This document shows, piece by piece, positions 1-58,548 of a stretch of 58,548 nucleotides of DNA. The DNA lies in the IMG/VR virus record IMGVR_UViG_3300031555_007106; one strand, written 5' to 3'. Origin of the DNA: a virus (taxonomy: Duplodnaviria; Heunggongvirae; Uroviricota; Caudoviricetes). Numbering within the stretch: position 1 is the first letter of the stretch; each line of letters opens with the position of its first letter. Below the pieces are notes generated by a model that had not been told where the DNA came from, did no database searches, and saw only the letters and a list, made by a program, of their open reading frames with translations. A program made the translations under genes and the position numbers.

Positions 1-609
1 GAGGCTGTGCATATATTCCATGTCAACATATTCGTTTTCGCAGAATTCGTCATAGCAAGCGTAGATTTCTCCGTCAAAACCATTTTCTTCAATCCACTCT
101 TCAAGACTTATCTCCTGATACCCTTCCGAAATACATTCCTGAAGGTCCTTGTAATACTTTCGAATCGCTTCAAGCTGTCTTTCAGCAGATATATGGGAGT
201 TTATCCAATCAATTTTATACATCGTGTAAGCGATATCTCTGATGTTGCCGTATTTGTTATTTACGTCAACATCAAGTGCTCCTTCGAGCTCATCTGCTAA
301 ATCAGATAAAAATGCATCAATCCACTCAGCGTCTTCAACAAGAGTTCTTATTGAATCAGGAACCCCGTTTTCACCTCTTGATGATGAGTTAAGTTCCACG
401 TGTTCATCAACATCAAAGTCGTCAGAAAGCTTTCGCATAGCTTCAACGAAACCATTTTCTGTTCCATCGTACCATACTGTCATAACCACGTCTTCTCCTG
501 CCGGCGTGCAAAACTCAATATCTCGATAGTATTCGCCGCTCTGTAAACTACGGTCATAAATTCTCATGTCGTTGTCTTCTAAAACTGAAATAATGTTTTC
601 TGTAAGCAT
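1..609 (-). CDS. Hypothetical protein, partial (runs off the left edge; begins MLTENIISVLEDNDMRIYDR)
   Basis: Not in the ORF track. ATG at 607-609 behind a GAAAGGAAA RBS; I read the frame open to position 1. Confidence 0.8.
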   Translation of the reverse strand, partial: MLTENIISVLEDNDMRIYDRSLQSGEYYRDIEFCTPAGEDVVMTVWYDGTENGFVEAMRKLSDDFDVDEHVELNSSSRGENGVPDSIRTLVEDAEWIDAFLSDLADELEGALDVDVNNKYGNIRDIAYTMYKIDWINSHISAERQLEAIRKYYKDLQECISEGYQEISLEEWIEENGFDGEIYACYDEFCENEYVDMEYMHSL

Positions 610-638
610 AATAAAAAATTTCCTTTCATAATAAAAAA

Positions 639-740
639 TAATAGCAATTCTTTAAAACTCCATATCGTCATAAAAATATTGCTATTAATAGTATGACAAT
701 TTTCTCGTAAAACAAAAAAGCCCGCCGAAGCGAGCTTTTT
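639..740 (-). promoter_or_regulatory. Repeated terminator+promoter+5' leader cassette, copy 1 of 11 (others approx. 3301-3401, 7747-7846, 11393-11492, 14727-14830, 25211-25304, 29188-29287, 33519-33616, 38998-39070 with displaced terminator, 42421-42517, 45151-45247)
   Basis: Sense consensus: GCTCGC-TTCG-GCGGGC-TTTTTT, then GTTTTA-N12-CATACTATT, then (T)AGCAAT..TGACG-N3/4-GGAG..ATTG(CT/AC). Always sits between a stop codon and the next module's RBS. Confidence 0.9.
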
Positions 741-764
741 CTGTTATTGCTATCATCTTTTATT

Positions 765-3328
765 TTACACTTTGATAATTTCGATAATGTTTGATTTTAA
801 TTCCTTACGAATATCCAGCTTATTTAAAGCGAATACTTCGATAATGCCATTGTATTTGGTCTTAACCCAATACCTGTTCATGTACTCGTAAAAAGGAATA
901 GCCCAGCCAGACTGTCTAAAAACAGGCTCTGTTGTAACAATATGTAATTCCTTTAGCGGTTCTTTGTCGCCATTATCCCATGCCTGCAAAGCATGTGGAA
1001 TTCTAGCTCCTAAAACCGTTTCAAATTCAGGTACATCCCAATTAACAAACTTATAATGAGTCATCTTATTCTCCTTTGCTCTGCAAAACATCAATATACG
1101 TCTCTTCATTTGATTCACTGAGACTCTTATCAGTTTTATCAAGAAGAGAGTCAATCGACTCGTATGTTTCTTTTTCAAAGTCGTCATACATATCCAAAAA
1201 CAATTCCATCGTCTTTGTATCACATTCAAAAGGGTCGATACAATTATCATCACAAGAAAACCTGATAGCATAACCATTAGAAGGTAAGGTTATTGCTATA
1301 GCATATCGAGCACCGTTTGATATATGAGAAAAACCGATATTTGGAAAGGGAAAATTGCGACCGCCTTTATCAAAGGTAATCTTATCATCGCCAAGGCTAC
1401 ATGTTATGCGGTTCCACAAGCCAGCTTTTTCAAACTTCTTTCGAACTTCAAGAAGTTCTTCGATTCTTGGAAGCAACAAACTCATTTTTTCATAAAGTTT
1501 TAACCCTCTCTCTTTCCTAATTTTATCAACATTTGCATTGTGGTCTTTAACTGCTTTACTTAATGTCTCAATTCTTTCTAATCTGTTCATTAATGATTTC
1601 CTTTCTTTAGAATTTGGTATTTATTTTCAAACCAATCCTAATATTCGCTTTTCTTCTTCAGAGAGCTTCTGTAAAATTTTCTCTCTTTTTTCTTCAACAG
1701 TTTCTTTATGTGTCGAAATTTCACAAGCACCATAACCGCACACGTCCACAACCTCAACTTCTCTATTCGCAAAAAATTTCTTGAAGTAATTCATTGCATC
1801 TGAACCTTTTAAATCCCATGTGCCACTATCGACGTCCAAAGAAATTTTAACTGTATCTTTCTTCGGAGTCATATCTAACGGTGTTGGCTCAACCAACTTA
1901 AAGTGAAGTGTATAATAACATTTATCAGCTAACGCAAATGCAATTTCATCGATGTAGCCAGTATATACACCTAAATCCATTACACTTCTTCCTTCACAAT
2001 CACCCTCTGTTGTCACCCTGAATGTTCCATAATTTGTATATGCTTTTTTGTTCATAATAATTTCCTTTCTTAAAAATTATTGTTGAGTCTTTTTTCTTCT
2101 GCTTCAACACGAGCATCAATATAAGCGTAAACTTCAGCTTCAAATTTCTCAAAATTGCCTAAGAAAATCTCCATTGCGTCAGCGTCAAAATCACAAACAT
2201 CAACAATTCTAGCTGTTGTTTCTTCTCGAATAAGTTTTATATCCGTGCTTATTGATATAGTGTAATACATTCCATTCTTAATCTCATAATCCATTGTAAC
2301 ATTAAATACCTCAAGCAAATCGAGGCATTTTCCGTCAAAATAAATAGTCTGATATTTCAAAGATTTTTTAAATTGTTTCAAATCTCCGAAAACGCCTGAT
2401 TCCTCAAAACATCTTTTGGCTTCAAGAAGGTCTGCAACTCGCTGGCGAAGAGAATTTATTTTTTCGAATAGTTCCTGCTTCCTTGCATTTTCAAGTTCCT
2501 TTTCTCTCTGTTTTTCTTTTTTTGCAGCATCAGCTACAGCTTTAATCTTTTCAACTCTTGTCATAATTGCTCACCTTTCTCTTATCGTCTAAGCCAAATC
2601 TTTAATCCTTTAAATTCGTACACACCGTTTTCAGATTCTTTATTCATATCCTCAAGAATTGAAGCTATGTACGAAACGAGGCCTGAACGATTGTAATCAT
2701 AATCAATCTTATCAGCACCGGATGCAGTAATGAATCCCATTGTTGAGGAATTATAGCCGGGTAACTCAATAGGATAAACTTCAAGCTCGTGATAATTTTC
2801 TCCGAATAAAGACATAAGAGCTTCAATTTCGCTTAAAACCAACCCACTTTCCCATTCCTTTTCAAGGAGAACGAGGTCAAAATTAGGAGTCGTTTTAACC
2901 GCAATATTATCAATTTCTTTTTTGTTCATAATTTATTTTCCTTTCGTATTGCTTTAATTGAGATATTCGGTCATCCATTCAGTATCAAGAGTAGGTCTGT
3001 TGCTACCGTTACATCTAAGGATAACTTCATCACCCCATGAAAGATTAGAACCGAAGGGTTCGTTTAAAAGAATAGCTGTTATGTTGCCTGTATAGCTATC
3101 ATCATCATACTTTTCTTTATCTTCAGGAGTAACCCAGCCCCAAACACCTTCTCCATTAAGAGAATCCGGTTCTTCTGTTGACTGAATATTGAATTTGATA
3201 TACCCTCTTTCCTGTTCTTCTTCCGTTAAAGATGTAAAAAATTCACCTTTGTTTTCAATAATTTTCTTTGCCATAATTTCAATTCCTTTCATAATAAAAA
3301 TAATAGCAATCTTTAATACTCCGTTCAT
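765..3328 (-). CDS. Module of 6 hypothetical proteins (765-1064, 1066-1590, 1627-2055, 2070-2564, 2582-2929, 2954-~3273)
   Basis: Tightly packed co-oriented ORFs with AGGA/GAAAGG RBSs. 1066 and 2070 look paralogous. Confidence 0.75.
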
Positions 3329-3414
3329 CAGTAAAATATTGCTAATAATAGTATGATAAAGTTTGCGTAAAACAAAAAAAAGCCCGCCGAAGCGAGCTTT
3401 TCTTTTTGTTGCTA

Positions 3415-6400
3415 TTATTTCGTTTCAATCCATTCTGGCTTGGGATTTAGCCAATTTCCTGCATTAATGTAAAACGCTAAATGTAGTTGTATTTCAGCGT
3501 GTTTGTCGTAATAGATTTTCCCTTCTATAACCTTAAAAGTACATTGCACACGCCATTCTCTTGTACTGGTACAAAAATAAGGTTCGTAAATTAACGCTAT
3601 CTGTAAATCCTTACCAAGCTGTTTAGCTTTTGAAACTGCATCATCGAAATCCTCATACAAGTAATAATTAAACTCTCCGTTTACCATTACCATATAATTA
3701 AATAACGGCATCTCTTTTTTGCTGTTCATCGGGTATTTCATCACACATCACCTTGACCTTGATTTTTCCTCCATTATACTTACAACTAAACTCTTGTTCA
3801 TTTCTTTATTCCATTTTCCCTTTTTCTTTAACACCTCTTTAATAGGGTCATAGTCACTAATTCTTTGATAATCATGTAATATTTCCTCTTTTGATATACC
3901 GGTGATAACCGATAAATCTTTTGCCATATTGTCAATTACTTTATTTAATAATTCAAACATTTCATTTAAGGCAAGAGGATTCGTAAAAACTATACTATTC
4001 CCTATTTCTACAATGCTATTTTCGTGTAACATTCATATTCTCCTTTTCGCTTTTTGCTTTCTTTACGCATAAATAATGTCATTAAACAGGGCATATTGAA
4101 TAATAGCATCTGCTGCTTCACCGTCAATATTTCCGGTGTCAAATTCCCCTCTGTCAATCCATTTATATACGTCGTTTCCCGCGTATCTGTGTGTAGAAGC
4201 CAATGAAATTCCTCTCAAAAACTTTTCAAGAGTAAGTACGTGCCACTTTTCCTCTTCATTATCGTACAGTTTAAGCGTTCCGCCGCGAGATATCTGTTCG
4301 TTTATGTATTCTCCCAAATAATCTTCATTATCACCTAATGAAGCAGCGGTACACCAATATGTAATTCCACCTTCTAAAGCGGAACACATAATATCATCAA
4401 TGTTTTCTGATGTCAGTACAGCAGACAAATAACTATTAATACGATATGTATTTTGTGGAGTATTTGTATATTCGGTTAATCCAAAGGCTTTTGCAATATA
4501 CCAACTTCCGATAGGATTTGGATTTAGACTTTCTTCATACACACACTCACTGCAAATTTTGATATGTGCAACTCTGCTGAATCCCATAATCATATCGTCA
4601 GCAATTCTACCGCAACGAGGGCAAGGGAGCTTCGCTCCCGCCTCTTGTGCTACAAACCAGTTATAGATTAATCCTTTTATGTCCATATCTTCCCTTTTTC
4701 CTTTCTTAAACTAATCCGTACTTTTTACCGAAAGCGATAATTTCAATGATTGAATCTTCCGAAGGTTGCATATACAAATGCTGTTCGAGTGACCCCATGA
4801 TTCTTTCAAACTCATATCTTACGGTTTTATCTTCCGTATAAAAGTTATCATTACCAAGTAAGAAATCATCGATGAGCAAACACGCCCATATATACTGGAA
4901 TAACTGCTCGTCGTTTATTTTAACACGCTCATCCTCGTCTTCGTTGTTAAACCAGTACATATCCTCTTCAGTAATATACTTAATCTCAATGTCATTGAAA
5001 TCAAAATCTTCCTTCGTTGGAACAGAATCTTTGATATAATCTATATCCTGTCCAGTTCTTAAAGTTAATTCCTTCATTATTAAGTTCCTCCCCAAATCAT
5101 TTCCGTCGCAACTCTTTCAAGGTCAATACGGCCTGCCGGATTAGAACCTCTTTCACTTTCATCGTTTACGAATGTCCAAAATGAAACAAGATTGTCACTT
5201 ATAAACTTAAAGCGAATATCATCATTATTAAGTTTTCCGGAAGCAAGCTTTCTTCTGCATTCAGAAAGCCATTCGAGCCATCTTACAGGATAAATAGGAA
5301 CATCATCTGCATCCGTAAAAATTGAATACTTTTGAGCCTCTTCCACTAAATCGTAGAGAATGTCTTCGTCAGTTTCCGATGCGATATCATCAAGAATATG
5401 CTTAACACTCTTGTATATGATATCCTCATTTAGCACATTCTGATGGTTACAGTCCTTTTCGATGTCATAGAGTATGTATCCGCCATTCTTATGTCGCTTA
5501 AGTATCTTATTTGCAGAGTTAAGCACAAGCATAAAAGCTTTATGACACATTTCGCGACAAGTCAAATTGTATTCTTCCTCGGTAAGATAACTGTAAGATT
5601 TAAGAAAATCTTCCTTTGAAAGGATAGCGAAATCAAACATCTTTTCCTCATCATCACAGAAATGAGTTGGCTTTTTATTCTGTGTGGGAACCTGCATACC
5701 CATATTCTTAGCCATAAGACTCACAAACTTATCGTTGAAAAAGTCGCAGCTGTCATCGCAGTCAGAATTTACATACTCATCAGCCCATTCAGAGAAAATA
5801 TTGCTAAGTTCTTCTGAATCATAAGCCTGAAGCTCCTTATAAGTATCTTCTTCGTGCGACATCATAGCAATGCCGATATTTTCACCCCAAAGAATTGCGA
5901 ACTGTACTACCAAATCCATATTACTTCTACTCATAACAATTCCTCCTTAAATCGCAACAGCATTCATTAAGCTTTCATTTATGCTTCCATCAGGTTTAAT
6001 AAGACCTTTTTTGCTGTTTTCAATGAAAACTTTCGCTTCTTTCTCGTTTGCAAAATAATCATGATATACATCGCGGGTTTTTAAGCGTTCGAAAGTGTTT
6101 TCGGGTATTGTTTCCCTTTCAACAACGTTTAAAGCAAACGTACTCTTTCTACCATCAAAATACCGCGATACAACCTCATAAATACTCATAACTTAAGGTC
6201 CTCCTTATTATTTTTCCTTCATCGTTACATCACATTATTCCATCCGAAAACTTTCTAAGAAATCCCATTTTGCATCGATAAACATACACTTTACAGTGGA
6301 GTAGTCGGGTGTTTTCATGGAAACTTCGTTAAAAGCCTTCTCTAATTCCTCTATAATACCGATAGCAGTTGTCTGCGTAAACTTACATTCTCTCTTTGCC

Positions 6401-7719
6401 TTTAAATAGCACTTTAAAAACGGGTTTGCATAATAGCTGTCGGCAAGATAAGCCGGTAAAAACTTATCGAATGCATTAATTACTTTTTCCTGACTCTTAT
6501 TCATAATATTTTCCTTTCTTTGAATTAAGAGTTTAGGCAACATTGGCCATATTTACCATTTCTTCGATTTCATCAATTGGTAAGGAGATTTCCCGCCAAT
6601 CATAATGTTCGCCCATTACATCAATAGGCGAAGCTTCGACTATCACTCTGGATAAATCAATTTCTCCGGTTGGGAATTCAAGACTTATCGCAGACGATAC
6701 AGCCTCTTCGTCCTCATCAAACAGATTAAATCCATTCACAGTTTCAAAGAACAAAGTAAAACCGTTGTCTTCTTTAGCTTTTCCTACATACATTAAATTC
6801 TCAATCATCTTTTTCCCTTTCTTTCAAAATGCAAATTTGTAATTATCAAGAGCTTCTTCAAGTGCTTCAGCAAGAAAATTATCTCTGCTCTCATCTGCCT
6901 TGATACGCATAATAGCGGCAATCTCAACTGCAGCGTATTCAAGTGATTCGTCATTATGAATACCAAGGTCAACAAGATTATCTTCATCAAGGCCAGACAG
7001 GTAGTTCATCACCATTTCCTTATCCTGAAGCATTAAATACTGGTGATACGCTGCCTGTAATTCTTCATTTGTAAGATGTATAGCAATTGCTCCATCTCCG
7101 TTTGGTGTGTTAAACTTTCTTTCAATCGTCATATTTTACCGCCTTTCATAGCAAATTCCTTCTTTTCGTCAAGCATTTTTGCGAATTTCTCAACTTTTTC
7201 CTTTAAACGAGTATATGAAGTCATCTGATGTATGTAATCTCCACGATTGCCTTCGATTAAATAAACATCAGGATAAGTAAGTTCTGCAACCGTCTCCATA
7301 TTTAATAACTTATCATTGACTTTATCAATGCTAAAATAAGCTTTTAAAAAGAGAACATCGATTTCGTCAAAAGCAACAAATAAACCTTCGGCATAATGAT
7401 TATTATCGCAGAGAAGACAATCACAATCGCCAAAGAATATATCGTTGATATGGTCTAAATATGCACCGAGACAGTCAACTTTATTTAAATCACGCTTACT
7501 TAATTCAATATCGCCATTAAAGTAAAGGTTGTTTAAAAAAGCACTGATAGCATCTGACACAATGCCATACTGTTTTCCATCGCCGTTTTCAAACCAAAAA
7601 TTTCTGCATATATCACCTCCGAACGACTTTACTTCATACACAGCTTTAATGCTGAAGCCTTCGCCGTTATTTATACGGATGTAATATTCTCTCTCAATTC
7701 TCTTTTCGATTTCATTCAT
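3415..7719 (-). CDS. Module of 10 hypothetical proteins (3415-3744, 3748-4032, 4063-4686, 4706-~5077, 5080-5934, 5947-6189, 6235-~6504, 6533-6808, 6824-7132, 7129-7719)
   Basis: Packed minus-strand ORFs with RBSs; acidic phage-like small proteins. 4063 has an N-terminal CxxC..CxxC. Confidence 0.75.
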
Positions 7720-7860
7720 AAATAAAACTTCCTTTCATAATAAAAATAATAGCAATTCTTTAAAACTCCGGTCGTCATAAAATAATTGCTATTTATAGTA
7801 TGGTAAAAAAGCCGTAAAACAAAAAAAGCCCGCCAAAGCGAGCTTTCTCTGTTATTGCTA

Positions 7861-10800
7861 TTATTCGTAATTTTCTGCAAACTTGTTAAGATACTCGGCT
7901 GCTCTACGCAGTGCATAGCCCATATCTACAGGTTCTGTATTATAACAGATAGTAAATACAAAACCTACGGAATCATCAACTATATAGGCTTCAATACCTT
8001 TTTTTGCTCTCCAATGATTCATCCAATAACCATACTCGTAGCCATCGCCGGTAATTTCCTTTCTATAACGATTAGCGTCAACGATTGGTATAGGACAACG
8101 AATAAGGTCATCATCAGGTTTTTCGCAAGCCAACACGATTAACCCCTTACTTATTTCTCCTGTTTTCTTATATCGTTCATAAGCTGTTACAGTACTTGTT
8201 ACTTCAACATAATTTAAACACAATTCCTTTTCTGTTTCATTAAAATAGATAGGCTCATGTTTATCAGAACGGATTGTACCACAATAGCTTTCCCAATTAA
8301 GAATGTCATCAAGCATAGGGTTTTTCTTCATTACAGGCAAATCCTGATGTCCGTTTTCTCTTACTTCAATCCATGCGTTATATCCTGCATTTAAACAAGA
8401 TATAAGGCCTGCTAACGCCTTAGAAGGATTTGTTGTTGCGTGTGTCCAATTTGTCTTAAATTCCATATTCTATTCCTTTCTCACATAGCCTTTTGGCTGT
8501 ACTTTGATTTCGTAAAAAAGTCCATTATATAAACCGAACGCAAATCATTGTCTCTTCCGAATTGCATCGCTCCGTTCCCAACCCAGTTGGGAATCTTGAA
8601 CTTTTCACAATCTTCCATTAAGTCTTTTAATGTAATTTCAGCTGTTTGCACGATTTCTTCATCAGGAGAAGATTCTTTTCTCTCTTTAGTGAGTATGTAA
8701 GACCAAAATATAAGACCTTTTATTGCCTCTTCTATTTTGTAATCGAAATACTCATATTCAAGCTTTCCGCAATATAATTTCATATTTTCCCTTTCTAAGC
8801 CGGTATAAGCTTTCTTATCTGTTCTGCAATTTCCTTATAAATAATGCGAGGTTCATTAATTTCATCCTTAATATCGACAGAAGAAAAATGTTTGTTTATG
8901 GTATCGCATAATTTTGCAAAATATTCATCAAGATGTGGAGGAGTCCACGTATCACTCCTACAAAGAAAAATTGCATCAAATTTCTTTTTTGAAAGTCTTT
9001 TGACAGAGCTATATAATCTATTTTGCAAATCATATTCAGCAAATAAATCTTCAATTCCGTACATTTTCAATGAAATTGGGTTATGTACCCACGCAAAGTA
9101 AGTCATTAGTTTTAATGCATTGCGTTCTTCCATAATATAGCCAATCCAATTTCCGCAGTCTAAACCTTCATTTTCGTTTATCATGTCATGATGGAGGTCG
9201 ACATTATAAATATATAATTCTTCTCCTTTAGACAGATTTTCGTTAATAAAGTCGTAGATATTTACATGACTGTTAGCTATCATTACAGGAATATCGGATT
9301 TTTGTTTCGACAGTAGGCTTATAAGCGAATTGTATTCGTCATTTAAAAGACCGATTTTTTTCAATTCATCACCATCAGCAGCATAATGATTTCCCCATAT
9401 AATTTCAGAAAGGTATGTGGGATTGTCTACACCATCAGGACATAAACTAATCTGCTCTTTTGTGACATTCTGAAAATAATCAAAGTCGATACTTAAAATT
9501 TTCATATTACTTCACCGTCTTCCACTCCTTCTACATAGCCATATTCAAGTAAATCAAGCGCAAAATCAATACCCTCTTCATCAACATCACTCGTAAAAAG
9601 AGCCGCTTGTTCTTCTGCAGAAAGACCATCCTTTCCTCTTGAATAATTCATATTGTCGTTAAGAATTTCCGCTTTAATTACATAAAAAAGCGTTTCGAGT
9701 GACAATGTAGCGGTTATTAAGCTCATACTTGAAGAAGTTTTCCATTCATCGCAAGAAAACAAAACAAAGATTACCGGTTTTTCCATTTTACTTTCTCCTT
9801 TCACTGAGCCACTCCATCTCTAACAATTTCCACATAGCCGTTTTCAAGATTACAAAACACAAAATTTTCACCTTTGTTTGCGTAATCTTCGTTAAACATT
9901 TTCAACTGTTCTTTCTGGGTAGCTTCATCATTTCCCTTTTTGTAATACATAGAAGATTTTTCGATTTCTGCTTTGATTAAACTTTTCATTCTTCTTGGAG
10001 AAAAGGTTGCGCCAACAAGTCGCATACTCTCTGGACTTTTCCATTCATTACAGGAAAACAAAACATAAATATATTTTCTTTTATTCACTCTTTATTCTCC
10101 TTTCATCCAACCGTTTCATATTTGTCAGAAAATCGAAACCGATGATTTCTCCCATCTGTTCCACAACGGCAACATCAACCCGGAAAGAATTTGCAGCTTC
10201 GGTATCCTTAGCCCATTCAATAGCCTCCTCTAATGTTCCCGTGAAATCCTGAATCCAGTTACCGCTAACGCTGCCATCCTTTTCTTCAGAAACATTTATT
10301 AAGGAAAATTTCATATTACCCTTCCTTTCTTATAGCTTATTCCATTCATTTACAATTTCTGTTAACACTTCTTCGGGATAAAGGTTATCCGATGTACCAT
10401 ATCCACCTATATTTACATACTGGTCATTAACAAAAATGTTGTAAATGTAAACTTCCTTTCCTTCTTCGTTTTCTTCAAAACTGATACCTAAACTCTTTGT
10501 ATCTCTTGCACGGAATAAAATGTAGAATTCTGTAATTCCCTTATTCTTTTCAAGTTCTGCAAAGGAAACACAACGTTTAATTATCTGTTTTAAATCTTCC
10601 GCTGAAAGAGTTTCGTTAAGATAACGCATATTGCGATTTCCGTTATACGACCAGTCTTTAACATAAGACGGATTGGAAATTCTTTTTGCTTCTCTTACAG
10701 CGTCTTTACCTTCGTTAAAAACACTTTGAAAGAGAAGATTTGATTTTTCTTTTATTCGTCGCAATCTTGTGCTTGTGTAGACATCTACATTATCGAAGGT

Positions 10801-11363
10801 TTCGACAAAATGTTCGTTCGCTTTTAAATCAGCCGTTACTGCAAAAATCATATTTGTTTTTCCTTTCTTTAAAACTCAATATCGCAATAAGGAGCAATAA
10901 CTTTGCATTCATATGCCTCCTTATTTAACTGCTCGAAAGCTGCACTGATTACGCCATCGGTATCCCATTCCTCTGTTTCTGCTTTATAGATATCGATTTT
11001 ATCTACAACTCGCATAATGACTCCATCTGTGAGTTCATGATTTCCGCTGACTTCAACGAGAACCGAAATATCCGTTCCGCAGCCGTCAACATTTACATCA
11101 GTAAAGCGAAGATATTCTTTTTCATTTTTCTGCTTGCTTTTATTCCCGACTTCTTCAACAAAAAGCTGCATAGCGGAAACGTCATCGGAATGTAGAGTTG
11201 TTTTCCCAAAATTAATAATGGTGTCGTGTTTATGTAAAGAAGCTCTTATCTGTTCCATATATTCATTTATGCACTTATCTGAAGCATTATCTTCAAGAAA
11301 ACTTTCATCTTCAATAACACAACCGTTTTTCAAATAAAACTTACCAATAATTTTCTTTTCCAT
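7861..11363 (-). CDS. Module of 8 ORFs (7861-8466, 8481-8783, 8795-9505, 9502-~9786, 9801-10088, 10081-10314, 10330-10851, 10869-11363)
   Basis: Packed ORFs with RBSs. 9502 and 9801 are tandem paralogs ([10 protein letters not shown] / [10 protein letters not shown]). Confidence 0.75.
8795..9505 (-). CDS. UPF0489-like / arginase-deacetylase-fold putative metallohydrolase
   Basis: N-terminal ILSIDFDYF, central NVDLHHD, LDCGNWI and C-terminal [12 protein letters not shown] motifs. Confidence 0.45.
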   Translation of the reverse strand: MKILSIDFDYFQNVTKEQISLCPDGVDNPTYLSEIIWGNHYAADGDELKKIGLLNDEYNSLISLLSKQKSDIPVMIANSHVNIYDFINENLSKGEELYIYNVDLHHDMINENEGLDCGNWIGYIMEERNALKLMTYFAWVHNPISLKMYGIEDLFAEYDLQNRLYSSVKRLSKKKFDAIFLCRSDTWTPPHLDEYFAKLCDTINKHFSSVDIKDEINEPRIIYKEIAEQIRKLIPA

Positions 11364-11508
11364 AATTAATAATTTCCTTTCTTTTATAAAATAATAGCAA
11401 ATTTAAGACTCCAAACGTCATAAAATAATTGCTATTAATAGTATGATAAAGTTTATGTAAAACAAAAAAAGACCCGCCGAAGCGAGCCTTTTAACAATTG
11501 CTATTTTA

Positions 11509-14500
11509 TCAAAAATCAACACTTAAAGGAGCTACAAGTTTACACTTATAGCCTTCCTTTTCCAGATATTCGATAGCAGCATCCACGATTTCATCGGTAC
11601 TGAAACACTCGTCGTTTTTTATAGCCTCGGCTTTACGCTCATCTACTATCTTTCTAAGTGTTTCGATAACGCTATGTGTGAGTTCCTTTTCGCCTTCAAT
11701 TTCATAAAGCATTACAGCGTCAGAACCTTCGCCGTCAACATCATGTTCAGTAAATTCAATTAAATCTCTCATTGTTTTCTCCTTTCAGGCAGTATGTTTT
11801 AAATTTTCCAAAATTTCATTAAGTTTTTCAAGATATTCAGTAAGAACTTTTATGTTTTCATAATGAATATTCTCTGCCTTAGCCCAAATTCTTTCGTTTT
11901 CGATTGTCCCTTTTACCTCTTCAATCTCTTCTAACACCTTTTCTTTTGTAGGTGTTCCCAGCTTTTCAAGCCAAATCTTTATAGTTTCGTTCATCTTTTT
12001 CACTGTTCCTTTCGTTTTTATTATTCAGATAATTCTCTCGCCTCTTCTTCGGTAAAGCCATGCCCTGTCCAAAAGTTTATGTTGCTTCTATCATCGGAGC
12101 ACACATGGTCATAAACCCATTCGATAAGGTTTTCGAGATAATTTTTCTTTGAACCGAACATTTCAATGATATCGTCGTCCTCAGTTGTCAACCAGTCTTC
12201 TTCAGGAGCGACAAGAGTCATCCATTCTTCTAACTCCCTAATCATATTGTCAATTCTTTCTTCGGTCCATTCACTTAAATCCATATTGCATATTCCTTTC
12301 TTGTTTCTTTTTTTTAAATCGTATTCTTATATTCGTCTCTCTTTATTCAGACATTCTTTCTTTGAGTTCTTCTAAGAGATGCTCATTAGAAACGTTCTCC
12401 AAAGCATTATATTCTATCGGTAAAATAACGCGATACACTTCATAATCGACGCCATCAATTGTGTCTCCGTCTACGTCATCAAGAATACAGCTGTCATTTT
12501 CGATAAACATATTGTTCTGAAATTCTATCTTTGCTAATCGTCTACCACGTTCATTTTGTAAATGAATAATTTTACCGCTATTGTAATTCTTTTGGTATAA
12601 CTCAAATTGCATTTTAGCTGTCTGTAAAATAATATCCAAAGCTTTAGTCATATGTGGTCTTGGTTTATAATCACCTTCACTATGACCTAACTCTATTTGT
12701 CTTTCAACAATCTCAACGGCTTCATCAAAAGACATGGCATTAATTTCTTCTATTGTAGAATGTAACCAATCTTTCATATTTAATTCTCCTCTTTCTATCG
12801 TATTCCCATCATACAATCTCAAAACTGCCGTTTATCAACCTTCCTCTTATCTGAGCCTTCGTATATTTCCATTTGCAATCGTTGCAGTCGCAGGTTACAT
12901 CATATCCCTGCTCTGTCTCTTTTGCATGATATAAAATATCAAAGGAATTGACATTTGACCTAAAATCAAACTCCTTAGGAAGATTGTTTAAAACATATTC
13001 TTTGTCTACCATATTATCATTTCCTTTCTGTAATTAAAAATCAAGCCTTAAATTGCCTCCGCATTTACAACGATAAGCTGATGGATATTTGGTAACATTG
13101 CAATTTCTTGTATATGCAGTTATTTCTCCGCATTTTACACATGTGACTTGATGTTTAATTGTTTTCAAATTTTGCACAACTAAACCTTTTTCTTCTGCCG
13201 AATTCGTTCGTTTTATTTGAAGTCCATAAAAGTTATTAACCTCAGCTACGAGTCGTTTCCACTCAGGACCATGATTCTGACAACCCTTACAGGTGTGTAG
13301 TAATTCATGCAACAGCGTTTCTATTAACGCTTCTTCCGGATTTTGTTCATCAAGAAGGTCTGCATTTATATTAATGTAATGTCCTTTAGGAGTATGCTTG
13401 CATTGTCCCCAGCGTTTTGCGGCCGTTGTATTAACTTCAAAACCTAAAACAGTTCCACATTCAATGTTTATTAATTCGAGCATTAACATACACTTTTGAG
13501 CATACTTGTTCAAATCTCTCATACTATACACCTCTTCTTAATCCCAATTAGGTTTCCAACCCTGTAACCGCTCATCAATTGTTACCCGACAATCCTCTCT
13601 GGGCTGCGTAGTATCAATTAATGCATACTTATAGCCGTTGTGACTCTCAAATTTCATCTGATTTTGATTAGGAAGTTCAATGCCTGTTTTTTCTTTAATC
13701 TTAGAACGAAGGGATGTATACGACTCGCAATGCGGTAAATTGATTTTTTCGCCATCTATATACAAATTTGCATAACAGCTTTTAGAATTTAGGACAATTA
13801 TGTCGCAACACCATTTCCCCGGTCCCTGAATTACATTAACGATATAATCGTCACCATCGTAAGAAATCCACCATTCTCCAAAAAATATTGAATCAGGAGG
13901 TGTACATTCGAGTTCGCCGCTCTCTTTGTTAAACAACACAGCTTCAGTCCAAGGCTTTTCATTGTCCGTACCGCAAATTTTGATATCCATTTCATACCCA
14001 TTATCGAATTTTACAGTTTCGGAATAGGTATCGTTTTCACCCATCATATCTGTAGAGCGAAGAACTTTTTCATAAAAATCTGCTGTTTTACGGCCAATAA
14101 CCAACATCTTTTCAAATCTCATAATTACTCCTTTTCTTATTTCCCATATTTAGCCCTGAAGAATGGCTGATAACAATCTTCAAACTCGCCTTCAAGCCAC
14201 TCTTCAAACGAGTCATAAATTTTGCCGTCAAAGCCTACTTCTTCCCACTTAGAGATTATTTCATCGATTTCTCCTACAAGCCCTATGCGTTCTGCATATT
14301 TCATAGCGGAAGAAATCGCATCTGTAAGTGTGTATCCGTGTTTTGCAAGCCATCTGAACTTATATTCTTCATATAACTGGCGTTCAGTTTTCTGAAGAGG
14401 TTCCTCATAAGACACATTGATGTCAAAATTCCACAGATATCTGGTTATAGAGTCAAGCGACTCATCAAGTGTATGTACTATGCCATTTGAGGTACAATAA

Positions 14501-14721
14501 CCGATATATGCAGGATATGCATGAGGAGGATTAAGAAAAACTTTAAGTGCTTTTCCGATATAGCAATACTCCTCAAAATTTTCTGCTTTATACCAATCAT
14601 AACCCTCTGTTACCGCATTATAGCGATTGACCAAAGGCAAAACAGAAAAATCCTGCTTATATTTTTCTATTTCTCTTAACTCTGTTTTGTTTTCAGTGTT
14701 CATTCTTCTTTTTCCTTTCAT
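11509..14721 (-). CDS. Module of 8 ORFs (11509-11772, 11785-12003, 12021-12284, 12343-~12777, 12809-13012, 13034-13531, 13538-14122, 14137-~14703)
   Basis: Packed minus-strand ORFs with RBSs downstream of cassette copy 5. Confidence 0.75.
13034..13531 (-). CDS. SprT-like zinc metalloprotease with C-terminal zinc ribbon
   Basis: RWGQC, LHELLH (HExxH), HGPEWK, then CxxC...CxC. Confidence 0.85.
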   Translation of the reverse strand: MYSMRDLNKYAQKCMLMLELINIECGTVLGFEVNTTAAKRWGQCKHTPKGHYININADLLDEQNPEEALIETLLHELLHTCKGCQNHGPEWKRLVAEVNNFYGLQIKRTNSAEEKGLVVQNLKTIKHQVTCVKCGEITAYTRNCNVTKYPSAYRCKCGGNLRLDF

Positions 14722-14949
14722 TAAAATAATAGCAATTCTTTAAAAACTCCTATCGTCAGTAAAATATTGCTATTAATAGTATGACGATTTTTACATAAAA
14801 CAAAAAAGCCCGCCGAAGCGGACATTTTTTGTACATAGCGTAAAGTCATATACCCGTTTTGTCACCTTTACTTATCTTATAGATAATGATATTTTTGGAA
14901 AATAAAGGCAACAAAATTTAATTAACACGATATAAAATATTACCGTGTA

Positions 14950-15024
14950 TGGAGCAAGCAACGGGAATTGAACCCGCATTTCCTGCTTGGGAAGCAGATG
15001 TATTGACCATTATACGATACTTGC
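14950..15024 (-). tRNA. tRNA-Gly(CCC)
   Basis: GCAAGTA acceptor, TCTGC-TTCCCAA-GCAGG anticodon arm, GGTTCAATTCC T-loop, encoded CCA; 75 nt. Confidence 0.92.
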
Positions 15025-15049
15025 ATACCTTGCTATATTGTAAATTCGG

Positions 15050-15281
15050 CTTTACTATAGTGTAAATTCATACACCCCTAAAACCCAATATATGAGAGTG
15101 TTACAGCACTCCCAGCTTTACTATAGTGTAAATTCATACACCCCTAAATCTAATACATATCTTCGAGAATATTGTTCATTACTTTAGAATAGTGCAAATT
15201 CATACACCCCTAAAGTCCTTCAAAAGAAGATGTTGATATAATCAAACTTTAGAATAGTGTAAATTCATACACCTCTAAAGC
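15050..15281 (-). CRISPR. Mini-array A: 4 repeats, 3 spacers (30/31/31 nt), plus a repeat remnant at ~15030-15047
   Basis: 35-nt repeat, sense GCTTTAGAGGTGTATGAATTTACACTAT(AG/TC)TAAAG, at 15050, 15116, 15182 and 15247. Confidence 0.93.
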
Positions 15282-15441
15282 CTCAAATTCAGTTTTACAG
15301 TGTATGTTACACGTATAATCTCGTACGGACTACTAAGTACGAGGTTTTCTGACCTATAAAGGCCAACCTTTGCAAGAGTGGAACTCCGGCGTTAATAAAC
15401 GTCTTACAGGTCCTTCTCGCTCTAAGGGTGCAAAGCCACCC
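15282..15441 (-). ncRNA. tracrRNA-like element A (Cas12f type), fused to array A
   Basis: ~160-nt sequence conserved in six copies. 5' hairpin GGGTG-GCTTTG-CACCC, anti-repeat near the 3' end, ends ATTTGAG at the first repeat. Confidence 0.82.
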
Positions 15442-15464
15442 CGACTACGACTTTATGCCGCTAT

Positions 15465-15540
15465 TGGTTGGGATAGTGGGATTTGAACCCACAAAATCCT
15501 TATCATAACAACAAAACAAAATTATTATAACAGTATCCCA
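15465..15540 (-). pseudogene. tRNA-like element: intact acceptor stem, T-arm and CCA, with D/anticodon arms replaced by one AT-rich hairpin
   Basis: TGGGATA...GTGGG-TTCAAAT-CCCAC-TATCCCA-A-CCA; 76 nt. Confidence 0.75.
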
Positions 15541-15591
15541 ATATAATTTTTTGTTTATCTGCTAATGTTTTTCATCTTCATACTATATATT

Positions 15592-15713
15592 CTTTTACCT
15601 ATTCAGTATCTATACGGTCTACTATGTATAGAGTTAACCTTTGCAAGAGGATTTTTCAGCGTTTAAATAACGTCTTACGAAAATTGCCTCGCTCTGAGGG
15701 TGCAAAGCCACCC
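15592..15713 (-). ncRNA. Divergent, shortened tracrRNA-like copy with no array
   Basis: Keeps GGGTGGCTTTGCACCC, GAGCGAG, GTAAGACGTT and CTCTTGCAAAGG. Compensatory stem CTATAC/GTATAG. Lacks the anti-repeat. Confidence 0.7.
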
Positions 15714-15771
15714 ATAATTTATTCTACTTTATTATGCTTGCTTTACTACATTTGGAGAGTTATATTGCCCG

Positions 15772-16002
15772 CTTTACTATAGTGTAAATCCATATACCTC
15801 TAAAGCCCCTGAGGATAAACAAATAAGGGACGCATTACTTTAGAATAGTGTAAATTCATACACTTCTAAAGCGAATCCCCGATTTTCCGCTTTGTTATCG
15901 CTCTTTAGAATAGTGTAAATTCATACACCTCTAAAGCTGATGGGTAGTCAGCAATCCAATTGCCATACTTTAGAATAGTGTAAATCCATACGCCTCTAAA
16001 GC
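15772..16002 (-). CRISPR. Mini-array B: 4 repeats, 3 spacers (30/30/31 nt)
   Basis: Repeats at 15772, 15838, 15903 and 15968. Confidence 0.93.
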
Positions 16003-16162
16003 CTCAAATTCAGTTTTACAGTGTATGTTACACGTATAATCTCGTACGGACTACTAAGTACGAGGTTTTCTGACCTATAAAGGCCAACCTTTGCAAGAGT
16101 GGAACTCCGGCGTTAGCAAACGTCTTACGGGTCCTTCTCGCTCTGAGGGTGCAAAGCCACCC
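16003..16162 (-). ncRNA. tracrRNA-like element B
   Basis: Near-identical to element A; abuts the first repeat via ATTTGAG. Confidence 0.82.
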
Positions 16163-16185
16163 CGACTACGGCTTTATGCCGCTAT

Positions 16186-16372
16186 TGGTTGGAACAGCAG
16201 GTAGTAACCCTATATGTTCCAATATAAGAGAATGCTAACCACTCAGGTGAAAAAAAGGTGTGTTATGATACCTTATCAAGACCTGCCAAAGACATTCTCA
16301 TGCGACACCCTATGTGCCGCTTCCAAGCATAAATAGGAGCGTTGGCTACCCAACAGCAAAGTTAAACTATGC
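16186..16372 (-). ncRNA. Unrecognised structured RNA ending in a CCA-tipped minihelix (copy 1 of 3)
   Basis: Homologous to 53891-54066 and 57957-58155, with compensatory stem changes. Confidence 0.65.
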
Positions 16373-16465
16373 GAACTCGTATTAAACTTTGGTTTCAATG
16401 TGATTTCATAAAAAAACAATCACAAGTATTATAATAGTGCAAGCATTACAATACTTTTGTTGCAC

Positions 16466-16530
16466 ATATATAGTATGATAGAAAAAAATGTAAAAAAATA
16501 AACTTTTTCTTTTCATACACACATTTTTCT
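16466..16530 (-). promoter_or_regulatory. Extended promoter shared with the dCas12f gene and array E
   Basis: GTGTGT.....AAAAAGTTTAT-T-rich-TCATACTATAT; also at 21923-21990 (-) and 53736-53800 (+). Confidence 0.7.
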
Positions 16531-16533
16531 GTT

Positions 16534-16908
16534 TTACGATACATCGTCAGAAAGCACATAAGTATTTCCGTCAACTATAACAATTGGAACAGCTGTCGTA
16601 CTCTGTGTGACAGTATTTTCTTCACATACTTCTTCTGAAGTTTCAGTTTCTGTTTCTTTAGCTGATGTTGTTGCGATTTCTTCGCTAATGGTTGTTGATG
16701 TTGAATCAGTCAACAATCCCCCGGATGAAGTAGCATCTTCGTATAACGAGCGTATATAAGGAAAACAAAAAGTAATAATAAGGAAGATACATATTGCAAA
16801 CACAAGCATTGTAATTGCTATTTTGAGAACATCTTTTTGTTCTCCCAGTAGTATACCAAATAACACAACAACTACTGCCAAAACTCCCAAACCAATAAGA
16901 AATATCAT
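16534..16908 (-). CDS. Membrane protein with two N-terminal TM helices and a Thr/Glu-rich tail
   Basis: Hydrophobic segments followed by a low-complexity T/S/E region; RBS present. Confidence 0.7.
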   Translation of the reverse strand: MIFLIGLGVLAVVVVLFGILLGEQKDVLKIAITMLVFAICIFLIITFCFPYIRSLYEDATSSGGLLTDSTSTTISEEIATTSAKETETETSEEVCEENTVTQSTTAVPIVIVDGNTYVLSDDVS

Positions 16909-16919
16909 TTCTTCCTCCT

Positions 16920-18044
16920 TTAAATGGTTGTTGTTATTCCATTTACAGTTATATTGTCATCATCTATATCAACGACAATACACTTTCTTCCACCAACAGT
17001 TGCTACTCTCACTTTATTTGTTCCTGATTTTTTTATAGTAATTGTGACATCATCTATATTTACAACGGTTTTGGTTTCAATTAAATTAGTCGCGGTTAGT
17101 TCATTGTCACCAACGATTTCTTCATAAAGATTTGCAACTTCTTCAATTTTTTCATCCTTTACTCCAACTTTTTCGAGCATAGAACAAAGTTTATCGCCAT
17201 TAATAGTTGCAGGTTCCGCAGAATTTGGCTGCTTAGAAACAGAGTCTTCTATTTTCTCATTAAGCTGTGTAACAATTGTATAATCAAGGTCTTCTCCAAT
17301 CGCATCAGTTAGAATCTGTGCAAAAGCCATTTTCTCACCTTCCGCAGTCATTCTAAAAGAACAACCAAGAACATCTTCTACAATCGAACGATTAGGCTCT
17401 TTAGGTTTAGATGTATAGCAAAGCACCTGATTCACGTCCGGTTCACCATCGGTAAGCACAGGAAAAAGAATAGCGTCTGTAGGTCCTTTTGCAACCAAAC
17501 GGTCACTCTTGGGTCTCTTGCATATCTTATTGCTATCTTTGTCAACCATTAATGAGTCATCACAGTATGTAACCGGACAAATTACAGTAAGCAAGAAATC
17601 ATAATCTGTTGTATTATCCGTCTTTTCATCGTTCTTATCTTTAATAAATAAGGTATAGGTGCAGTGAGCTACAAACACGGTAAAAGCCTGATTATAATTA
17701 ATATTCTCTGTAATTCTGTTTAACAATCTTTCGTTACACTCCGAATCAGATAGTTTACCCTTATATACCTTATATAATACACTCTGAGAACCTGTTTCGT
17801 CATACATAGCCTTAGGAAAAGAATATTCCATAAGGTTCTTTCCAAGTGTTCCGCTTATTCCTTTCTTAAGCGTTTCAAGTATCAATTCCTTATCATCTTC
17901 CGGAATTACCCCAAACAGTTTAACGTCCTTGCTGACAACATTCTTCTTAGCATCAACAAACGCAGAAAGGACATTGTTGATAACAAAAAAGCCACTTTCT
18001 TCGTTAAAATTCTTTCTTAATGATGTTATTTCTTTCTTATTCAT
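16920..18044 (-). CDS. DUF4317 family protein
   Basis: Start MNKKEITSLRK; motifs FPVLTDGEPDVNQVLCY and MTAEGEKMAF resemble clostridial DUF4317 proteins. Start moved to 18044 based on the RBS. Confidence 0.75.
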   Translation of the reverse strand: MNKKEITSLRKNFNEESGFFVINNVLSAFVDAKKNVVSKDVKLFGVIPEDDKELILETLKKGISGTLGKNLMEYSFPKAMYDETGSQSVLYKVYKGKLSDSECNERLLNRITENINYNQAFTVFVAHCTYTLFIKDKNDEKTDNTTDYDFLLTVICPVTYCDDSLMVDKDSNKICKRPKSDRLVAKGPTDAILFPVLTDGEPDVNQVLCYTSKPKEPNRSIVEDVLGCSFRMTAEGEKMAFAQILTDAIGEDLDYTIVTQLNEKIEDSVSKQPNSAEPATINGDKLCSMLEKVGVKDEKIEEVANLYEEIVGDNELTATNLIETKTVVNIDDVTITIKKSGTNKVRVATVGGRKCIVVDIDDDNITVNGITTTI

Positions 18045-18078
18045 ATTTTTCTCCTTTTTCATTATAATATTTTTCACA

Positions 18079-18223
18079 TAGGTAAATTCATACACCCCTA
18101 AAGCATATTTACGGTATAGAATGCTCGGACTGATGCTTTACTATAATGTAAATTCATACACCTCTAAAACACTATATATAGAGAGGAGTTTTACTATAGT
18201 GTAAATTTATACACCTCTAAAGC
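18079..18223 (-). CRISPR. Mini-array C: 2 full repeats and 1 partial, spacers 18 and 31 nt
   Basis: Repeats at 18189 and 18136, partial at 18079-18104 running into the DUF4317 upstream region. Confidence 0.88.
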
Positions 18224-18382
18224 CTCAAATTCAGTTTTACAGTGTATATTACACATATAGTCTCGTACGGACTACTAAGTACGAGGTTTTCTGACCGTTA
18301 TGGTCAACCTTTGCAAGAGTGGAACTCCAGCGTTAGCAAACGTCTTACGGGTCCTTCTCGCTCTGAGGGTGCAAAGCCACCC
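18224..18382 (-). ncRNA. tracrRNA-like element C
   Basis: Conserved element with variant hairpin TGACC-ATAAC-GGTCA. Confidence 0.82.
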
Positions 18383-18497
18383 TTGTCAGGTAAATCTTTT
18401 AATAATGTCACAATATATTTGGAACGAACATGTTCTAATCCTTTTTTAACGGCATCTGCTTTATTTTCAGCGTTTATAGCGTTTTCCTTGCGTATTA

Positions 18498-20531
18498 TCA
18501 GAATATTTCATCGGCAGGTATATAATTTTCATCATATATACCATCATCGTATTCGTTATTGGTTTCGTTTGTATTGGTATCATAAAATACACAAGCATGA
18601 TACCAAGTTCCGTAGCCTTCAGACTGTACTGCATACGAAACGCTAATTACGTTATGCGTTTTACAGAACTCATTTACTTCTTTTTCGAGTTCAGAAGTAT
18701 GTTTATTCTGAAATATTTTAATCTGTTTCATAATAAATCCTTTTGTTTGCTTAAGGTAATATAATGTCACAATGACCACCATAAAATGTGAGTTTGGTGC
18801 CATCTGTAAATCGCAAAATAACGCCTGAATCAGAAATTGCAGCTGTAAAAACAGTTTTACCTTCGATGGCTGCTTCCAAATCAGCAGATTCCTGCATATT
18901 TTTAAGTGCATTTTCAAGAATATCCATAATATTTCCTTTCTTATTCTTCAGGAATCAGAATTGTTTTGCCACATTTGATGTCTGCATATATCTGATTACC
19001 TTCTTCTCTTGTTACTTCATAATTGCGTTCAATACACTGTTTTGTTCCGAGATATGTTCGATATTTTGTTCTATGAACCGTTGTTATGAAGTAATACTCA
19101 ATTTTGTCTTCAGGAATATAAATTGCTTGAATTTGATTTGCTGAGCAGTTGTCACGCCTTTTGATGCAATTTTTGTTTTGATATTTGTAATAGTTGTTTT
19201 GTATCAAGATAATACAGTTTTTGAATTTGCTACTTTTTCGTCAGCTATTATGTATCCCACATCGTATATCAGCTTACTTGTTTCTGCTGAACCTATGTAT
19301 GTAGTAACTTTTGTGATAGTTATACTCTCTTTATCTTTTATTTCGCTGAATTGAGTGTTAGATAGATATAATCGTATTCGATATTTCTTTTCATCATTCG
19401 TAACAGTTTCAAGAATAGCAATATAATGATTCTTATTCTTGTAAACTTCTTCTACCGAGCATTCAATATCTTCGTATATATCTTCAAATACAGGTTCTCC
19501 TTTAAAATACTGTAAAAAAACAAAACCGCCAAATAAAAACAGAGTTACAACTGTTAAAATAGAAGCAATTTTTATAACATCCATTTTTAATTAACCTCTA
19601 TGTGTAAGTCATTATCAAGGCCATAATCCGCTATTAACACGCTTATATACTTTTATAAGAATAGAAATAGCTGCTGATATTACCGCGAGCGTAAACAACA
19701 TTAAACCCGCTTCGCTGCCTGAAATATCTGTATTAAAAATCACACTCAACGCATTAGCAACAATTATAGAAAAGCTGTTGAATGCCCACACACATCCCGC
19801 AATTATGAGAGCCAATGTTGCTAATACCACAAAAAATATAGCTAAAATAGTGCCACCCATATTACATTCTCCTTTTAAAATACTCTGTCATTTTCCGTTA
19901 ATTACCTTTTTCTACTTCCTCTAAGTAGTATTCGTATCCATTATGTTCAATCACCTTTACAGGTTCGTCGCTGCGAACATATGTATAACCATTGCGTTCT
20001 AATGTATCGGGATGGTCAATAAAACTCAAATAACCTGCATTATAACAAATATATACACCTGTTATGAATGCTACAAAGAGAACTGTGAATATAATAGCTT
20101 TTATCAATCCGTTTCCTTCAATATTCCAACTACGCCAATAAAGCACCGCCAATATAAATAAAACAGCAACGACAATAAAAATACCTAAAGCTACAAAAGT
20201 TCCTAACATAATACTTTCCTTTCTTCACCCCGGATTTCTCCGGGGATTCGTTTTGTTTTTCTTAATCTTTTCCGCAATTACAATTACTAAACATACAAAT
20301 TGCAATAACTACAGTTGATACAGCAGCTAATACAAAAAATGTGATTGAGACAGGGATATTTTCCATTTTGTAAAATCCTCCGCCAAGAACAGAAAATACA
20401 AACACTCCTAAAACAGATAACCAAAATACAGTTTCTTCAATTTCACATTTTTCCTTTTTCTGTTTACACTCAACGTAATTATTAATCGCAACTTCTTTTA
20501 CTTTCTTCTTATTCTTTTTCTTACCTTTCAT
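18498..20531 (-). CDS. Cluster of 7 small ORFs, several membrane-anchored (18498-~18733, 18751-18927, 18941-19207, 19204-19584, 19615-19860, 19898-20209, 20262-20531)
   Basis: ORF track plus a 58-aa ORF I read at 18751-18927. The last four have clear TM segments. Confidence 0.7.
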
Positions 20532-20545
20532 TTTTATTAACCTCT

Positions 20546-21898
20546 TTAATCTTCGTTGTTTCCACTTGATTTCAAAAGTTCGTCAATATCCTTAATAAGA
20601 AGAGCCGGAAGAACATCCTTATCCGCATCAAAAACATGACCGCAAGAAGAACATTCATATGTCACAACATCTTCTTCTGTATGTCTTTCACAAGTTGCCG
20701 TCATACACTGAGAGCACCATTTTCTCAGGCCTTTGTATCCAACTTTAATGACCTTGATTCCGTGTTCCTTTGCCTTATATTCGATTTTCTGAGTTAAGTC
20801 AAAGTAAGACCAATCCTTTAAGTAAACATTCTTCTGAAGTTCAGATGACGCAAGTCCGGTTAAATCCTCAAGCTGAATAGTTCCGCAATTATTCTTGATA
20901 GCCCATTCAATGATAGCTCTTGAGTATCTGTGATTGACCGTATTTCTAAAATTCGTAACAGCTTCACTTATATGATTGCGAGCTGACATCTTTCTCTTGA
21001 ACCCTCTTCCAAGTCTTCCGTCCCCGCATAAGGGTGAATCCTTGTAAGCAGCTTGTCCTATGTTAGCACGTCTGGTCTCAATTCTATCACTGAATCTCTT
21101 GATTTCCTTCCCTTCAATTGTCATTACACGAGAAGAATTGCTGAATGCAGCCATAACAGCATTGTGTTCACCGATATGTACGCCCATAATATTTTCTGCA
21201 TCAAGCTCTGTATTAACATCCTTAGTGAATGTATAAGAAAGAAGAAGATACCACTTGCCATCTTCATATACAAGCTTACTTCCGGAAATCTTGTATTCTT
21301 TATCATAACATCTTTCAAGAATTGTCCATACCGAGTTTTTCGCCTTTGCCGGAGCGACCATTATAAACTTAAGACGGGTATCCTTGAGATTATACTTCTG
21401 CATTCCCTTTCTGGATAACAAAGAAAGAGTAACATACCAATCCTTGATACCACCGTTCGGCTCTTTATCAAAACTAATGGCAATGGATTTATTGTGAAGT
21501 TCCATAGGCATTCCTCTTCTGTAGGAAGGAATCGACATATCTCCTCTCAACATATCCTTTTCTCTTTTCTTGAATGTGTTCATTACATTCTGGATTACTG
21601 AACCGAGATTTCGTGTACTCTGAAGGCAGAATTCACCGCTCATTTCCCTATAAAGCAAGCTCTGAAGATTTGTACTGCTTCCGGTCATTTCTTTGATTTC
21701 ATCCTTTGTTTTAGGGTAATCGCCGTGTGTTTCCTTCCACTTAGCCTTAGCTCCATCATACTCCCAGATTAACTGAACTGCACGATTAGCGGCGTTTCGG
21801 GTTTCGTTCTGCAAATCCCATAACATTCGATTCAATTCCTTGAATTCGATGATGTCATCATTCACAGAGATTAACTTCAATTTTACTACTTTTGTCAT
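20546..21898 (-). CDS. cas12f: Cas12f/TnpB-family RNA-guided protein, predicted nuclease-dead (450 aa)
   Basis: Resembles AsCas12f1 as I recall it along its length (LRGDMSIPSYRR, YVTLSLLS, NFRNTVNHRYSR, CGTIQLEDL, DLTQKIEYKAKEHGIKV, CxxC..CxxC). RuvC-I reads MGVHIG instead of GxDxG. Start at 21898 behind AGGAGG. Confidence 0.88.
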   Translation of the reverse strand: MTKVVKLKLISVNDDIIEFKELNRMLWDLQNETRNAANRAVQLIWEYDGAKAKWKETHGDYPKTKDEIKEMTGSSTNLQSLLYREMSGEFCLQSTRNLGSVIQNVMNTFKKREKDMLRGDMSIPSYRRGMPMELHNKSIAISFDKEPNGGIKDWYVTLSLLSRKGMQKYNLKDTRLKFIMVAPAKAKNSVWTILERCYDKEYKISGSKLVYEDGKWYLLLSYTFTKDVNTELDAENIMGVHIGEHNAVMAAFSNSSRVMTIEGKEIKRFSDRIETRRANIGQAAYKDSPLCGDGRLGRGFKRKMSARNHISEAVTNFRNTVNHRYSRAIIEWAIKNNCGTIQLEDLTGLASSELQKNVYLKDWSYFDLTQKIEYKAKEHGIKVIKVGYKGLRKWCSQCMTATCERHTEEDVVTYECSSCGHVFDADKDVLPALLIKDIDELLKSSGNNED

Positions 21899-21996
21899 AA
21901 TAGACCTCCTAAATTTAAATTCTATATATAGTATGAAAGAAAAAACGTAAAAAAAATAAACTTTTTTTATTCTCACACACGTATTTTTAAAAAGCG

Positions 21997-22025
21997 TTGA
22001 CTTAAGGAAGATTTTGAGGTATACT
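21997..22025 (+). promoter_or_regulatory. Sigma70-type promoter divergent from cas12f
   Basis: TTGACT-17 bp-TATACT. Confidence 0.7.
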
Positions 22026-22031
22026 ATTATA

Positions 22032-22100
22032 TAGTGATTGCGTTACAGAAACCTGCGAGGCCTGTGACCGGAGGAGAACCTGCGGGGTCTCCCCTTTTTT
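22032..22100 (+). ncRNA. Candidate ~70-nt two-hairpin small RNA
   Basis: Follows the promoter. Stems GTTACAG/CTGTGAC and GGAGA/TCTCC, both capped by CCTGCG(A/G)GG; ends in TTTTTT. Confidence 0.5.
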
Positions 22101-22109
22101 ATAAAAAAA

Positions 22110-22141
22110 AGAAAAAGAGCCCACGCGAGGCTCTTTTTTTA
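22110..22141. terminator. Bidirectional intrinsic terminator
   Basis: AAAAAGAGCC-CACGCGA-GGCTCTTTTTTT. Confidence 0.75.
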
Positions 22142-22159
22142 TCTTTTGTTATCACAGTT

Positions 22160-25100
22160 TTATTCTTCAGTGTATTCTTCGGGGGTTCCGTAAGAATCTC
22201 CATAATGTCGGAAGTCACTTTCTTCGTACACAGCTTCGATGGAAATCACTGAAACTTTTTTTCCAAAGTTATCTTTACAGTAATTTTCCCACAGTTCCAA
22301 TGCTTCCTTTTTGGTATATGCATTGAATTGAATAGTGCCGAAATCATCAACCTTCTTTTCGTAAGTAATTTCGAATGTAAAAATCTTATTCATTTTATTC
22401 TCCTTTTCATTTTTCTTTATTTCTCGTGCGGTTAACATACCGAATATATTCCAAAAAGTGTTTTCAAGTTCAATTCCAACAAAATCATAACGTGTTCCTT
22501 CGAACTTAATTATACCTCGTTTGAGAATTTCATTTGCATATGCTTTGGCAAAACCTGTAAATTTACCATCTTCATCAAAGAATAACTTATCGATATCGCT
22601 GTCTTTCATTATTTTTTCAATTCTTAAAATGTTTGTTGTTGAACGAATGATGCAATGAGTTCGACCGGCATCAGGATTATATCCTAATCGAGTAATTTCT
22701 TCGTGTGAAAAACCAACAGATTCCATAAATAACACCGTCAAGACTTCATCTTGATGATATTGTTTGTTTACGTTATCAATCATTCTTCTAACGATTTCAT
22801 TAGCACGTCCCTTTGACATTATCATTACTTTTTCTTCCATAATTTTCTTTTCTCCTTACTTTCCGCCGCAAATCTCAGTCATAAACGATAAAGTTTCTGA
22901 TAACAAATCTTCATCCCTGTACTCATGATTTGACTCCTTAGAAACATAACAATGTTCTTCAATTCGCTTAAAAAGCCTTTTGGAAAACTCAGACAAATCT
23001 CCTTCTTCATATAAAAGAAGAGAAACAATTTCTTTCTTCATGTTTTTCTGCAAAAGTCCTTCTATTCTTTTGATGATTTCCATAGGGTCTCCGCATTTAG
23101 GATTATATCCCAGTGCCACCATTTCATCAGGGGTAAAACCGGCATTTTCCATCATTTTAATAACTTTGGTGCTGTCGCCGACACGATTATTTGTTTCATC
23201 GATAAAATTAGAAAGAAGAAGATGTAGTCTTTCAACAGTTTCCTCATATGTTAACATCATACTTCCGTCATTTTTACCTTTAAGAACTATCGGATTTATC
23301 TGATTGGCTTCGGGATTATACAGAAAATCGCAGTCTTCACGATACTTATTGTTTTTAAGTATGTATTCTGCCGCATTATTTTCGTAATGAGAAATAATAT
23401 ATTCTCCATCCAGAGTTGTTCCAATTTCCATAAGGCGGGTGTCAATATCGTCAGCCTTCTTAAGTGGCTTATCATTAATTCGTAAAATCACGTAATTGGC
23501 CTCTATTGACACAACATATTCAAAGAGTTTATGTGCTCTGAAATAGTAGCCTGAAGGGGATGTAGGTTTTGCCCCGATGTTATCTGACCAAAATTCGTTC
23601 CAGCTGTATACTATAGGCTGATTAAACTTGCAAACGACAACCTCAACCGCATCATTTATTTTAGCAGCTGTAAGAAGAGCTGCGTCCATAATATGCTCGG
23701 TAATCTTAGTGGTTATATCCCCATAACCACGAGGCAGAACGGTTTCTTTCTCATTCTGTGTGTTATTTTCATCTGTTTTTAAGTTTTCTGCATCATCGTT
23801 CTTGCCATTAGCACATTTTCCGTTAATACATACAATTACCTTTTTCATAAAAAATTACCTTTCCTTTTTATTGTTGTGTAACACCATAATAGGGGTTTTT
23901 GTTTTTAATGATGATTTGCAACGACATGGCGAATGACCACACGCAACACAAACTCCTTCCTTTAACCGTTTTTCAATCTTTCTGCGATAGTTCGCCGACA
24001 TAGCGAACGAGTTACAGCCAACTGAATAGCAGTAAGGACACATATCCTCTGAAGGATGTCCAGATTTCTTTATTCCGCGAGGTTTTCGCGGCTTTACGAA
24101 TCTCATATTCCCTCCTTAATAACCTACAACCTTAAACTCAAGTCCCATTCGATTCACAAACAGCATTCTTAACGAAACGCCGAGGTCATCAATGAAAACT
24201 CTTGAAATTTTGATGTAATCTTCATCACGAAGCTGCACACCAAAAATAGTGTTAAGGATTTCTCTTTCGGATACAAACCTTCCTTCGAACTGCTGCTTTA
24301 AAGCTTCGTAATCGACAATAGGCATATCCATAGGAGAAACATCATAGCTTTCCCAAAGCACACCATTGATTTTATCCGAAGATTTGCGAGACATTTCAAT
24401 GCCAAGAATGTTCTGCAAAGCTGTCCATTCGTCAAAATCGCATAGGTCATAATTATTATTGATAGTTTCAATAACCTGATAACGACGAGGACAAGAACAG
24501 AACCAGTTAACGACTTCGTTTCTTACATATCTCGGAGAAACATTATGCTTTGCAGCTTCCTGTATCTCTAAAGGAGTAGTTTCGCAGGTGTCAACGTTAA
24601 AATCAGAGGCGGTAACATATGTAATACCTGTTCCCTGATTAAGACAATACTGAACAACCTTGCTTCTTTCAATTGTGTTAGCCATTAATTCTTTTCCTTT
24701 CTTTTACTTATTTCTGTTTCAGCAAACTCAACGATTTCACTTAATCCGTTTGAAGCATAACGAACTGCATCTTCGAGCGTTTCGCAGCGTTTAAGAGCAA
24801 TCGTCATTGTATGATTTGATTCTACATCAGGTAAATGAAGAACACATTCCCAGCGATTTTCAGCTAAAACTGTCAACGTTTGCTGATTGTTGCATAAGTT
24901 GAGCAGTCCTATATCACTGCGTATGTGGGATTTCATCTGCTTGTAAAAATCAGAACCGTTCGGACTTGTAATCATTGATGTCTTTCCTTTGTCAGAGAGA
25001 ATTGCTGTTATATTTCCTATAGCGGATATATCAAATATGTATCCGTTATATTCAATCACTGCAGCTTTTTCTCCGTACCAGATGCTTTTCTGATGCTCTG

Positions 25101-25191
25101 AATCAATAATATCAAGGCTTATCAGCTTACCACCGCGATGCCTGACATAAGTTTCAAGTTCATCAAAAATGATTTCGTTAGAGATAACCAT
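22160..25191 (-). CDS. Module of 5 hypothetical proteins (22160-22840, 22856-23848, 23855-24106 Cys-rich, 24116-24685, 24685-25191)
   Basis: Packed ORFs with RBSs. 24116 is a paralog of 40681. Confidence 0.75.
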
Positions 25192-25317
25192 AACTTTTTC
25201 CTTTCTGTGATAAAATTAATTTCTCCATAACGTCATAAAACAATTACTATTCATAGTATGGTAAAAAAGCCATAAAACAAAAAAGCCCGCCAAAGCGAGC
25301 TTTTGGAATATTGCTAA

Positions 25318-26409
25318 TTATGGTTTGCATTTTCCGCAGGGAGTATAACCCTCGGAGATTGCTTTGTCATAATTATCCGTTATTTTCTTGTTATTTTCAT
25401 TCATTTCTTTTACTGAAGAACAGTCACTTAAATGAATTTTCTTACTTGAAATATTTAATACATATGTAAGAACTTCAGTGGTTTGACTTTTTTCTTCAAC
25501 GGTTTTTGCTGCAGGAACCACATTAAAGTTAATAGTCTTCCCATCACTGCTTGCCACGATAGTGCCTTGCAAATCCGTTCTGTACACTTCTATATTATTC
25601 TTTTCAAGTCTTGTTAGCACTTCGTCAGTAGGATGACCGTATGAATTGCCTAACCCGCAGCTTATTACAGCATATTTCGGTTCAACTTTCTTTAGAAAGT
25701 TTGATGTGGTAGAAGAGTTGGAACCATGATGACCTATTTTAAGCACATCGCACTTTATGTTTGTCCATATTCCGTCTTCTTCCTCTTTTTCCGCATCTCC
25801 CGTAAATAGAAATTTGTTGTCTCCGTAGGTGATTTTAATAACAATTGAGTTGTTATTTTGTTCTTCCTCATCATAAGCCTTAGGCGCGACAACCTCAACT
25901 GATAAATTCCCTGAATTTAAAATTGTATCACCAGCCATAACTGTATGTACGAGTGCATTGCTTTTCTCTACTGCACTTAACATATTTTCGTACACAGATG
26001 TAGTCGCAGACGCTTCAGTCATATAAAATTCGTTTACTTTAAAGGATTCAATAACTTCCGTCAGTCCACCTATATGGTCGCTATGAGCGTGTGTGGCCAC
26101 GACATAATCAATTGTATCATAACCTTGACTAAAAATGTATGTAGCAACGTTTCCGCCTTGGTCAATTTCGCCTGCATCAATTAACATCGTTGAGCCATCA
26201 GGCAATTCTATAAATGTCGAATCACCCTGTCCAACATCAATATAATGAATAACAATATCTGATTTATCATTTTTGACATCATTAACAGTAGTATAGACAT
26301 CGCTTTCTGTTGTACGTATTGTAGTTTCAGATGTTTTGACATCGTTTGTACAACATCCAGAAAACATCATTATCGCAAAGCTTAACATCAAAATCAAGAC
26401 TTTTTTCAT
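25318..26409 (-). CDS. ComEC/Rec2-type metallo-beta-lactamase-fold lipoprotein with a C-terminal Cys/His metal-binding domain
   Basis: Lipobox FSGC; IDVGQGDS, THAHSDHIGG, FTGDAE, KIGHHGS, NSYGHP; C-terminal KIHLSDC...PCGKC. Confidence 0.88.
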   Translation of the reverse strand: MKKVLILMLSFAIMMFSGCCTNDVKTSETTIRTTESDVYTTVNDVKNDKSDIVIHYIDVGQGDSTFIELPDGSTMLIDAGEIDQGGNVATYIFSQGYDTIDYVVATHAHSDHIGGLTEVIESFKVNEFYMTEASATTSVYENMLSAVEKSNALVHTVMAGDTILNSGNLSVEVVAPKAYDEEEQNNNSIVIKITYGDNKFLFTGDAEKEEEDGIWTNIKCDVLKIGHHGSNSSTTSNFLKKVEPKYAVISCGLGNSYGHPTDEVLTRLEKNNIEVYRTDLQGTIVASSDGKTINFNVVPAAKTVEEKSQTTEVLTYVLNISSKKIHLSDCSSVKEMNENNKKITDNYDKAISEGYTPCGKCKP

Positions 26410-26477
26410 TTTATCATTTCCTTTCTTTTTTTTTATTATATCATAACACAACCTGTTGTACAATTAACAGTACTATA

Positions 26478-26505
26478 AAAAAGCCCGCCAAAGCGAGCCT
26501 TTTTT
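26478..26505 (-). terminator. Terminator of the cassette family without the leader part
   Basis: AAAAAAGCCCGCCAAAGCGAGCCTTTTT. Confidence 0.75.
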
Positions 26506-26517
26506 ATACTGTTAATT

Positions 26518-29162
26518 TTATTCAATCTTCTCTATTTCCCTGTAGTTATCTTCGGTTAATAATCCGCAAAAAGCTATGTAACCTTGTTTATTATAAATTT
26601 TACATAAGTTACATTTATACTCTTCGCAAAACTTTTTGTATACCTTAAGAAGTTCCTTTTTGGTGTCACATATTACTCCGAAAGCAACAGCATAAGCAGA
26701 TTGCATTGGTTCATAACATTCAATCCTGTATTTTCCTGTGGTTATGCAAACCTTATATCGTTCATCACATTCGAGACAAATGGCATACATACCGTTTTTG
26801 TCTATTCTATAACCTTTATCAAGGTTCACATATCCGCATGAAGTACACTTCAATCATATCACATCCTTTTCTTTTTTAGTCAAGAGGATTGCCAAATGTT
26901 TTGATGTAAAGGTTTCTGTAAATTTCCAGACATGTAGATTTAAAAAGCCAATTTTCCACTCTAAATTCCGGATATTTCTTTAATGCTTCCGTGCAGATTT
27001 CTCTATTTTTAGGAGTGTCAATATAACAGCCTTTTTCAAGACCATCTATGTCATTAATAAATTTTACTCCATCCTTTTCTGCTTGCCTACAAGCTCCAAA
27101 ATCATCTTTAAAGCCGTAGTCGTGTTCGTTAACCAATTCATCTATACACTCGACTATTTCGGCACCCTCTATGATTATATCGCTGTTATATACAGCGCAT
27201 ACAACGTAACCATTAACAACTTCTTCTTTTGTGTAGTTTCCTTTCTTCATGAGCTTCGTAATTTCTTCTTCATTCATCGGTTTTTCTATATTTTGAGTCT
27301 TTTCATCATTTTGTATAAATTTTGCTGTATGTTCATTTATAGCCTTCTGAATTTCTTCAAATCCAGTCTGTGTTAAATGAGGTATTTCCTTTATTTCAGA
27401 ATAAGTCATTCTGCAAAGGTCACGAAGAGTATTGATACCGGCTCTCTTTAAGCAATTAAAGGTCTTAACCTTAAGGTTGAGAGAATCAATTTCAATAGAT
27501 TTAAGGTAATCATCGAAATCCACATCAGAAATAATCTGAAAAGCGGGCTGATGTTCGATAATATCACAACAGGCCTTTAACACACCCATTCGAACCTCGT
27601 CATCTTTATAAAGTCTGCTCTGCTCTCTCAATTCATCAATGAGCATACCCTTTTCGATAAAATAAGCGGTATCATCCCAAGGCCCGTCTTCACTTTCAAT
27701 GAATTCTGTACACTCATCTTGAACATTTTGATTTACCATAAGACGCTTTATTCGCTCGACCTCATCGTGGCGATTCATCTTTTTGTTAATTTCCATCATC
27801 TGTTTACACAACTGATAGTATTCGCAATATTTACAAGTCATTTTATTCTCCTTTCACCCTTCAAATAAAATCTCAAAAGGATGACGTCCCTTATTTTTTT
27901 CCTTATAAAGATAGGCTCTTATCTTTTCAAGCTGCTTTTGAGCTTCAATACGCTTTTTATCTTCGCCTACCATTCGAGCGTCGAAATAAAGAACATCGTA
28001 ATTGCCGTTTAAAAGAGAGTCTACAATAGTGCGAAAGAAAAAACTGTCAATTTCAGCTTTTCTGAAAACTTCTTTAATATCTCCATATACCCCTACAGCA
28101 TATATTGGTTCTGTGCCGTCAAGAGAGGTTTTGAAGACTTCCGGAGTCTTTTCGTATATACGTATCATTCTTTTCGTTCTGTCAAGCATAATATTCTCCT
28201 TTATTCCTGTTTTATTGCATCGAATGAATGTTCTAAAAGTGTTTCTACAGCAGACTTACTATATCCGGTAAGAGATTTTAAATAATCTTCTAATCCATCA
28301 TAAACTGCGAGTTCGCTTTCGCAGCCAAGGCAGCGCTGAATAGCCTTAATTGCAATTTTCTTCAGCATATCATTCTGCACATACAATTTTTCAATAGAAT
28401 AAATTGGTTTTTCAGGCTTTTCTTTGTTTTCAAACACCGCGATATCGTATTCCTTTTTGCTGAGATACAATGGAAGCTGAGTTTCAGCGTGAACGAGACA
28501 ATACATTTCAGTATCTTTACATCCTTCAAAATAAAACTTTTCTTCCTTCAGAATGAAAATATCGCCATCACAATATAGCAAGCTTCCGTCTTCGTCACGA
28601 CGAAGGTCATAGTATTCACGTTCTCCGTCTTCGTTATAATAGTCGATATAACCGCCATAATGAAGATTTGTTATACCTGCATCATATAATGCTTTAAAGC
28701 TTACTCCAACCTTTCTGTTTTCCATACCATTTTCCTCACTTTCTCTTAACTTTATTGATTCTGATGTCCGTTGGAACAGTTTTGATATGCTTAAACTGTC
28801 TTTTACTTTCGGTTGTGTACGAATTGCTTTTACGTGCAATTGCTGTTGTACAATAACTACATCTCATCATAATTTTATTTTCCTTTCTTAAAGTTTTCGG
28901 CCGAAATCTCACTCAATCGTATAATAGCCGTTTCAATTTCTTCTGTTGTAGGATTAATCCAGCTATCTACGATTTCGTCGGGGGATTCGAGAGATAAAAA
29001 CATTTTACCGTTTTCATTGGTAACAAAAAGAAAACACGCCTTATCTGCATCATCACACACAGTTTTTGCGACAACATCCATTGTTTCAGCAAGACGTTCC
29101 TTTTCTTTTTCGAAATAATCTCTTAACTTTTCTGGTTCAATACAAATCTTAATACCTTTCAT
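26518..29162 (-). CDS. Module of 5 ORFs (26518-26853, 26876-27841, 27854-28189, 28201-~28727, 28875-29162)
   Basis: Packed ORFs with RBSs. Confidence 0.75.
26876..27841 (-). CDS. Mosaic protein containing an RNA polymerase alpha C-terminal-domain-like module
   Basis: IDSLNLKVKTFNCLKRAGINTLRDLCRMTYSEIKEIPHL matches the alpha-CTD pattern (L.lsvRs.NCLKraGI.tv.dL). Confidence 0.75.
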   Translation of the reverse strand: MTCKYCEYYQLCKQMMEINKKMNRHDEVERIKRLMVNQNVQDECTEFIESEDGPWDDTAYFIEKGMLIDELREQSRLYKDDEVRMGVLKACCDIIEHQPAFQIISDVDFDDYLKSIEIDSLNLKVKTFNCLKRAGINTLRDLCRMTYSEIKEIPHLTQTGFEEIQKAINEHTAKFIQNDEKTQNIEKPMNEEEITKLMKKGNYTKEEVVNGYVVCAVYNSDIIIEGAEIVECIDELVNEHDYGFKDDFGACRQAEKDGVKFINDIDGLEKGCYIDTPKNREICTEALKKYPEFRVENWLFKSTCLEIYRNLYIKTFGNPLD

Positions 29163-29294
29163 ATAATTTTCCTTTCATTTTAAAATTAACAATATTCTTT
29201 AAACTCCAAACGTCATAAAAATATTGCTATTAATAGTATGAAAATTTTCTCATAAAACAAAAAGCCCGCCGAAGCGAGCTTTTTTTATTGACTT

Positions 29295-30128
29295 TTATTT
29301 ACGTATTTTCTCTGTGTAAGAAGGACATTCTATTACCTTTCCCTGCTTCATCTTTGCATCTTTTGGATAATACCTGAAGTTTGTCTTCATTTTTTCGCAG
29401 TTAGAGTAGGTTGTCTGGCAATAAAAACAAAGTCCATTTCTTTCGATTTCTTCTTGACGTTTCAGAATAGTCTGTTGCTGTTTTTCCTTCTCATATTTCT
29501 TCATCCGTATTTCTCTTGCAAGTTTAATACAAGTGGGACAATATTTAGAAGGAGTCATTTCTCGCGTCTGAAATTCTTTTCCACAATGTTCGCAATTTAC
29601 ATTCGTTTTTCTGAATTTTTCCGGTTTCCATCCTTCTGCCTTTGCTTGTACATAGCATTCGTTCGAACAAAAGATAGTATCTTTGCCCTCAAATTCCTTC
29701 TTACATTGAGGGCAAATCCTTTTATAACGAGCGGACATTGCTCTTCTTTTATCTCTGTATTTTTCTCTGCAACTATCTGAACAGAATCGAACTCCACCTT
29801 CTCGGTCAATTATAATACCCAACTTATGCAGTTTTATACCACAAAAAGTACAACAAGCATTTTCGATGCGATATTGTTTTCTGCAGTTGTCAGAGCAAAA
29901 ATTCATATCACTGTATGTAAGGAACTCCTTTTTGCAATATCCGCAGCTTTTTGTTTTAGGTTGGTCATACACACCTGCATGTCGGTTTAATATTTTCTGA
30001 GAAATTTCATAATGCTTTCTTGCTTTTTGAGGATTCTTTCCGCAAGACGGACAGTATTTCTGATTGGCGATTCCTTTATAATCATCGCCGCAGATTTCAC
30101 ATACCTTCGTCGTTCTTGTTATAGACAT
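29295..30128 (-). CDS. Cys-rich, basic protein with tandem CxxC zinc-ribbon repeats
   Basis: Repeated CxxC-N10/12-(F/Y)CSxxC units. Confidence 0.75.
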   Translation of the reverse strand: MSITRTTKVCEICGDDYKGIANQKYCPSCGKNPQKARKHYEISQKILNRHAGVYDQPKTKSCGYCKKEFLTYSDMNFCSDNCRKQYRIENACCTFCGIKLHKLGIIIDREGGVRFCSDSCREKYRDKRRAMSARYKRICPQCKKEFEGKDTIFCSNECYVQAKAEGWKPEKFRKTNVNCEHCGKEFQTREMTPSKYCPTCIKLAREIRMKKYEKEKQQQTILKRQEEIERNGLCFYCQTTYSNCEKMKTNFRYYPKDAKMKQGKVIECPSYTEKIRK

Positions 30129-30135
30129 TTCATCC

Positions 30136-33100
30136 TCAACTTTCCATTATTCTGTAAGGTGTTATCTCATAACAGGACCCAAGCTTATTATTGTTGTAAT
30201 CGCTGCACGATAGATAAACTTCGTCATATAAACCTTTGTTTATACTGATATAACAACAAATCTGAAGTTCGGTAGAGTCTGCCATATAATATACTGGATA
30301 TTTGCAGTTATTACCGATTCCATGAGCATGCTCCACAGTGTCACCGACTGAAAAATCATACTTCGAAAGATATTTGTTAAGTTTTTCTTTCAGAAGATGT
30401 GATTGAATGCGGTCTATACCATAATCGTATCTTGTAATGTCTTTAAGTTCTTTTGAACCACGACTAAAACATCTTAGAAAATCGGGTAGAAGTTCTGCTA
30501 CGAAACGACTTTGCTTAGCATCATCATATACTATTCTCATATTTTCTTTCCTTTCATTTAATTCGATGTTACCATTTCATCAATTCTTTCAATTACGGAA
30601 TCGATATTTTTATAAACGAGACTTTCGTCATCATCTATAAAGAATTCCATTCCAAATCTTCCAAAACTCCAACCCATTTCGCCTGTTACCAAATGTTCGT
30701 TATATTCATATGTTGTTCGACGGTCTTTTGGGAATTCCCAATGCCATCGTGAATTATCGACATCTACAATAAATGTGCCATCTGATGTCATTTTACACAA
30801 AATTTTTCTTTGAGATTTATCATTTCCCTCAAGATTAAATTCATGTTCAATATCAGCACATTCAATATCTGAATCATAGATAAGAGCCTGAAGGTCATCA
30901 TCAGGAGTAAGTTCAAGACTTACCATAGGATGATTTCCGAGTGATTCCATAGTATCTGAAATTAATTCAATTCTGATACCTTTGTACCCATCTTCGTTTT
31001 CATAAGCATAAGCCACAAGAGTGCCCTTTTTCGTTTTAAGTTCAATTGTTTCCATATTATTTCCTTTCTTACTGCATAGAGTCAATCCACTTATAGAACG
31101 CTGTTTCAAATATTTCAAATTCCTTTAGGAATTTTTTCATATCGCGTAAACTTGGAAGAGCAGCTTCGCCTGTTCCCTGATGTCTTGAGATAATTTCATC
31201 CTTATTAACGCAAAAATCCCAATTGCCGCAGGCACCGCCGTTAACAATTCCTACATATGCAATTTTGTTATATGGAGATTCGCCTGTCTTGTACCAGCCT
31301 CGCTTACAGTACATAAAACCCACATGATGATAGATTCCATCTGCGAAGAAATCATAGTCACATCCTTCGGAATTGTAGCCATAATCTCTCACTTCATAAG
31401 CTGAAGGAAACTTTATTTTCTTGTCAATACATTCGTTGGCCACGATAATAAGTGCATTAATTCTGTCACCTAATGCTTTGACATTTTCAATTGCCTCAGC
31501 AATTTCTTCCTGAAGGTTCTTTTCCTTTTTTATTGCAGCTTCTTTATCTTTTTCAGCCTTATTACCAATAATGGCAAGTCTTTCTTCTAATGTCACAACT
31601 TTATCCTCCTGTTCATTTTTCTTTTTATAATCTTCCATACATATATTTCTTATCTCTCTGAGCATCTCAAATAATGATTCTCTGCTTATTTCGCAAGAAT
31701 GAAGTTCGCAAGGGGTTGAATTAATATCATCAATCACATGAATTGAATAAAATTGTTCGTCCTCACGGAGACCATCTGTTTCTTTTGTAACCTGAACCGC
31801 TAAATCATTATCATCTACAGACAGAATGGAATAATAATAACTCTGATATTCGCCATAGCCATTAATATTATTCCCTTTGTCAATATCCGAAAGAATATCA
31901 TCGACTATATCGACAATATCCGGGACTTCAATTGATTTCCTTTTCGCAACGACCATTTTACCTTCAGAACTATAATTAAAGTAAATATTATTCACTTCCG
32001 CAGCAAGCCATTGTGCAAGCTTTGTAGCAAGGTAATCGTTATTCTTATCGATATCAATAATTTCAAGATAAGGAGAACCACAATTATCCCCCTTTAATCT
32101 AACTATGCCGATATTTTCCTTTTTCCATCGGATATTACCTTCTGTGTAGTAAAACTTTGCAGTTTCTCGTTTAATTTTTCTTGGGGCTTCTGTTACTACT
32201 GTTCTGCTTGTGAATATGTACGAAGCTCTTGTAATGTTCATATTATTTTCCTTCCATTTATCAAGTGAATTTCGTTTTTCTTGGCATTTAAACTTTGGTA
32301 TACACGCTGAATTCATCTGCAAAACCATTAGAAGTTTCAAGTTCTAAACCCGGTTCATCTGCATCAGCATTATAAAACGGTTTGTTTTCGACTGTACTTA
32401 AGAAAAAGTCGTCTCCAACTTTCACATAAACCTTATCTCCGGGCTGAAGTGCGAGAAAATTAGCGTGTGAGATTTTCTGAAAAACCTCAGTTCGATACGA
32501 ATTCGCCATATCAAATTCAAACGGCTCCACATTGATATGATAATCATATCCCTGAATAACGGCAGGTTTATCATCAGCAAAAAGCTTTAAAAAAGCAGCC
32601 TTACTTAATCTTCGGGGAGTATAATCTCTATCAATTTCTTCTTCATATTTCATTTCTTCATACACAGACATATACGCTTCGTAAGCGTCAGTGTTTCTCT
32701 GTGTGGGAGAAATAAACAACTCTGCTTTGCACATTTTTTCTTTTGGTGTTAATTCGCAATCTGAATTAGCCACAATAAAACCGTATAATTTCATAATCAT
32801 TTTCCTTTCTTTATGCATTAGATTGTAAACAAGAGTTTCTTTCAGTAGCTTTTTTTCGCCAATCAAGTTCAACTTTACCAGTTCCTACATAGAGAATTTC
32901 GAAGTCAGAAGGGATATATTTCTTCTTTCTATATTCGTGAACACCCTCTACTTTCCAAAATGGCGTTTTAAATTGATACGAAGGAGGATACTTAACACAA
33001 ATTGTCTTCTTTTCGAGTCCATAAGAGATTACAGAACCAATAGGAAGCGTATTAAGATTTATCCCTTCTTTCTTTCGCCTTATGTTTTCCCAACATCTTT

Positions 33101-33494
33101 CCCGCCAGCCAATAGCGAATTCATGTGGGGTAGGAGATAAAAGCTTGAGAATCGATTCAGGACACTTATCTTCACAAGGACCTTCGCTTTCATCCATGTC
33201 TTTGTATCCGAAATCATAATAGCTACGCTTATTTGTGCTTGTTAAAAACACTGCTGCAAACACTCTCTGTTCATTTTCGGGAATGGGAACGTATATCCAT
33301 TCACCTTTTTCATTTTTCTGCCCTTTTCTTAAAGCTTTTACTGCCGCATAATAGGTTGTTCCCACCATAGCAGATTTAAGAACCGCGTAATGTCCGGCAT
33401 TTAAGCCTTCCATGAAATAAGCATCACATTCAGCTTTGCGGTCAATCTGACCATTTTCCTTATAATACGACGCTCTATAAGTTGTCCATCCCAT
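30136..33494 (-). CDS. 5 hypothetical proteins (30136-30540, 30558-~31055, 31069-32241, 32288-~32800, 32811-33494)
   Basis: Packed ORFs. 32811 resembles DUF6927 (FGYKDMDESEGP..DKCPESILKLLSP). Confidence 0.7.
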
Positions 33495-33623
33495 GATAAA
33501 TTTCCTTTCATTATAATAAAGTCAATATTTAACACTCCATAACGTCAGTAAAATATTGCTACTAATAGTATGGTGAAAAAGTCATAAAACAAAAAAGCCC
33601 GCCAAAGCGAGCTTTTATTGACT

Positions 33624-36600
33624 TTATTTTTCGCAAAAATTCAACGCCTGACCGCAAACACGGCAGTAATTTGCACTACTGTCTTCCACTGAATAACAAC
33701 GAGGACATACACCTTTATATGTATCGCCTGTGTAATGCGAGTGATGTTTATACACTCGCATAGCAGTCTGCTTTTCAATAGCCGTTTTAATGTTTTCTGA
33801 GGCGTTTTCCGCTTCCAAAGTTTTGTTAAACAACAATTCCTCAAGTATCCTGTTTATTACTGGGAAAATGATACGCTGTTCTTCTTCTCCATATTGTTCG
33901 CGGATTTCCTCGATAATATCGCTAATCTTGTTGTTGAGGCTGGAGACCAAAACAACTTCATTTGCCTTCAAATTGCATACTCCTTTCACTTAACGTAGCC
34001 GATATTTCTCTTATGCTCTCGAACGAAAATCATCGTTATCGGGATTTTCAATGGCATTTGCCATACGCAATGCTGCTTTTCCAAGATAACGAAGTGTATC
34101 AGCATTTCCGCAAGCTTCAAGCCAGTTAAATATGTCGTTTGCTGAAAGTTCAACCTTAACTTCTGCCTGTAATTCAACTTGTTTGCGGATACATTGACTT
34201 CTCGTTTCAAGCTTATTGACAGTTGTTGCAAAACATACCTTTTCATCATTTTTTTCCATTGGCTTTTCTTTTACCTCTTTCTGTGTATCGTTATTATCTT
34301 TACACTTTTCTTTAATCTTTATCGCGTGTTCCATAATAGCTTTCTTCGGGATGATATGTTTACAATGCTCATCGAAATATACAGTCCATGGAGACCCTTC
34401 CCCGTTTGTCATTTCTATCAACTGTTCGCAATTAAGTTTATTAAGAAATTTAAGAATAACATCTACTATTGAGATTGTAAGAGGGCTGAGTTCCTGTGTG
34501 TATGGTTCAATAAGATATAAATCGCACAGCCCATACGTCATATATTCATAATAAACATCAGGAACAACAGGGCCTAATCCCCAAGCCTCGAAATCTTCTT
34601 CGAAAAGAAAATCTCCGAAAACTTGAATAAGATACAAATATCTTTGTAATCTCCAAGAGTTTATTGGAGTTTTTTCTTGATTACACTTATGAATGATATA
34701 TTTAGCTATTTTAAGAGCCATTCTGTTCCCCTTTCATCTCATAGGGTATTTTAAGAGTGATGCGATACTTTCTTCCCATCATAATAACCTGTGTATCGCC
34801 AATTCTTTCTGTTAAATATCCCATAGCCATAGCATAGCCATCAATCCAACCGGATAGATATTTTCTGTGTCCGTCATCAAAAGCCATTTTTTTATTAATT
34901 GTAACCCCAAGATTGAGGTATTCGCACCATCTTCCTATGTAACAGCCCAGCTTAACCTCATCTTCAGTATTTTCGCCAATATAATTCAATATATCAGCCG
35001 GATTAAGAAGCATATACTGGTCATGCTTATGCAGTTCAAGCGTTACATCAATCATCTTTGACATTATCGTACCCTTCTCTTTCTTCGTTTTTAAAACTTA
35101 CACCTCTGCATTTTCCGTTCTCGTCCAGATGAATGCTATCTCTTTCACAATATCCATAATCATTATATTCGCAATCATCACATTTGCAAAATATATTCAC
35201 ATTAGTCATCTTCGCCATATTTACCATCCCTATATAATGCGCATTGTACTTCATAAACGTGCAGTAAGCTGTTATAAGCAAAGTGATTGAAGAGTTCAAT
35301 CATATCCTTATTACTCGTCATTCCCTTCATAGCCTTTGCAAATAAAGGGGTATGAGTGCCTGTATAAACAGCAAGCTGATTTATCGCCATAGCAAAGTTT
35401 TCTGCGGTCTCTGTAAAAAACAGAGTTTCGTCATTCAGGATAAATAAATACTTATGCTTATCAGACGGCACAGATACACCATTATCTATGAGATAGCTCG
35501 ACAGGAACTCGTGAGGCTTAATCTCTGTATTTTCTGATGAACCATAAGCGGCTAAGCCGTCTTTGATAAGGTTAGCAAGGGTTTCATTAGCCATTGTTCT
35601 TCTCTCTTTCCAGTACGTTGTTTGCTTCTTTATAGGTTAAGAATACGGTATCACCTATATTTTTTTCTTCAAAGGTGCAATTGCAGTCCCACGAAGAATT
35701 CAGCATTTTGGCGTTATACCATATTTCCGTCTCACTCTCGCTTTGACGGTAATTAACACTTGTAACCTTAAAAGCCTTAAATTCCCCTTCTCCTGCAAAT
35801 TCTCTTACATAGACATCATCACCTGCGTTAAGAGAAGGGAATCTCTTTGCCGGCCCTTCTGCCCCGAATTTCTTAACAAGCTCGTCAATTACAATATGTG
35901 TTTCAATTTTATCATACGCATAATGCTCATAATCGCCTGTGTCATAAACGACTTCGACAAGCTTATCTTCTAATTCTTCTACAAATGCTTTTACAGCTTC
36001 AGATTTTGCCATTTTAAGCTGTCGCATTGCTTCGCTGCAACGCATCATATAGGAATTTTTCTCGGCAACGGCTACATCAAATCCTATTTGGAAATTTTCG
36101 AGTTTTTTCTGCCAACGTTCGATTTCCACTGTTTGACCGTTAATAGCATCAAGAATTTCGCCGATTATTTCATGTTTATAGGAATCTGCAGACGCTTCTT
36201 TTCTGAATTGTTCAAGCTTTTCAAGCAGCTTATTTACTTTTTCAGTTAATTTTTCTGTTTCTCTTATGCTCATTATTCATCCTTCTTTCTTACAAAACCC
36301 ACGCCATTTCCCACGAGATATTCAGCTACTAAGTCATACATTTCATGTTCTTCAAAAAGGTTAATCGTAAATTTTGTTACAGGCTCTCCATCGGAATTAC
36401 AAACAGTCTGCTCAATAACGCACAGAGCAAGAAGTTCTGATAATTTCTCCTTCGTTTCTTCAGGAGATAGCTGAACAACTTCACTTTTAAAGTGTTTACA
36501 TACGCTTTGCGATACTGTGTGGTTATTTCGACGTTTATCGTCGCACACTATACGGTGGCTGCACTGCTTGCATGAAGGCTTGCTCTGTTTCTGTACTTCC

Positions 36601-38461
36601 GCTTTCATATAAGCGTCAAGTTCTTTTATAGTATCCTGCCTTGATTTTTCCTTTTCCATTAATTCTTCATCTGTCATATTTTTAATCCTTTCTTATTTAT
36701 CTTTTTTATTATACGCACAAAAATTTAGGGGTGTAAATAACACTGTCGCTCACAGCGGTTATTTCATTTACCGCCTTTGCAATAATTTCGATAACACAAC
36801 TGTAAAAGTCACAAAAATTATTATTAAAGATGCTTGTAGATGTAATTCTTATAACACTTGGATTATAAAAATTTTCTTGAGGCTTAATAACAGCTAATAG
36901 TGCCTCTTCTAAATTAGTAGGCGACAATGTTTTAAAAGCATTGTAATCAATTGTTGTTATTTTACTTCCCTTTTCCTCAAGCTCCTTAAATATGCTACTT
37001 TGAGAGTTAAACGGGTCAAAAATAACAAAAAAATTCTTATTTTCCCCAGTATCTTCAATATCCTCATACTTTATTTCTTTGTTGTGTTTTTCGTTTTTAA
37101 TTTCAACCTTATGAAATTCTGTAAGAGATTTAATTGCATATGTACAAAACTTATTTTTTCTTTTGTACTTTTTTATTAAATTTTCAGCGTATACTACAGC
37201 TTTCTTATCAGACGTTTCCTTAAAACGAACCTTAAATTCTTGGGTAGTCGATGTGCAACTGTTTGTTTCAATTCCCATCAAGACATATGTGTGATTCATT
37301 GCCATTCCCTTCTTATTCTTTGGTGTTCTTATCCTTAAACTTAGACGAAAAGTATGTATCAAACGTTTTATCAATTGAATCTCTGATAGTTCGATATCCA
37401 TTGATATAGAAATGTACAAGCTCCTCTTCTGTCATATCATGGTCACAAGCAGTATGGAACATCATATTCCCATCTTTAGATACCGTAATATGATGATTGG
37501 GACCACACTGAGATATAATGTGTCCATCATACTTAACGCATTTATCTCTATCGCTCATACGAGCACTTCCTCTCTTTTCACATACATAAGAATGAGGGCG
37601 TATGTGACAATTCTCCATAAGTAACCGTTTTTATATCTTTTGCTATAGCTCCAACTACTTCACTGTAAAAATCAAAGAAATCTGCATCAGGTGCTGTACC
37701 ACCTGTTGTAACTCTGACAAAACAGTGATGGTAAAAGTTTATACGAGGCTGGACGGCTTCTAAAACATCATGCACTCGCCTTTCATGATTTAAATCTTTA
37801 AAATCATGATAATTAAGCTCGATTATTTTATAGCCTTCTTTCTTGTAAACATCCATGAACATACTCGGAAGCTCTTCTGATGTGTCAATCTCGATTATAT
37901 TCTTCACCAGACCATTCTTGAATGTTTCTTCGTCAATCTTTACACTTCTCTTTTTATTTTCCTTGTTCATTATGTTTTTCCTTTCTTATGCATTGATTCT
38001 TGTGATATCTACGTCGCGAATTTCTGTAAGAGATACAGCAACATAGGTGCAATCCGGGCTCTGCTTTTTATAATCATTAAGCAGATTTTTTGCATACATT
38101 ACTGCTCTTTCATCTGTGAATTCCTCAAAACGTGCTTCAAATTCCTGTGAAAATAAAGTACAGTCGCTTGATGCGATTGCTTTTAATATGTATGTATGAC
38201 TCATTTTTAGTTTCCTTTCTATGCTTAAATGCTTAATCGTTCCATAAGAACACTACCTATAGCACTTTTAATTTCTTCATCTCCATAGTTATAGTCATGG
38301 CTATCTTCAATAGCTGTAATAACTTCATCCATGAAGCTTACTCCGTTCTCGTTTTCAAGAGCAAGTATGTCGGATGCGTACGCAGAGCCTACTGCAGCCC
38401 CGAGAGTCATCTCAATTTCGCTCTTAATAATATTTCTTTCAGTCTCAAATGTAATTTTCAT
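33624..38461 (-). CDS. Module of 12 ORFs (33624-33989, 34011-34721, 34711-35064, 35048-35218, 35202-35594, 35587-36273, 36273-36677, 36709-37305, 37313-37558, 37578-37970, 37986-38204, 38225-38461)
   Basis: Overlapping stop/start junctions and RBSs; some starts trimmed relative to the ORF track. Confidence 0.7.
34011..34721 (-). CDS. Panacea (SocA/DUF4065) antitoxin-domain protein
   Basis: IAKYII...RLQRYLY...FEEDFEAWGLGPVVPDVY...SPW. Confidence 0.8.
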   Translation of the reverse strand: MALKIAKYIIHKCNQEKTPINSWRLQRYLYLIQVFGDFLFEEDFEAWGLGPVVPDVYYEYMTYGLCDLYLIEPYTQELSPLTISIVDVILKFLNKLNCEQLIEMTNGEGSPWTVYFDEHCKHIIPKKAIMEHAIKIKEKCKDNNDTQKEVKEKPMEKNDEKVCFATTVNKLETRSQCIRKQVELQAEVKVELSANDIFNWLEACGNADTLRYLGKAALRMANAIENPDNDDFRSRA

Positions 38462-38480
38462 TTCTTTTTCCCTTCTTTTT

Positions 38481-38966
38481 TTAATATGAATCCTTACCCT
38501 CAAGACTTTCGTCGTTAATAATCCATTCATTAACACTAATAATCTTGTAATTGCGCTTATCTTCACGCACAATAACTTTCTTGATACCGGCGTTTAAGAT
38601 AAGTCTCTTACACATTGAACAAGGTTCTACGTTGCCAACAAGCTCGCCCGTTTTTGCATCATGACAAGCAAGGTAAATAGTTCCGCCAATCATTTCAGCA
38701 CGTGAAGCAGAGATGATTGCATTTGCTTCTGCATGAACAGAACGACAAAGCTCGTAACGTTCACCACGAGGAATGTTGAGTTGTTCTCTCACACACCCTA
38801 CATCGCAACAGTTTTTGCGGCCACGAGGGGCTCCGTTATAACCTGTAGAAATGATTTCGTCATCTTTGACAAGAATTGCACCGAACTGACGACGAATACA
38901 AGTGCTGCGTTCGCAAACTGTTTCCGCGATATCAAGATAATAGTTAATTTTATCTCTTCTTTCCAT
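38481..38966 (-). CDS. dCMP deaminase (ComEB-like)
   Basis: STGYNGAPRG, HAEANAI, PCSMC zinc motifs. Confidence 0.92.
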   Translation of the reverse strand: MERRDKINYYLDIAETVCERSTCIRRQFGAILVKDDEIISTGYNGAPRGRKNCCDVGCVREQLNIPRGERYELCRSVHAEANAIISASRAEMIGGTIYLACHDAKTGELVGNVEPCSMCKRLILNAGIKKVIVREDKRNYKIISVNEWIINDESLEGKDSY

Positions 38967-39077
38967 TATTTTTTCTCCTTTTATTTTGATGTAATAAAGT
39001 CAATATTTAATACTCCATAACGTCAGTAAAATATTGCTATTTATAGTATGATTGAAAAGCTGTAAAACAAGAAGAAT

Positions 39078-39165
39078 GTATATTTCGTTTTTATTACGAA
39101 AATTTCGTTTGGCGATAAATAATTTTCGTTTAATAACAAAGAAATTTCGCTAAAACGAAATATAC
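39078..39165. repeat. 88-bp element bounded by a perfect 14-bp inverted repeat with internal TTTCG/CGAAA units
   Basis: GTATATTTCGTTTT (39078-39091) and AAAACGAAATATAC (39152-39165). Confidence 0.8.
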
Positions 39166-39243
39166 GCATTTTCAGAACTGTTTAAAACTGCAATATACGC
39201 AAAAAAGCCCGCACACGGCAGGCTTTTTTATTTATTGACTTTA

Positions 39244-42200
39244 TTAATTGATTGAAATGATTTCCCAAGTCCAGATGTATTCTTCATTGCACGAAGTTAC
39301 AACAGCTGTACCGTCGTCGATTTCAATTGTAGCGAAATTTTCGCTGTTTCCGTTGTCATTTTCCTCATTATAAACGCTGTTAGCATCCTTTTTAATGAAT
39401 TCAAATGCGTCATTCCAATTCGAAAAAGTATCGGTACTTGCAATGTTTCTTTCGTGTATAGCATAACAAATAACAATGTATTTCATATCGTTTTCCTTTC
39501 TACTTTAGCATTCGTAACACTTTTATCAATAACCCTGCCAAAGAACATACCCACCGGTTAACATTTCTGTTAATACTAATCCGTTAAGCTGGTTGCCGCT
39601 TCCGTCGTAAATCTCCGCAGAACGACCGTAGTAATTATTGAAACATTCCGGATAAGCTTCTCTGGAACCATCTTCTTCATGAAGGTCTTCCTTTGTTCGC
39701 TGAACACTATCAGGATAATTTTCTTCGAGCCACTTAAGAGCAGCTTCTTCGTTTCTGAACAACATTAACGGTTCGTACACATCTTGCGTTCTGTAAATTC
39801 CGTCCATTCCTTCAACGAAACCGGGAATATTTTCATGGCGAACCTTACTTTTGCTGGATATATCAAGTACATCTACTGTACCATCAAGATAAGCCTTTTC
39901 TTCTAGGGTAAGCACCTTACTCATAATAAAAATCCTTTCGTTACATTGAATCTCCCAAATAAGCATTACAGTAACGGCAGAAACTGGATAAAATCCCAAC
40001 TTCCTTCTTACAATTACCACAATAATAACGCTTAACAGCAGAATGTCGTTCTCTTTTTGCTTGAATAAACGGTATTTGCTCGATTTGCAAACCAGAAGCA
40101 TCTTGACATATTCCTTTATTTTTACAGAATATACGCTTAGCCTCATCTTCATTTTCAGCAAATATACATTTTTTGTCGCTTAAATAAGTACACTTAAAAA
40201 GAAAAATCGGATTATAGTTCATTATATACCTTTCCCTTTCAAATGTAAAGATTATTCAACGAAACTGCAATCATCTTCCGTAACTTCGTTATCGCTTCCA
40301 GATACGTATGTGAGAGTTCCAAGCGGAATGTTACTCATATTATCATTAATGTATTCCGCAGCTTCTTCAAGAGAAGTAATTTCATCAGGGACTTCAACAA
40401 CAGCCGTATAGGTAGCCATACAGGTAATTGTAGCGTTTACTTTCTTCATAATTTTCTCCTTATTCATAAACATTTTGCTGTGCTTTTAACTCTGCTCCAC
40501 ACATAGGGCAGAACTTAATAGTAATTCTACTGTCGAATTTACCTGACAGCGTATTACCATAAATGATTGCGATATTATCGCTGCCATTTGTAGCTTCCTC
40601 AGGTAACATTTCGCCGGCACAAGCACAAAAATCTGTCTTTTTCATAGTGCAGTATTCGCACATATCATTTTACCTCTTTCTCAAATTCCCAAAAGTTTAT
40701 CCCAAAGCTCATTCTCGGTGTTAACATCGATATTATTCATTTGACAATAAATATCGATAGCACGAATAAACTCTCCTCGCATTTCATTATCGACACTAAC
40801 ATATATAGAATCGAATACCATGCCGTCGTATACACACGTTTCAATCCAACTATGTCCTTCTGTATCGGTAGGACCAGTAGTATTAACACATACATATTCT
40901 CTTGCAATCTTTTCGATTATACGCATTTCAGGAGTTGCATCTTCGGGAAGAATACTCTTAAGAGGCATATTAATTCGATTTAACACGATTCGATAGAGAG
41001 AAACCCCAAGTTCACGGTTAAGAATACGAATAACCGTTTCTATTTTCTCTGTTTCTTCTGAAGATAAACTGAAAAGCTCTCTGAGAACATAGAATTCTGT
41101 TATAAATTCGTACTTTGAAAGTCTTTCCCAGAGGTCTTCGTAGTCAACCACAGGAATATCAACAGGTCGCAAATCGAGTCCTTCATAAAGGACGTTGTTG
41201 ATAGCAAGTGCCGTCTCCCAAGACATTTCGATTCCTAATATATTCTGAATCGCCTGCCATTCATCAAAATCGATAGAGCAGAGGTTATTTTCCACTGCAT
41301 AAGCGACTTGTGACTGACGAGGATGATTAAGAAACCATCCAAATACGTTTTCGTGAACATATCGGGGAGAACAACACTCTTTTTCAGCCTTTTTTGTCTC
41401 AGTGTCAGTTGTCCGACAAGTAATTACGTCGAAAACGTCTTCTGATTCGTAAGTAATGCCAATTCCCTGATTAAGGCAATACTGAATAATTTCTTCTTTT
41501 GTTACAAAACTCATATTATTTTCCTTTCTTTAATCATTCTTTTCAAAATCCGAACATTTTCTTAAGAAGAGCAAAGGCAGTCTATCCCACCAAACAAGTG
41601 AACGATTATGTTTATTACAGGTTGCGTTACCTGATAATTCACTATATTCACAGTGTTTGCAATGATAGCAGCATTCAGTTTTAAACTCTCTTAATTCAGG
41701 GTTATCATTGCACAAATTAATGATTCTTTCTCTAAGCTGCTCACACATATCGTATTTTTTATTATGCGCGAGAGCAATAAGAGTTTCTTCAACTTTCCAC
41801 ATACAACGCCCTTCAATATACGATTGGCAATCGGTTTTATCGCATTTAATTGTGATAGGAACGTTAATTTCAGTGGCCTCACTCCACATATGCTCAGGAT
41901 AAGATACTGCTTTGCATGAAACACATTCAAAGCATCCATCTTCAGAATAGTTAAATTCTTTTCCTCCGCAATCTGGACACGCAAGTTCAATTTTAACCAT
42001 AGTATTTTTCCTTTCTTATTTGTAAATTAATCCTGAGCCCACATCAGACTGTATAAGCGTTCTTTTTCTCTGATTGCTCCAATATGTTTTTCTGTTAACT
42101 CTGCAAAGGACTTTATCTCGTCATACTCAACATCAAACAAAGCGAAAAGTAATATCTGTTTAGAGTCTATCTCTCCTTTCTCATCATGTACAATCTTAAA

Positions 42201-42410
42201 TTCAATAAACGGACGGCTAACAAGCAAATCCGCTGAATCTCCGATTGTAATGATTTCAACAAGGTCGTCAGATATTCTTTTATAATAAGAATTAAACAGG
42301 ATTACATTGCGAGCATAAACGCGTTCTCCCTTTTTTCTTGAATAAAACTCAGGCTTTACCTCTCCAAAAATTCTTCCTAAAATCTTTTCCATAATAATTT
42401 TTCCTTTCAA
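39244..42410 (-). CDS. Module of 8 hypothetical proteins (39244-39486, 39526-39924, 39941-40222, 40252-40473, 40460-40663, 40681-41514, 41530-42000, 42027-~42392)
   Basis: Packed ORFs with RBSs; several zinc ribbons. Confidence 0.7.
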
Positions 42411-42602
42411 TTTGAAAATAAAGTCAATATTAAAACTCCATAACGTCAGTAAAATATTGCTACTAATAGTATGGTAAAAAAGCTGTAAAACAAAAAAGCC
42501 CGCCGAAGCGAGCTTTTCTTTCTTATATTGGCTTTATCTTTCATTGTTTTAATTCTTGCTTTTTTGATATGCGTTTATATTCCCTGCAAATCTCTTTTGA
42601 TG

Positions 42603-45142
42603 TTAATTATCAGCGTAGAGCAACTTGTTAATCCAAGTGTTTTTGTCCCTCACATCAACCATCTTGGTGTAATACTTCCCTGTTTTCAGGTCATGAGCAT
42701 ACTGAGACGTGTACGAATCTGTATACATTTCGCACATACAGAACATTTCCACTCCGTCAATAGTACACCAGCATATAGGAGGAAGAATATCAAGCATTTC
42801 TGAATATGTATCAGCATCAATTTCCTTCAACGGACCATCGAGAATCAAATTTCTTTTTCGCATGTCAAATTCCGCAAGTGTCATCACTTCGTATTTGGCG
42901 GTTTCTGCCTTCTTTATTGCATCCTGCCAGATTTCCGCTTCAGGCTGTTCTTTAGCATACTGACGATATATCTGATTGCTTTCCTCATTGTCTTTAATAG
43001 CACGGTTGAGGTCATAATCAGCGTTTTCTTCAGTTGTAAAAGTCCAAATCTGCATCTGAGTGGTGTTAACCACGCATAATTCATTTTTATTCATAAAAAT
43101 CCTTTCTCATTAATTCTTGTACCAGTATTCTCCATCAGCAAGGTTTTCGGTTTCTACTTCTTGAGCGTTATATACATTATATGTTTTTCCGTCAATAACA
43201 ACCGCTTCCATAATACTGCCAACAGTTGATGTAATGACATAGTCCTGAACATCAAATACTTCACGTGTTGCTAAATTCACCTTACAGGGAGCAGTAATGT
43301 CTACACCATTGTCACAATGCGTTAAAAAAATCGCATCTTTTATATTTTCTTCGTTGTCGACATTTTCTTCTTCTCCATCATACCAGAATTCATCTTCGTC
43401 AAGGTCCTCGATGTCAACCTTTTCGGAATTGTAAACTGAATAACGCTTTCCTTCGATAGTAATATATTCTTCAACAACACTACCTGTAGGAGGTTCTGAT
43501 TCCAACGCCTGAATATTGTACACTTCTCTGCTCTTCTTATCGATTTCGCACGTTGTTGTTTCAATGGTGCCGTCATCCCACACAGAGGTAAACATAACTC
43601 TTTCCTTATAGCAGACCCACACACCGACATATTCGCAGTTATCAGAATGGAAAGATGTTACGTTGACATCAAAATAATCAGAAAGACGAGCATAAATTTC
43701 ATCATCATCATATTCAACGTCATCGTTACCGCTGTCGATGCAAATTCCCTCATACTGATATAAGGTACTTGCCTCAGGGCCGAAAATTTCCTTAATGGTT
43801 TCATCAAATTCCTCAAGGGTGAGGAAAATACACTTCTTTAACTGACTTTCTCTTACATTTTTCATAATTCATTTTCCTTTCGTTTTAGTTTTATTTTGTA
43901 TTTACCGTTTCTTATCTCGCCGTATGTAAGCTCTCCATACTCTTCAAAATCCATATTCTTGTAAATTTATATCGCCTTCTTTTCTCCCCATAGGAGAATA
44001 ACCTTTTTCGATTAGTATTTCTCTTACTTCTTCATCTGATAAAACTCTGTGTACCAAGATTTCTCCGGCCATAATCCACTCACCTAATTGATTAGGACTT
44101 GTTTTATACTTGTAAAAGCCATTTACAGGAACGTAATCTAAAAAAGCGTCTCTTGAAGAAAATTTGCCGTTTTTCTTTCCCTTTTCGTTCGCAGCTTCTT
44201 GATAGTTAATATCATCTTTATAGGATACCTCACACCAAACGTGTTCAGGATTCATATATTTGATATTTCCATCATCATCTTTAACTCCGATATGTACCGC
44301 AAGGGGAATATCGGACAAATGCCAAGCTGGTCGAAAAGCAAGTGGACCTATCTTAGATTTCACTTTGTTGCAAACTCGTTCTCCGCATTCGGCATTTATC
44401 CATTCTCCCATAGGGGTTTCTTTATCTGCTAATACGAATAAAGGAAATAATTTTCCTTTTTGCGTTTTCTTAACACGAAAAAGCTTATAAGCTTTTGGCA
44501 TTTTTTCACCTCACCAACTGTTTATTATACAGTCAGAACAAATCTCCTCTCTGTAAAGCCAAACTTTTCAAGTTTGCGGTCGGAAATATTAAGTCTGACT
44601 ATAAGGTTTCCGCTATCTACAAAATAGCTTGTGTTATCATATTTTTCCTTTGTCTTTTTAAGAAATTCTGCTGAAAATTTGCTTACTGCATCGATTCTCT
44701 TTTGTGTGAGAACGGCGTCATACTCGAATTCATCCGCATAGTTATATGCAGAAAAAGTACCGTATTTCCCCTTGTCGTTATGGACTCGATATCCGGCAAG
44801 ATTATCCAGAACCATAATTTTTGTGAAGCTTGCATCACAATGTTGGTTGACAAAGTCGAGTATACCCTTCATTGTGTATGGAAATTCAACAGTTCTTGAG
44901 CATCCGCGAATTCTCATAACATTACAATCATCAATCACGGGGTCATTGGTAATTTGAAAGCAAAAGCTGCAGCTACCTGATGCTTCAAGTGTTGCTTTTT
45001 CCAACCCCATAAGTTCAAGATAAATCTTCTTGCCCTTATCATTTGTAAAAGCTGTACGAATGCGGCAATTAGGCACATCATTACGTTCAACACAGCCTGC
45101 ACCTTCAAAATATAAAATCTTTTCCATAGTTTTCCCTTTCAT
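42603..45142 (-). CDS. Module of 4 hypothetical proteins (42603-43094 possibly DUF1419-like, 43110-43865 with an internal duplication, 43944-44501, 44525-~45127)
   Basis: ORF track and RBSs. Confidence 0.7.
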
Positions 45143-45254
45143 TAAAATAAAGTCAATATTAAAACTCCATAACGTCAGTAAAATATTGCTACTAATAGTA
45201 TGGTAAAAAAGCTATAAAACAAAAAAGCCCGCCGAAGCGAGCTTTTTGCTACTA

Positions 45255-45743
45255 TTATTCCCACAGTACTACTGTGTTATTCTCCTTACTTTTTTTCACA
45301 TTAACAACTCTTTGATTTGAAGAGCCCCGCCATTTTAATGAAATATTTCTTTGTGTCTGAATAAATTTACCTTCAACAACAACATCAATACATTTCATAA
45401 TGGAGTATTCTTTTATCTTTTCCCACTCATATCCGGTATAAAGCCAAATATTCTTTTCAGGGAACTTTTCTTTTATCTCTTGTGCTAAAGCTGTCACAGT
45501 CTCAATATTATTAGGATGAAGCGGGTCTCCTCCGCTAAAAGTGACACCAGCTATGTACGGATTATCTAACGCTTTAAATAATTCGATTTTAGTATTGTCA
45601 TCAAAAATTTTTCCACTCTTTTCATCCCAAGTCTGAGGATTATGACAACCCGGACAATGATGTTCGCAGCCTGATACCCACAATACAACTCTGATACCGG
45701 AACCGTTAGCAACATCAGTCTTAGTAATCTTATGATAATTCAT
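45255..45743 (-). CDS. nrdG: Anaerobic ribonucleotide reductase activating protein (radical SAM)
   Basis: NGSGIRVVLWVSGCEHHCPGCHNP, FSGGDP, WRGSSNQR; adjacent to nrdD. Confidence 0.96.
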   Translation of the reverse strand: MNYHKITKTDVANGSGIRVVLWVSGCEHHCPGCHNPQTWDEKSGKIFDDNTKIELFKALDNPYIAGVTFSGGDPLHPNNIETVTALAQEIKEKFPEKNIWLYTGYEWEKIKEYSIMKCIDVVVEGKFIQTQRNISLKWRGSSNQRVVNVKKSKENNTVVLWE

Positions 45744-45754
45744 ATAATCCTTTC

Positions 45755-47953
45755 TTACTCATTTCCGCCTAAGTGAACGTAACGTTCCTTGATTTCCTGT
45801 GTGCGACCTGCATCCCAGAAGTTAGTTCCCACATATCCACAAGTTCTTCTCGCTACATTCATCTTATTTTCATCTCTGTTTTTACAGTTCGGACATTCCC
45901 AGACCAACTTATTGCCATCTTCGACAATCTGTATTTCACCGTCATATCCGCACTCCTGACAATAATCGCTCTTGATATTAATTTCGCCGTACATCAGAAT
46001 CTTGTAAATATACTGAATCTGTGCCAGCATAGCCTCTTCGTTGTGTGTGAGATTTGACGCCTCTACATAACTGATAGCTCCTCCGGTAGAAAGAGACTGG
46101 AATTCGGACTCAAAGGCAAGCTTATCAAAGGAATTAATCGGTTCAGTTACATGGATATGATAACTGTTTGTGATATAATTCTTATCTGTAACACCTTCAA
46201 TAATACCGAAACGCTTCTGCAGCGCCTTAGCAAAACGATACGAAGTGCTTTCGAGAGGTGTTCCGTAAAGTCCGAACCCAAGATTCAGTTCAGAATTCCA
46301 CTTTTCACACTTCTCATTCATATACTTCATAATCTTTAAGCCAAATTCCTTACCAACTTCTGTTGTAAGTTTCTGACCTGTCATATGATATACAGTTTCC
46401 CAAAGACCTGCATAGCCTAATGAAATAGTAGAATAACCGCCGACAAGAAGATTGTCAATCGTTTCGCCTTTTTTAAGACGGGCGATTGCTCCATGCTGCC
46501 ACATAATAGGAGCAACATCCGATGGAGTTCCCTTGAGGCGTTCATACTTACAAAGGAGGCCCTTATGACAAAGCTCCAGTCTTTCGTCAAAGATTTTCCA
46601 AAAATCATCCATATTCTTATTAGAAGAGCAAGCTACATCTACAAGATTTATTGTTACAACACCCTTATTAAAACGGCCATAGAACTTATATTCGCCATTT
46701 TCATTTTTCCAAGGAGTTAAGAAGCTTCTGCAACCCATACACGGGAAACAGTTTCCTTCCTTAATTTCCTTCATTTTCTTTTCAGATATGTAATCCGGTA
46801 CAAGACGCTTTGCAGAACATCTTGCTGCAAGACGAGTAAGATAATAGTATTTACTGTTTTCCCACACATTATCTTCTTCAAGAACATAAATTAACTTCGG
46901 GAATGCAGGTGTTACCCACACACCTTTTTCATTCTTAACACCCTGAATGCGCTGTGTGAGAGTTTCTTCGATGATTGAAGCAAGGTCATTCTTGAGTTTT
47001 TCTTCCTTGGCTTCACCGAGATACATAAAGACAGTTATAAACGGAGCCTGTCCGTTAGTAGTAAGAAGAGTTACAACCTGATACTGAATAGTCTGAATAC
47101 CCTTCTTTATGTCATCCTTAACTCTCTTTTCAACTAATCGGTCAATAGTTTCATCCTTAGGAAACTTGCCGATTTCGCCGAGCTCTACCATTTCTTCAAA
47201 ATCGCGAATAACCTTTTTTCTAATAGACTGACGAGTTACATCAACGAAAGGAGCAAGATGAGTCAAGCTTATTGACTGACCTCCATACTGATTACTTGAT
47301 ACCTGTGCGATTATCTGTGTAGCAATCGTGCAAGCAGTAGAAAAACTATGAGGCTTATCTATCCTTGTGCCGCTGATAACAGTACCGTTCTGAAGCATAT
47401 CATCGAGATTGATTAAACAGCAGTTCATCGTGTGATTTACGAAATAATCGCTGTCATGAAAATGAAGAATACCATTATCGTGTGACTCTGAGACATCCGG
47501 AGGCAGAAGAATTCTTCTTGTAATATCTCTGGAAACGGCTCCGGCGATATAATCTCTCTGTGTCGAAATGAAGGTAGGGTTCTTATTTGAATTCTCCTTC
47601 TTCATAGTTTCGTTCTGTCCTTCGATAAGAGCAAGAATTTCATTGTCGGTAGTATTCATTTTACGAGCCAACTCACGTTTATGTCTGTATCTCACATATC
47701 TTTTTGCGACTTCGAAATAACCCGCTTCCATAATTTTAGTTTCAACAATTTCCTGTATTTCTTCTACGGTAATTGTTCTGGAAAGCTTACTGCATTCCCC
47801 GATTACTGAACCGAATACCTCATACACATTGTTATCGGTCATTTCATTTATGCCATCTGAACGAGCACTTTCATTAGCTTTCATTATGGCGTTTATGATT
47901 TTTTCGTTTTCGAATGGGACTTCTCGCCCATCTCTTTTGATTACTCTGTACAT
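45755..47953 (-). CDS. nrdD: Anaerobic (class III) ribonucleoside-triphosphate reductase with N-terminal ATP-cone
   Basis: VIKRDGREVPF ATP-cone, MGCRSFL, GRFNKGVVTINL, C-terminal CxxC..CxxC and RRTCGY glycyl-radical motif. Confidence 0.97.
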   Translation of the reverse strand: MYRVIKRDGREVPFENEKIINAIMKANESARSDGINEMTDNNVYEVFGSVIGECSKLSRTITVEEIQEIVETKIMEAGYFEVAKRYVRYRHKRELARKMNTTDNEILALIEGQNETMKKENSNKNPTFISTQRDYIAGAVSRDITRRILLPPDVSESHDNGILHFHDSDYFVNHTMNCCLINLDDMLQNGTVISGTRIDKPHSFSTACTIATQIIAQVSSNQYGGQSISLTHLAPFVDVTRQSIRKKVIRDFEEMVELGEIGKFPKDETIDRLVEKRVKDDIKKGIQTIQYQVVTLLTTNGQAPFITVFMYLGEAKEEKLKNDLASIIEETLTQRIQGVKNEKGVWVTPAFPKLIYVLEEDNVWENSKYYYLTRLAARCSAKRLVPDYISEKKMKEIKEGNCFPCMGCRSFLTPWKNENGEYKFYGRFNKGVVTINLVDVACSSNKNMDDFWKIFDERLELCHKGLLCKYERLKGTPSDVAPIMWQHGAIARLKKGETIDNLLVGGYSTISLGYAGLWETVYHMTGQKLTTEVGKEFGLKIMKYMNEKCEKWNSELNLGFGLYGTPLESTSYRFAKALQKRFGIIEGVTDKNYITNSYHIHVTEPINSFDKLAFESEFQSLSTGGAISYVEASNLTHNEEAMLAQIQYIYKILMYGEINIKSDYCQECGYDGEIQIVEDGNKLVWECPNCKNRDENKMNVARRTCGYVGTNFWDAGRTQEIKERYVHLGGNE

Positions 47954-48080
47954 AACATTTTACCTTTCTTATTATAATAGTAGCTTATTGTCTCCGTTCG
48001 TCAGAAAAATAAGCTCATTATAAGTATGTGAGAAAAAACATAAAACAAAAAAACTCCCGGTTAGGGGAGTTTAATATATT

Positions 48081-48460
48081 TTATTGCTTTTGCTTCACAT
48101 ATTTTTCGATTACTGCTCTTGGATTTTCAAATTCACGCAGTTCATGTTCTTCAGAAGTTTCATCTTTCAGTTGTTCTTGAACAACTTGAATCATATCAAA
48201 GATTTCTTCTGCTTCAAATTTAGATTTTCTTACACCAAGATTTATTGCGATATGATATTTGTCTGTGTTTCGTATTCTTTCGAGGAATCCGACCTGAACA
48301 AATTCAAAGTCGTTTTCAACCAAAAAACAAAATACAAATTTATTCATTGGGAAAAGAACTAAATCACTATCATTTTCATAAATGATTGTAGCTGTTAAAT
48401 GGCTGTTCTTAAGCTTTTTACTGATGTTATCTGTTATTTTAATACAGTTTGCGTTCATAT
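48081..48460 (-). CDS. Hypothetical protein
   Basis: ORF with AGGAG RBS downstream of the cyclase; probable start MNANC. Confidence 0.65.
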
Positions 48461-48472
48461 TATTTCTCCTTC

Positions 48473-50014
48473 TTAAGAAATTATTTTTTCGTAAAATGCA
48501 CAACGGGATTTACCTTCTTTTTTAGCTTCATAAAGAGCACAGTCACTACTATACATCAAAGTTTCAATGTCGTGTTCGTAACCATCTTCAAGAGAAGCCA
48601 TTGCTAAACCTGCACTCATGGTCATAGCTGTATATCCTGTTTTATTTTTGTATTTTTCATTAAATTCATCAATGAGGCTCTGAGCTTCTTTTTCAAGCTC
48701 ATCTTTGTTTATATTTCTTTTTATAACAACAAGGAATTCATCTCCTCCAAGCCTTACTGAAAAATCTTCTTTAAAATGTTTTTTCAGCATCTTAGCAGTT
48801 TCTACAAGGACCTCATCTCCGACAGCGTGGCCTAAACTATCATTAATCTTTTTGAAGTTATCCAAATCGATTGCAATCATAGATAAGTACGGAGTTTTTC
48901 TTATTTGTGCAATATATGAAGAAAGACTGCGTCTGTTATTGAGTTTTGTAAGAAAATCTGTATTAGCATATTCAAGGGATTGTTTTTGTGAAAGTTTTTC
49001 AGCGGTAACATCATTAAATATAGTTACTTTTCCAATAACTTCCCCAAAATCATCTTTTACCTCTTCTCTTGAAAAACTGAGTATACACGGCAACCCATTT
49101 TTCTCTGTCTCAAAGATACCGGTCTTTTCTTTATTCCCAATAAACCGTTTTTTCCACTCTCTGCAATCTTTCCATCTGTATTTTCTTATTTCAGGGAAAT
49201 ATTCAGTAAGGGATGAATTATAACTTATAAGTTTTTCGTTCTTATCTTCTATCATAATACCGAAGGGTATGCTTTTTACAACAACGTTAAGCTCGTTTAT
49301 TATCTTTCGTAAATCTGCTATATCTCTTGCGACTCCGCAAGTGCCAAACAAACGACCGTCTATATCGTATAATGGGGTTTTATAAGTCTTAAATCTCTTC
49401 ATACCGTTTTTAGTCTTAACTTTTTCCTTGAACAGACGAGTTTTTCCGGCTTTTATAATTTCATCTTCCGATTCCAGACATACATAATTTCCTTGTTTAT
49501 ACTCTTCTTCAGGAATATCCCAAATATAATAATGACCTTTTTTATAAACCTGCTCTTTGGTTTTCCCTACAACATCACAAAAAGATAGGTTCGTCATGAG
49601 ATGTGCTCCATTCAAATCTTTAAACCAAATTAAATCAGGAACGCTGTCCGCAGCTGTTTCAAGGCAGATTTTATACCTTCTCATATCAAAATTGGATTTA
49701 ACAAGTTTTACAAGCCTTAAAAAATAATTTTTTAGTAATTTTTCCTTTGCAGGGGAGCAATCGGGGATACACCACAATTCAACATCATCAATAAGGTCGT
49801 TGGGAATTTCTTTTCCATCTGTAATAATTGCACACATACCTTTTTCTTTTCTCTGAAAATATAATTCGGCATTACCGTATACTGTAATTCTATCAGGGCT
49901 TTCAGAGTCTCCGAAATTCAATTCGCAGTCGGTGGGCATAGGAAGGCAGCTAAATAATTCTTCTCCGTTAAACTCGCATCCGATTAACCTTACATCAATA
50001 ATACAACTATACAT
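48473..50014 (-). CDS. PAS-domain diguanylate cyclase
   Basis: PAS-like LIWFKDLNG; DFLTKLNNR, IDLDNFKKIND, RLGGDEF, SAG, ALYEAKKEGK. Confidence 0.92.
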   Translation of the reverse strand: MYSCIIDVRLIGCEFNGEELFSCLPMPTDCELNFGDSESPDRITVYGNAELYFQRKEKGMCAIITDGKEIPNDLIDDVELWCIPDCSPAKEKLLKNYFLRLVKLVKSNFDMRRYKICLETAADSVPDLIWFKDLNGAHLMTNLSFCDVVGKTKEQVYKKGHYYIWDIPEEEYKQGNYVCLESEDEIIKAGKTRLFKEKVKTKNGMKRFKTYKTPLYDIDGRLFGTCGVARDIADLRKIINELNVVVKSIPFGIMIEDKNEKLISYNSSLTEYFPEIRKYRWKDCREWKKRFIGNKEKTGIFETEKNGLPCILSFSREEVKDDFGEVIGKVTIFNDVTAEKLSQKQSLEYANTDFLTKLNNRRSLSSYIAQIRKTPYLSMIAIDLDNFKKINDSLGHAVGDEVLVETAKMLKKHFKEDFSVRLGGDEFLVVIKRNINKDELEKEAQSLIDEFNEKYKNKTGYTAMTMSAGLAMASLEDGYEHDIETLMYSSDCALYEAKKEGKSRCAFYEKIIS

Positions 50015-50123
50015 ACGCTGCTCCTTAAAATTTTAGCTTTAACAATAGTATGTTATTTTTTTTATAAAACAAAAAAAGCTCGTCGAAACGAGCTTTTGTT
50101 ATTAATATTCTTAATAAGTAATA

Positions 50124-51068
50124 TTAGTCTTCATCTTCACGCTCGTCATCTTCTTCGTCATCAGTATATTCAAGATATCGATATGTAGCGTTAAGCATTA
50201 TTGCTCCATTTATTGTATTTACTCCATCTTCACCTGCAATAGGAATAGCATATATACACGCATCACTCATCCAAACGTCAAAATCAACCATTTCGACATT
50301 ATCTTCTTCGTCCATAATCAAAATTGAGATACATATTTCTGCGGATGAATTATGAGGTTCTCTGATAGATTCAGGTGTTGTAAAGCAATCCCATATATTA
50401 AACTTTTCAGCCTGAAGTCTTTCTCCTATAGCATATAATGCATTTGCTTCTTTCAGCATTCGAATTTCGTCTTCATTTAAATTTTCAGTAGGAATATAGA
50501 AATCTTCTCCTTTGTCTATATCTATGAAATTTTCATACTTTTCAGTTCCCCATAAAATTTCGAGAGATTGCTTCTGCCATTTTTCCAAGTTCCCAATAGG
50601 GTCATAAGTCCCATTGTAAACCACATCCTCAAGCATATATGGAATTACATTTGTTGTCGATGCAATTACAAAGATTTCGTCATCATCAGCATATTCTGAA
50701 GGAATAAAGACATTTGCTTTTCCATCTTTGCGAATCATTTCGCCGTATAAAAAAACTTTTTTTGTTTTTAGATTTGCAATTGAACACGCACTAAAACATT
50801 CTGCGTCAAAGTCATTTTCTTCAGCTTCGTCGTGAATAATCTGTTGAACGCTCCAGTCTGTAATGTCAGATTCTTCTTTTACGAGCATTTCAACCGCATT
50901 ACAAATAACATATAATGCTCTTTCAGTTTCCGAGCACTTATAAAGGTTCACTTTCTTGTTAAACTTATCCTTACAGGAAAGAATTTCTTTTCTTTCCTTT
51001 TCCTCAAGAGGACAATCTCTGTGCATGAGAAGTTCGTTTGCTCTCACATATGTTTTTTCAGTTATCAT
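50124..51068 (-). CDS. Acidic hypothetical protein
   Basis: 314-aa ORF with RBS. Confidence 0.75.
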   Translation of the reverse strand: MITEKTYVRANELLMHRDCPLEEKERKEILSCKDKFNKKVNLYKCSETERALYVICNAVEMLVKEESDITDWSVQQIIHDEAEENDFDAECFSACSIANLKTKKVFLYGEMIRKDGKANVFIPSEYADDDEIFVIASTTNVIPYMLEDVVYNGTYDPIGNLEKWQKQSLEILWGTEKYENFIDIDKGEDFYIPTENLNEDEIRMLKEANALYAIGERLQAEKFNIWDCFTTPESIREPHNSSAEICISILIMDEEDNVEMVDFDVWMSDACIYAIPIAGEDGVNTINGAIMLNATYRYLEYTDDEEDDEREDED

Positions 51069-51088
51069 TTTTTATTTCTCCTTTTCTT

Positions 51089-51181
51089 TCATCTGGCTTT
51101 TGTAGCCCATAAGTAAGCGACAATTCCTGTCGCCAGTCCGATTGCAACCAATACAATCTTTAAAATTGTCATTCCGTCCAT
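51089..51181 (-). CDS. 30-aa single-TM peptide MDGMTILKIVLVAIGLATGIVAYLWATKAR
   Basis: Not in the ORF track. Strong AGAAAGGAGG RBS; hydrophobic core and basic C-terminus. Confidence 0.7.
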   Translation of the reverse strand: MDGMTILKIVLVAIGLATGIVAYLWATKAR

Positions 51182-51344
51182 TGTATTTCCTCCTTTCTGA
51201 CATTTCTTTAATAATAGTTTATTGCTTACGATGACAAAAGAATCTTTGTCCTTTATTGTCAACGTAGGAATATATAATGTATAAGTATTCCTGAGATTAT
51301 AGCAATTGCTACCAACTCAATTTTTAAAATTACTACTCTGCTCA

Positions 51345-52997
51345 TCAAATATCTCCTTTTCCGATATATAAATTCCAAAGATAACGGTCTGTTTCTTCTT
51401 TTGTGTGAGAAAGAAGATATTCTTCGTCTTTTGTTGTTAACTCAGGAATACTGAATTTTTTTAATTTCTTAGTATTGTAAGCCCAATACTCTCCAACAAG
51501 AGAATATTCTACATTTGCTATATAAAACCTCATAACATCTGAATTCACTATAATAAATAAGATGTTAGGATTTATCGGGATATCGGCACTTATAGCAAGT
51601 CCACCATGAACCAATGCGTCTTGATATACAGGTTTGTAGAAGTTGGGTTCTTTATTATAAGTTCCTGCAATTAACACCTTATTATATAAAGGAATACCTT
51701 GAACTCTACCATATGCATACCAACTTACAGAATTAGGTTTTCCATTATCTCTTGTTGCAAGTTCACTCTTTCTGCTTAACAAATATTTGTATGTATTAGG
51801 ATATTGTTCCTTCATTATAGCTTCGGGAATTATTCTTCCATCGGGATAATAAGGATAAATGATGTTTTTTGTAATCATTTTGCTGCCCATATATACTTTT
51901 TTGATAACATTTTCTTCTAATTTGAAGTTAACGCCATCAATTTCTACTCTTTTATCATCATTTATGATAAATACATCATCTTTTAATGTAGCTATACTAC
52001 CTTTTATATATTCTTTCAATTTAAACGGATGAGAGCAGATACTATTAATCAATTCCGAGTTTTGTTCAGTATTACCCATCCAACTCAAACAAGGCTGCAA
52101 ATTTATTTGTGTAAGAAATGATTCGGGATTGTCTCCGTAAGAGCTTTTTGTATACATTAGTCTGTTGTCGTTTTTATTTTCAACTGTTAATATGCACGTT
52201 TTTGCTTTGACGGCAAATACAGGCGTTTCTCCGAGGTCGATTATCTCTCTATAAATACCTTTAGAGTCAATAAACTTTCTTAATTTAGCCGAACCTTCAG
52301 AATACAGGATATTATTTATTGTTATAAAAACCATTTTGCCGTTCGGAGCCAACTTTGACACAGCCTTCTCTATAAATACATGACTCAGGTTGTACATTCC
52401 GTTCGCAGACAAATACATAGACGAATATATCTCTTTTTTTGCTTTATTTATTTGTCGATAATTAATATAAGGCGGATTGCCAATGATGTAATCATACTCA
52501 AGGCCAAACCAATCGCTTGTCAAAGAATCTGCACATTTTATATTCAAATTGATTTCATTGGTATCACAGCCTTGTTCCAAACACCATAACTCAATCAAGA
52601 TTTTGGCATAATATATATTTTTCTCATCAATATCTATACCATAAATGTATTTAGTTGCTTCTAATGGAGATATTCTGTTAATGTGAGCTATCTTATCAAT
52701 AGCTGCGATGAGAATATTGCCACAACCGCAAGCGGGGTCAATTACTTTACATTCACCCGGCTCTATTTTTTTAGATATGTACGAAGAAATATAATAAGGG
52801 GTAAAGAATGCCCCTTTTTCTTTTTTGTTTTCAATTTTTTTCTCACACAGCTTGCTTATTTCATAGATTGTTTCCGCTTGTATATCAGTTTTAGAATAAC
52901 ATTCGTTTATAATAGAGGCAAATTCATCAGAAACACTCAGATTCTTATCAATATTCCTATTATAATAATCAGCAATAACCTTTTTGATTTCTTCCAT
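51345..52997 (-). CDS. N6-adenine DNA methyltransferase (Eco57I/TaqI-like gamma class)
   Basis: GAFFTP, IDPACGCG (motif I), IIGNPPY (motif IV). Confidence 0.9.
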   Translation of the reverse strand: MEEIKKVIADYYNRNIDKNLSVSDEFASIINECYSKTDIQAETIYEISKLCEKKIENKKEKGAFFTPYYISSYISKKIEPGECKVIDPACGCGNILIAAIDKIAHINRISPLEATKYIYGIDIDEKNIYYAKILIELWCLEQGCDTNEINLNIKCADSLTSDWFGLEYDYIIGNPPYINYRQINKAKKEIYSSMYLSANGMYNLSHVFIEKAVSKLAPNGKMVFITINNILYSEGSAKLRKFIDSKGIYREIIDLGETPVFAVKAKTCILTVENKNDNRLMYTKSSYGDNPESFLTQINLQPCLSWMGNTEQNSELINSICSHPFKLKEYIKGSIATLKDDVFIINDDKRVEIDGVNFKLEENVIKKVYMGSKMITKNIIYPYYPDGRIIPEAIMKEQYPNTYKYLLSRKSELATRDNGKPNSVSWYAYGRVQGIPLYNKVLIAGTYNKEPNFYKPVYQDALVHGGLAISADIPINPNILFIIVNSDVMRFYIANVEYSLVGEYWAYNTKKLKKFSIPELTTKDEEYLLSHTKEETDRYLWNLYIGKGDI

Positions 52998-53082
52998 TCA
53001 GCAAACCTCTTTCATAACATTCTATTTATAGTATGAAAGAATAAATTGTTTTTTAAGGAATGCTTGTTTAATGCGGGTATCA

Positions 53083-53173
53083 AAAAGTGAAAAAAGTGAA
53101 AATTCACATTTTATTCACTACGTCAGTTTGCAAAAGTGAATATTTACATTAATAAAAGTGAAAATTCACATTT
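53083..53173. repeat. AAAAGTGAA(AATTCACATT) repeat cluster
   Basis: AAAAGTGAA at 53083, 53092, 53132 and 53154; imperfect palindrome GTGAA-AA-TTCAC. Confidence 0.7.
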
Positions 53174-53345
53174 TTTTACTCTTTTAACAACATACGGACG
53201 GGAAACCTCGGTTATTTATAGTTGAGAAGTTCACACATAGCACATATCACATTTCAAAATTTAACATTTTATTCTATCATACTACAATTAAGAGGTGATA
53301 TAATTTTTGTCGAATTCCTCAAAAGGCATTTAATCATCTTGAAAC

Positions 53346-53506
53346 GGGTGGCTTTGCACCCTCAGAGCGAGAAGGACCTGTAAGACGTTTGCTAACGCTG
53401 GAGCTCCACTCTTGCAAAGGTTGACTTTTTGTAAGTCAGAAAACCTCGTACTTAGTAGTCCGTACGAGACTATATGTGTAATATACACTGTAAAACTGAA
53501 TTTGAG
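53346..53506 (+). ncRNA. tracrRNA-like element D
   Basis: Conserved element; a CATACTA promoter core lies at 53278-53284. Confidence 0.82.
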
Positions 53507-53718
53507 GCTTTAGAGGTGTATGAATTTACACTATAGTAAAGTATTGCCATGGTCTATGGGAAAGTAATAACGGCTTTAGAGGTGTATGAATTTACACTAT
53601 AGTAAAGTGGCCAGACCGTTGGATTCGCTGCTTTAGAGGTGTATGAATTTACATTATAGTAAAGATACGAATTCGTACATATAGCTTTAGAGGTGTATGG
53701 ATTTACACCATAGTAAAG
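53507..53718 (+). CRISPR. Mini-array D: 4 repeats, spacers 31/22/19 nt
   Basis: Repeats at 53507, 53573, 53630 and 53684. Confidence 0.93.
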
Positions 53719-53890
53719 TAAAGAGTAAAGCATATAAAAAATCGTGTGTGAGAATGAAAAAAGTTTATAATTTTTTTGTTTTTTTCTATCATACTAAATA
53801 TGTAGTCAGTTATGGTCTGCTTGTACTTTTTGTGCAGTGGATGATAAATTGAATAAAAATACATTTTATTCCAAGATTTAAGACGAGTGA

Positions 53891-54066
53891 GCATAGTTTA
53901 AATCTTGCGTTGGGTCAAGCCAACACTCCTATTTATGCTTGGAAGTGATACATAGGGTATCGCACGAGAATGTCTTTGGCAGAATTTTTACCTCCTTTAG
54001 CGATTCTGAGTGGTTAGCATTCTCTTATACTGGAACATATAGGGTCACTACCTGTTGTTTCATCCA
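53891..54066 (+). ncRNA. Unrecognised structured RNA ending in a CCA-tipped minihelix (copy 2)
   Basis: Homologous to 16186-16372, with covarying stems. Confidence 0.65.
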
Positions 54067-54089
54067 ATAGCGGTATAAAGCCGTAATCG

Positions 54090-54250
54090 GGGTGGCTTTG
54101 CACCCTCAGAGCGAGAAGGACCTGTAAGACGTTTGCTAACGCCGGAGTTCCACTCTTGCAAAGGTTGACTTTTTGTAAGTCAGAAAACCTCGTACTTAGT
54201 AGTCCGTACGAGACTATATGTGTAACACACACTAAAAACTGCATTTTGAG
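54090..54250 (+). ncRNA. tracrRNA-like element E
   Basis: Conserved element; ends TTTTGAG. Confidence 0.82.
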
Positions 54251-54546
54251 GCTTTAGGGGTGTATGAATTTACACTATAGCAAAGCGATTCGTCCTTTCT
54301 TTGTAAGGCGGGTAAGCTTAGGGGTGTATGAATTTACACTATAGTAAAGCGCTCCGCACTTTCCGCAGACGAGCAAGCCTGCTTTAGAGGTGTATGAATT
54401 TACACTATAGTAAAGCTTCAGGACAAAAGAGCCCTTCAGGCCTCGTGCTTTAGAGGTGTATGAATTTACACTATAGCAAAGCACACATATTGATAATCTG
54501 CAATAAATGCAGCTTTAGGGGTGTATGAATTTACACTATAGTAAAG
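54251..54546 (+). CRISPR. Mini-array E: 5 repeats, spacers 30/31/31/30 nt
   Basis: Repeats at 54251, 54316, 54381, 54447 and 54512. Confidence 0.95.
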
Positions 54547-54606
54547 TAGCATGCATAAATCCACTATAATAAAGGAGCAAATTCTTTATTGTAATCTGCA
54601 AGACAC

Positions 54607-55150
54607 GAGAATAAACAGGGTAATTACCTGTTATTCTCACCAACAACAAATCAAAACAGAATAAAGCTGATGGAGTATCCCTGAGCAATCTTTATAGATT
54701 GAACGCAACAGCTTCAAATAAAATGCGTTGGTGAGGCGTGACCGTAGCGAAGCAGGGCTGAACATGGACCCCGAGGTTATTGCGCCGCAGCATGCGATAT
54801 CCCCGGTCAGGAGGACGTACCTTGCCTCCTTAAACATTGGGTAGGGCTGGAACGCTGGGGGCAAAACCCGGGATGCTTGCATGGAAGACAGGACAGCGTT
54901 TGTCGCAATATCAAGAGATATTGGTCATGCAGGTTGCTGCGGCGATTTAAATTTTCATCAAATTTTCATAAATTTTTTCTTTCTTATCTCAAATCTGGAC
55001 TTGGGGCTGGGGGTAGTATACCCTTTTTCAGTGCCAAGTCCGGGTGAGGGATAACTCTCGCGTTGCGGTCGACTTATCATGACCAGTTGACGCCGTTGGC
55101 TTCCGCGTTGCGCTGACCATTCAGGCTCTAGAGGTGGCAATGCCTGCTCC
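54607..55150. other. GC-rich non-coding region with extensive nested complementarity (candidate large ncRNA)
   Basis: Stems 54607-54638, 54783-91/54936-44, 54809-14/54825-30, 54851-57/54894-900, 54906-23 and 54997-55004/55034-41; no credible ORF. Confidence 0.45.
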
Positions 55151-55546
55151 GTTTAGCTTAAAAGTTGAGTGCAAAGCACCAAAATCACCTCCTGAAAGCC
55201 AAAAATCACCTTCAAAACCTTAAAGAAAACCAAAAATCGGTCGTACAAAAATCAAGTAGGTCGGAAAACGGCAGTCCCGAAAATCGACCTCAACGGTGGA
55301 CGGGTCTTCCTCAGTAACGGTGGATGAGCTTTCCGCAAGTCCCTGACGGGTCCTCGACTGATATTCACAAGGTCGCTGAAGCGATAGCTCGTATATAAGG
55401 ACTCTCTTAAGAAAGAAAAAGAAAAGAGAGTAAGAGAGAAATCAAAAAGGGATAGGTATGTCAACTTATACTTTATAATAATAGAGATAAAGAATATAAG
55501 AGATAAGAGAGAGTAGGATAATAGAGAGAAAGAAAGGAAGGTAGTC

Positions 55547-57883
55547 TTGAACAACACAACGAAAAAAACAGCGGCAACCCTGATGAAAGCTTTTTCATTC
55601 GGGGTTTTATTATTTTTGGTATTCCTTATACCTACACTAATAAAGAATAATGGTTTATTTATAACAGACGGAGATTATCCATTCCAAAGCATCCCGTTTA
55701 CATATCACATAAGAGACTCGGTTTTCACAGGAAATGTTGTTTGGAATCACGCATCCGGATTTGGAGGACAGTTCTTATCTAATTATGCTTATTACAATTT
55801 GTGCAGTCCATTTACATTAATATATCTGATACTGCCAAGAAACTGGATTGTTTATGCTATGCCTTATATGGAAGCTGTAAAGTATGGTGTTGGTACAATG
55901 TTGGCCGCTCATTATATAAACAGATATGTAAGAAGTGATATGTATTCTATTGTAGGTGGTCTCACATATATGTTTTCCTCGTTCTCTGCTTACAATCTCG
56001 TATTTCATTTCTCTGACGCTATTGCTCTGTTTCCCTTACTTCTTATATCTATTGATGAACTGTGTATGAATAACAGAAGATGCGTTTTTGCATTAAGCTG
56101 TGCATTATTAGCGTACACCAACTATTATTTCTTTTTCGGGCAAGCAGTCTTTTTGGTGATATATTTCTTTACAAGGTATCTGAGTAAAGATAAAAGGTAT
56201 TTCTTCAAAAAACTCTGTGTTGTTGCCCTTGAGGCGGTTATAGGCGTTATGTTAGCAGCTCCCCTCCTGTTTCCTGTGCTTATTACTCTTTTAGATAGTG
56301 CGAAAGCCACCGCCACAATCAACATCTCAGATATGTTTATTTACAGCAATATCAATTATTATTTAAAGATAATACAGGGTGCGTTTATGATTCCTGACCA
56401 GTTCGGATGTATTTCTTACTTCCCGGCAGTAGAAAGTCAATATCCTTTCGGAACTGTTATTGGTTCGGTAGCTTCATACATACCTTTTTTTTCTGTTGCA
56501 GGCGTATTATCTTATATATACGTGAGGAGAGGAAGTCGTTTTAGTGCTCTGCTTACAATCTGCGGAATAATGGCACTTATTCCTATAGGTAATCAACTAT
56601 TCTCGGGACTCAATACTTCCTTTTATGCCAGATGGTATTATATGCCTATACTTATAGCGTCTCTTGTTTCTGTCAAAGCTCTTCAAGACGGAATAAGCTT
56701 TAATTACGGTATAGGAGTATGTTCCTTGTTTGTTGCAGCAATTGCAATAAAGCTGAATTATGGGTACTCAGCGGATGAAATAAAGGCTTATGTTTCTGAA
56801 ACCATGGAAATAACTTTTAATAATACATCTGAGATACTGAATCAGATTTATATTCTTATTACAATTTTCGGTTTACTTTCTTTGATGCTTGTTACTGCGT
56901 TAAGAAAGAAAAAGATATTCAATGTGGTATTTGGAGCTGTATTTTTTGTTAATGTTCTCTCAAGTTACGGTATTACTTATTACACTGCAGTAACTGTAGG
57001 TCCCGAAAAAGACATATATGAAAAGAATATGGCTATTGAAGAATATTCAGAGGATTTCAGTACAACAGACAGAGTACTGTTCACAGCAAATGAGACTTCT
57101 AATCTCAGTTTGTACTACGGATTAAGTTCTATTGATTATTTTAATTCTCTTACAGATGCAGGATTTCAACGTTTCCTTACAGAAAATGGTTTAGTAGAAA
57201 ATACCGGAGTCAACACTCCGATTGATGAAGAGAGTCTTCCTGTCTGTGATATAACTTCGGTTAAGTATTTCTATACATCGCCAAAAGATGAAGAAAATTC
57301 TGTTTACTTATCGCCTGTGTACGAATATGAGATTGTAGGGAAATTAGGAAGAATGGATATCAGAGAAAATCCTAACTACGTTCCTATGGGGCTTACCTAT
57401 GACTACATGATTACTTACGAAGATTTTTCAAAGATAGAAAATAAAGAAGATAGATGGAAAGTGTATATGAGTTATCTGGTCGTAGACAATCCGGACGATT
57501 TTGTTGATGTACTCAGCCTTTATAAGGGAGATATAAATACGGAGGATTATAAAGATGCAGTTTTGGAACGTCGCCAAAGCTGTGCGTATTACTCTGAATA
57601 CACAAAAGATGGTCTTGTATCTCATATAGACGTTGACGCGCCTGAATTGGTATTTTTCTCTGTTTCTTATAATGATAGCTGGAGAGCTTACGTTGACGGC
57701 AAGGAGCAACAAGTGTATGAAGTTAACAATGGACTTATCGGAGTGAAGGTACCTGAAGGCGACCACGAAATACGACTTGTTTATTCAGTGAAAGGCTTTA
57801 CAGTAGGATGCGTTGCTTCTTTTGCAGGAGTTGTAATTCTTATTGTTGTTAAAATCGTATGTGAGAATAAAAAAGAGCGTTAA
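55547..57883 (+). CDS. YfhO-family multi-pass membrane protein (GT-C-type glycosyltransferase)
   Basis: TTG start; GDYPFQSIPF, YYNLCSPF, many TM helices, and the C-terminal FFSVSYNDSWRAYVDGK..NNGLIGVKVPEGDHEIRLVY typical of YfhO. Confidence 0.85.
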   Translation: MNNTTKKTAATLMKAFSFGVLLFLVFLIPTLIKNNGLFITDGDYPFQSIPFTYHIRDSVFTGNVVWNHASGFGGQFLSNYAYYNLCSPFTLIYLILPRNWIVYAMPYMEAVKYGVGTMLAAHYINRYVRSDMYSIVGGLTYMFSSFSAYNLVFHFSDAIALFPLLLISIDELCMNNRRCVFALSCALLAYTNYYFFFGQAVFLVIYFFTRYLSKDKRYFFKKLCVVALEAVIGVMLAAPLLFPVLITLLDSAKATATINISDMFIYSNINYYLKIIQGAFMIPDQFGCISYFPAVESQYPFGTVIGSVASYIPFFSVAGVLSYIYVRRGSRFSALLTICGIMALIPIGNQLFSGLNTSFYARWYYMPILIASLVSVKALQDGISFNYGIGVCSLFVAAIAIKLNYGYSADEIKAYVSETMEITFNNTSEILNQIYILITIFGLLSLMLVTALRKKKIFNVVFGAVFFVNVLSSYGITYYTAVTVGPEKDIYEKNMAIEEYSEDFSTTDRVLFTANETSNLSLYYGLSSIDYFNSLTDAGFQRFLTENGLVENTGVNTPIDEESLPVCDITSVKYFYTSPKDEENSVYLSPVYEYEIVGKLGRMDIRENPNYVPMGLTYDYMITYEDFSKIENKEDRWKVYMSYLVVDNPDDFVDVLSLYKGDINTEDYKDAVLERRQSCAYYSEYTKDGLVSHIDVDAPELVFFSVSYNDSWRAYVDGKEQQVYEVNNGLIGVKVPEGDHEIRLVYSVKGFTVGCVASFAGVVILIVVKIVCENKKER

Positions 57884-57956
57884 GTTTTGCGATTTATTCT
57901 TTCATACTATATATGTAAGAGTTAAAATCTTGCATTGTCCAAAACACTTGCGAGTT

Positions 57957-58155
57957 TGCATAGCTGTGTTTTGGTTTCAGATGTTTTTTCTTTTCATCTG
58001 ATACATCCCATATGCTTGGAAGTGGCACATAGGGTGTCGCATGAGAATGTCTTTGGCAGGTCTTGATAAGGTATCATAACACACCTTTTTCCGCCTGAGT
58101 GGTTAGCATTCTTTTATACTGGAACATATAGGGTCACTACCTGTTATTTCAACCA
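57957..58155 (+). ncRNA. Unrecognised structured RNA ending in a CCA-tipped minihelix (copy 3)
   Basis: Homologous to the other two copies; a CATACTATAT promoter core lies at 57903. Confidence 0.62.
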
Positions 58156-58178
58156 ATAGCGGCATAAAGCCGTAGTCG

Positions 58179-58339
58179 GGGTGGCTTTGCACCCTCAGAG
58201 CGAGAAGGACCTGTAAGACGTTTGCTAACGCCGGAGTTCCACTCTTGCAAAGGTTGGCTTTTTGTAAGTCAGAAAACCTCGTACTTAGTAGTCCGTACGA
58301 GACTATATGTGTAACATACACTGTAAAACTGAATTTGAG
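58179..58339 (+). ncRNA. tracrRNA-like element F
   Basis: Conserved element ending ATTTGAG. Confidence 0.82.
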
Positions 58340-58548
58340 GCTTTAGAGGTGTATGAATTTACACTATAGTAAAGCTCGGTAGGCACAGTGCTAACTGCGC
58401 CCAAGGCTTTAGGGGTGTATGAATTTACACTATGGTAAAGCTATCAGCAGTTTGTATACACTTTAGAGATGTATGGATTTACACTATAGTAAAGCCTCTT
58501 ATATTTTTTCAAGACAAAATGAAGCTTTAGAGGTGTATGAATTTACAC
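58340..58548 (+). CRISPR. Mini-array F, truncated by the window end: at least 4 repeats, spacers 31/19/29 nt
   Basis: Repeats at 58340, 58406, 58460 and 58524 (partial). Confidence 0.92.

Follow-up and report, generated by a model that had tools for sequence, protein, structure and literature searches.

The type V-F CRISPR-Cas12f systems are the closest described relatives of the locus considered here. Many V-F loci carry cas1, cas2 and cas4. In AsCas12f, a short repeat/anti-repeat pseudoknot is essential for targeting (PMC11246509). Several natural relatives have departed from DNA cutting: Cas12m (type V-M), a small Cas12 cited in PMC10691335, silences by binding with no cutting of DNA, while dCas12f-sigmaE performs RNA-guided transcription (Hoffmann et al., Nature 2026, PMC13472631; PDB 9N9C). 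The latter study further notes putative dCas12f proteins that lie near CRISPR arrays and form a cluster of their own. In Sigma-TnpB systems, whole omega-RNAs have been duplicated into arrays, by which several sites are reached (Altae-Tran et al., PMC10691335). The known natural dead Cas12 and TnpB proteins are single-target regulators (TldR, dCas12f-sigmaE) or one-array binders (Cas12m).

The DNA analyzed here, a stretch of 58,548 nucleotides referred to as the window (IMG/VR record IMGVR_UViG_3300031555_007106), covers about a third of a large element that resembles a phage and comes from bacteria of the animal gut. It encodes a Cas12f with an altered RuvC site and six tracrRNA-array units (Table 1). 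With somewhat more confidence than doubt, we regard these parts as an offshoot of type V-F CRISPR-Cas12f that works on its own as a multiplexed, RNA-guided DNA binder aimed at host or rival DNA.

A Cas12f effector with an altered RuvC site

The Cas12f-like gene recognized in an earlier sequence-only reading of the window is the only one there, and its product has the Pfam Cas12f1-like TNB domain. The protein is a full-length Cas12f with a complete TNB zinc ribbon: AsCas12f structures were matched at an E-value of 1e-76 over residues 4-444 (phmmer), and the predicted model (pLDDT 86.5) resembles AsCas12f with TM-scores of 0.71-0.77, a Foldseek E-value of 1e-37 and 34% identity in the structural alignment. 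Its clade comprises more than 45 homologues from gut and rumen. Those at 42-67% identity are all full length, seven of nine tallied gene variants (among the variants listed) lie at third codon positions, and the effector gene is evidently under purifying selection.

The intact RuvC set of type V-F (Asp, Glu, Arg and Asp) is not present in this effector. The RuvC-I column occupied by its His241 contains Asp in 8J12 and Ala in 7WJU. His for this Asp, together with Trp for the Arg of the TSQ-R-C motif, was found in 18 of 18 aligned clade members and at all 11 clade loci in the locus table, whereas the RuvC-II Glu, residue 344 of this effector, is invariant and the RuvC-III acidic residue is mostly retained in the clade. 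The TSQ-R-C Arg has a role in cleavage, as R490 does in Un1Cas12f1. Loss of DNA cleavage would be expected from the replacement of these two catalytic residues. The previous description of the protein as nuclease-dead would follow from these two replacements; with the acidic positions of RuvC-II and, mostly, RuvC-III retained, the site may still be catalytic, for example in RNA processing.

It has to be considered, then, whether a His-Glu-Asp pocket still catalyzes pre-crRNA processing, nicking or ssDNA cleavage, in which case interference would still be enzymatic. The RuvC-I His is as invariant as the RuvC-II Glu and the adjoining residues are conserved, and many TnpB groups whose catalytic residues have changed are probably still nucleases (Altae-Tran et al. 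2023, PMC10691335); even so, such residual activity appears unlikely to us, as two of the four residues important for cleavage by Cas12f have been exchanged, the otherwise conserved RuvC-III context NADxNAxxNI is lost in the effector clade, and the same Asp was independently replaced in two more lineages (by Asn and by Phe/Thr). As the His, Asn and Phe/Thr groups form distinct, strongly supported branches in the tree, the RuvC-I Asp was replaced more than once, separately.

Neither Cas1 nor Cas4 was found by Pfam in 20 window ORFs, among them every ORF with a length of at least about 225 aa, which is above the size of a Cas2 or a small Cas4. No adaptation genes were present in the 10 kb past the window end (JGI contig), no sigma-factor domain was detected in the same 20 ORFs, and no conserved neighbor gene was found within 7 kb on either side at 10 dead-clade loci. 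An AcrVA2-like gene was observed close to one relative's locus.

Dispersed tracrRNA-array units

The layout described in the sequence-only reading, namely six mini-arrays with one repeat and 18 spacers, each behind its own conserved sequence of about 160 nt and arranged in two clusters (A, B and C on the minus strand; D, E and F on the plus strand), was recovered by repeat search and fuzzy scan. All six arrays share one 35-nt repeat (consensus start GCTTTAGAGG, end TATAGTAAAG), present in 22 full and 2 partial copies, and the 18 spacers are distinct and 18-31 nt long. The conserved sequence, hereafter the scaffold, sits immediately 5' of every array, with 89-97% pairwise identity among the six copies.

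Table 1. Features of the RNA-guided locus in the window
Feature	Position	Strand	Remarks
dCas12f gene P0002	20549..21898	-	450 aa; RuvC-I GVHIG, TSQRC motif LRKWC, RuvC-II Glu retained
Promoter box of dCas12f gene	21924..21964	-	41-nt variant (repeat search)
Array A	15050..15281	-	4 repeats, 3 spacers
Array B	15772..16002	-	4 repeats, 3 spacers
Array C	18070..18223	-	3 repeats (final one truncated), 2 spacers; reaches into RBS of DUF4317 gene
Array D	53507..53718	+	4 repeats, 3 spacers
Array E	54251..54546	+	5 repeats, 4 spacers
Array F	58340..58548	+	4 repeats (final one cut at window end), 3 spacers
Scaffold A	15282..15441	-	
Scaffold B	16003..16162	-	
Scaffold C	18224..18382	-	
Scaffold D	53346..53506	+	
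Scaffold E	54090..54250	+	
Scaffold F	58179..58339	+	
Seventh scaffold, orphan, truncated	15610..15715	-	without anti-repeat and array; compensatory changes preserve stems
Promoter box, unit B	16466..16506	-	
Promoter-like site, unit D	53261..53288	+	contains TCATACTA box
Promoter box, unit E	53761..53801	+	
Promoter box, unit F	at about 57902	+	
Leader before scaffold B	16163..16420	-	conserved; common to units E, F and relative L004
Leader before scaffold E	53860..54089	+	
Leader before scaffold F	58095..58178	+	short
Putative tRNA-Asn	15465..15540	-	ARAGORN only, unconfirmed by Rfam; 23 nt 5' of scaffold A
tRNA-Gly(CCC)	14950..15024	-	25 nt 3' of array A

The scaffold stems show covariation. 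Across about 24 lineages, comprising seven pair classes, the tetramer in the loop of hairpin 1 is complementary to the final four bases of the repeat; this pairing matches the AsCas12f pseudoknot (PMC11246509). In addition, an anti-repeat of 11-12 bp lies 3' in the scaffold, after hairpin 1. Its duplex has a mean energy of -13.6 kcal/mol with the repeat of its own lineage versus -10.9 kcal/mol with the repeats of other lineages, and for 14 of 17 lineages the own repeat gave a better-than-median duplex. Judged by covariation, the scaffold is the tracrRNA of the Cas12f, a role already proposed for it and consistent with the anti-repeat duplex as well. A gut metatranscriptome contig, from a variant 96-97% identical, spans exactly the scaffold and repeat 1 and includes none of the coding genes in the stretch; as one low-depth contig from one run, possibly derived from DNA carry-over, it offers a hint that the scaffold-repeat RNA is expressed.

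An identical 41-nt promoter-box variant was detected 5' of the dCas12f gene, unit B and unit E. Besides, unit A is flanked by tRNA genes, as are those of L004, the closest relative, and at such flanks RNase P and RNase Z could free the guide RNAs.

Active relatives have a single tracr-array unit immediately behind the gene, so the fusion of tracrRNA and array is not new in itself. Of 74 loci whose RuvC-I Asp is intact, none had two or more scaffold hits, as against 9 of 11 His loci and 5 of 8 Asn loci. Four CheckV-complete phages of the Asn clade (92-177 kb, 7-11 units each) contain 10, 11, 9 and 7 scaffolds with one effector gene each, and Cas1 is absent from all four. The tracr-array unit has been multiplied and dispersed in at least two separately inactivated lineages, and the arrangement of one gene serving many units, first noticed in this window, is conserved and recurrent. 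The coupling of cassette multiplication to nuclease loss in at least two such lineages may reflect a common selective logic, such as dosage, timing or tracrRNA:crRNA stoichiometry. The sequence-only reading knew of no description of the multi-copy layout, and no published account of dispersed units was found in the literature searched here either.

Spacers, targets and proposed function

Between the same repeats, different spacers occur in other samples, and several spacers have a GC content of 55-65%, compared with 35.5% for the element. No protospacer was found in the 58-kb window, the loci compared, IMG/VR (22-mers from three spacers), JGI metagenomes (a 22-mer from one spacer, plus the core of the repeat), INPHARED (arrays D and E), MAGs carrying relatives, or Oscillospirales genomes (401 + 164; arrays A, B, D and E). 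The best near-match was that of spacer E2 (27 of 31 bases) at the start of a phosphoglucomutase-like gene; two further near-matches (26 of 31 bases) come from contexts unrelated to it, and no PAM is common to all three.

Targeting of the element's own promoters, which had also been suggested, found no support, with no spacer match in the 58-kb window and no convincing self-match in an analogous complete phage of 145 kb. More generally, guides might bind the element's own DNA, by complete matches or by the seed alone, and thereby time its gene expression or replication, as the dead relatives TldR and dCas12f-sigmaE function with guide matches of 14-16 nt (PMC13472631). In the analogous phage G550, a spacer does match perfectly over 16 PAM-proximal nt at a site 1.2 kb ahead of the phage's dCas12f gene; however, this match lies within an ORF rather than a promoter and has an E-value of about 0.01 when corrected for 16 spacers. 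Considering also that the window, about a third of the element, contains no above-chance match, that spacers differ from sample to sample, and that several exceed the GC content of the element so widely, self-regulation seems very improbable.

Under the favored reading of a multiplexed DNA binder, the single RuvC-altered Cas12f would be expressed from a promoter type also used by several guide units. At least six dispersed transcription units would each supply a tracrRNA in cis with repeat 1 and two to four more repeat-spacer modules, and this fusion in cis would make the first guide a natural single-guide RNA, with later crRNAs pairing with scaffolds in trans. The loop of the scaffold 5' hairpin and the final four bases of the repeat would form a short repeat/anti-repeat pseudoknot, and the 3' anti-repeat would pair with the 3' half of the repeat, as in AsCas12f. 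The loaded protein would then bind matching DNA outside the element, on the host chromosome, rival phages or plasmids, and block transcription or replication without cutting. It is the loss of DNA cleavage, DNA binding, repression and the target class that we infer in this scheme.

A different use of the same parts would be counter-defense, in which scaffold-array RNAs load into or soak up host Cas12f, while the dead protein poisons host Cas12f dimers or sequesters host crRNAs. The protein should dimerize, as Cas12f does; the genomes of gut Oscillospiraceae and Lachnospiraceae, from which the hosts likely come, contain active sister genes of Cas12f whose tracrRNAs are homologous and whose repeats are similar; phage single-guide RNAs subverting Cas9 are reported in two preprints (bioRxiv 10.64898/2026.06.01.729453, 10.64898/2026.06.03.729762); and the AcrVA2-like gene near a relative's locus would fit. 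On the other hand, a decoy needs neither 18 distinct, turning-over spacers nor a co-evolving effector of its own, and the loop/repeat covariation is maintained inside every element lineage. The arrays retrieved beside Cas1 genes in the relative-carrying MAGs have unrelated 33-nt repeats (end ATTGAAAT), and the window's repeat was not found in JGI metagenome contigs by repeat-core search. Counter-defense or hijacking of host Cas12f is therefore considered improbable. An RNA anti-CRISPR or viral guide decoy without cognate effector was rejected, as the element encodes a cognate, co-evolving one.

If the binding model is correct, mobile elements build multiplexed, re-programmable binders with many guide cassettes. 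A broader proposal, which we advance tentatively as a serious possibility, is that large gut phages or phage-plasmids repeatedly turned a host-type immune protein, Cas12f, into a natural multiplex 'CRISPRi', combining one cutting-deficient protein with 6-11 dispersed, separately promoted tracrRNA-array cassettes, some tRNA-bracketed, and silencing changing genes of hosts or rival elements during infection or carriage. With the targets found, one could ask what in the host is silenced by large gut phages. As a practical lead, the locus suggests a compact (450-aa) predicted binder whose single-guide design is natural, as would be the tRNA-flanked release of guides in one sub-lineage.

Comparison with known systems

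The type V-F AsCas12f subgroup (PDB 8J12, 7WJU, 8DZJ) shares with the present system the protein family, the fold, the crRNA order of repeat then spacer, and a long tracrRNA that has a long, bulged anti-repeat as well as the short repeat/anti-repeat pseudoknot. In contrast, the RuvC-I Asp is replaced here by His and the catalytic Arg by Trp; the units are multiplied (at least six, and 7-11 in the analogous clade), spread over tens of kilobases and provided with their own promoters; and the locus resides on a large phage-like element, with no adaptation genes found in the ORFs scanned.

Like dCas12f-sigmaE, the effector is a naturally inactivated Cas12f derivative that would bind DNA with a guide RNA. 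Identity with that group was rejected, because its members (flavobacterial) are about 365 aa, C-terminally truncated and 22-26% identical, compared with 450 aa and full length here. Moreover, dCas12f-sigmaE pairs with an rpoE gene and uses single guide RNAs without tracrRNA, whereas the present locus has tracrRNAs and arrays and neither a sigma factor nor a conserved partner. Cas12m is the closest functional analogue, but it stands on another Cas12 branch; membership in its family was dismissed, the fold match being distant (TM-score 0.49-0.51, identity 10-13%). Cas12m is not known to need a tracrRNA, and its published examples are not known to include phage-borne multi-unit systems.

The placement of unit A and the L004 units between tRNA genes resembles engineered polycistronic tRNA-gRNA arrays, except that it is natural and confined to this sub-lineage, with processing that is presumed. 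Finally, TldR and Sigma-TnpB are similarly nuclease-dead TnpB or Cas12f derivatives acting as RNA-guided regulators; they use single scaffold-guide RNAs that are tandem and gene-adjacent with fixed targets, whereas here scaffold and CRISPR array form dispersed units whose spacers turn over between samples.

Guide units and the altered effector in the window

A single 35-nt repeat was found, by repeat search and fuzzy scan, to be spread over six arrays (A to F) holding 18 spacers of 18-31 nt, all different, which upholds the picture of six mini-arrays with one repeat and two strand clusters drawn by the sequence-only reading. A conserved scaffold RNA of ~160 nt abuts every one of the six arrays (copies 89-97% identical), and the proposed fusion of each array to its own conserved RNA therefore stands as well. 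Each repeat also holds a sigma-70-like pair (TTTAGA, 17 nt, TATAGT; 9/12 positions, e.g., 53509-53537), which is probably incidental, since it is absent from the repeats of other lineages and transcripts starting there would have no repeat handle.

The expectation of only one Cas12f-like gene was likewise confirmed, and no Cas1 or Cas4 appeared in Pfam scans of 20 window ORFs, among them every one of about 225 aa or longer. The gene product (dCas12f) matched AsCas12f structures over almost its full length (E 1e-76), and its AlphaFold model (pLDDT 86.5) superposed on AsCas12f with TM values of 0.71-0.77. In the RuvC-I column of phmmer alignments, dCas12f has His where 8J12 reads IMGIDLG and 7WJU reads IMGIALG, the Ala of the latter being taken as an engineered catalytic mutation. 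Comparison of motifs across 25 aligned homologues and 127 tabulated loci demonstrated that every member of the clade at 42-67% identity has GVHI(G/A) at RuvC-I, LRKWC instead of TSQRC (Trp at the Arg position) and a lost RuvC-III context (NADxNAxxNI), and that the RuvC-II Glu is invariant in this clade. Judging from these motifs, dCas12f is predicted to be nuclease-dead. Among the listed gene variants from other samples, seven of the nine tallied fall at third codon positions, implying that the gene is under purifying selection and not decaying. Replacement of the RuvC-I Asp by Asn or Lys was also noticed in four other Cas12f relatives (loci L100, L099, L027 and L107), one of which, L100, has two scaffold copies; inactivation seems to be frequent in this Cas12f family. 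In addition, a small lysine-rich membrane protein adjoins the dCas12f gene both in the window and in the locus of its closest relative, L004 (47-295), and no counterpart was detected further out in the clade.

Features of the window
Feature	Coordinates	Strand	Basis or remark
Array A	15050-15281	minus	repeat search + fuzzy scan
Scaffold, seventh copy	15610-15715	minus	truncated, without array
Array B	15772-16002	minus	repeat search + fuzzy scan
Leader before scaffold B	16163-16420	minus	
DUF4317 gene	16920-18044	minus	unit C forms its 5' UTR
Array C	18070-18223	minus	repeat search + fuzzy scan
Small lysine-rich membrane protein	about 20210-20529	minus	adjoins dCas12f gene
dCas12f gene	20549-21898	minus	450 aa from ATG, good RBS; only Cas12f-like gene
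RNA polymerase alpha C-terminal domain protein	26876-27841	minus	321 aa; Pfam E 2e-16
SocA/Panacea antitoxin-domain protein	34011-34721	minus	
PAS-GGDEF diguanylate cyclase	48473-50014	minus	
Iteron-like copies	53080-53175		candidate replication origin
Array D	53507-53718	plus	repeat search + fuzzy scan
Leader before scaffold E	53860-54089	plus	
Array E	54251-54546	plus	repeat search + fuzzy scan
Stretch without convincing ORF	54560-55545		GC 44% (window 35.5%)
Short leader form before scaffold F	58095-58178	plus	
Array F	58340 to window end	plus	repeat search + fuzzy scan

Scaffold pairing and expression signals

A scaffold HMM detected homologues beside relatives of the dCas12f gene, and the scaffold stems covary. 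In about 24 lineages, the four bases that close the repeat are complementary to the loop of hairpin 1. Seven loop/repeat-end pair classes were read from the sequences, with repeat ends checked de novo: CTTT/AAAG, CTTA/TAAG, CTTG/CAAG, CTCG/CGAG, CTCT/AGAG, TTCG/CGAA and TTCA/TGAA. The AsCas12f guide contains a short repeat/anti-repeat pseudoknot that is needed for targeting (PMC11246509), and the covarying loop and repeat end correspond to this pseudoknot; such comparative covariation provides the main argument for regarding the scaffold as a tracrRNA. Moreover, an anti-repeat lies right after the last conserved stem and pairs with the 3' half of the repeat over 11-12 bp with one bulge. The mean duplex energy was -13.6 kcal/mol with the lineage's own repeat versus -10.9 kcal/mol with foreign repeats, the own repeat being better than the median in 14 of 17 lineages. 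Together, the covariation and the anti-repeat bear out the earlier assignment of the ~160-nt RNA as a Cas12f tracrRNA. As the scaffold is continuous with repeat 1, every unit opens with a guide that is in itself a natural single-guide RNA.

The window has three copies of a 41-nt promoter variant that includes the element's TCATACTA box, one each upstream of the dCas12f gene, unit B and unit E, and core promoter boxes also stand upstream of units D and F. Unit A is located between a tRNA-Asn (an ARAGORN call not confirmed by Rfam) and a tRNA-Gly, and in L004, whose protein is 67% identical, nine tRNAs are interspersed with three units, which suggests that RNase P and RNase Z help free the RNAs in this sub-lineage. 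In one gut metatranscriptome run, a single 233-nt contig corresponded exactly to scaffold B and the first repeat in a variant of 96-97% identity, the rest of a 7.1-kb stretch being uncovered in that run. This is a slight hint that the RNA may be abundant.

Upstream of scaffolds B and E is a conserved leader of about 230 nt, which has a short form before scaffold F and recurs in L004 (4283-4379 and 5682-5777). Its 3' end, CCAACCA followed by a small hairpin, resembles that of the tRNA-Asn called upstream of unit A; a tRNA-like element was considered and rejected, as folding gave no cloverleaf. A large non-coding RNA may be encoded in the 1-kb GC-rich gap that separates array E from the YfhO gene; this gap had no homologue in any fetched locus and no credible Rfam match, and Rfam has no family for the scaffold or the leader either.

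Spacer sources and the nature of the element

The proposed BLASTn check of the spacers revealed no convincing target in the window, 146 loci or the genome and metagenome sets searched. Only chance-level matches were obtained for the 18 spacers against the window and the 146 loci (blastn-short), which speaks against guides aimed at the element's own promoters. No match was found for arrays D and E in INPHARED phages (distant mode), or for spacers E2, F1 and E3 as exact 22-mers in IMG/VR. Spacer E2 and the repeat core were both missing from JGI metagenome contigs, so the element's arrays are absent from that collection. Searches of relatives' arrays against their own MAGs returned scaffold and gene homology only. 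Across 401 Oscillospirales and 164 one-family genomes, E2 gave a 27/31 match in the start of a phosphoglucomutase-like gene, two 26/31 matches lay in unrelated contexts without a shared PAM, and arrays A and B yielded nothing convincing. In G550, a complete analogous phage of 145 kb, only one match of the 16 spacers to their own genome was obtained, a 16-nt seed inside an ORF, and it was rejected as probably due to chance. CRISPR repeats beside Cas1 genes in relatives' MAGs were compared with mimicry in mind and proved unrelated. The spacers vary between 23 and 65% GC (element 35.5%), and different spacers stand between the same repeats in other samples. Together with the chance-level window matches and the lone G550 seed match, these features point to spacers of foreign origin, probably with turnover in the absence of a local adaptation module.

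The element is present in about 14 metagenome studies of animal guts and faeces, and INPHARED contains no near phage relative of the window. Its genes include NrdD, a DNA methylase, a GGDEF protein and YfhO; phage-like contigs of relatives carry ERF, PIF1, SSB and an AcrVA2-like gene, and a 45-kb JGI contig extending past the window end has an actin-like segregation gene shortly after that point. The element is a large phage or phage-plasmid, whose RNA polymerase alpha C-terminal domain protein may modulate host transcription. A motif close to AAAGTGAAAATTCACAT is repeated three or four times, in the manner of iterons, exactly at the switch of gene orientation and GC skew, and unit D begins just after this candidate replication origin.

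Layout across relatives and comparison with known systems

In active relatives, found mainly in gut Oscillospiraceae and Lachnospiraceae, the GxDxG motif is intact and a single unit, one tracrRNA joined to one array, immediately follows the gene, indicating that the fusion is ancestral. At least two scaffold hits within 10 kb were present in none of 74 loci with the RuvC-I Asp, 9 of 11 His loci and 5 of 8 Asn loci. In a maximum-likelihood tree, the His clade (dCas12f and its gut/rumen homologues) is a single branch (support 100/100), and the Asn (GVNLG) and Phe/Thr groups branch separately within the active sister clade, implying that inactivation arose at least two or three times. Four CheckV-complete Asn-clade phages (92-177 kb) have 10, 11, 9 and 7 scaffold copies, all on one strand, exactly one effector gene each and no Cas1. 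Similarly, a His-clade contig (G004) has one effector gene and two scaffold clusters about 20 kb apart. A search for a conserved partner protein of dCas12f found none: ten His-clade loci share no protein-coding neighbor, sigma factor or other obvious partner. The dispersed multi-unit layout is real and conserved; its mechanism is what we infer.

The literature searched contained no description of large phages in which one altered Cas12f is served by many dispersed tracr-array units, in agreement with the sequence-only reading, which knew of none. TldR and Cas12m have already been described. Inactivated Cas12f branches have been reported too (PMC10691335), as has dCas12f-sigmaE, with a side remark on dCas12f near arrays (PMC13472631). 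Compared with these systems and the active relatives, the novelty would lie in the number and dispersal of the units, not in the tracrRNA-array fusion.

What the first reader, a model, noticed from the sequence alone, without database searches (positions are those of the whole stretch)
15442..15540. tRNA mimic placed immediately upstream of the tracrRNA, a possible natural tRNA-gRNA processing cassette
Seen: locus A has a 76-nt pseudo-tRNA (perfect acceptor stem, canonical T-arm, CCA, no D or anticodon arm). Loci B, E and F have at the same position a minihelix TGGAACA..AGG-GTYACTA-CCTG..TRTTYCA-(A/T)CCA. In all four, CCA is followed by the same 23-nt linker (ATAGCGGYATAAAGYCGTARTCG) and then the tracr. 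Two different structures solve the same problem at the same position. Known: RNase P and RNase Z/3' nucleases recognise the acceptor+T-arm, which engineered tRNA-gRNA arrays exploit. Inference: host tRNA processing defines the guide RNA's 5' end.
Basis: partly seen in the sequence, partly recalled or inferred. Interest (0 to 1): 0.8.

Follow-up and report, generated by a model that had tools for sequence, protein, structure and literature searches.

The report
tRNA relics punctuating phage guide-RNA operon
In a large gut or rumen phage, cut-down tRNAs and real tRNAs flank the guide-RNA units of a Cas12f-like protein, so host tRNA-cutting enzymes probably chop one long transcript into separate guides; this is unproven, and most related systems have no tRNAs there.

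Summary
On the minus strand, 15540->15465 is a 76-nt tRNA-like element. A 23-nt stretch follows (15464->15442), then the conserved tracr core starts at 15441. Three other tracr copies carry a minihelix-NCCA plus the same 23 nt.

New findings:
- Element A keeps the ends of a phage tRNA-Gln(UUG): acceptor stem, T arm and ACCA. Its core is replaced by an unrelated AU hairpin.
- The minihelices follow a conserved ~150-nt leader RNA, in the slot where a Cas12f-less phage contig has a real tRNA-Pro. They are reduced tRNAs that came with an older "leader + tRNA" module.
- The "linker" folds as a small hairpin and is not part of the conserved tracr.
- In the closest relative, a real tRNA-Gly ends 7 nt before a tracr, and real tRNAs follow arrays.
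- 16483->14808 looks like one operon with a single promoter-motif match and no terminator before its end: leader, guide units, tRNA-like, tRNA-Gly.

Against a general role: 3 of 7 local tracr copies and 36 further copies in relatives have no tRNA-like element. Other lineages carry different 5' hairpins.

Best reading (~0.5): opportunistic tRNA punctuation, chiefly by RNase P. RNase Z is unlikely because CCA is encoded. No RNA-end data exist.

The parts
15465..15540 (-). tRNA-like element A. It has the acceptor stem, T arm and ACCA of a phage tRNA-Gln(UUG); the D/anticodon core is replaced by an unrelated 12-bp AU hairpin.
   Evidence: ARAGORN; fold z -3.55. The ends are near-identical to the L001 and L002 tRNA-Gln while the core is unrelated. 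The core is unique in the window. No Rfam tRNA hit.
15442..15464 (-). 23-nt 'linker' A. It is a small hairpin (CGGC-AUAAA-GUCG plus a G.U closing pair) between ACCA and the tracr core.
   Evidence: Four copies against 0 expected; folds as a 5-bp hairpin; absent from tracr copies C, D and E and from all relatives.
15282..15441 (-). tracr core A. The conserved RNA starts with the 5' hairpin GGGTG/CACCC.
   Evidence: Covariance model R1, 151.8 bits; family alignment with covarying 5' hairpin.
15050..15280 (-). Mini CRISPR array A: 4 repeats and 3 spacers, followed by a 25-nt tail up to tRNA-Gly.
   Evidence: Repeat and spacer table; repeat family D1.
14950..15024 (-). Genuine tRNA-Gly(CCC) with encoded CCA, 25 nt after the last repeat of array A.
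   Evidence: ARAGORN; Rfam tRNA 63.8 bits.
14808..14823 (-). Intrinsic terminator-like hairpin plus T run; the likely end of the ncRNA operon.
15571..15713 (-). tracr variant C. It is shortened and has no array; its 3' extension carries the complement of the phage promoter core. It ends 30 nt upstream of tRNA-like A.
   Evidence: R1, 85.9 bits; alignment with compensatory stem changes; sequence read; promoter motif list.
15772..16001 (-). Mini CRISPR array B: 4 repeats and 3 spacers.
16003..16162 (-). tracr core B.
   Evidence: R1, 150.9 bits.
16163..16185 (-). Linker hairpin B.
16186..16221 (-). Minihelix B plus ACCA; a reduced tRNA made of acceptor and T arm only.
16222..16379 (-). Leader RNA B, a conserved ~150-nt structured RNA.
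   Evidence: R2, 147.9 bits; RNAalifold gives 26 pairs, 16 with compensatory changes.
16471..16483 (-). Phage promoter motif TTCTATCATACTA that heads the B-C-A operon.
   Evidence: Six exact matches in the window. One precedes the Cas12f-like gene and four precede guide loci.
53884..54030 (+). Leader RNA F; its promoter motif is at 53784-53796.
   Evidence: R2, 138 bits.
54031..54089 (+). Minihelix F plus TCCA (54031-54066) and linker hairpin (54067-54089). tracr F follows at 54090-54250 and array F at 54252-54546.
57951..58119 (+). Leader RNA G; its promoter motif is at 57897-57909.
   Evidence: R2, 149.5 bits.
58120..58178 (+). Minihelix G plus ACCA (58120-58155; one C x A mismatch) and linker hairpin (58156-58178). 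tracr G follows at 58179-58339, and the array runs from 58341 to the window end.
18224..18382 (-). tracr D, with no tRNA-like element and no linker upstream.
53346..53506 (+). tracr E, with no tRNA-like element and no linker. Its promoter motif is at 53272-53284, about 60 nt upstream.
20546..21898 (-). Cas12f-like effector, 450 aa from the likely start. RuvC-I Asp is replaced by His.
   Evidence: Pfam PF07282; AsCas12f structures 8j12/7wju at E 1e-76, with IMGVHIG aligned to IMGIDLG; His is conserved across the clade.

Best explanation
The stretch is a tRNA-derived punctuation mark inside a polycistronic guide-RNA operon of a large phage.

Shown:
- Element A keeps the native acceptor stem, T arm and ACCA of a phage tRNA-Gln(UUG). 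Its core has been replaced.
- Elements B, F and G are tRNAs reduced to an acceptor/T-arm minihelix with NCCA. Each sits 6 nt after a conserved leader RNA; elsewhere this leader is followed by a full tRNA at 7 nt or another minihelix at 7-8 nt.
- All elements lie on the transcribed strand.
- On the minus strand from 16483 to 14808 there is one match to the phage promoter motif and no terminator-like site until the 14823-14808 terminator, apart from one weak hit inside the leader's variable hairpin.
- The order along that stretch is: promoter, leader, minihelix-ACCA, hairpin, tracr B, array B, tracr C, tRNA-like A-ACCA, hairpin, tracr A, array A, tRNA-Gly(CCC), terminator.

Inferred:
- Host RNase P cuts at the 5' side of each tRNA or tRNA-like element. 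This would release the leader RNA, separate guide unit B/C from unit A, and trim the 3' end of array A at tRNA-Gly.
- A second cut 3' of CCA, by an unidentified endonuclease followed by trimming, may free the tracr. RNase Z is unlikely because CCA is encoded.
- Alternatively the tRNA-like element plus the 23-nt hairpin stays on as a structured 5' cap.
- The arrangement is opportunistic. tracr-array units were placed behind pre-existing 'leader + tRNA' modules in the phage's tRNA islands. The tRNA halves that RNase P does not need were then lost.
For: - tRNA ancestry of A: 28 nt of T arm + acceptor + ACCA are 96% identical to the L001 tRNA-Gln, the 5' strand is identical, and the core is unrelated.
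- Minihelix geometry (7 bp + 5 bp + 7-nt loop) is kept in six elements that have four different acceptor sequences. NCCA is present in 5 of 6.
- The leader RNA is a real structured family (16 of 26 pairs compensatory). Its last helix ends 6-8 nt before position +1 of either a full tRNA-Pro (L013) or a minihelix.
- In L001 (Cas12f 67% identical), a real tRNA-Gly(UCC) scoring 69 bits ends 7 nt before a tracr. There arrays are followed by tRNA-Gln and tRNA-Pro. In the window, array A is followed by tRNA-Gly(CCC).
- One promoter motif and no terminator-like site across 16483->14823 other than a weak hit inside the leader's variable hairpin.
- Many tracr copies in relatives start right after a stop codon. 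Excision from longer transcripts is therefore a general need in this family.
- The effector clade has His in place of the RuvC-I Asp. TnpB makes its guide's 5' end with RuvC (PMC10278001). Reliance on host RNases is therefore plausible, though this is inference.
- Established knowledge, not tested here: bacterial RNase P cleaves acceptor/T-stem minihelices that carry a 3' RCCA.
Against: - No transcript-end data. The only RNA-library hit is a contig from a relative that lacks the element.
- The conserved tracr begins 23 nt after CCA. Copies C, D and E, and 36 further copies in relatives, have neither a tRNA-like element nor the linker.
- The leader + minihelix module also exists without any tracr (L001 5631-5815; G001 contig C428, where no Cas12f homolog was found). 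Its minihelix may therefore serve the leader RNA, not the tracr.
- In L001 one leader precedes a tracr with no convincing tRNA-like element between them.
- Minihelix G has a mismatch and folds weakly.
- The four local copies are recent duplicates (96% identity over 234 nt), so their shared layout counts as one event.
- Encoded CCA argues against RNase Z.
Confidence: 0.5

Rival explanations
1. Evolutionary debris. tracr-array units were duplicated or recombined into the phage's tRNA/ncRNA islands. The tRNA-like pieces are relics of broken tRNA genes. They may or may not be cut, and they have no selected role in guide-RNA maturation.
For: - The four copies share one recent duplication, and its boundary falls inside the acceptor 3' strand (D2, 96% over 234 nt; alignment).
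- Most tracr copies in the family have no tRNA-like element.
- tRNA adjacency is seen only in the two phages that carry tRNA clusters.
- Minihelix G is decaying: one C x A mismatch, z -0.74.
Against: - What is retained is exactly the RNase P-relevant half. In A that half is nearly unchanged while the 40-nt core is completely replaced at preserved overall length.
- Minihelix geometry is kept through compensatory changes across divergent phages.
- Real tRNAs abut the guide units within 7-25 nt on the same strand.
Confidence: 0.25
2. The minihelix belongs to the leader RNA, not to the tracr. It forms the leader RNA's 3' end through RNase P (as in MALAT1/mascRNA). Alternatively, together with the 23-nt hairpin, it stays on the downstream RNA as a structured 5' cap against 5'-3' decay. 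On this view the tracr units merely borrow the module's strong promoter.
For: - The leader + tRNA/minihelix module occurs without any tracr, and in a contig where no Cas12f homolog was found.
- The distance from the leader's last helix to position +1 is fixed at 6-8 nt.
- Other lineages place unrelated stable hairpins 4-6 nt before the tracr: L018/L019/L020 (z -10.6 to -3.2) and L002. This suggests that 5' structure, not tRNA identity, is what recurs.
Against: - Element A has no recognisable leader upstream (R2 finds none).
- A real tRNA-Gly sits directly before a tracr in L001 without any leader.
- The reading does not explain the real tRNAs at the 3' ends of arrays.
Confidence: 0.18
3. An attP-type tRNA fragment left by, or used for, site-specific integration into a host tRNA gene.
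For: Phages commonly carry the 3' part of a tRNA as an attachment core (general knowledge). A's 3' 30 nt match a tRNA-Gln.
Against: - Both acceptor strands are present and perfectly paired.
- There are four copies, each fused to a tracr.
- No integrase was noted among the ORFs examined near them.
- The match is to phage-borne tRNA-Gln genes, not to a host gene.
Confidence: 0.03
4. A working, unusual tRNA that lacks a D arm and decodes in the host.
For: ARAGORN calls it tRNA-Asn(GUU). Its length is 76 nt and its acceptor stem, T arm and CCA are perfect.
Against: - The anticodon is at an abnormal position.
- No Rfam tRNA hit even at E 5.
- The core is one 12-bp AU hairpin with an 8-nt loop.
- The acceptor and T arm are those of tRNA-Gln, not tRNA-Asn.
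Confidence: 0.02

Closest known systems
Engineered polycistronic tRNA-gRNA arrays (PTG) and Haloferax 't-element' crRNAs cut by RNase P and tRNase Z
   Same: A tRNA or tRNA-like unit sits directly beside a guide RNA in one transcript, so host tRNA enzymes release the guides. Acceptor and T arm are the parts that matter.
   Different: Those are man-made. The review PMC8616872 describes RNase Z/P as 'repurposed' in a Cas6-less strain, and my literature searches found no natural case. Here CCA is encoded, which disfavours RNase Z. A 23-nt hairpin separates CCA from the tracr, and cleavage is not shown.
tRNA punctuation and tRNA-like 3'-end formation (mitochondrial polycistrons; MALAT1/mascRNA; herpesvirus MHV68 tRNA-miRNA units)
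   Same: tRNA or tRNA-like structures inside long transcripts act as RNase P / RNase Z cut sites. These define the ends of neighbouring non-tRNA RNAs, and reduced tRNA-like folds are enough.
   Different: Those systems are eukaryotic or organellar (from my own knowledge, not tested here). This one is a bacteriophage, and the neighbours are a tracrRNA/CRISPR unit and a novel leader RNA.
Phage T4 tRNA operon with co-transcribed small stable RNAs
   Same: A phage tRNA cluster is transcribed as a polycistron together with non-tRNA stable RNAs that host tRNA-processing enzymes cut out (from my own knowledge).
   Different: T4 has no guide RNAs. The leader RNA family here has no Rfam match and shows no sequence relation to the T4 RNAs that I could test.
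RNase P model substrates (acceptor/T-stem minihelix with 3' RCCA) and the tRNA-like domain of tmRNA
   Same: A 12-bp coaxial acceptor + T stem, a 7-nt loop, a discriminator and CCA. The tmRNA model's tRNA-like domain weakly matches A.
   Different: The tmRNA hit is below the gathering score (14.3 against 47 bits), and there is no tag reading frame and no pseudoknots. The T loops of B, F and G (GTYACTA) fit the T-loop consensus only in part.
Type V-F Cas12f tracrRNA:crRNA (AsCas12f type) and TnpB omegaRNA biogenesis
   Same: The effector is homologous to AsCas12f (E 1e-76). A long structured tracr lies upstream of repeat-spacer units. TnpB-family guides need 5' processing out of longer transcripts (PMC10278001).
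   Different: - RuvC-I Asp is His across the clade, so self-processing by RuvC is doubtful.
- Guide units are dispersed in 2-7 copies per element, each with its own tracr.
- No tRNA involvement has been described for Cas12f or TnpB.

Membership tests
Canonical tRNA (Rfam RF00005) | Cloverleaf with D arm and anticodon arm, scoring at or above the family threshold (29 bits) | tested here: not met
   No RF00005 hit at E<=5 for 15465-15540. The core folds as one 12-bp hairpin. ARAGORN puts the anticodon at the abnormal position 29.
Canonical tRNA (Rfam RF00005) | 7-bp acceptor stem, 5-bp T stem with a TTCRANY loop, discriminator and CCA | tested here: met
   TGGGATA/TATCCCA, GTGGG-TTCAAAT-CCCAC and A-CCA. 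These are near-identical to the L001 tRNA-Gln.
RNase P minimal substrate (acceptor/T-stem minihelix) | About 12 bp of stacked acceptor + T stem, a 7-nt loop and a 3' RCCA tail | tested here: met
   A, B, F and G all show 7+5 bp and a 7-nt loop. The tails are ACCA (A, B, G) or TCCA (F). G has one mismatch.
RNase P minimal substrate (acceptor/T-stem minihelix) | Actual cleavage at the -1/+1 junction by RNase P | not testable with these tools
   Only assembled contigs of RNA libraries were available, so no ends could be read.
Natural tRNA-guide RNA processing cassette (functional analogue of PTG) | The tRNA(-like) element and the guide lie on the same strand in one transcription unit with no terminator between them | tested here: met
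   Promoter motif at 16471-16483. Before the terminator at 14823-14808 the only terminator-like site is a weak one inside the leader hairpin. All elements are on the minus strand.
Natural tRNA-guide RNA processing cassette (functional analogue of PTG) | The arrangement recurs in independent relatives | tested here: inconclusive
   It recurs with a real tRNA-Gly in L001. It is absent from 36 other tracr copies in relatives.
Natural tRNA-guide RNA processing cassette (functional analogue of PTG) | The mature guide end coincides with the tRNA processing site | tested here: inconclusive
   The conserved tracr starts 23 nt (window) or 7 nt (L001) after CCA. The true RNA ends are unknown.
tmRNA | tRNA-like domain plus tag reading frame and pseudoknots; Rfam threshold 47 bits | tested here: not met
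   14.3 bits, tRNA-like domain only. ARAGORN finds no tmRNA.
Phage attP tRNA fragment | Only the 3' part of a host tRNA, next to an integrase | tested here: not met
   Both acceptor strands are present, there are four copies fused to tracr units, and the neighbouring ORFs gave no integrase hit.
Type V-F (Cas12f) CRISPR guide system | A Cas12f-family effector with tracr plus repeat-spacer units nearby | tested here: met
   PF07282 and AsCas12f at E 1e-76. Seven tracr copies, six of them with arrays.
Type V-F (Cas12f) CRISPR guide system | Intact RuvC catalytic triad | tested here: not met
   The RuvC-I Asp aligns to His (IMGVHIG against IMGIDLG). His is found in 48 of the 60 aligned sequences (the query plus its 59 best homologs), and 5 more have Asn.

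The most novel reading that the evidence does not exclude
A phage has evolved a natural counterpart of the engineered tRNA-gRNA array. Its Cas12f-like protein has an altered RuvC site and cannot trim its own guides. The phage therefore relies on host RNase P, and keeps stripped-down tRNAs (acceptor + T arm + CCA) as dedicated cut sites between guide units. The associated ~150-nt leader RNA would then be a new class of phage small RNA whose 3' end is also made by RNase P.
Probability: 0.3. Interest if true: 0.75.

Novelty: new variant of a known kind. Interest (0 to 1): 0.55.

Why it matters
If RNase P-type punctuation really matures these guides, it would be the first natural case of a design that genome engineers invented independently, the tRNA-gRNA array. 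It would show that a CRISPR-type system can hand guide biogenesis to the host's tRNA machinery. It would also supply very small (36-nt) natural processing tags for multiplexed Cas12f guides. Finally, it shows how phages build dispersed guide-RNA regulons by inserting guide units into tRNA islands. Even if the processing role fails, the work defines a new structured leader RNA family tied to phage tRNA genes.

Tried and rejected
- **RNA evidence.** Two searches for sequencing runs gave only Logan contigs. Of four runs laid, one metatranscriptome (X20) held a single 233-nt contig covering repeat 1 plus the tracr core (15968-16162). That contig then diverges upstream, so it comes from a relative without the tRNA-like element. 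X23 gave nothing. No ends, strand or level can be read from this, so it counts neither for nor against.
- **Searches for close relatives that found nothing.** The INPHARED phage collection by blastn; IMG/VR by exact or degenerate tracr and leader patterns; JGI metagenomes; and GTDB genomes with a strict leader pattern. A looser pattern found one contig, L013.
- **Leader RNA distribution.** Among 151 genomes of L013's family it was found only in L013's own genome. There are no Rfam matches for the leader, minihelix or linker at E<=5.
- **Phage-encoded RNase Z.** The metallo-beta-lactamase ORF at 25318-26463 is ComEC-type (155.9 bits). Its RNase Z score is 28.6 bits, far below the 293-bit cut-off. 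Rejected.
- **A hidden tRNA-like element between leader and tracr in L001 (4378-4498).** The fold is weak (z -1.5 to -1.8). Not claimed.
- **The AU core of element A as a repeated insertion.** It is unique in the window and absent from all loci fetched up to that point.
- **Own genome.** None is held for this window.
- **'Cas12 hacker' preprint (10.1101/2025.01.20.633832).** It describes a different, larger phage Cas12 and does not mention tRNA.
- **attP and working-tRNA readings.** Rejected for the reasons given under the rival explanations.

Full report
**Setting.** No whole genome is held for this window. Its genes lie almost entirely on one strand. Earlier scan notes describe a roughly 195-kb phage-like element of a Gram-positive rumen bacterium (I did not test this). 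The DNA recurs in animal gut and faecal metagenomes.

The window encodes one Cas12f-like protein at 20546-21898 on the minus strand. It matches Pfam PF07282 and the AsCas12f structures 8j12 and 7wju at E 1e-76.

A covariance model of the ~160-nt tracr-like RNA (R1) finds seven copies in the window: A, B, C and D on the minus strand and E, F and G on the plus strand. Six of them run directly into a mini CRISPR array with a 34-36-nt repeat.

On the minus strand, 15540->15465 reads as:
- a 7-bp acceptor stem, TGGGATA/TATCCCA;
- a 40-nt A/U-rich core;
- a T arm, GTGGG-TTCAAAT-CCCAC;
- discriminator A and CCA.

ARAGORN calls it a tRNA with a misplaced anticodon. Rfam's tRNA model does not match. 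Only the tRNA-like domain of the tmRNA model gives a sub-threshold hit. The element folds as acceptor stem, one 12-bp AU hairpin and T arm (z -3.55).

The 23-nt consensus after CCA occurs exactly four times, in A, B, F and G, against none expected. B, F and G carry the described minihelix: a 7-bp stem, a 5-bp T-like stem, a 7-nt loop GTYACTA, and then ACCA or TCCA. The "linker" is itself a small hairpin, and its substitutions keep the pairing through wobble pairs.

**What A is.** I fetched the contig that encodes the closest Cas12f homolog (L001, 67% identity). It carries nine tRNAs interleaved with three tracr-array units. Its tRNA-Gln(UUG) has the same 5' acceptor strand as A. It also has a 28-nt T arm + acceptor + ACCA that is 96% identical to A's, while the middle is unrelated.

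So A is a phage tRNA-Gln whose D/anticodon core was replaced, at preserved overall length, by a sequence found nowhere else in the window or in the loci fetched up to that point. The near-unchanged ends beside a wholly different core point to a replacement event rather than gradual decay.

**What the minihelices are.** In B, F and G the minihelix is the 3' end of a ~150-nt conserved RNA that follows a phage promoter motif. With copies from L001 and from an Oscillospiraceae-binned contig (L013/L016, G001:C428), this "leader RNA" has a consensus fold of 26 pairs, 16 of them with compensatory changes. It has no Rfam match.

The leader's last helix ends 6-8 nt before one of two things:
- a full, bona fide tRNA-Pro (L013 5290-5366); or
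- a minihelix (window B, F, G; L001 5783-5815; L016 1655-1700).

These elements use four different acceptor sequences but share one geometry. NCCA is present in five of six. No Cas12f homolog was found in the G001 genome, and no tracr in the 8-kb L013 stretch. In L001, one leader + minihelix has no tracr behind it.

The minihelix is therefore a tRNA reduced to acceptor + T arm. It belongs to an older "leader + tRNA" module of phage tRNA islands and was not invented for the tracr. The hairpin after the L001 minihelix resembles the window's "linker", which suggests that the linker came with that module too (reading).

**Operon context.** The exact promoter motif TTCTWTCATACTA occurs six times in the window. 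One copy precedes the Cas12f-like gene and four precede guide loci B, E, F and G. On the minus strand between the motif at 16471-16483 and the terminator at 14823-14808, there is no second motif. The only other terminator-like site is a weak one inside the leader's variable hairpin.

The predicted ~1.65-kb transcript reads, in order:
1. leader RNA;
2. minihelix-ACCA;
3. hairpin;
4. tracr B;
5. array B;
6. tracr C;
7. tRNA-like A-ACCA;
8. hairpin;
9. tracr A;
10. array A;
11. 25 nt;
12. tRNA-Gly(CCC), which scores 63.8 bits;
13. terminator.

In L001 a real tRNA-Gly(UCC) (69 bits) ends 7 nt before a tracr. There arrays are followed by tRNA-Gln and tRNA-Pro. Real tRNAs in a transcript are cut by RNase P, so in these two phages guide units will be separated at those points. 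The tRNA-like elements keep exactly what RNase P reads.

**Limits of the processing idea.**
- The conserved tracr starts with its 5' hairpin, 23 nt after CCA.
- Copies C, D and E have no tRNA-like element and no linker.
- The same is true of two of the three L001 copies, of 16 copies in L002-L012, and of 18 more copies in eight IMG/VR phage loci at 36-37% protein identity. No tRNA was found in any of those loci except one tRNA-Gln in L002, which is not next to a tracr.
- Many tracr copies start right after a stop codon. Excision from longer RNAs is thus a family-wide need that is met without tRNAs.
- Other lineages place unrelated stable hairpins 4-6 nt before the tracr (z -10.6, -3.2 and -3.4 in L018 and L020; an AT hairpin in L002). 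What recurs is 5' structure, not tRNA identity.
- All phage tRNAs and tRNA-likes whose 3' ends I read encode CCA. CCA is known to inhibit RNase Z (my knowledge). In E. coli, CCA-encoding precursors are first cut 1-3 nt downstream of CCA by RNase E (PMC2190699, abstract). The enzyme that would cut on the tracr side in a Firmicute host is unknown.
- No phage RNase Z is present. The metallo-beta-lactamase ORF is ComEC-type.

**An added consideration.** The effector has His where AsCas12f has the RuvC-I Asp. His is conserved in 48 of the 60 aligned sequences (the query plus its 59 best homologs), and five more have Asn. TnpB trims the 5' end of its guide with RuvC, and a RuvC mutant does not (PMC10278001). 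If this clade's RuvC is inactive, guide 5' ends must be made by host enzymes, which fits borrowing tRNA processing where tRNAs are at hand. This step is inference: a His could still bind metal.

**RNA data.** Only assembled contigs of RNA libraries were available. One holds a tracr plus first repeat from a relative without the element. Nothing can be concluded about ends.

**Literature.** Full-text searches found only engineered uses of tRNA or t-elements to release guide RNAs. A 2021 review calls RNase Z/P "repurposed" in a Cas6-less Haloferax strain (PMC8616872; other searches). I found no natural tRNA-tracr or tRNA-crRNA cassette. That search covers open-access text only.

**Verdict.** The sequence observation is solid, and the comparative data sharpen it. 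The elements are tRNA derivatives, and real tRNAs occupy equivalent positions in a relative.
- tRNA-type punctuation of a phage guide-RNA operon is the best reading (about 0.5);
- it is lineage-specific and opportunistic;
- it probably acts mainly through RNase P on the 5' side of each element;
- it has not been shown to define the tracr's 5' end.

Rivals:
- relics without a role (0.25);
- a function tied to the leader RNA, or a role as a 5' cap (0.18);
- attP fragment (0.03);
- working tRNA (0.02).

I class it as a new variant of a known kind.

Noticed in passing
window 16222-16379(-), 53884-54030(+), 57951-58119(+); L001 4240-4385 and 5631-5783; L013 5133-5290 and 5651-5823; L016 1501-1655: A ~150-nt structured 'leader RNA' family with no Rfam match. 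It has 26 consensus pairs, 16 with compensatory changes, and invariant junction strands TGGAAG, TTTGG and AGTGGTT. It always lies just upstream of a tRNA or a tRNA minihelix in phage tRNA islands, including one contig where no Cas12f homolog was found. Its function is unknown.
   Followed up: partly
window 20546-21898(-): The Cas12f-like effector has His in place of the RuvC-I Asp (IMGVHIG against AsCas12f IMGIDLG). His is conserved in 48 of the 60 aligned sequences (the query plus its 59 best homologs) and 5 more have Asn. This marks a whole mobile-element clade with an altered active site and dispersed tracr + mini-array units (2-7 per element).
   Followed up: partly
window 15571-15713(-) and plus strand 15577-15590: tracr variant C has no array. 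Its 3' extension is the reverse complement of the phage promoter core (TTCATACTATATAT), the core that precedes the Cas12f-like gene and the guide loci. It may be a self-regulating single guide. On the plus strand the same bases look like a promoter.
   Followed up: no
window 54600-55130(+): A GC-richer (46-49% against ~33%) non-coding stretch upstream of a YfhO-like membrane protein gene (55547-57883). It has a strong predicted fold (z -4.97) and no Rfam match. It could be a large structured RNA or foreign DNA.
   Followed up: no
L018 14360-14412, 5435-5487 and 19062-19114; L019; L038; L020 1742-1794; L022: In IMG/VR phages with a 36-37% identical Cas12f-like gene, most tracr copies are preceded at 4-6 nt by a conserved ~48-nt two-tier hairpin (z down to -10.6). 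The stem changes compensatorily between lineages, from GTATGCGAAT/ATTCGCATAC to AGTGCGAAC/GTTCGCACT.
   Followed up: partly
L013 3952-4335: A tmRNA gene (121 bits) lies inside the tRNA-rich, phage-like contig that carries the leader RNAs, so the tmRNA is probably phage-borne.
   Followed up: no
L001 828-919: The phage tRNA-Gln(UUG) is 92 nt long. It carries a 21-nt insertion between the anticodon arm and the T arm, yet still scores 60.5 bits as a tRNA.
   Followed up: no
window 15025-15049(-): The 25 nt between the last repeat of array A and tRNA-Gly lie where a fourth guide would be. RNase P cleavage at tRNA-Gly would give such a guide a defined 3' end.
   Followed up: no

Follow-up and report, generated by a model that had tools for sequence, protein, structure and literature searches.

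In a phage genome that carries a Cas12f-like gene and several small CRISPR arrays, the locus studied here raises the question of what the additional RNA is that heads some of its guide-RNA units. The window analysed, a 58 548-nt stretch of Caudoviricetes DNA (IMG/VR record IMGVR_UViG_3300031555_007106), has ∼100 small ORFs on the same strand and resembles part of a large phage or of a comparable mobile element. It contains six small CRISPR arrays (A to F) sharing one 35/36-nt repeat; a tracr-like RNA of ∼160 nt, beginning with GGUGGCUUUGCACCC, stands ahead of each array. The Cas12f of the window is probably nuclease-dead. The element in question stands ahead of arrays B, E and F only, that is, in three of the six units. 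We asked whether it belongs to the Cas12f guide, derives from a tRNA, represents a known ribozyme or leader, or is an RNA in its own right.

Copies of the element in the window

The original prediction had placed three copies in the window, and all three were found to be present and alignable from an invariant CGAGU, 7 nt 5′ of GCAUAG, to NCCA. GCAUAG marks the start and NCCA the end of the element in copies B, E and F alike (Table 1). CM hits and folds divided it into two modules, a core of ∼150 nt and a 36-nt tRNA-type minihelix, the latter serving as a handle between the core and what follows. Between the handle and the tracr lies a 24-nt linker that is kept in A, B, E and F, while C and D are without it and their tracr starts directly. 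A tRNA-like gene fills the place of core and minihelix ahead of array A, and units C and D have neither a core nor a tRNA-like gene. A shortened and diverged tracr with no repeat behind it was also seen between arrays B and A (window 15600–15715, minus strand).

Table 1. Positions of the element, its modules and neighbouring features in the window and on two further contigs (P3 is a helix of the core fold described in the text)
Feature	Position	Strand	Basis or remark
Whole element, copy B	16186–16372	minus	alignment
Whole element, copy E	53891–54066	plus	alignment
Whole element, copy F	57957/8–58155	plus	alignment
Core RNA, copy B	16223–16382	minus	CM R1, 150.9 bits; fold; covariation
Core RNA, copy E	53881–54029	plus	CM R1, 144.9 bits; fold
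Core RNA, copy F	57948–58118	plus	CM R1, 126.8 bits; fold
tRNA-type minihelix, copy B	16186–16221	minus	folds
tRNA-type minihelix, copy E	54031–54066	plus	folds
tRNA-type minihelix, copy F	58120–58155	plus	fold; alignment
Predicted RNase P site, copy B	5′ of base 16221	minus	
Predicted RNase P site, copy E	54030/54031	plus	
Linker, copy E	54067–54090	plus	24 nt with small hairpin GCGGY-AUAAA-GCCGU; between CCA and first tracr bases
Linker equivalent, B	∼16162–16185	minus	
Linker equivalent, F	∼58156–58179		
Linker equivalent, A	∼15441–15464	minus	
tRNA-like gene ahead of array A	15465–15540	minus	ARAGORN: tRNA-Asn, anticodon position odd
Cas12f-like gene	20546–21976	minus	PF07282 match; RuvC-I motif GVHIGEHN
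Core RNA, L003a	4237–4382 of L003		ahead of tracr
Core RNA, L003b	5628–5780 of L003		no tracr or repeat after
Handle, window B, E and F	6 nt after P3		minihelix, then NCCA
Handle, C428 copy 1	7 nt after P3		minihelix, then ACCA
Handle, L003b	8 nt after P3		minihelix, then GCAA
Handle, C428 copy 2	7 nt after P3		complete tRNA-Pro
Handle, C428 copy 3	about 60 nt after P3		hairpin, then tRNA-Met
Handle, L003a	about 60 nt or more after P3		hairpin with T-arm-like stem-loop

Copies on other contigs

Five further copies were obtained, two on contig L003 and three on contig G001:C428 (hereafter C428). L003 is 11 kb long and encodes a Cas12f that is 67% identical to that of the window, the closest relative obtained. 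One of its two cores precedes a tracr; within ∼230 nt 3′ of the other, L003b, no tracr or repeat was found, and two small hairpins and an A/T-rich stretch stand there instead. C428 is a 40-kb contig binned in an Oscillospiraceae MAG. Its first copy was the one true match, next to five chance matches, of a pattern scan of species genomes, and CM R1, which was built from six copies, added two diverged ones at 63 and 70 bits (E about 1e-13; the window copies score 127–151 bits). A 23-kb part of the contig carries 29 tRNA genes, two giant ORFs come after it, and the copies lie inside the tRNA cluster beside tRNA-Pro and tRNA-Met, two of them just 520 nt apart with one tRNA between.

Searches of C428 with the Cas12f protein, the repeat and the tracr profile gave no match, and the C428 ORFs had no match among the window ORFs at E < 1e-5. 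Given that relatives of its first giant ORF occur on contigs of 260–480 kb, C428 is probably part of a very large phage, and a Cas12f elsewhere in this phage is possible, C428 being a 40-kb piece of a probably larger genome. In the pieces searched, the relatives of the giant protein (L023–L026) showed no upstream tRNA cluster and no core. The Cas12f relatives of ∼50% identity (L004–L008) have arrays, with other repeats and tracrs, and no core. Among 151 family-level and 401 order-level genomes around G001, searched by CM or pattern, G001 alone matched. No match was found in the INPHARED phages by blastn with three different copies, four motif patterns and one tracr pattern run against IMG/VR gave chance coding matches or none, and a scan of JGI metagenomes returned three chance matches only, in coding DNA. 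No run containing the locus was found among public RNA runs.

The tRNA clusters of C428 and L003 seem to hold further unannotated structured RNAs. A motif around ACACCUUGUCAC occurs in long-range, non-coding stems at L012 5050–5115 and 5440–5480 (G001:C428) and at L003 5400–5560. Another unusual gene of C428 is a tRNA called by ARAGORN with a four-base anticodon (aacg; L012 1170–1243, corresponding to G001:C428:17170–17243) and with tRNA-His directly after it, which may be frameshift-suppressor-like or degenerate. Protein-coding genes are interleaved with the tRNAs as well: a sigma-70 region 2 protein, a methyl-accepting chemotaxis protein and a CheW-receiver fusion lie in L021 9861–15563 (G001:C428), and an MCP-signal protein adjoins tRNA and tracr units on L003. 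A genuine tRNA-Gly of L003 (9642–9716) ends ∼10 nt before a tracr copy (9726–9906), making this contig the second on which a tRNA directly heads a Cas12f tracr-array unit.

Fold of the core RNA

RNAalifold yielded an unknotted consensus fold with three helical domains, and every stem named in the original prediction was recovered both by this program and by folding of single copies. In the window copies, P1 (GCAUA/UAUGC) takes up an insert of 36–57 nt, longest in copy F, that forms a hairpin of its own, and a junction, UUGGAAG as read in copy B, connects P1 to P2. P2 is a 7-bp hairpin with a 5-nt loop, where U:A in E corresponds to C:G in B and F. P3 comprises 8 bp, its GAGAAUG/CAUUCUY strands in the window copies enclosing P4, and an asymmetric internal loop (5′ strand UCUUUGG, 3′ strand AGUGGUUAG) separates the two helices. 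P4 is CAGG/CCUG with a 34-nt loop in B, is alike in F, and is CAGAAU/AUUCUG with a 17-nt loop in E. Two further pairings were rejected: CGAGU/GCUUG, proposed by RNAalifold, places A opposite A in two copies while GCAU(A)/(U)AUGC is intact in all eight, and in a pseudoknot between the P2 loop and the pyrimidine tract 5′ of the P1 3′ strand, the tract of the same copy fitted no better than the tracts of other copies.

All six reading frames are interrupted by stop codons in the window copies, and the insert lengths of the copies differ by numbers that are not multiples of three. The sense of the RNA is fixed by its G-U pairs (U:G in P2 and G:U in P3), which would be A-C mismatches on the opposite strand, so that the element is read in the direction of the tracr. 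Folding energy favours this strand too, with −50.1 kcal/mol (z −1.9) for the sense and −35.8 kcal/mol (z −0.3) for the antisense strand of copy E.

CGAGU, GCAUAG, AUGC, UGGAA and AGUGGUU are invariant in all eight copies, the top of P2 (ACA..GG) is kept in seven of them, and the GG closing the 5′ side of the internal loop is kept as well. Some 35 junction and loop bases of the core are unchanging among the eight copies, an invariance that may partly reflect shallow sampling, as only three contigs contributed these copies. The end of P4 and the P1 insert are free to vary. In contigs of related strains from two metagenome studies, P4 reads CAGG-GAAA-CCUG or CAGG-AAAA-CCUG (around window 53982). 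A tetraloop, GAAA or AAAA, is thus enough to close the helix, so that P4 can dispense with its long loops and conservation falls on the internal loop. Its strand AGUGGUUAG resembles the consensus of the tRNA D-loop (A14, R15, Y16, G18, G19, A21), here forming one side of an internal loop and not the loop of a D-arm.

The motif family is more diverse in gut metagenomes than among the eight copies. One metagenome contig has the P2 variant GCAAUAU, and in some contigs positions 53915–54027 are replaced altogether. These variants, seen in contigs of four DNA runs that are fragmented pieces, probably come mostly from paralogous copies.

Covariation and selection on structure

Out of 36 predicted pairs, 16 were changed on both sides in a MAFFT alignment of six copies. 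When all eight copies were considered, a small sample from three contigs (three copies from the window, two from L003 and three from C428) in an alignment fitted to the model, the number of pairs changed on both sides rose to 23 of 36. Shuffles gave 11.0 ± 2.1 such pairs, none of 500 reaching 23, and slid partners gave only 2–5. Likewise, 93.7% of the cells in this eight-copy alignment were pairing, as compared with 83.3% in shuffles and 27–46% with partners slid. Most of the covariation signal lies in P2, P3 and P4, with compensatory changes in these helices and in the hairpin of the P1 insert; P3, for example, occurs as GAGAAUG/CAUUCUC, GGGAAUA/UAUUCCU and GAAGCUG/CAGCUUC. The compensatory changes and their excess over shuffles support the earlier suggestion of selection on structure, and the element is a structured RNA selected for its fold.

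A tRNA-type handle downstream of the core

The constant neighbour of the core on its 3′ side is a structure of tRNA type. The spacing between core and handle is 6–8 nt in at least five of the eight copies and ∼60 nt or more in others. Five copies have a minihelix in which a 7-bp stem is stacked on a 5-bp stem with a 7-nt loop, the geometry that a tRNA would have if only its acceptor and T arms were kept. In copy E, it consists of a 7-bp acceptor stem with G3:U70, a 1-nt bulge, a 5-bp T-like stem, the loop GUCACUA and a terminal UCCA. Copy B has an acceptor-like stem of 7–8 bp, a short inner stem, a loop and ACCA, and copy F again has G3:U70, one C-A mismatch in the acceptor stem, and ACCA.

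A hairpin of acceptor and T arm with a 3′ NCCA is the classical minimal substrate of RNase P (reviewed in PMC4919913). We took such a substrate to be ∼12 stacked bp (7 of the acceptor and 5 of the T-stem) with a 7-nt loop and a single-stranded 3′ NCCA, and applied this to the 3′ module only. The minihelix form agrees with it, the folds of E, L003b and C428 copy 1 having 7(8)+5 bp and 7-nt loops; the 3′ end is NCCA in window copies B, E and F and in C428 copy 1, and GCAA in L003b.

The window minihelices have their 3′ strand, the CCA and the following 24 nt in common with the tRNA-like gene of array A, while the acceptor stem starts UGGGAUA in that gene versus UGGAACA in the minihelices. With 3′ strand, CCA and linker shared, each of the three window handles has the appearance of a shortened array A gene. 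With regard to identity elements, G3:U70 is found in minihelices E and F, accompanied by A73 in F, and copy B has G3:C70. G3:U70 is the alanine identity element of tRNA-Ala and tmRNA, and in E and F it may be a plain wobble pair.

Comparison with known RNA families

Rfam 15, at gathering thresholds and at E ≤ 10, returned no relevant family from a range that included tRNA, tmRNA, T-box, RNase P RNA, Y-RNA-type RNAs and all self-cleaving classes, in agreement with the original prediction, which had assigned the RNA to none. That prediction had also named a known tRNA or tRNA/intron remnant as the outcome that would speak against it. The Rfam tRNA model (RF00005) and ARAGORN matched only 14950–15024 and 15465–15540, which are neighbouring tRNA or tRNA-like genes; the three cores had no tRNA match even at E ≤ 10, and only the 36-nt 3′ module is tRNA-derived. 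HDV-like/theta, hammerhead, twister, pistol and hatchet ribozymes were rejected, cmscan at E ≤ 10 over both regions having found no ribozyme family. A T-box leader was rejected as well: there was no Rfam T-box match and no terminator after the window cores, and a UGG-CCA pairing is the only feature of the kind that is possible. Nor did a comparison with Y RNA and YrlA give an Rfam match, or a T-loop hairpin in the core.

In MALAT1-mascRNA, NEAT1-menRNA and the t-elements of plant mitochondria, an RNase P cut at a tRNA-like element makes the 3′ end of the upstream RNA. As here, a structured RNA is followed by a tRNA-like piece with no anticodon function; those systems, however, are eukaryotic or organellar and bear no sequence or fold relation to the phage element, whose handle is a minihelix or a genuine tRNA and which is followed by a tracr-array. 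The small RNAs rnaC and rnaD of phage T4 (species 1 and 2) are likewise members of a tRNA cluster, stable and of a function that is not known, and they lie on the tRNA strand with tRNA-like 3′ parts (a T-arm-like hairpin and a ...CACCA end) as in the phage element. Unlike it, they are single-copy, stand downstream of the tRNAs and have another fold. CM R1, run with filters off on T4 66000–76000, gave a best hit of 4.8 bits (E 2.5) that was at neither gene.

Theta ribozymes are small multi-copy structured RNAs beside gut-phage tRNAs and are thought to serve tRNA end formation (PMC10879173). They are HDV-like double pseudoknots of ∼50–60 nt that abut the tRNA 3′ end, whereas the phage element is ∼150 nt long, lies 5′ of the tRNA-type element at a variable distance, and has neither an HDV-like match nor that architecture. 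The YrlA Y RNAs are modular, occur also in phages, have tRNA-mimicking parts including a D-loop-like motif, and at least one is an RNase P substrate (PMC4201824). Their T, acceptor and D stem-loops form a permuted cloverleaf joined to a Ro60-binding stem, none of which was recognised in the phage element. A published catalogue of ∼10,000 candidate viral RNAs was built from IMG/VR, and we infer that the motif is absent from it, as our four IMG/VR pattern scans gave no copy.

Relation to Cas12f and the tracr-array units

In the window, the element lies directly upstream of the tracr-array and on its strand, with no terminator between, and the tracr core starts ∼60 nt 3′ of the core RNA, after handle and linker. 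The RNA had been described as always co-transcribed ahead of a tracr-array; the position and strand in B, E and F are as described, while L003b and the three copies of C428 depart from the rule. An involvement of the core in nuclease-dead Cas12f, either as an extended 5′ part of the tracrRNA or as an RNA cofactor, had been implied, and this arrangement speaks for it, as does L003, the only other Cas12f contig with the motif, where one copy precedes a tracr. Yet half of the window units (A, C and D) have the type V-F tracrRNA without the core that presumably shares its transcript in the others, L003b stands alone, C428 has three copies and no match to Cas12f, tracr or repeat, and the Cas12f relatives of ∼50% identity have arrays and no core. 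The core was also rejected as the Cas12f tracrRNA itself on account of these copies and of its chance-level complementarity to the repeat, the longest match being a run of 10 against a shuffled mean of 9.4. As cores without Cas12f, tracr or repeat matches and tracrs without a core both occur, and a predicted tRNA-type cleavage handle lies between the two, the evidence sets the element apart from the Cas12f guide. The implied link to dCas12f was not upheld, and a role as tracrRNA domain or cofactor is improbable.

Proposed function and alternative explanations

We prefer a reading that we regard as having about an even chance of being correct: large gut phages or phage-like elements carry, in their tRNA clusters, this element as a modular non-coding RNA in its own right, and its core is released by RNase P at the handle. 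The core-plus-handle unit would stand between the promoter and the guide-RNA part in three of the six tracr-array units, and a single primary transcript would give rise to core RNA, minihelix and tracr-crRNA precursor. Host RNase P would recognise the tRNA-like handle and cut on its 5′ side, so that the core would be set free as a small RNA of its own whose 3′ end is defined. This cleavage probably sets the 3′ end of the core; with the ∼60 nt between core and next tRNA-like structure in L003a and C428 copy 3, the end would there not lie directly at P3. After release, the core would be stable and would most likely bind a conserved host component through its invariant unpaired bases, whose number speaks for either tertiary folding or a specific partner. 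A partner that recognises features of tRNA is suggested by the UGG motifs and by AGUGGUUAG, which resembles a D-loop.

Against release by RNase P, the occurrence of several diverged copies per genome beside tRNA-type elements fits a cis-acting leader at least as well, and a cis-acting role on the handle, suggested by these diverged copies each lying by its own handle, is the strongest rival. Such a leader would dock on the adjacent tRNA-like element and so control or time handle processing as well as release of the downstream part of the transcript, with the junction UGG, or the UGGU of the internal loop, pairing with the 3′ NCCA and the D-loop-like strand contacting the T-loop. The bulge of T-boxes and the L15 loop of RNase P pair with 3′ NCCA in this way. 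Junction UGG and terminal CCA are indeed paired in the MFE folds of B and E, which closes a multiloop around P2, P3/P4 and the minihelix; UGG is invariant in all eight copies, most handles are tightly spaced, and several diverged copies per genome, each with its own tRNA-type element, are what a cis element would show, as theta ribozymes do (PMC10879173). The pairing amounts, however, to just 3–4 bp between invariant bases, which covariation is unable to test, L003b ends in GCAA and not NCCA, two copies lie ∼60 nt from the next tRNA-like structure, and the Rfam T-box and RNase P models had no match at E ≤ 10; we consider this leader unlikely. A more general proposal, that the core is a new class of RNA acting in cis on tRNA-shaped RNAs, either as a docking device on the CCA end, and perhaps the T-loop, of the neighbouring tRNA or minihelix that gates its processing, or as a new small ribozyme, appears similarly doubtful. 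The ribozyme, taken by itself, would be a new self-cleaving RNA that helps to process polycistronic transcripts of tRNAs and guides. In its favour, the RNA is compact, has several helices and keeps many junction bases invariant, and gut phages use small ribozymes beside tRNAs (theta; PMC10879173), but known families gave no match at E ≤ 10 and a ready RNase P substrate already lies at the junction. The distance to the downstream 5′ end ranges from 6 to >60 nt and that to the upstream tRNA 3′ end from 55 to 560 nt, so that a fixed cleavage site could not make mature tRNA ends, and self-cleavage would seem to have a low probability.

Two other explanations address where the copies occur. A small mobile or insertion module colonising tRNA-type genes would explain the patchiness of the element, present in some and absent from other units of one genome, and its sharing by contigs with no proteins in common. 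No terminal repeats, target duplications or recombinase were seen, though, the minihelix is a complete hairpin and not a displaced 3′ fragment of a tRNA, and paralogous copies keep their pairing through compensatory changes, which indicates selection on the RNA itself; mobility as the explanation is accordingly given little credence. In the window, a phage promoter core (CATACT...) lies 40–100 nt upstream of each copy and a long non-coding unit rich in hairpins lies downstream, a location that would suit a promoter-proximal antitermination RNA of the kind of put in phage HK022, acting on hairpin-rich non-coding operons. It is hard to reconcile with the two C428 copies that have one tRNA and 520 nt between them, with the building of arrays A, C and D without a core, and with the cores outside the window, before which there is no consistent promoter, none of the σ70-type promoters directly ahead being convincing. 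We hold antitermination to be improbable. Release at the handle or a cis-acting role upon it has more support than any of the four other possibilities, namely self-cleavage, antitermination, mobility and a cofactor role for Cas12f.

Implications for phage biology

The motif represents a well-supported structured RNA family outside Rfam 15, one that was not found in IMG/VR with four patterns or in INPHARED with blastn. Several copies per genome and many invariant unpaired bases are a signature shown by ribozymes, riboswitches and protein-binding RNAs. Its fixed partnership with the handle would add a case from a bacterial virus to the small set of RNAs that are ended by tRNA-processing enzymes. 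Natural guide-RNA operons of a Cas12f that is probably nuclease-dead start with motif and handle in the window, the same tRNA-gRNA processing layout that engineers have built by design. If it were true that the core acts on tRNA-like RNAs, it would be a new RNA device, and if it does so in cis on tRNA-shaped RNAs, large gut phages would have their own RNA-based control of the maturation of tRNAs and guide RNAs.

Follow-up and report, generated by a model that had tools for sequence, protein, structure and literature searches.

A Cas12f1-Lineage Protein with Histidine at RuvC-I, Probably a Nuclease-Inactive RNA-Guided DNA Binder, on Mobile Elements of Gut Clostridia

Results and Discussion

We analyzed a stretch of viral DNA of 58,548 nt, hereafter the window, whose minus-strand gene at 20546..21898 encodes a Cas12f homolog with histidine in place of the RuvC-I aspartate. 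This protein is probably a natural nuclease-inactive RNA-guided DNA binder of the Cas12f1 lineage, which takes its guides from the element's own cassettes and silences without cutting. What the analysis established directly is that the protein is a Cas12f homolog, that the substitution is present and kept across the clade by purifying selection, and that there are RNA cassettes whose structures covary.

The Gene and Its Active Site

The open reading frame translates into 450 amino acids free of stops, with the RuvC triad H241-E344-D426 and a retained zinc ribbon. RuvC-I reads IMGVHIG and contains His241, RuvC-II reads IQLEDL with Glu344, and RuvC-III reads FDADKD with Asp426; both CxxC pairs of the zinc ribbon are present (395/398 and 416/419). 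TSQRC of the relatives has become LRKWC, and the NAxxNI context of their RuvC-III has become DVLPAL. When the clade profile was aligned to 7wju_A and counted along its native numbering, His241 fell opposite position 225 of AsCas12f1, Glu344 opposite E324, and Asp426 opposite D401. Position 225 is Ala in 7wju (IMGIALG), a deposited dead mutant, and Asp (D225) in 8j12 (IMGIDLG). The initial annotation had described a RuvC-I change from Asp to His, acidic residues retained at RuvC-II and RuvC-III, altered TSQRC and NAxxNI contexts, and a full-length frame with zinc-finger cysteines; translation and alignment bear out this description throughout.

We also considered the Arg of TSQRC as the catalytic Arg, and this candidate was dropped. 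By count along 7wju it lies at 371, whereas the catalytic Arg of AsCas12f is R383; thus, no functional conclusion is drawn from the change of TSQRC to LRKWC.

Judged by its sequence, the protein is a Cas12f homolog of the AsCas12f1/OsCas12f1 lineage. It matched Pfam PF07282, the Cas12f1-like TNB domain (5e-10), and NCBIfam guided_TnpB above the cut-off (1e-34), with a weaker match to Cas12f2. The clade profile searched against PDB found AsCas12f first (E ~1e-110) and OsCas12f next (7.5e-102). An AlphaFold2 model built on 48 homologs had a mean pLDDT of 85, and Foldseek matched this predicted structure best to AsCas12f ternary complexes (TM 0.69-0.75), followed by OsCas12f and SpCas12f1. The alignment and the predicted structure agree with the earlier view of a Cas12f homolog whose fold is intact. 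In sum, the protein has the TnpB/Cas12 fold with a RuvC domain split by the TNB zinc ribbon, a length within the 400-550 aa of Cas12f, characterized Cas12f1 proteins as its closest relatives, and a CRISPR array with a tracrRNA that pairs with the repeat. It departs from Cas12f in its RuvC triad, which is H-E-D instead of an intact D-E-D, and in the missing RuvC-III context. A TnpB within an IS element was rejected, as there is no TnpA and no omegaRNA at the 3' end of the gene.

Upstream of the gene, also on the minus strand, we found an AGGAGG ribosome-binding site (21910-21905, 6 nt before the ATG), a promoter-like box TTTCATACTATATATAG (21938-21922), and a terminator-like hairpin that closes the upstream unit (22112..22138); the first two are consensus matches. 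The core box TCATACTAT has nine minus-strand copies in the window, one of them at 21936 upstream of the gene. From these signals the gene seems to open its own transcription unit, which accords with the strong ribosome-binding site and separate promoter proposed for it initially.

Conservation of the Histidine and Selection

We searched for homologs over 5.8 billion proteins and found about 50 clusters at 42-67% identity, followed by a drop to 40% or less. The group with His at RuvC-I comprises at least 55 homologs that are 42-67% identical. In the alignment of its members (P0002-P0050), RuvC-I reads MGVHI[AG] throughout with the exception of one Asn, and the Glu of IQxEDL and Asp345 are invariant across the clade. 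The NAxxNI context is absent at RuvC-III of this close group, and the distant group shows the canonical GVDLG, TSQRC, and NADYNAxxNI.

A maximum-likelihood tree of 95 proteins placed the His group in a single clade (SH-aLRT 100, stem 0.72). His occupies RuvC-I in 55 of its 56 members, and the remaining one is a nested Asn. The triads in the clade are HED (43), HEN (10), and HEE (1); that is, Asp426 is kept in 43/55 members and RuvC-III carries Asn or Glu in 11/55. The sister of the His clade is a DED/NED group from gut Clostridia, and the DED proteins of Bacillales lie outside both.

To gauge selection, we compared coding sequences from 14 members of the clade. The dN/dS was 0.03-0.07 overall, and pairs with unsaturated dS gave 0.068, 0.055, and 0.070. 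The His codon was CAT in 13 of these sequences and CAC in one. Contigs of other samples contain the window gene at about 99% identity; 3 of its 450 amino acids differ, and the His codon is not among the listed changes. These results indicate that His at RuvC-I is maintained by selection across the clade and is no isolated lesion.

Loss of one catalytic residue could also be a sign of a gene that is decaying or has no function. However, at least 55 diverged homologs keep full-length frames, dN/dS is low, and the His itself is conserved; a pseudogene is excluded on these grounds, and the chance that the gene is decaying or functionless is negligible. The initial annotation, too, had argued against decay, and the low dN/dS values agree with it.

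The rest of the active site of the clade appears to be eroding, to judge from the Asn or Glu at RuvC-III. Together with the loss of the RuvC-III context, this counts against two-metal catalysis.

The RuvC-I Asp is missing elsewhere as well. Among the best 150 representatives at 50% identity, about 25 carry H, Y, F, Q, R, K, N, or other residues at this position (P0122-P0269), so inactivation appears recurrent in this neighborhood. The xIGExNA context of the His clade is also present in some of the Y and F forms, and P0126 (482 aa) resembles a deep member of the His lineage. A separate Cas12f1-like NED lineage, with Asn at RuvC-I, occurs on large phage contigs (L001-L003, L022, and L063; the first four are IMG/VR contigs of 92-177 kb). 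It also has dispersed cassettes of scaffold and mini-array, in contrast to the single long array of DED relatives.

Guide-RNA Cassettes

Comparison of the flanks of homolog loci revealed a conserved, non-coding stretch of some 150-160 nt, the scaffold, which is present in several copies per locus. The window has six, three per strand, and each runs straight into about 3-5 copies of a 34-nt repeat, CTTTAGAGGTGTATGAATTTACACTATAGTAAAG, with unique spacers of 19-32 nt (about 19-21 in the window). The scaffold copies begin at 53346, 54090, and 58179 on the plus strand and at 18382, 16162, and 15441 on the minus strand. On the minus strand are cassette A (15050..15443; scaffold and 4 repeats, between tRNA-Asn and tRNA-Gly), cassette B (15772..16164; scaffold and 4 repeats), and cassette C (18070..18384; scaffold at 18384-18223, two repeats, and one degenerate repeat). 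On the plus strand are cassette D (53344..53718; scaffold and 4 repeats), cassette E (54088..54546; scaffold and 5 repeats), and cassette F (58177..58548; scaffold and at least 3 repeats), which passes the window end. Repeat matches numbered 20 in the window and 0 in shuffles. At each of the 15 clade loci examined, 1-5 cassettes of this kind lie on the strand of the gene; most loci have 2-6.

An alignment of 21 scaffolds from 13 loci gave a consensus structure of 31 pairs, 22 of which show compensatory changes. Paired scaffold cells amounted to 96%, against 80% in shuffled alignments and 31-48% with the partners slid. The 3' part of the scaffold is an anti-repeat that forms a helix with the 3' half of the repeat, and compensatory changes were found in 6/6 of its pairs. 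The covariation of both structures points to the tracrRNA:crRNA architecture of Cas12f. Rfam has no family that matches the scaffold.

Cassette C shares its apparent transcription unit with the cas12f gene. Cassettes B and A, together with tRNA-Asn and tRNA-Gly, make up a non-coding unit. Cassette A begins 24 nt downstream of tRNA-Asn, and 25 nt lie between its last repeat and tRNA-Gly (window 14950-15540); tRNA processing may be a route by which its tracr-array transcript is released. A leader of some 250 nt, which follows a TCTATCATACTAT box, is common to cassettes B, E, and F, and its last ~170 nt are nearly identical (16161-16500 on the minus strand, 53760-54091 and 57850-58180 on the plus strand). 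The shared leader matched nothing in Rfam and did not fold significantly (z = −0.96).

In contigs of other samples (X1, X2, X4, and X5; window 15000-18300), repeats are joined by spacer-length sequences that are absent from the window, one of which, ATATGAACAACTGCATTTTTAT, was found in three runs. These are either from further arrays elsewhere in the element or a sign of strain-variable spacer content. At another locus (L053 3794-3820 and 4088-4111), a ~25-nt palindromic motif directly precedes the scaffolds; more copies are present at several further sites of this element contig (G004:C12).

The DED relatives have a single homologous scaffold (GGGCGACTCGGCGTCC...CGAGA...) and one long array directly behind the gene. 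Thus, the fusion of tracr and array appears ancestral, and what is new in the dead clade is, as far as the loci can be read, the multiplied and scattered scaffold-array unit.

These relatives also bear on a different explanation, an anti-CRISPR decoy, in which the dead Cas12f would poison the Cas12f1 of the host through mixed dimers or by soaking up its tracr/crRNA. Gut Oscillospiraceae and Ruminococcus MAGs do have active-looking DED Cas12f1 systems with homologous scaffolds, AsCas12f was deposited as a two-chain complex, and crRNA sequestration has been proposed for a phage Cas9 with inactivated RuvC (PMC11656645). However, the clade keeps multiple cassettes of its own, whose repeats co-vary with their own anti-repeats, and its identity to the DED relatives is only 36-40%. 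A decoy is therefore quite improbable.

The Mobile Element, Its Hosts, and Neighboring Genes

The window has a GC content of 35%, and nearly all of its genes are small, of unassigned function, and on one strand. It also encodes NrdD, a DNA methyltransferase, a tail-like protein, DUF4317, and the two tRNAs. No phage matched 20 kb of the window in a megablast search. Contigs of the clade carry ParA/ParB, ERF, SNase, HEPN, YodL, ArdC-N/Toprim, DUF4316, GGDEF, and a giant SNF2-helicase protein, and a context of this kind looks phage-, plasmid-, or conjugative-element-like.

In GTDB, the clade was found in gut and rumen MAGs labeled Oscillospiraceae, Ruminococcus, Clostridia, and Bacillota, and in one labeled Prevotella. 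At least 10 metagenome runs from animal gut or faeces have contigs with the window's stretch (20 holders from 15 studies); no RNA run containing it was found.

Among the loci examined, no protein neighbor is conserved between loci, and no cas1, cas2, cas4, or tnpA is among the annotated neighbors. At one locus, a Sigma70_r4/RNAP alpha-CTD-like gene lies directly upstream of the His-clade gene (L049 4098-4703), and at another an RNase H gene lies directly downstream (L042 2310-2909); neither is conserved across loci. The protein could be imagined as an RNA-guided recruitment platform that directs another activity to its targets, for example that of a sigma factor or RNA polymerase, a recombinase, or a helicase. 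Precedents are dCas12f-sigmaE and Cas12k (PMC13472631, PMC11656645), and the sigma-like gene at the one locus would suit this role. Without a partner that recurs across the loci, we give recruitment very little credence.

Spacer Targets

In the window, no protospacer was found with 20-nt seeds allowing up to 4 mismatches or with exact 12-14-mers, and 12-mers matched at chance level only. The first spacer of cassette C (19 nt; 18170-18188) shares 12 nt, TCTATATATAGT, with the cas12f promoter box (21921-21932); this is low-complexity sequence, and the match is at chance level. We searched INPHARED phages and PLSDB plasmids with the array regions by blastn, IMG/VR with exact 22-24-mers taken from six spacers, four of the window and two of homolog loci, and JGI metagenome contigs with one spacer, and none of these searches returned a protospacer. 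The same was true of 401 genomes of the family of G001, an Oscillospiraceae MAG containing one of the loci (L051), in which two candidates were scored per genome. Five host MAGs searched with the arrays of two loci (L053 and L054) gave only matches to cassettes and palindromes on the same element contig. Several spacers have a GC content of 56-66%, far above that of the element, which points away from self-targeting.

Proposed Mechanism

The events that we propose for the dead binder are as follows. A large phage- or plasmid-like element of gut or rumen Clostridia would carry the gene, and the effector would be loaded with guides from the cassettes of tracrRNA-like scaffold and mini-CRISPR array; by analogy with AsCas12f, it is probably dimeric. 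On finding complementary DNA it would form an R-loop and stay bound, and so block the transcription or replication of the target with no cut. The loss of cleavage, the binding of DNA, the role of the His, and targets in rival elements or host genes are what we infer.

Cas12m2 gives the closest precedent and the best mechanistic model. Its first RuvC Asp is His317, which binds only Mg(A) and, with Asp579, holds the non-target strand; this protein, with an HDD site, does not cleave DNA and silences by tight binding, and other Cas12m clades have HEK or HQK triads (PMC10442227). Reversion of the Cas12m2 site to DED did not bring back cleavage. By analogy, the His, the Glu, and the mostly retained Asp of the window protein most likely act as a one-metal clamp on the non-target strand. 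The strict His, the invariant Glu, and an Asp or Asn that is mostly kept would fit a comparable clamp. The initial annotation had read the protein as selected for binding rather than cutting; selection is supported, and binding without cutting we infer from the Cas12m2 model.

A rival explanation is that the protein is still a nuclease, its H-E-D site cleaving DNA or RNA with another metal or chemistry, in ordinary interference, or processing its own tracr-array transcripts. Residual or altered activity is conceivable, given metal ligation by His, the invariant Glu344, and an Asp426 that is mostly kept; the invariant Asp345, the strong purifying selection, and arrays with unique spacers, which are typical of interference, also speak for it. 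To our knowledge, however, every active RuvC/RNase H-like site has the RuvC-I Asp. The Asn or Glu at RuvC-III and the lost NAxxNI context are further points against a nuclease, and the active sister group retains canonical DED (on the tree, the sister is DED/NED). Cas12c and Cas12j do process pre-crRNA with RuvC, and Cas12m2, with the same His, leaves DNA uncut (PMC10442227). Taken together, it is unlikely that the window protein remains a nuclease.

In another, joint reading, the ring-bearing residue at RuvC-I is a gained function, which together with the multiplied cassettes, interleaved with tRNAs, would allow a large mobile element to silence host or rival genes with many guides. The residue may serve as a non-target-strand or base-stacking clamp that locks the R-loop, or as a general base for RNA processing, and the protein might also poison the dimeric Cas12f of the host. 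This reading is based on the strictly kept His in the clade and on the Tyr or Phe in related lineages with xIGExNA. We regard it as possible but doubtful.

Comparison with Known Systems

The type V-F1 miniature nucleases AsCas12f1 and OsCas12f1 resemble the window protein in lineage, size, fold, and zinc ribbon. In them, too, the array is preceded by and fused to a long tracrRNA-like scaffold that contains an anti-repeat, and adaptation genes are absent. They differ from the window protein, which has His at RuvC-I and has lost the RuvC-III context and TSQRC; and whereas they have one scaffold and one long array, here several cassettes are dispersed, on mobile elements.

Cas12m2 (type V-M) likewise has His for the first RuvC Asp, is encoded on mobile elements, and lacks adaptation genes (PMC10442227). 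However, it is not a close relative: we found a marginal C-terminal match to UnCas12m4a (E 0.005) and Foldseek TM values of 0.45-0.50. Cas12m proteins have about 600 aa, a REC2 insertion, and a crRNA without tracrRNA, with an H-D-D site in Cas12m2, whereas the window protein has H-E-D and a tracr-like scaffold. In sequence, structure, and the use of crRNA only, it is not a member of the Cas12m family.

The dCas12f-sigmaE proteins and the CRISPR-associated dCas12f of Bacteroidota are, like the proposed window binder, nuclease-dead RNA-guided DNA binders derived from Cas12f (PMC13472631), and the modeled window protein matches the fold of 9n9c (TMq 0.55 / TMt 0.69). These proteins are C-terminally truncated (~365 aa), have lost RuvC-III and the zinc finger, are linked to rpoE/HTH genes, and belong to Bacteroidota (PMC13472631). 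In contrast, the window protein is full length with both CxxC pairs, has no rpoE beside its gene and no conserved partner, and is found on mobile elements of Clostridia; it does not belong to dCas12f-sigmaE.

TldR is, as proposed for the window protein, a dead TnpB-family repressor, domesticated, often phage-borne, and guided by an RNA of scaffold plus 3' guide (bioRxiv 10.1101/2023.11.30.569447). TldRs have single short guides beside the gene and originated directly from transposon TnpB (bioRxiv 10.1101/2023.11.30.569447), whereas the window protein derives from a CRISPR-associated Cas12f1 and its arrays have spacers of 19-32 nt. Although its RuvC site is altered, CRISPR-type arrays and the lack of a conserved partner gene set it apart from TldR.

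Natural dead binders of the Cas12/TnpB type are already established, namely Cas12k, Cas12m, TldR, dCas12f-sigmaE, and the Bacteroidota CRISPR-associated dCas12f cluster. Altae-Tran et al. mentioned Cas12f branches with altered catalytic sites, giving no detail (PMC10691335). In the literature that we searched, which covers part of the journals, neither this clade of full-length Cas12f1 proteins with an H-E-D triad, carried by Clostridia mobile elements, nor the multi-cassette layout is described.

Significance

The clade would be an independent, Cas12f1-derived addition to the natural dead RNA-guided DNA binders such as Cas12m, Cas12k, TldR, and dCas12f-sigmaE. Cas12m2 has the very same change from Asp to His, so the two appear to have converged, a hint that selection favors His as a way to hold DNA and leave it intact. 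The difference between one long array in active systems and many small cassettes in dead ones may show how the guide locus is reorganized when an effector turns into a regulator. With 450 aa and genome-editing nucleases as its closest characterized relatives, the protein could serve as a natural miniature scaffold for CRISPRi. The reading would also mean that programmable silencing systems are found on large mobile elements of gut Clostridia.

Follow-up and report, generated by a model that had tools for sequence, protein, structure and literature searches.

In the type V-F1 system of AsCas12f1, the genome encodes one tracrRNA and one long CRISPR array, with about 134 nt, including a hairpin, between the anti-repeat and the first repeat; a single guide for this effector exists in engineered form (sgRNA_V1). 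Another Cas12f lineage, found in Bacteroidota, has C-terminally truncated proteins with a damaged RuvC site that are linked to rpoE and HTH genes. It lacks adaptation genes, has mostly lost its arrays, and has a tracrRNA joined with a (half) repeat into a guide unit that is duplicated as a whole so as to reach several sites (dCas12f-sigmaE; PMC12259090, PMC10691335). The scenario published for this sigma-linked lineage starts with the inactivation of Cas12f and proceeds through the minimisation of the array and the fusion of half a repeat to the tracrRNA to the duplication of the unit (Altae-Tran et al. 2023, PMC10691335). Single chimeric guides have been shown in it (Hoffmann et al. 2025, PMC12259090). 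The omegaRNA of TnpB, whose protein family is related to that of Cas12f, is a single transcript in which a structured scaffold is followed by a 3' guide. This scaffold overlaps the 3' end of tnpB and the right end of the transposon, and the DNA next to it sets the guide. Finally, a long form of the Cas9 tracrRNA, tracr-L, contains a built-in partial guide (Workman et al. 2021, as cited in PMC12259090).

We compared these systems with a locus in a stretch of viral DNA of 58,548 nt (IMGVR_UViG_3300031555_007106), hereafter the window; all coordinates refer to this whole stretch. The window resembles the AsCas12f1 system in its homologous protein and in its RNA: a stem-1 loop that can pair with the repeat end (R:AR-2 in AsCas12f1), a GAGAAG core in stem 2, stems 3 and 4, and a long R:AR-1. 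It differs from it by an extra distal segment in stem 2, by a His at the position of D225, and by its organisation, with six units of 3 to 5 repeats each instead of one long array, and 10 nt instead of about 134 nt before the first repeat. In connectivity, the natural fused unit equals sgRNA_V1. With dCas12f-sigmaE it shares the damaged RuvC site, the absence of adaptation genes, the tracrRNA joined to a repeat, and the duplicated guide units. However, it lies in Clostridia-type mobile elements, encodes a full-length protein in which the Asp has become His, has no sigma factor that we could find nearby, and keeps its mini-arrays of 3-5 repeats. The array-less single chimeric guide of that lineage has no counterpart in the window (a relative, L004, has a half-repeat fusion), and our model of the window RNA found no match in the Flavobacterial loci. 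The TnpB omegaRNA has a similar topology, but the window units lack transposon ends, do not overlap the 3' end of the nuclease gene, contain a full repeat and anti-repeat in the scaffold, continue into further repeat-spacer units, and are free-standing, up to 37 kb from cas12f. Cas9 tracr-L, as described in the citing article, is also a natural guide that needs no separate crRNA and that binds rather than cuts, but it belongs to another effector family and is not fused to an array. A literature search of incomplete coverage found no natural tracr-repeat fusion described in type V-F1 proper. We consider it probable that, in the window, a tracrRNA and its mini-arrays have multiplied on a large mobile element into six self-contained guide units for a binding-only Cas12f, and that this layout is derived.

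The RNA element is 151 nt long. A search with a covariance model (cmsearch) found six full copies in the window, 96% identical to one another and scoring 173-188 bits, and one degenerate copy. A first-pass annotation of the sequence had counted seven repeated copies: six of them stand at full length, and the seventh, copy E, is the degenerate one. Copies A (53346..53496; 178.6 bits), B (54090..54240; 173.2 bits) and C (58179..58329; 183.3 bits) are on the plus strand, and copies D (15291..15441; 185.4 bits), F (16012..16162; 188.2 bits) and G (18233..18382; 176.8 bits) on the minus strand. Copy A folds into stems 1 to 4 and a 28-nt anti-repeat; with its first repeat, it makes up the region that had been annotated (53346-53541). 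In the alignment, copy E (15587..15713, minus strand; 68.5 bits) retains stems 1, 2 and 4, without stem 3, anti-repeat or array. Copy G shares its strand with cas12f and lies about 2.1 kb downstream of it; the other copies are 2.4 to 37 kb from this gene.

Each full copy precedes one array, in which a 35-nt repeat occurs 3 to 5 times. Array A (53507..53718, plus strand) has four repeats, the first at 53507-53541, and spacers of 31, 22 and 19 nt; array B (54251..54546, plus strand) has five repeats; and array C (58340..58548, plus strand) has at least four and continues past the end of the window. On the minus strand, arrays D (15050..15281) and F (15772..16002) have four repeats each, and array G (18071..18223) has two full repeats and a truncated one. 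The 17 different spacers are 18 to 31 nt long, most of them 29-31 nt, and the distal repeats are more degenerate. Each of the six copies also has its own promoter context. Tracr A is preceded, at a distance of about 58 nt, by a promoter-like TTAACA-16-TACAAT, a match to the consensus only, which overlaps a TCATACTA box (53261..53288, plus strand). Upstream of tracr B lies a conserved stretch of about 160 nt that is predicted to be a structured leader (53934..54089, plus strand), and the same leader precedes tracr C (58011-58178, plus strand) and tracr F (16163-16331, minus strand). Before tracr D it is reduced to its last ~35 nt, a small hairpin, and a similar small hairpin, TTCGCC..GGCGAA, lies immediately 5' of the tracr in the related loci L001, L002 and L033. 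Rfam contains no family matching the 151-nt element or its leader, at either gathering or permissive thresholds, and exact scans with the tracr 5' region found no match in IMG/VR or in the JGI metagenomes.

To identify the element, we built the covariance model from the six full window copies and nothing else. The AsCas12f1 guide scaffold (taken from 10.1101/2022.10.20.513037) was located in Sulfoacidibacillus thermotolerans Y002 (L015), a locus fetched by a protein-based scan. The window-only model matches L015:4120-4255, i.e., the position of the published AsCas12f1 tracrRNA, from its first to its last position, with 32.9 bits and an E-value of 1.2e-5 for all 41 sources or 1.6e-7 for this locus by itself. 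In about 20 more loci from Clostridia and Bacilli, it also matches next to cas12f. The 151-nt element is a homologue of the type V-F1 (AsCas12f1-type) tracrRNA. The annotation had proposed a Cas12f tracrRNA architecture, and the same stems, anti-repeat and loop-to-repeat pseudoknot are indeed found in the AsCas12f1 type. Its coding strand is also fixed, because the opposite strand scores only 18.8 bits and several pairs are G-U on the strand of the element.

The stems are conserved through changes on both sides of the pairs. In an alignment of 31 sequences, 94% of the cells are paired; shifting the 3' partners by 1 to 3 columns lowers this share to 35-47%. Both sides have changed in 43 of the 46 pairs, a value matched by none of 500 shuffles; these counts are somewhat inflated because the alignment was fitted to the structure of the model, but the margin is still large. 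Covariation had initially been described between the copies of the window. The variants that were quoted are present, but the signal within the window is thin (among the six full copies, one pair in stem 3 is altered on both sides, with a few G-U switches, and the stem-4 variant comes from copy E) and the convincing part comes from other genomes. Two motifs had been likened to the AsCas12f1 tracrRNA. The first, CGAGAAG, does match the GAGAAG of the stem-2 triplex core: both GAGAAG and CACUC, the facing C-N-CUC strand of this putative base-triple core, are present and align to As G27-G32 and C63-C67. The second, TAAGACGTTTGCTAACGC, was rejected as a sign of homology, since the model places it at a different part of the As RNA; its likeness is probably coincidental.

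The pairing proposed between the loop of the 5' hairpin and the 3' end of the repeat is strengthened by the comparison of loci. Stem 1 (GGGTG/CACCC with the loop GCTTTG; 53346-53361) presents a CUUU that pairs with AAAG at the end of the 35-nt repeat, in a helix brought to 5 bp by an additional G-U pair. Loop and repeat end co-vary over 18 loci: in 16 of them at least four contiguous Watson-Crick pairs can form, with seven different pair sets (CUUU/AAAG, CUUA/UAAG, CUUG/CAAG, CUCG/CGAG, GUUCA/UGAAC, UUCA/UGAA and UUUC/GAAA), and none of 5000 permutations of the loops against the repeat ends reaches 16. The cryo-EM structure of AsCas12f1 contains a short second repeat:anti-repeat duplex (R:AR-2) stacked on stem 1 (10.1101/2023.07.03.547593), the helix to which this pairing corresponds.

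The anti-repeat, which had been described as complementary to most of the repeat, spans 28 nt (53469-53496) and pairs with repeat positions 2-31. In copy A, the resulting R:AR-1 duplex has about -20 kcal/mol and leaves exactly the final AAAG unpaired. In all six units it comprises about 24-26 bp, with -14 to -23 kcal/mol. Some units may nevertheless be decaying, because the pairing is weaker in module B and a 2x2 mismatch interrupts it between the anti-repeats of modules D and F and their own first repeats. The mismatch results from a repeat type in which TTC replaces TAG near the 3' end and which occupies the tracr-proximal positions of the two arrays (15968-16002, 15903-15937, 15838-15872, 15247-15281 and 15182-15216, all on the minus strand); their distal repeats are of the standard type.

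The distance between anti-repeat and repeat 1, previously put at about 10 nt, is exactly 10 nt in copy A. This linker (TGAATTTGAG, 53497..53506, plus strand) ends in ATTTGAG and serves as loop for the fused repeat:anti-repeat hairpin. Five units have it in identical form, and unit B has a variant that is one base longer. In the predicted fold of 53346-53541, a single long hairpin comes after the four stems, and the guide takes the 3' end. This supports the view that tracr, linker, repeat 1 and spacer 1 together reproduce the engineered AsCas12f1 single guide in their topology. The annotation had seen here a ready-made sgRNA for spacer 1 and, at the same time, an intermediate on the way from the omegaRNA: the predicted fold agrees with the former, and the latter is judged improbable for the reasons given below. 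A consensus scan found no terminator-like site between tracr and array. Two small shares of metatranscriptome runs were also searched: one gave a single gut contig of 233 nt, which matches copy C over 58179-58375 and runs from the tracr start through the full tracr, the linker and repeat 1 into 10 nt of a different spacer; the other gave none. This contig is only a hint of a continuous transcript, because it derives from a related copy or strain, the depth is low and DNA carry-over is possible. We infer that the transcript stays in one piece as the mature guide.

The single cas gene of the window (20546..21898, minus strand) encodes a Cas12f homologue of 450 aa, counted from the second Met, which phmmer relates to the AsCas12f1 structures (E 7e-77; best entries 8J12, 8DZJ and 7WJU, E ~1e-76). 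The protein is full length, without the C-terminal truncation that removes RuvC-III in the sigma-linked lineage, and retains the zinc-finger cysteines. Aligned with AsCas12f1, it has His241 in the column of D225, the catalytic Asp of RuvC-I, E344 in that of E324 and D426 in that of D401. The intact catalytic set (As D225, E324, D401 and R383) is not preserved, although the Glu and the third Asp are. We extended the comparison to 46 protein clusters with 42-99% identity to the window protein (near set) and to 71 more distant clusters. In the near set, the D225 column is His in 45 of 46 clusters, the Ser/Thr of As S369 is lost in all 46, R383 is kept in 4 and E324 in all 46, and the full-length reading frame is kept throughout, down to 42% identity. 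The distant clusters have D (58/71) or N (13/71) in the first column, S or T in all 71 and R in 62. In AsCas12f1, D225A, E324A, R383A and D401A each abolish cleavage, and the D225A variant still forms a complex with guide and target DNA. Judging from these residues, the effector is probably nuclease-dead, its clade having His for the catalytic Asp and lacking two more residues required for cleavage, and most likely binds DNA without cutting it; the His at the RuvC-I position may in principle still support some catalysis. The RuvC-I Asp is also absent elsewhere in the family (T or F in L014, L019 and L021, and N in the 13 distant clusters, within P0049-P0120), and Cas12f inactivation in gut Clostridia seems to have occurred more than once.

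The neighbourhood of the gene was also inspected. Between cas12f and copy G lie six small ORFs, none of them of a known family, and no sigma-factor domain was found in the cas12f neighbours that were scanned. A protein of 321 aa with an RNA polymerase alpha C-terminal domain is encoded 5 kb upstream of cas12f (26876-27841, minus strand) and may matter if transcription is what the system acts on.

These elements can be assembled into a model of how the units might work. Each unit would be transcribed from the element's own promoter box, and the transcript would fold into stems 1 to 4, with the anti-repeat folding onto repeat 1 over the 10-nt loop. The CUUU of the stem-1 loop would then pair with the last AAAG of repeat 1 and leave spacer 1 as the 3' guide. 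The downstream repeat-spacer units would be served in trans by a tracrRNA that any of the six copies could supply, and Cas12f would bind DNA without cutting and silence its targets. The silencing step is a guess because no spacer target was found: the first 20 nt of all 17 spacers have no match inside the window with up to 4 mismatches, the spacers of arrays A and B have none in a phage collection, and two spacers have no exact match in IMG/VR. Likewise, the assemblies that hold L001 and L003 contain no self-targets, the only matches being the repeated promoter cassettes of the elements.

Other features of the arrays may affect transcription and processing. Every canonical repeat (e.g., 53509-53537) contains a promoter-like TTTAGA-17-TATAGT, a 9/12 match to the consensus only; if it were active, transcripts would begin at each spacer. 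Unit D lies between two tRNA genes (14950-15540, minus strand), with a tRNA-Asn 23 nt upstream of its tracr (15465..15540; ARAGORN) and a tRNA-Gly 25 nt past the final repeat of its array (14950..15024; ARAGORN and Rfam). In L081, the closest relative, both units also lie between tRNA genes (828-919, 4109-4183 and 4822-4898). By analogy with engineered tRNA-guide polycistrons, RNase P and RNase Z could trim the ends of such units.

The most serious alternative is that this is an ordinary dual-RNA system: the tracrRNA gene would sit in the leader position of the CRISPR array, RNase III would cut the duplex into separate tracrRNA and crRNA, and the conserved 10-nt linker would be a leader-end motif for spacer integration instead of a guide loop. 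We find this account less likely than that of multiplied guide units, but it carries real weight and the two are compatible. It draws on the distribution of the layout. The gap between tracr and first repeat is at most 22 nt, mostly below 15, in the window and in L001-L004, L033, L081 and L082, and it is also at most 22 nt in the nuclease-intact L006, L007, L016, L018, L034 and L036, which have arrays of 5 to 13 or more repeats. In L009, L022, L011, L017 and the As genome it amounts to 51-142 nt, with a hairpin in between. Abutment of tracr and array is not peculiar to the window: nuclease-intact Clostridial Cas12f loci share it, and those with their own conserved junction, TTTTGCA (L006, L007, L016, L018 and L034), speak for the dual-RNA account. 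The linker was conserved while anti-repeat and repeat diverged (TGAATTTGAG in the window, GAATTTGAG in L081, TTTTGAG in L082 and L033). At the junctions of copies A-G, with counterparts in L081, L082 and L033, ATTTGAG precedes G(C/T)TTTAGAG, as at the leader end and repeat start of type II-A arrays. The leader of such arrays has a conserved end, ATTTGAG before a G, and its final 10 nt suffice for acquisition together with the first repeat (PMC5382924). By this analogy, besides serving as a hairpin loop, the linker may signal the end of a leader whose place the tracrRNA gene has taken. Spacers mostly of 29-31 nt and the greater degeneracy of the distal repeats also agree with the dual-RNA account.

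Other observations argue against the dual-RNA account. No Cas1 domain was found in window ORFs of at least 250 aa, and neither cas1 nor cas2 in the window or around cas12f in its relatives. In the assemblies of L001, L003 and L004, Cas1 occurs only beside repeats ending in GGATTGAAAT, which we take to be type I-C, and Csn2 had no match in the assemblies of five relatives, the control genomes being likewise without match; a type II-A donor for the ATTTGAG junction is thus unsupported. In L004, the first repeat is reduced to its last ~14 nt, which form a 7-bp hairpin with the anti-repeat, followed by UAAG and the guide: this hairpin is too short for RNase III, so the unit is usable only as a fused single guide. 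In contrast, the 26-bp duplex of the window is long enough for RNase III, whose cut may leave a dual RNA as the mature form here.

A more elaborate version goes further. A large phage or plasmid of gut Clostridia would carry a binding-only Cas12f with several cassettes in which the leader equals the tracrRNA, borrow acquisition from the host, have transcripts trimmed at tRNAs, and silence genes. We hold this to be doubtful as a whole. If it were true, a spacer inserted at the ATTTGAG junction, which the tracrRNA abuts, would immediately become the 3' guide of a ready-made single guide, so that the newest spacer would always be served in cis. The acquisition machine would come from the host, the flanking tRNA genes would direct the trimming of the transcript, and genes of competitors or of the host would be silenced.

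The phylogeny of the effector bears on the direction of change. The clade with the His is monophyletic (100/100), has a long branch, and is sister (89/83) to the nuclease-intact Clostridial clade with the abutting layout. All sampled His-clade loci with sequence beyond both sides of cas12f contain multiple tracr and mini-array units (three in L001, five in L003, two in L004, two in L081 and three in L082), and in the contig of L033 a second copy lies 39 kb from the first; within the clade, the units are multiplied 2 to 6 times. The surroundings, long runs of small unknown genes together with ERF, PIF1 and SNase genes, look like phage or plasmid DNA. The clade is set apart by its His-type Cas12f, its multiplied tracr-array units and the absence of cas1, the abutting layout itself being shared.

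This position in the tree weakens the idea that the fused unit is an ancestral intermediate between the TnpB omegaRNA and a split tracrRNA and crRNA, which we now regard as improbable. The scaffold topology with its 3' guide is indeed omegaRNA-like, and transposon-CRISPR intermediates with split RNAs exist, according to the article that cites them (Jin et al. 2025, cited in PMC13565253). However, the clade is a long-branched sister of nuclease-intact, CRISPR-associated Cas12f of type V-F1 with long arrays, its catalytic residues are degraded, there are neither transposon ends nor tnpA, and the scenario published for a comparable lineage runs in the opposite direction (PMC10691335). A full repeat with a full-length anti-repeat is also retained, which implies that the CRISPR repeat pre-existed. 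A secondary re-fusion is likelier because of the tree position, the degraded active site and this retained pair: the lineage probably went from a dual RNA to a re-fused guide, its layout being derived and not inherited from an omegaRNA. The window clade is apparently a second, independent run of the dead-Cas12f path, at an earlier stage than the sigma-linked lineage. It provides a natural counterpart to the engineered Cas12f single guide, and since its mini-arrays are still real, the proposed path from CRISPR effector to RNA-guided regulator becomes testable on living intermediates. The co-variation between loop and repeat and the compact scaffolds, such as the 7-bp hairpin of L004, also provide design information for miniature Cas12f guides.

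That the locus is a decaying CRISPR-Cas12f system, with a dead nuclease, broken short arrays of irregular spacers and functionless duplicated remnants, would fit the shortest spacers, of 18-22 nt, the truncated repeat in G, the degenerate copy E, the weaker pairing in B, D and F, and the lack of spacer targets in the searches described above, but it is very unlikely given that the His (45/46) and the full-length frame are kept across the near set, that the RNA stems are maintained through compensatory changes inside the His clade, that the loop-to-repeat pairing co-varies, and that the six near-identical copies each have their own promoter context.

Two further features of the window concern its non-coding DNA. 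Between array B and a gene for a YfhO-like protein (54600-55540), about 900 nt contain no ORF of more than 101 aa and no Rfam match, with a G+C content of 0.40-0.49 compared with ~0.33 in the surroundings. In addition, a cassette that joins a terminator to a promoter, measures 100-140 nt and contains a TCATACTAT box occurs in 13 copies between 637 and 50113 (e.g., 7744-7863 and 42415-42533). These cassettes split the one-strand gene array, and the TCATACTAT box is also present upstream of guide units A, B, C and F.

Follow-up and report, generated by a model that had tools for sequence, protein, structure and literature searches.

The window analysed here is a whole stretch of 58.5 kb from a 193,036-nt metagenomic contig of a mobile element with 35% G+C, and contains 84 ORFs, repeated terminator-promoter cassettes and two tRNA genes. 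It carries one gene for a Cas12f-like protein and six mini-arrays, each directly 3' of its own tracrRNA gene; three of the arrays (A, B and C) are on the minus strand at 15-18 kb, and the other three (D, E and F) on the plus strand at 53.5-58.5 kb:

15049..15281, minus strand: array A, four repeats and three spacers
15282..15441, minus strand: tracrRNA gene A, ending in ATTTGAG, with a tRNA-Asn gene just upstream
15771..16002, minus strand: array B, four repeats and three spacers
16003..16162, minus strand: tracrRNA gene B, ending in ATTTGAG
18082..18223, minus strand: array C, three repeats, the last decayed in its 3' half, and two spacers
18224..18382, minus strand: tracrRNA gene C, ending in ATTTGAG
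20546..21898, minus strand: Cas12f1-family effector gene, 450 aa, ATG at 21898, AsCas12f/OsCas12f clade
53346..53506, plus strand: tracrRNA gene D, whose last 7 nt, ATTTGAG (53500-53506), are a II-A-like leader end
53507..53719, plus strand: array D, four repeats and three spacers of 30, 21 and 18 nt (with a 36-nt repeat)
54090..54250, plus strand: tracrRNA gene E, ending in TTTTGAG
54251..54547, plus strand: array E, five repeats and four G+C-rich spacers
58179..58339, plus strand: tracrRNA gene F, ending in ATTTGAG
58340..58548, plus strand: array F, at least four repeats, running off the window end
15442-15540 (minus), 16186-16440 (minus), 53850-54089 (plus) and 57950-58178 (plus): tRNA-Asn and conserved elements upstream of tracrRNA genes

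The ORF at 20546-21898 is the sole effector candidate in the window. Its product matches the AsCas12f sequences of the PDB (8j12/7wju/8dzj) with E values of ~1e-76 and the PADLOC Cas12f/Cas12u3 models with E values of 1e-90 to 1e-95, as well as the NCBIfam family TnpB/Cas12f2 and the Pfam family Cas12f1-like_TNB. Two hallmarks of type V-F are present: an effector of the Cas12f1 family, of 400-550 aa, with a TNB zinc ribbon and a RuvC fold, and a long tracrRNA with an anti-repeat pairing to the repeat. Judged by effector and tracrRNA, the system is a derivative of Cas12f1 (subtype V-F1, former V-U3). The RuvC triad is not intact, since the RuvC-I motif reads GVHIG, with His replacing the catalytic Asp; GVHI(G/A) is found in all 20 aligned clade sequences at least 44% identical to the effector, versus GVDLG in active Cas12f1. 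The same RuvC-altered clade has lost the ADYNA context of RuvC-III and kept its Glu, and more distant relatives have kept the RuvC-I D or carry N. With His in place of the RuvC-I Asp the effector probably binds rather than cuts, and the clade as a whole is probably binding-only or altered in its catalysis. A cluster of CRISPR-linked nuclease-dead Cas12f proteins, which may or may not be this clade, is mentioned in PMC13472631. The relatives discussed below (L001-L008 and L069) have proteins 50-67% identical to the effector and lie on other mobile elements; as a single query in scans of viral, genome and metagenome contigs, the effector itself retrieved no close relatives. Megablast of window positions 14.7-22 kb against phages gave no match, and the junction pattern described below did not occur in IMG/VR or JGI metagenomes. 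A second Cas12f-like ORF, raised as a candidate by a two-member PADLOC "Cas12u3" call, was not recovered among the 84 ORFs by phmmer with the effector.

The tracrRNA gene is conserved over ~160 nt, starts with GGGTGGCTTTGCACCC and ends in ...GTAAAACTGAATTTGAG (...CTGCATTTTGAG in module E), with the array directly 3'. The D copy can be aligned to the five other window copies and to those of relatives, and the core is similar to the published tracrRNAs of SpCas12f1 and AsCas12f1. The anti-repeat forms a 10-12-bp duplex with nt ~20-32 of the repeat, which is kept through different sequences with compensatory changes in six lineages (the window, L001, L003, L002, L007 and L069); from this co-variation among relatives it follows that the repeat's 3' half and the spacer serve the Cas12f-like protein. 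In the predicted fold of a single transcript, anti-repeat and first repeat form a cis hairpin with UGAAUUUGAG as the loop, and tracrRNA plus first repeat is, in this model, a natural single guide. A promoter-like site lies upstream of tracrRNA D (53261-53288); neither a promoter-like site between tracrRNA and array nor a canonical terminator at their junction was found. As the tracrRNA gene abuts the array, it is the array's sole "leader". Rfam searches at the gathering score returned no Cas9-type tracrRNA, their sole match being a tRNA. Directly upstream of the tracrRNA, behind the same ~23-nt linker, lies either the tRNA-Asn (array A) or a conserved, structured-looking element of ~200-250 nt that ends in a CCA-bearing minihelix (B, E and F); this tRNA or minihelix may direct processing of the 5' end of the tracrRNA, as a signal of tRNA type. 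A tRNA-Gly follows array A.

At the other end of the tracrRNA gene, AATTTGAG abuts the first repeat in arrays A, B, C, D and F and ATTTTGAG does so in E. The junction thus reads ATTTGAG/GCTTTAG (the slash marking the start of the repeat) in five of the six arrays, and the leader of array E ends in TTTTGAG, exactly as the sequence-only reading had it. The repeat start proposed there, G(C/T)TTTAG(A/G)G, holds for the first repeats and most later ones, which open with GCTTTAG(A/G)GG, and breaks down in a few degenerate repeats of A, E and F; the starts deviating from GCTTTAG are AGCTTAGGGG in E repeat 2, ACTTTAG in A repeat 2 and F repeat 3, GATTTAG in A repeat 3, and GTTTTAG in A repeat 4 and C repeat 2. 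Our recount of the base after TAAAG before the 18 spacers (C ten times, T six times, A twice) reproduced the reported 16 of 18 with C or T, from which it follows that the repeat is 36 nt long with inverted ends GCTTTA/TAAAGC. With a repeat of this length, 14 of the 18 spacers measure 28-30 nt, close to the 29-30 nt first proposed, and four, in C, D and F, measure only 17-21 nt. The last repeat base is C in two of the six first repeats and, among the 18 repeats with a spacer behind them, in 10.

The six tracrRNA-array copies are 74-98% identical over ~240 nt; being paralogues, they make their agreement one observation and not six. Array A carries the derived variant TATTCTAAAG in repeats 1-2 and the ancestral TATAGTAAAG in repeats 3-4, and array B the derived variant in repeats 1-3 and the ancestral one in repeat 4. 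This leader-proximal placement of derived repeats in both arrays, which by our arithmetic has a chance of ~1 in 24, lends weak support to spacer gain, as does the decay of distal repeats in array C and in relatives' arrays. Every repeat also contains a weak sigma-70-like match (TTTAGA, 17 nt, TATAGT; 9/12), for instance at 53509-53537, from which transcription would start near the first bases of the next spacer; the match may be due to chance. Repeat-borne promoters are present in some type II-C arrays.

The sequence-only reading had identified ATTTGAG as the leader-end motif of one type II-A group, and this agrees with the published group 1 junction, ATTTGAG/GTTT, followed by a 36-nt repeat that starts with G and ends with C (PMC5382924). 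The last base of the first repeat is C in 167 of 167 II-A loci in that study, whose passage citing Wei 2015 gives the last 10 leader nt and one repeat as enough for adaptation in S. thermophilus. Our own reference set consisted of real arrays adjoining csn2 genes in Clostridia genomes, most of which show ATTTGAG/GTTTGAGA...AAAAC with 36-nt repeats and 30-nt spacers; 17 of these csn2-linked arrays were combined into a matrix covering 7 leader nt and 36 repeat nt. Scored with this matrix, the six window junctions occupy ranks 1-6 of 117,012 window positions, at 10-23.5 bits versus a background of -56 +/- 13. First-repeat junctions of the subclade relatives reach up to 29 bits (1.8-14 in L001, L002, L007, L008 and L069), and 70 other Cas12f1 loci score at noise level. 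The 12-nt junction alone gives 13.4-15.9 bits in the window and 10.5-20.4 bits in relatives (tail <= 4e-5) and is not I-C-like. Ungapped identity to II-A repeats amounts to 20-26 of 36 positions, versus a mean of 13 and a maximum of 23 in 20,000 shuffles.

G090, a Cas9- and Csn2-positive member of the Oscillospirales, the same order as the carriers of relatives, has an array with the junction ...AAAACCGAATTTGAG/GTTTTAGAGCTG. Between -9 and +9 this array agrees with the window in 17 of 18 positions, and of its final 15 leader nt 14 are shared. The pattern WTTTGAGGYTTTAGRG had six matches in 401 genomes, versus ~14 for its reversed control, which makes the bare count meaningless; only the matches of G090 lie in an array. 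Relatives at 50-67% protein identity keep TTTGAG/GTTTTAG (TTTGGG in L007 and L008), with the middle of the repeat and the tracrRNA anti-repeat altered in concert. The tracrRNA duplex of L003 and L002 does not include the II-A-like termini, and among relatives the distance from anti-repeat to TTTGAG ranges from 0 to ~25 nt, with TTTGAG always next to the repeat.

By these comparisons the II-A likeness of the junctions is real, specific and far beyond chance. Its independent weight comes from the relatives and the matrix test, the six window copies being paralogues, and even so it represents only one or two evolutionary events, as the relatives share descent. The match covers the 7-15 nt that precede the first repeat, 8-9 nt at the start and 5-6 nt at the end of the repeat, the repeat length of 36 nt and the spacers of ~30 nt. 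Part of the 7-nt match comes cheaply, since Cas12f1 leader ends often have a T-run followed by G, and the features specific to II-A are only the final AG of the leader and the repeat ends. Set against a II-A array, the leader end ATTTGAG fits; nt 1-4 of the repeat are GCTT in the window and GTTT in relatives; and the 36-nt repeat has G as its first base and mostly C or T as its last, its 66-bp period with the spacer being also family-wide.

That period had been taken as type II geometry (36+30), a claim that fell: periods of 65-67 bp occur in the whole Cas12f1 family and equally in I-C arrays from the genomes that carry it, so the spacing does not speak for II-A. In most Cas12f1 relatives, which are 35-38% identical and come mainly from gut Clostridia, a single array with GTTGCAAC...GCGAG repeats follows the gene. 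The leaders of these canonical arrays (L013-L064) typically end in TTTTGCA/G or TTTTGCT/G, which is the leader end of I-C arrays from cas1/cas2-adjacent loci of the same genomes (L089-L100; the I-C comparison arrays were drawn from cas1-adjacent loci). With 12-nt matrices, 30 of 35 canonical junctions fit I-C better than II-A and 14 exceed the background's 99.9th percentile; in the present subclade the fit is to II-A and not to I-C. The repeat of S. palmitatica, the source of SpCas12f1, ends in GCGCGTGGATTGAAAC and is identical to a I-C repeat at 23 of 32 positions by our count. The 30-nt repeats of the Clostridium and Bacillus members we take to be I-B-like. The two junction types seen are thus, on these matrices, matches to II-A and I-C leader ends, and the I-C likeness of canonical leader ends suggests a family-wide dependence on foreign adaptation modules. 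We found no mention of a family-wide match of Cas12f1 leader ends to I-C in the literature searched.

On the protein tree the RuvC-altered clade has 100/100 support and contains II-A-like arrays in two lineages, the window with L001 and L003/L002/L069/L007/L008, which are separated by lineages with GTTGCAAT repeats (84-88% support). Two separated II-A-like lineages indicate that junction type and effector are not coupled. Several tracrRNA-array modules per element (three to five in ~6-10 kb) are common to the RuvC-altered clade, as in L009 (2984-8667), L007, L001 and L003; canonical relatives have the single array after the gene.

The sequence-only reading had also proposed that host II-A Cas1-Cas2(-Csn2) adds the spacers, making the system a II-A/V-F chimera, and had named dedicated cas1/cas2 genes on the element as a refutation. 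No Cas1, Cas2, Cas4, Csn2 or Cas9 was found among the 84 window ORFs, that is in 58.5 kb of the 193-kb element, nor in the 10-kb flanks of relatives' effectors. The cas9-cas1-cas2-csn2 operon and Cas9 tracrRNA that define a II-A system are absent from the window, and for lack of Cas9 machinery in these 58.5 kb the system is not itself II-A. The II-A signature of the proposed chimera stands; its host side found no backing in the carriers of close relatives, G001, G002 and G007, incomplete metagenome-assembled genomes in which no Csn2, type II Cas1 or Cas9 was detected and for which the controls G090 and G012 did score. Four of the seven genomes carrying relatives lack Cas1, and the other three have one long Cas1 each (345-403 aa); the two long-Cas1 loci that were read are followed by a I-C array, and G001 has a I-C module. 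Conversely, none of 23 Csn2-positive Clostridia genomes contains the subclade. Assemblies being incomplete and the elements mobile, this lack of co-residence weakens II-A borrowing and does not refute it. Comparison of 26 loci around csn2 genes with the window, in search of host spacers directed at this element, yielded only one 29-nt chance match, inside the NrdD gene.

No protospacers were found for the 16 intact spacers in the window plus 86 loci, for arrays D-E in phages and plasmids, or for three spacers in IMG/VR, and the arrays of the relative L003 had only chance-level matches in phages and plasmids (E 0.5). Array content differs between public gut metagenome runs that have tracrRNA and flanks in common. 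In runs X2 and X3, D spacer 3 (53665-53683) has 12 extra bases, CTGAAAAAGTAT, at its repeat-proximal end, which make it a normal 31-nt spacer, and a fourth run, X4, has a different spacer at this position. Being 12 nt shorter than in two other public runs, the window copy is a deletion derivative, and would have lost the would-be PAM-proximal seed. No insertion event was seen, and the Logan contigs of the public runs break at repeats, which prevents the phasing of any leader-polarised gain. Spacer sets also differ between the duplicated modules A and B. The spacers of E and F (54286-54511 and 58375-58405) are G+C-rich, up to ~60%, and those of array A are A+T-rich, in an element of 35% G+C; the modules seem, from this composition, to target different kinds of DNA.

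We propose that the locus comprises Cas12f tracrRNA-array modules that bear II-A integration signals and receive their spacers in trans from II-A Cas1-Cas2(-Csn2, Cas9), a proposal on which our own judgement is evenly balanced. The II-A-like leader end, repeat ends and lengths would be the parts read by the II-A integrase, and the element would gain, or would recently have gained, spacers at the junction of tracrRNA and first repeat while residing in a II-A-carrying host. The whole module would be transcribed from the promoter upstream of the tracrRNA, the first repeat folding back on the anti-repeat through the UGAAUUUGAG loop to give a natural single guide; the repeat's 3' half serves the Cas12f-type protein. 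Against II-A adaptation speak the last repeat base, C in only two of the six first repeats and 10 of 18 repeats overall before a spacer, the four spacers of 17-21 nt and the cheapness of the T-run-G. A further difficulty lies in the PAM. II-A adaptation selects a 3' PAM through Cas9, and Cas12f, like type V effectors in general, reads a 5' PAM, so that most II-A-gained spacers would be without the PAM that the effector needs, barring relaxed PAM recognition.

The II-A-like ends may instead be a relic of descent, an ancestor of the Cas12f clade having captured a II-A leader-repeat unit to which the anti-repeat then evolved to fit. The arrays would now be static guide stores that change by deletion and recombination only, the II-A-like ends having no present use. 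This reading, which we regard as possible though doubtful, accounts for the confinement of all II-A-like arrays to one RuvC-altered clade, for the carriers without II-A and for the one short spacer that arose by deletion, and the 5' halves of the repeats are strikingly II-A-like (15 of 18 in L003b), as expected after capture. It is less easily reconciled with the persistence of TTTGAG/GTTTTAG and the 36-nt length despite 50% protein identity and a rewritten repeat middle, since persistence at positions without a role in the tracrRNA duplex suggests selection. Nor does it sit well with spacer sets that differ between samples and between modules A and B, or with an array type that, on the tree, has changed at least twice within the clade.

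A role at the RNA level, in which the U-run and GAG are kept as the loop or 3' end of the single guide, for example as a processing site or as a partial terminator that would set the ratio of tracrRNA to crRNA, and the II-A likeness is coincidental, strikes us as improbable. Such a role is in keeping with the predicted fold, in which UGAAUUUGAG is the loop that joins anti-repeat and first repeat in a cis hairpin, and with the T-run and G that precede the first repeat in much of the Cas12f1 family. The T-run-GCA end, however, is also found at the leaders of cas1/cas2-adjacent I-C arrays, where there is no tracrRNA, which makes it a leader feature; the II-A likeness, moreover, spans 14 of 15 leader nt and both repeat ends, and the junction has no canonical terminator. 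The candidate pairing partner of TTTGAG, CUCAGA in the 5' part of the tracrRNA, shows no co-variation in our reading of the alignment, and the pairing was dropped since the partner has become CUAAAA in L001 and L003, uncompensated.

We attach little probability to the element serving its arrays in cis through an adaptation module of its own, possibly a II-A-type cas1-cas2-csn2, elsewhere on its 193 kb. The 58.5 kb read are only part of the 193,036-nt contig, and complete CRISPR systems are known from some huge phages and plasmids (PMC11656645); yet no cas1 lies near the effector on relatives' contigs, and the relative-carrying genomes either lack Cas1 (four of seven) or have a single long one (three of seven), followed by a I-C array at the two loci read.

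Quite unlikely, too, is a bilingual chimera repeat, II-A in its 5' half and ends and a Cas12f handle in its 3' half, whose single transcript would give each spacer to two effectors, host Cas9 using the spacer with the downstream repeat 5' half and the element's nuclease-altered Cas12f the upstream 3' half with the spacer, so that 3'-PAM spacers would arm host Cas9 against the element's rivals and Cas12f would bind the subset with its own PAM; in its broader part, this reading has Cas12f1 arrays without adaptation genes re-tuned to whichever module the host has (I-C, I-B or II-A).

Compared with the V-F1 Cas12f systems AsCas12f1, SpCas12f1 and OsCas12f1, the locus has a homologous effector, a long tracrRNA beside the array with a homologous core and anti-repeat, and a crRNA made of the repeat 3' part and the spacer, and it likewise lacks cas1/cas2. 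It differs in having six or more tracrRNA-array modules scattered on a mobile element rather than one array beside the gene, in a tracrRNA-to-first-repeat distance of ~10 nt versus ~110 nt in an As-like locus and ~33 nt in the Sp locus, in His for Asp in RuvC-I, and in leader and repeat ends that are II-A-like and not I-C-like. With II-A group 1 arrays of the S. thermophilus CRISPR1 type (Van Orden et al. 2017, PMC5382924) it shares ATTTGAG, GAG/G(T/C)TT, a 36-nt repeat starting from G with mostly C or T at its end, and spacers of ~30 nt. Unlike in those arrays, there is no cas9, cas1, cas2 or csn2 nearby, the "leader" is a Cas12f tracrRNA gene, and the middle and 3' half of the repeat fit the Cas12f tracrRNA.

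In its mode of working the system is closest to those adapted in trans, with precedents in the plasmid-borne type IV-A3, which uses host I-E (bioRxiv 10.1101/2023.06.23.546257), and in VI-B, which uses II-C in Flavobacterium (PMC8092290). Like these systems, the present one has leader-repeat signals that resemble those of an adaptation-proficient system of the same host group, and no adaptation genes of its own were found in the 58.5 kb read; unlike them, it would pair a II-A donor (3' PAM) with a type V effector (5' PAM), which read opposite flanks. Viral mini-arrays that rely on the Cas proteins of their hosts (Medvedeva et al. 2019, reviewed in PMC11656645) are comparable as short arrays (one to four spacers) on a mobile element, with host-like repeat features and a likely use in inter-element competition; here, by contrast, the element brings its own effector and tracrRNA, and its repeats are chimeric and not host-identical. 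In the literature searched, trans adaptation was not reported for type V-F, and neither a II-A/V-F pairing nor multi-copy, tracrRNA-fused, expandable mini-arrays were found.

This locus and its relatives suggest a testable answer to how Cas12f1 (former V-U3) systems without cas1/cas2 obtain their spacers, namely through arrays marked for integration by a foreign module, with I-C-like signals in most of the family and II-A-like ones in this subclade. Loading by II-A enzymes, if it occurs, would leave a type V effector living on spacers picked for the opposite PAM side, and would bear on the evolution of PAM-relaxed or binding-only effectors. The fusion of a tracrRNA to a minimal, expandable array would be a natural design. 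A mobile-element-borne and probably nuclease-dead Cas12f clade with many guide modules would add to the known uses of CRISPR in inter-element conflict. On the 156-kb contig of the relative L003, an AcrVA2-like gene (20849-21380) as well as ERF, PIF1-helicase and TraX genes lie within 10 kb of the Cas12f-like gene, and this element combines a type V-derived system with a putative anti-type V protein.
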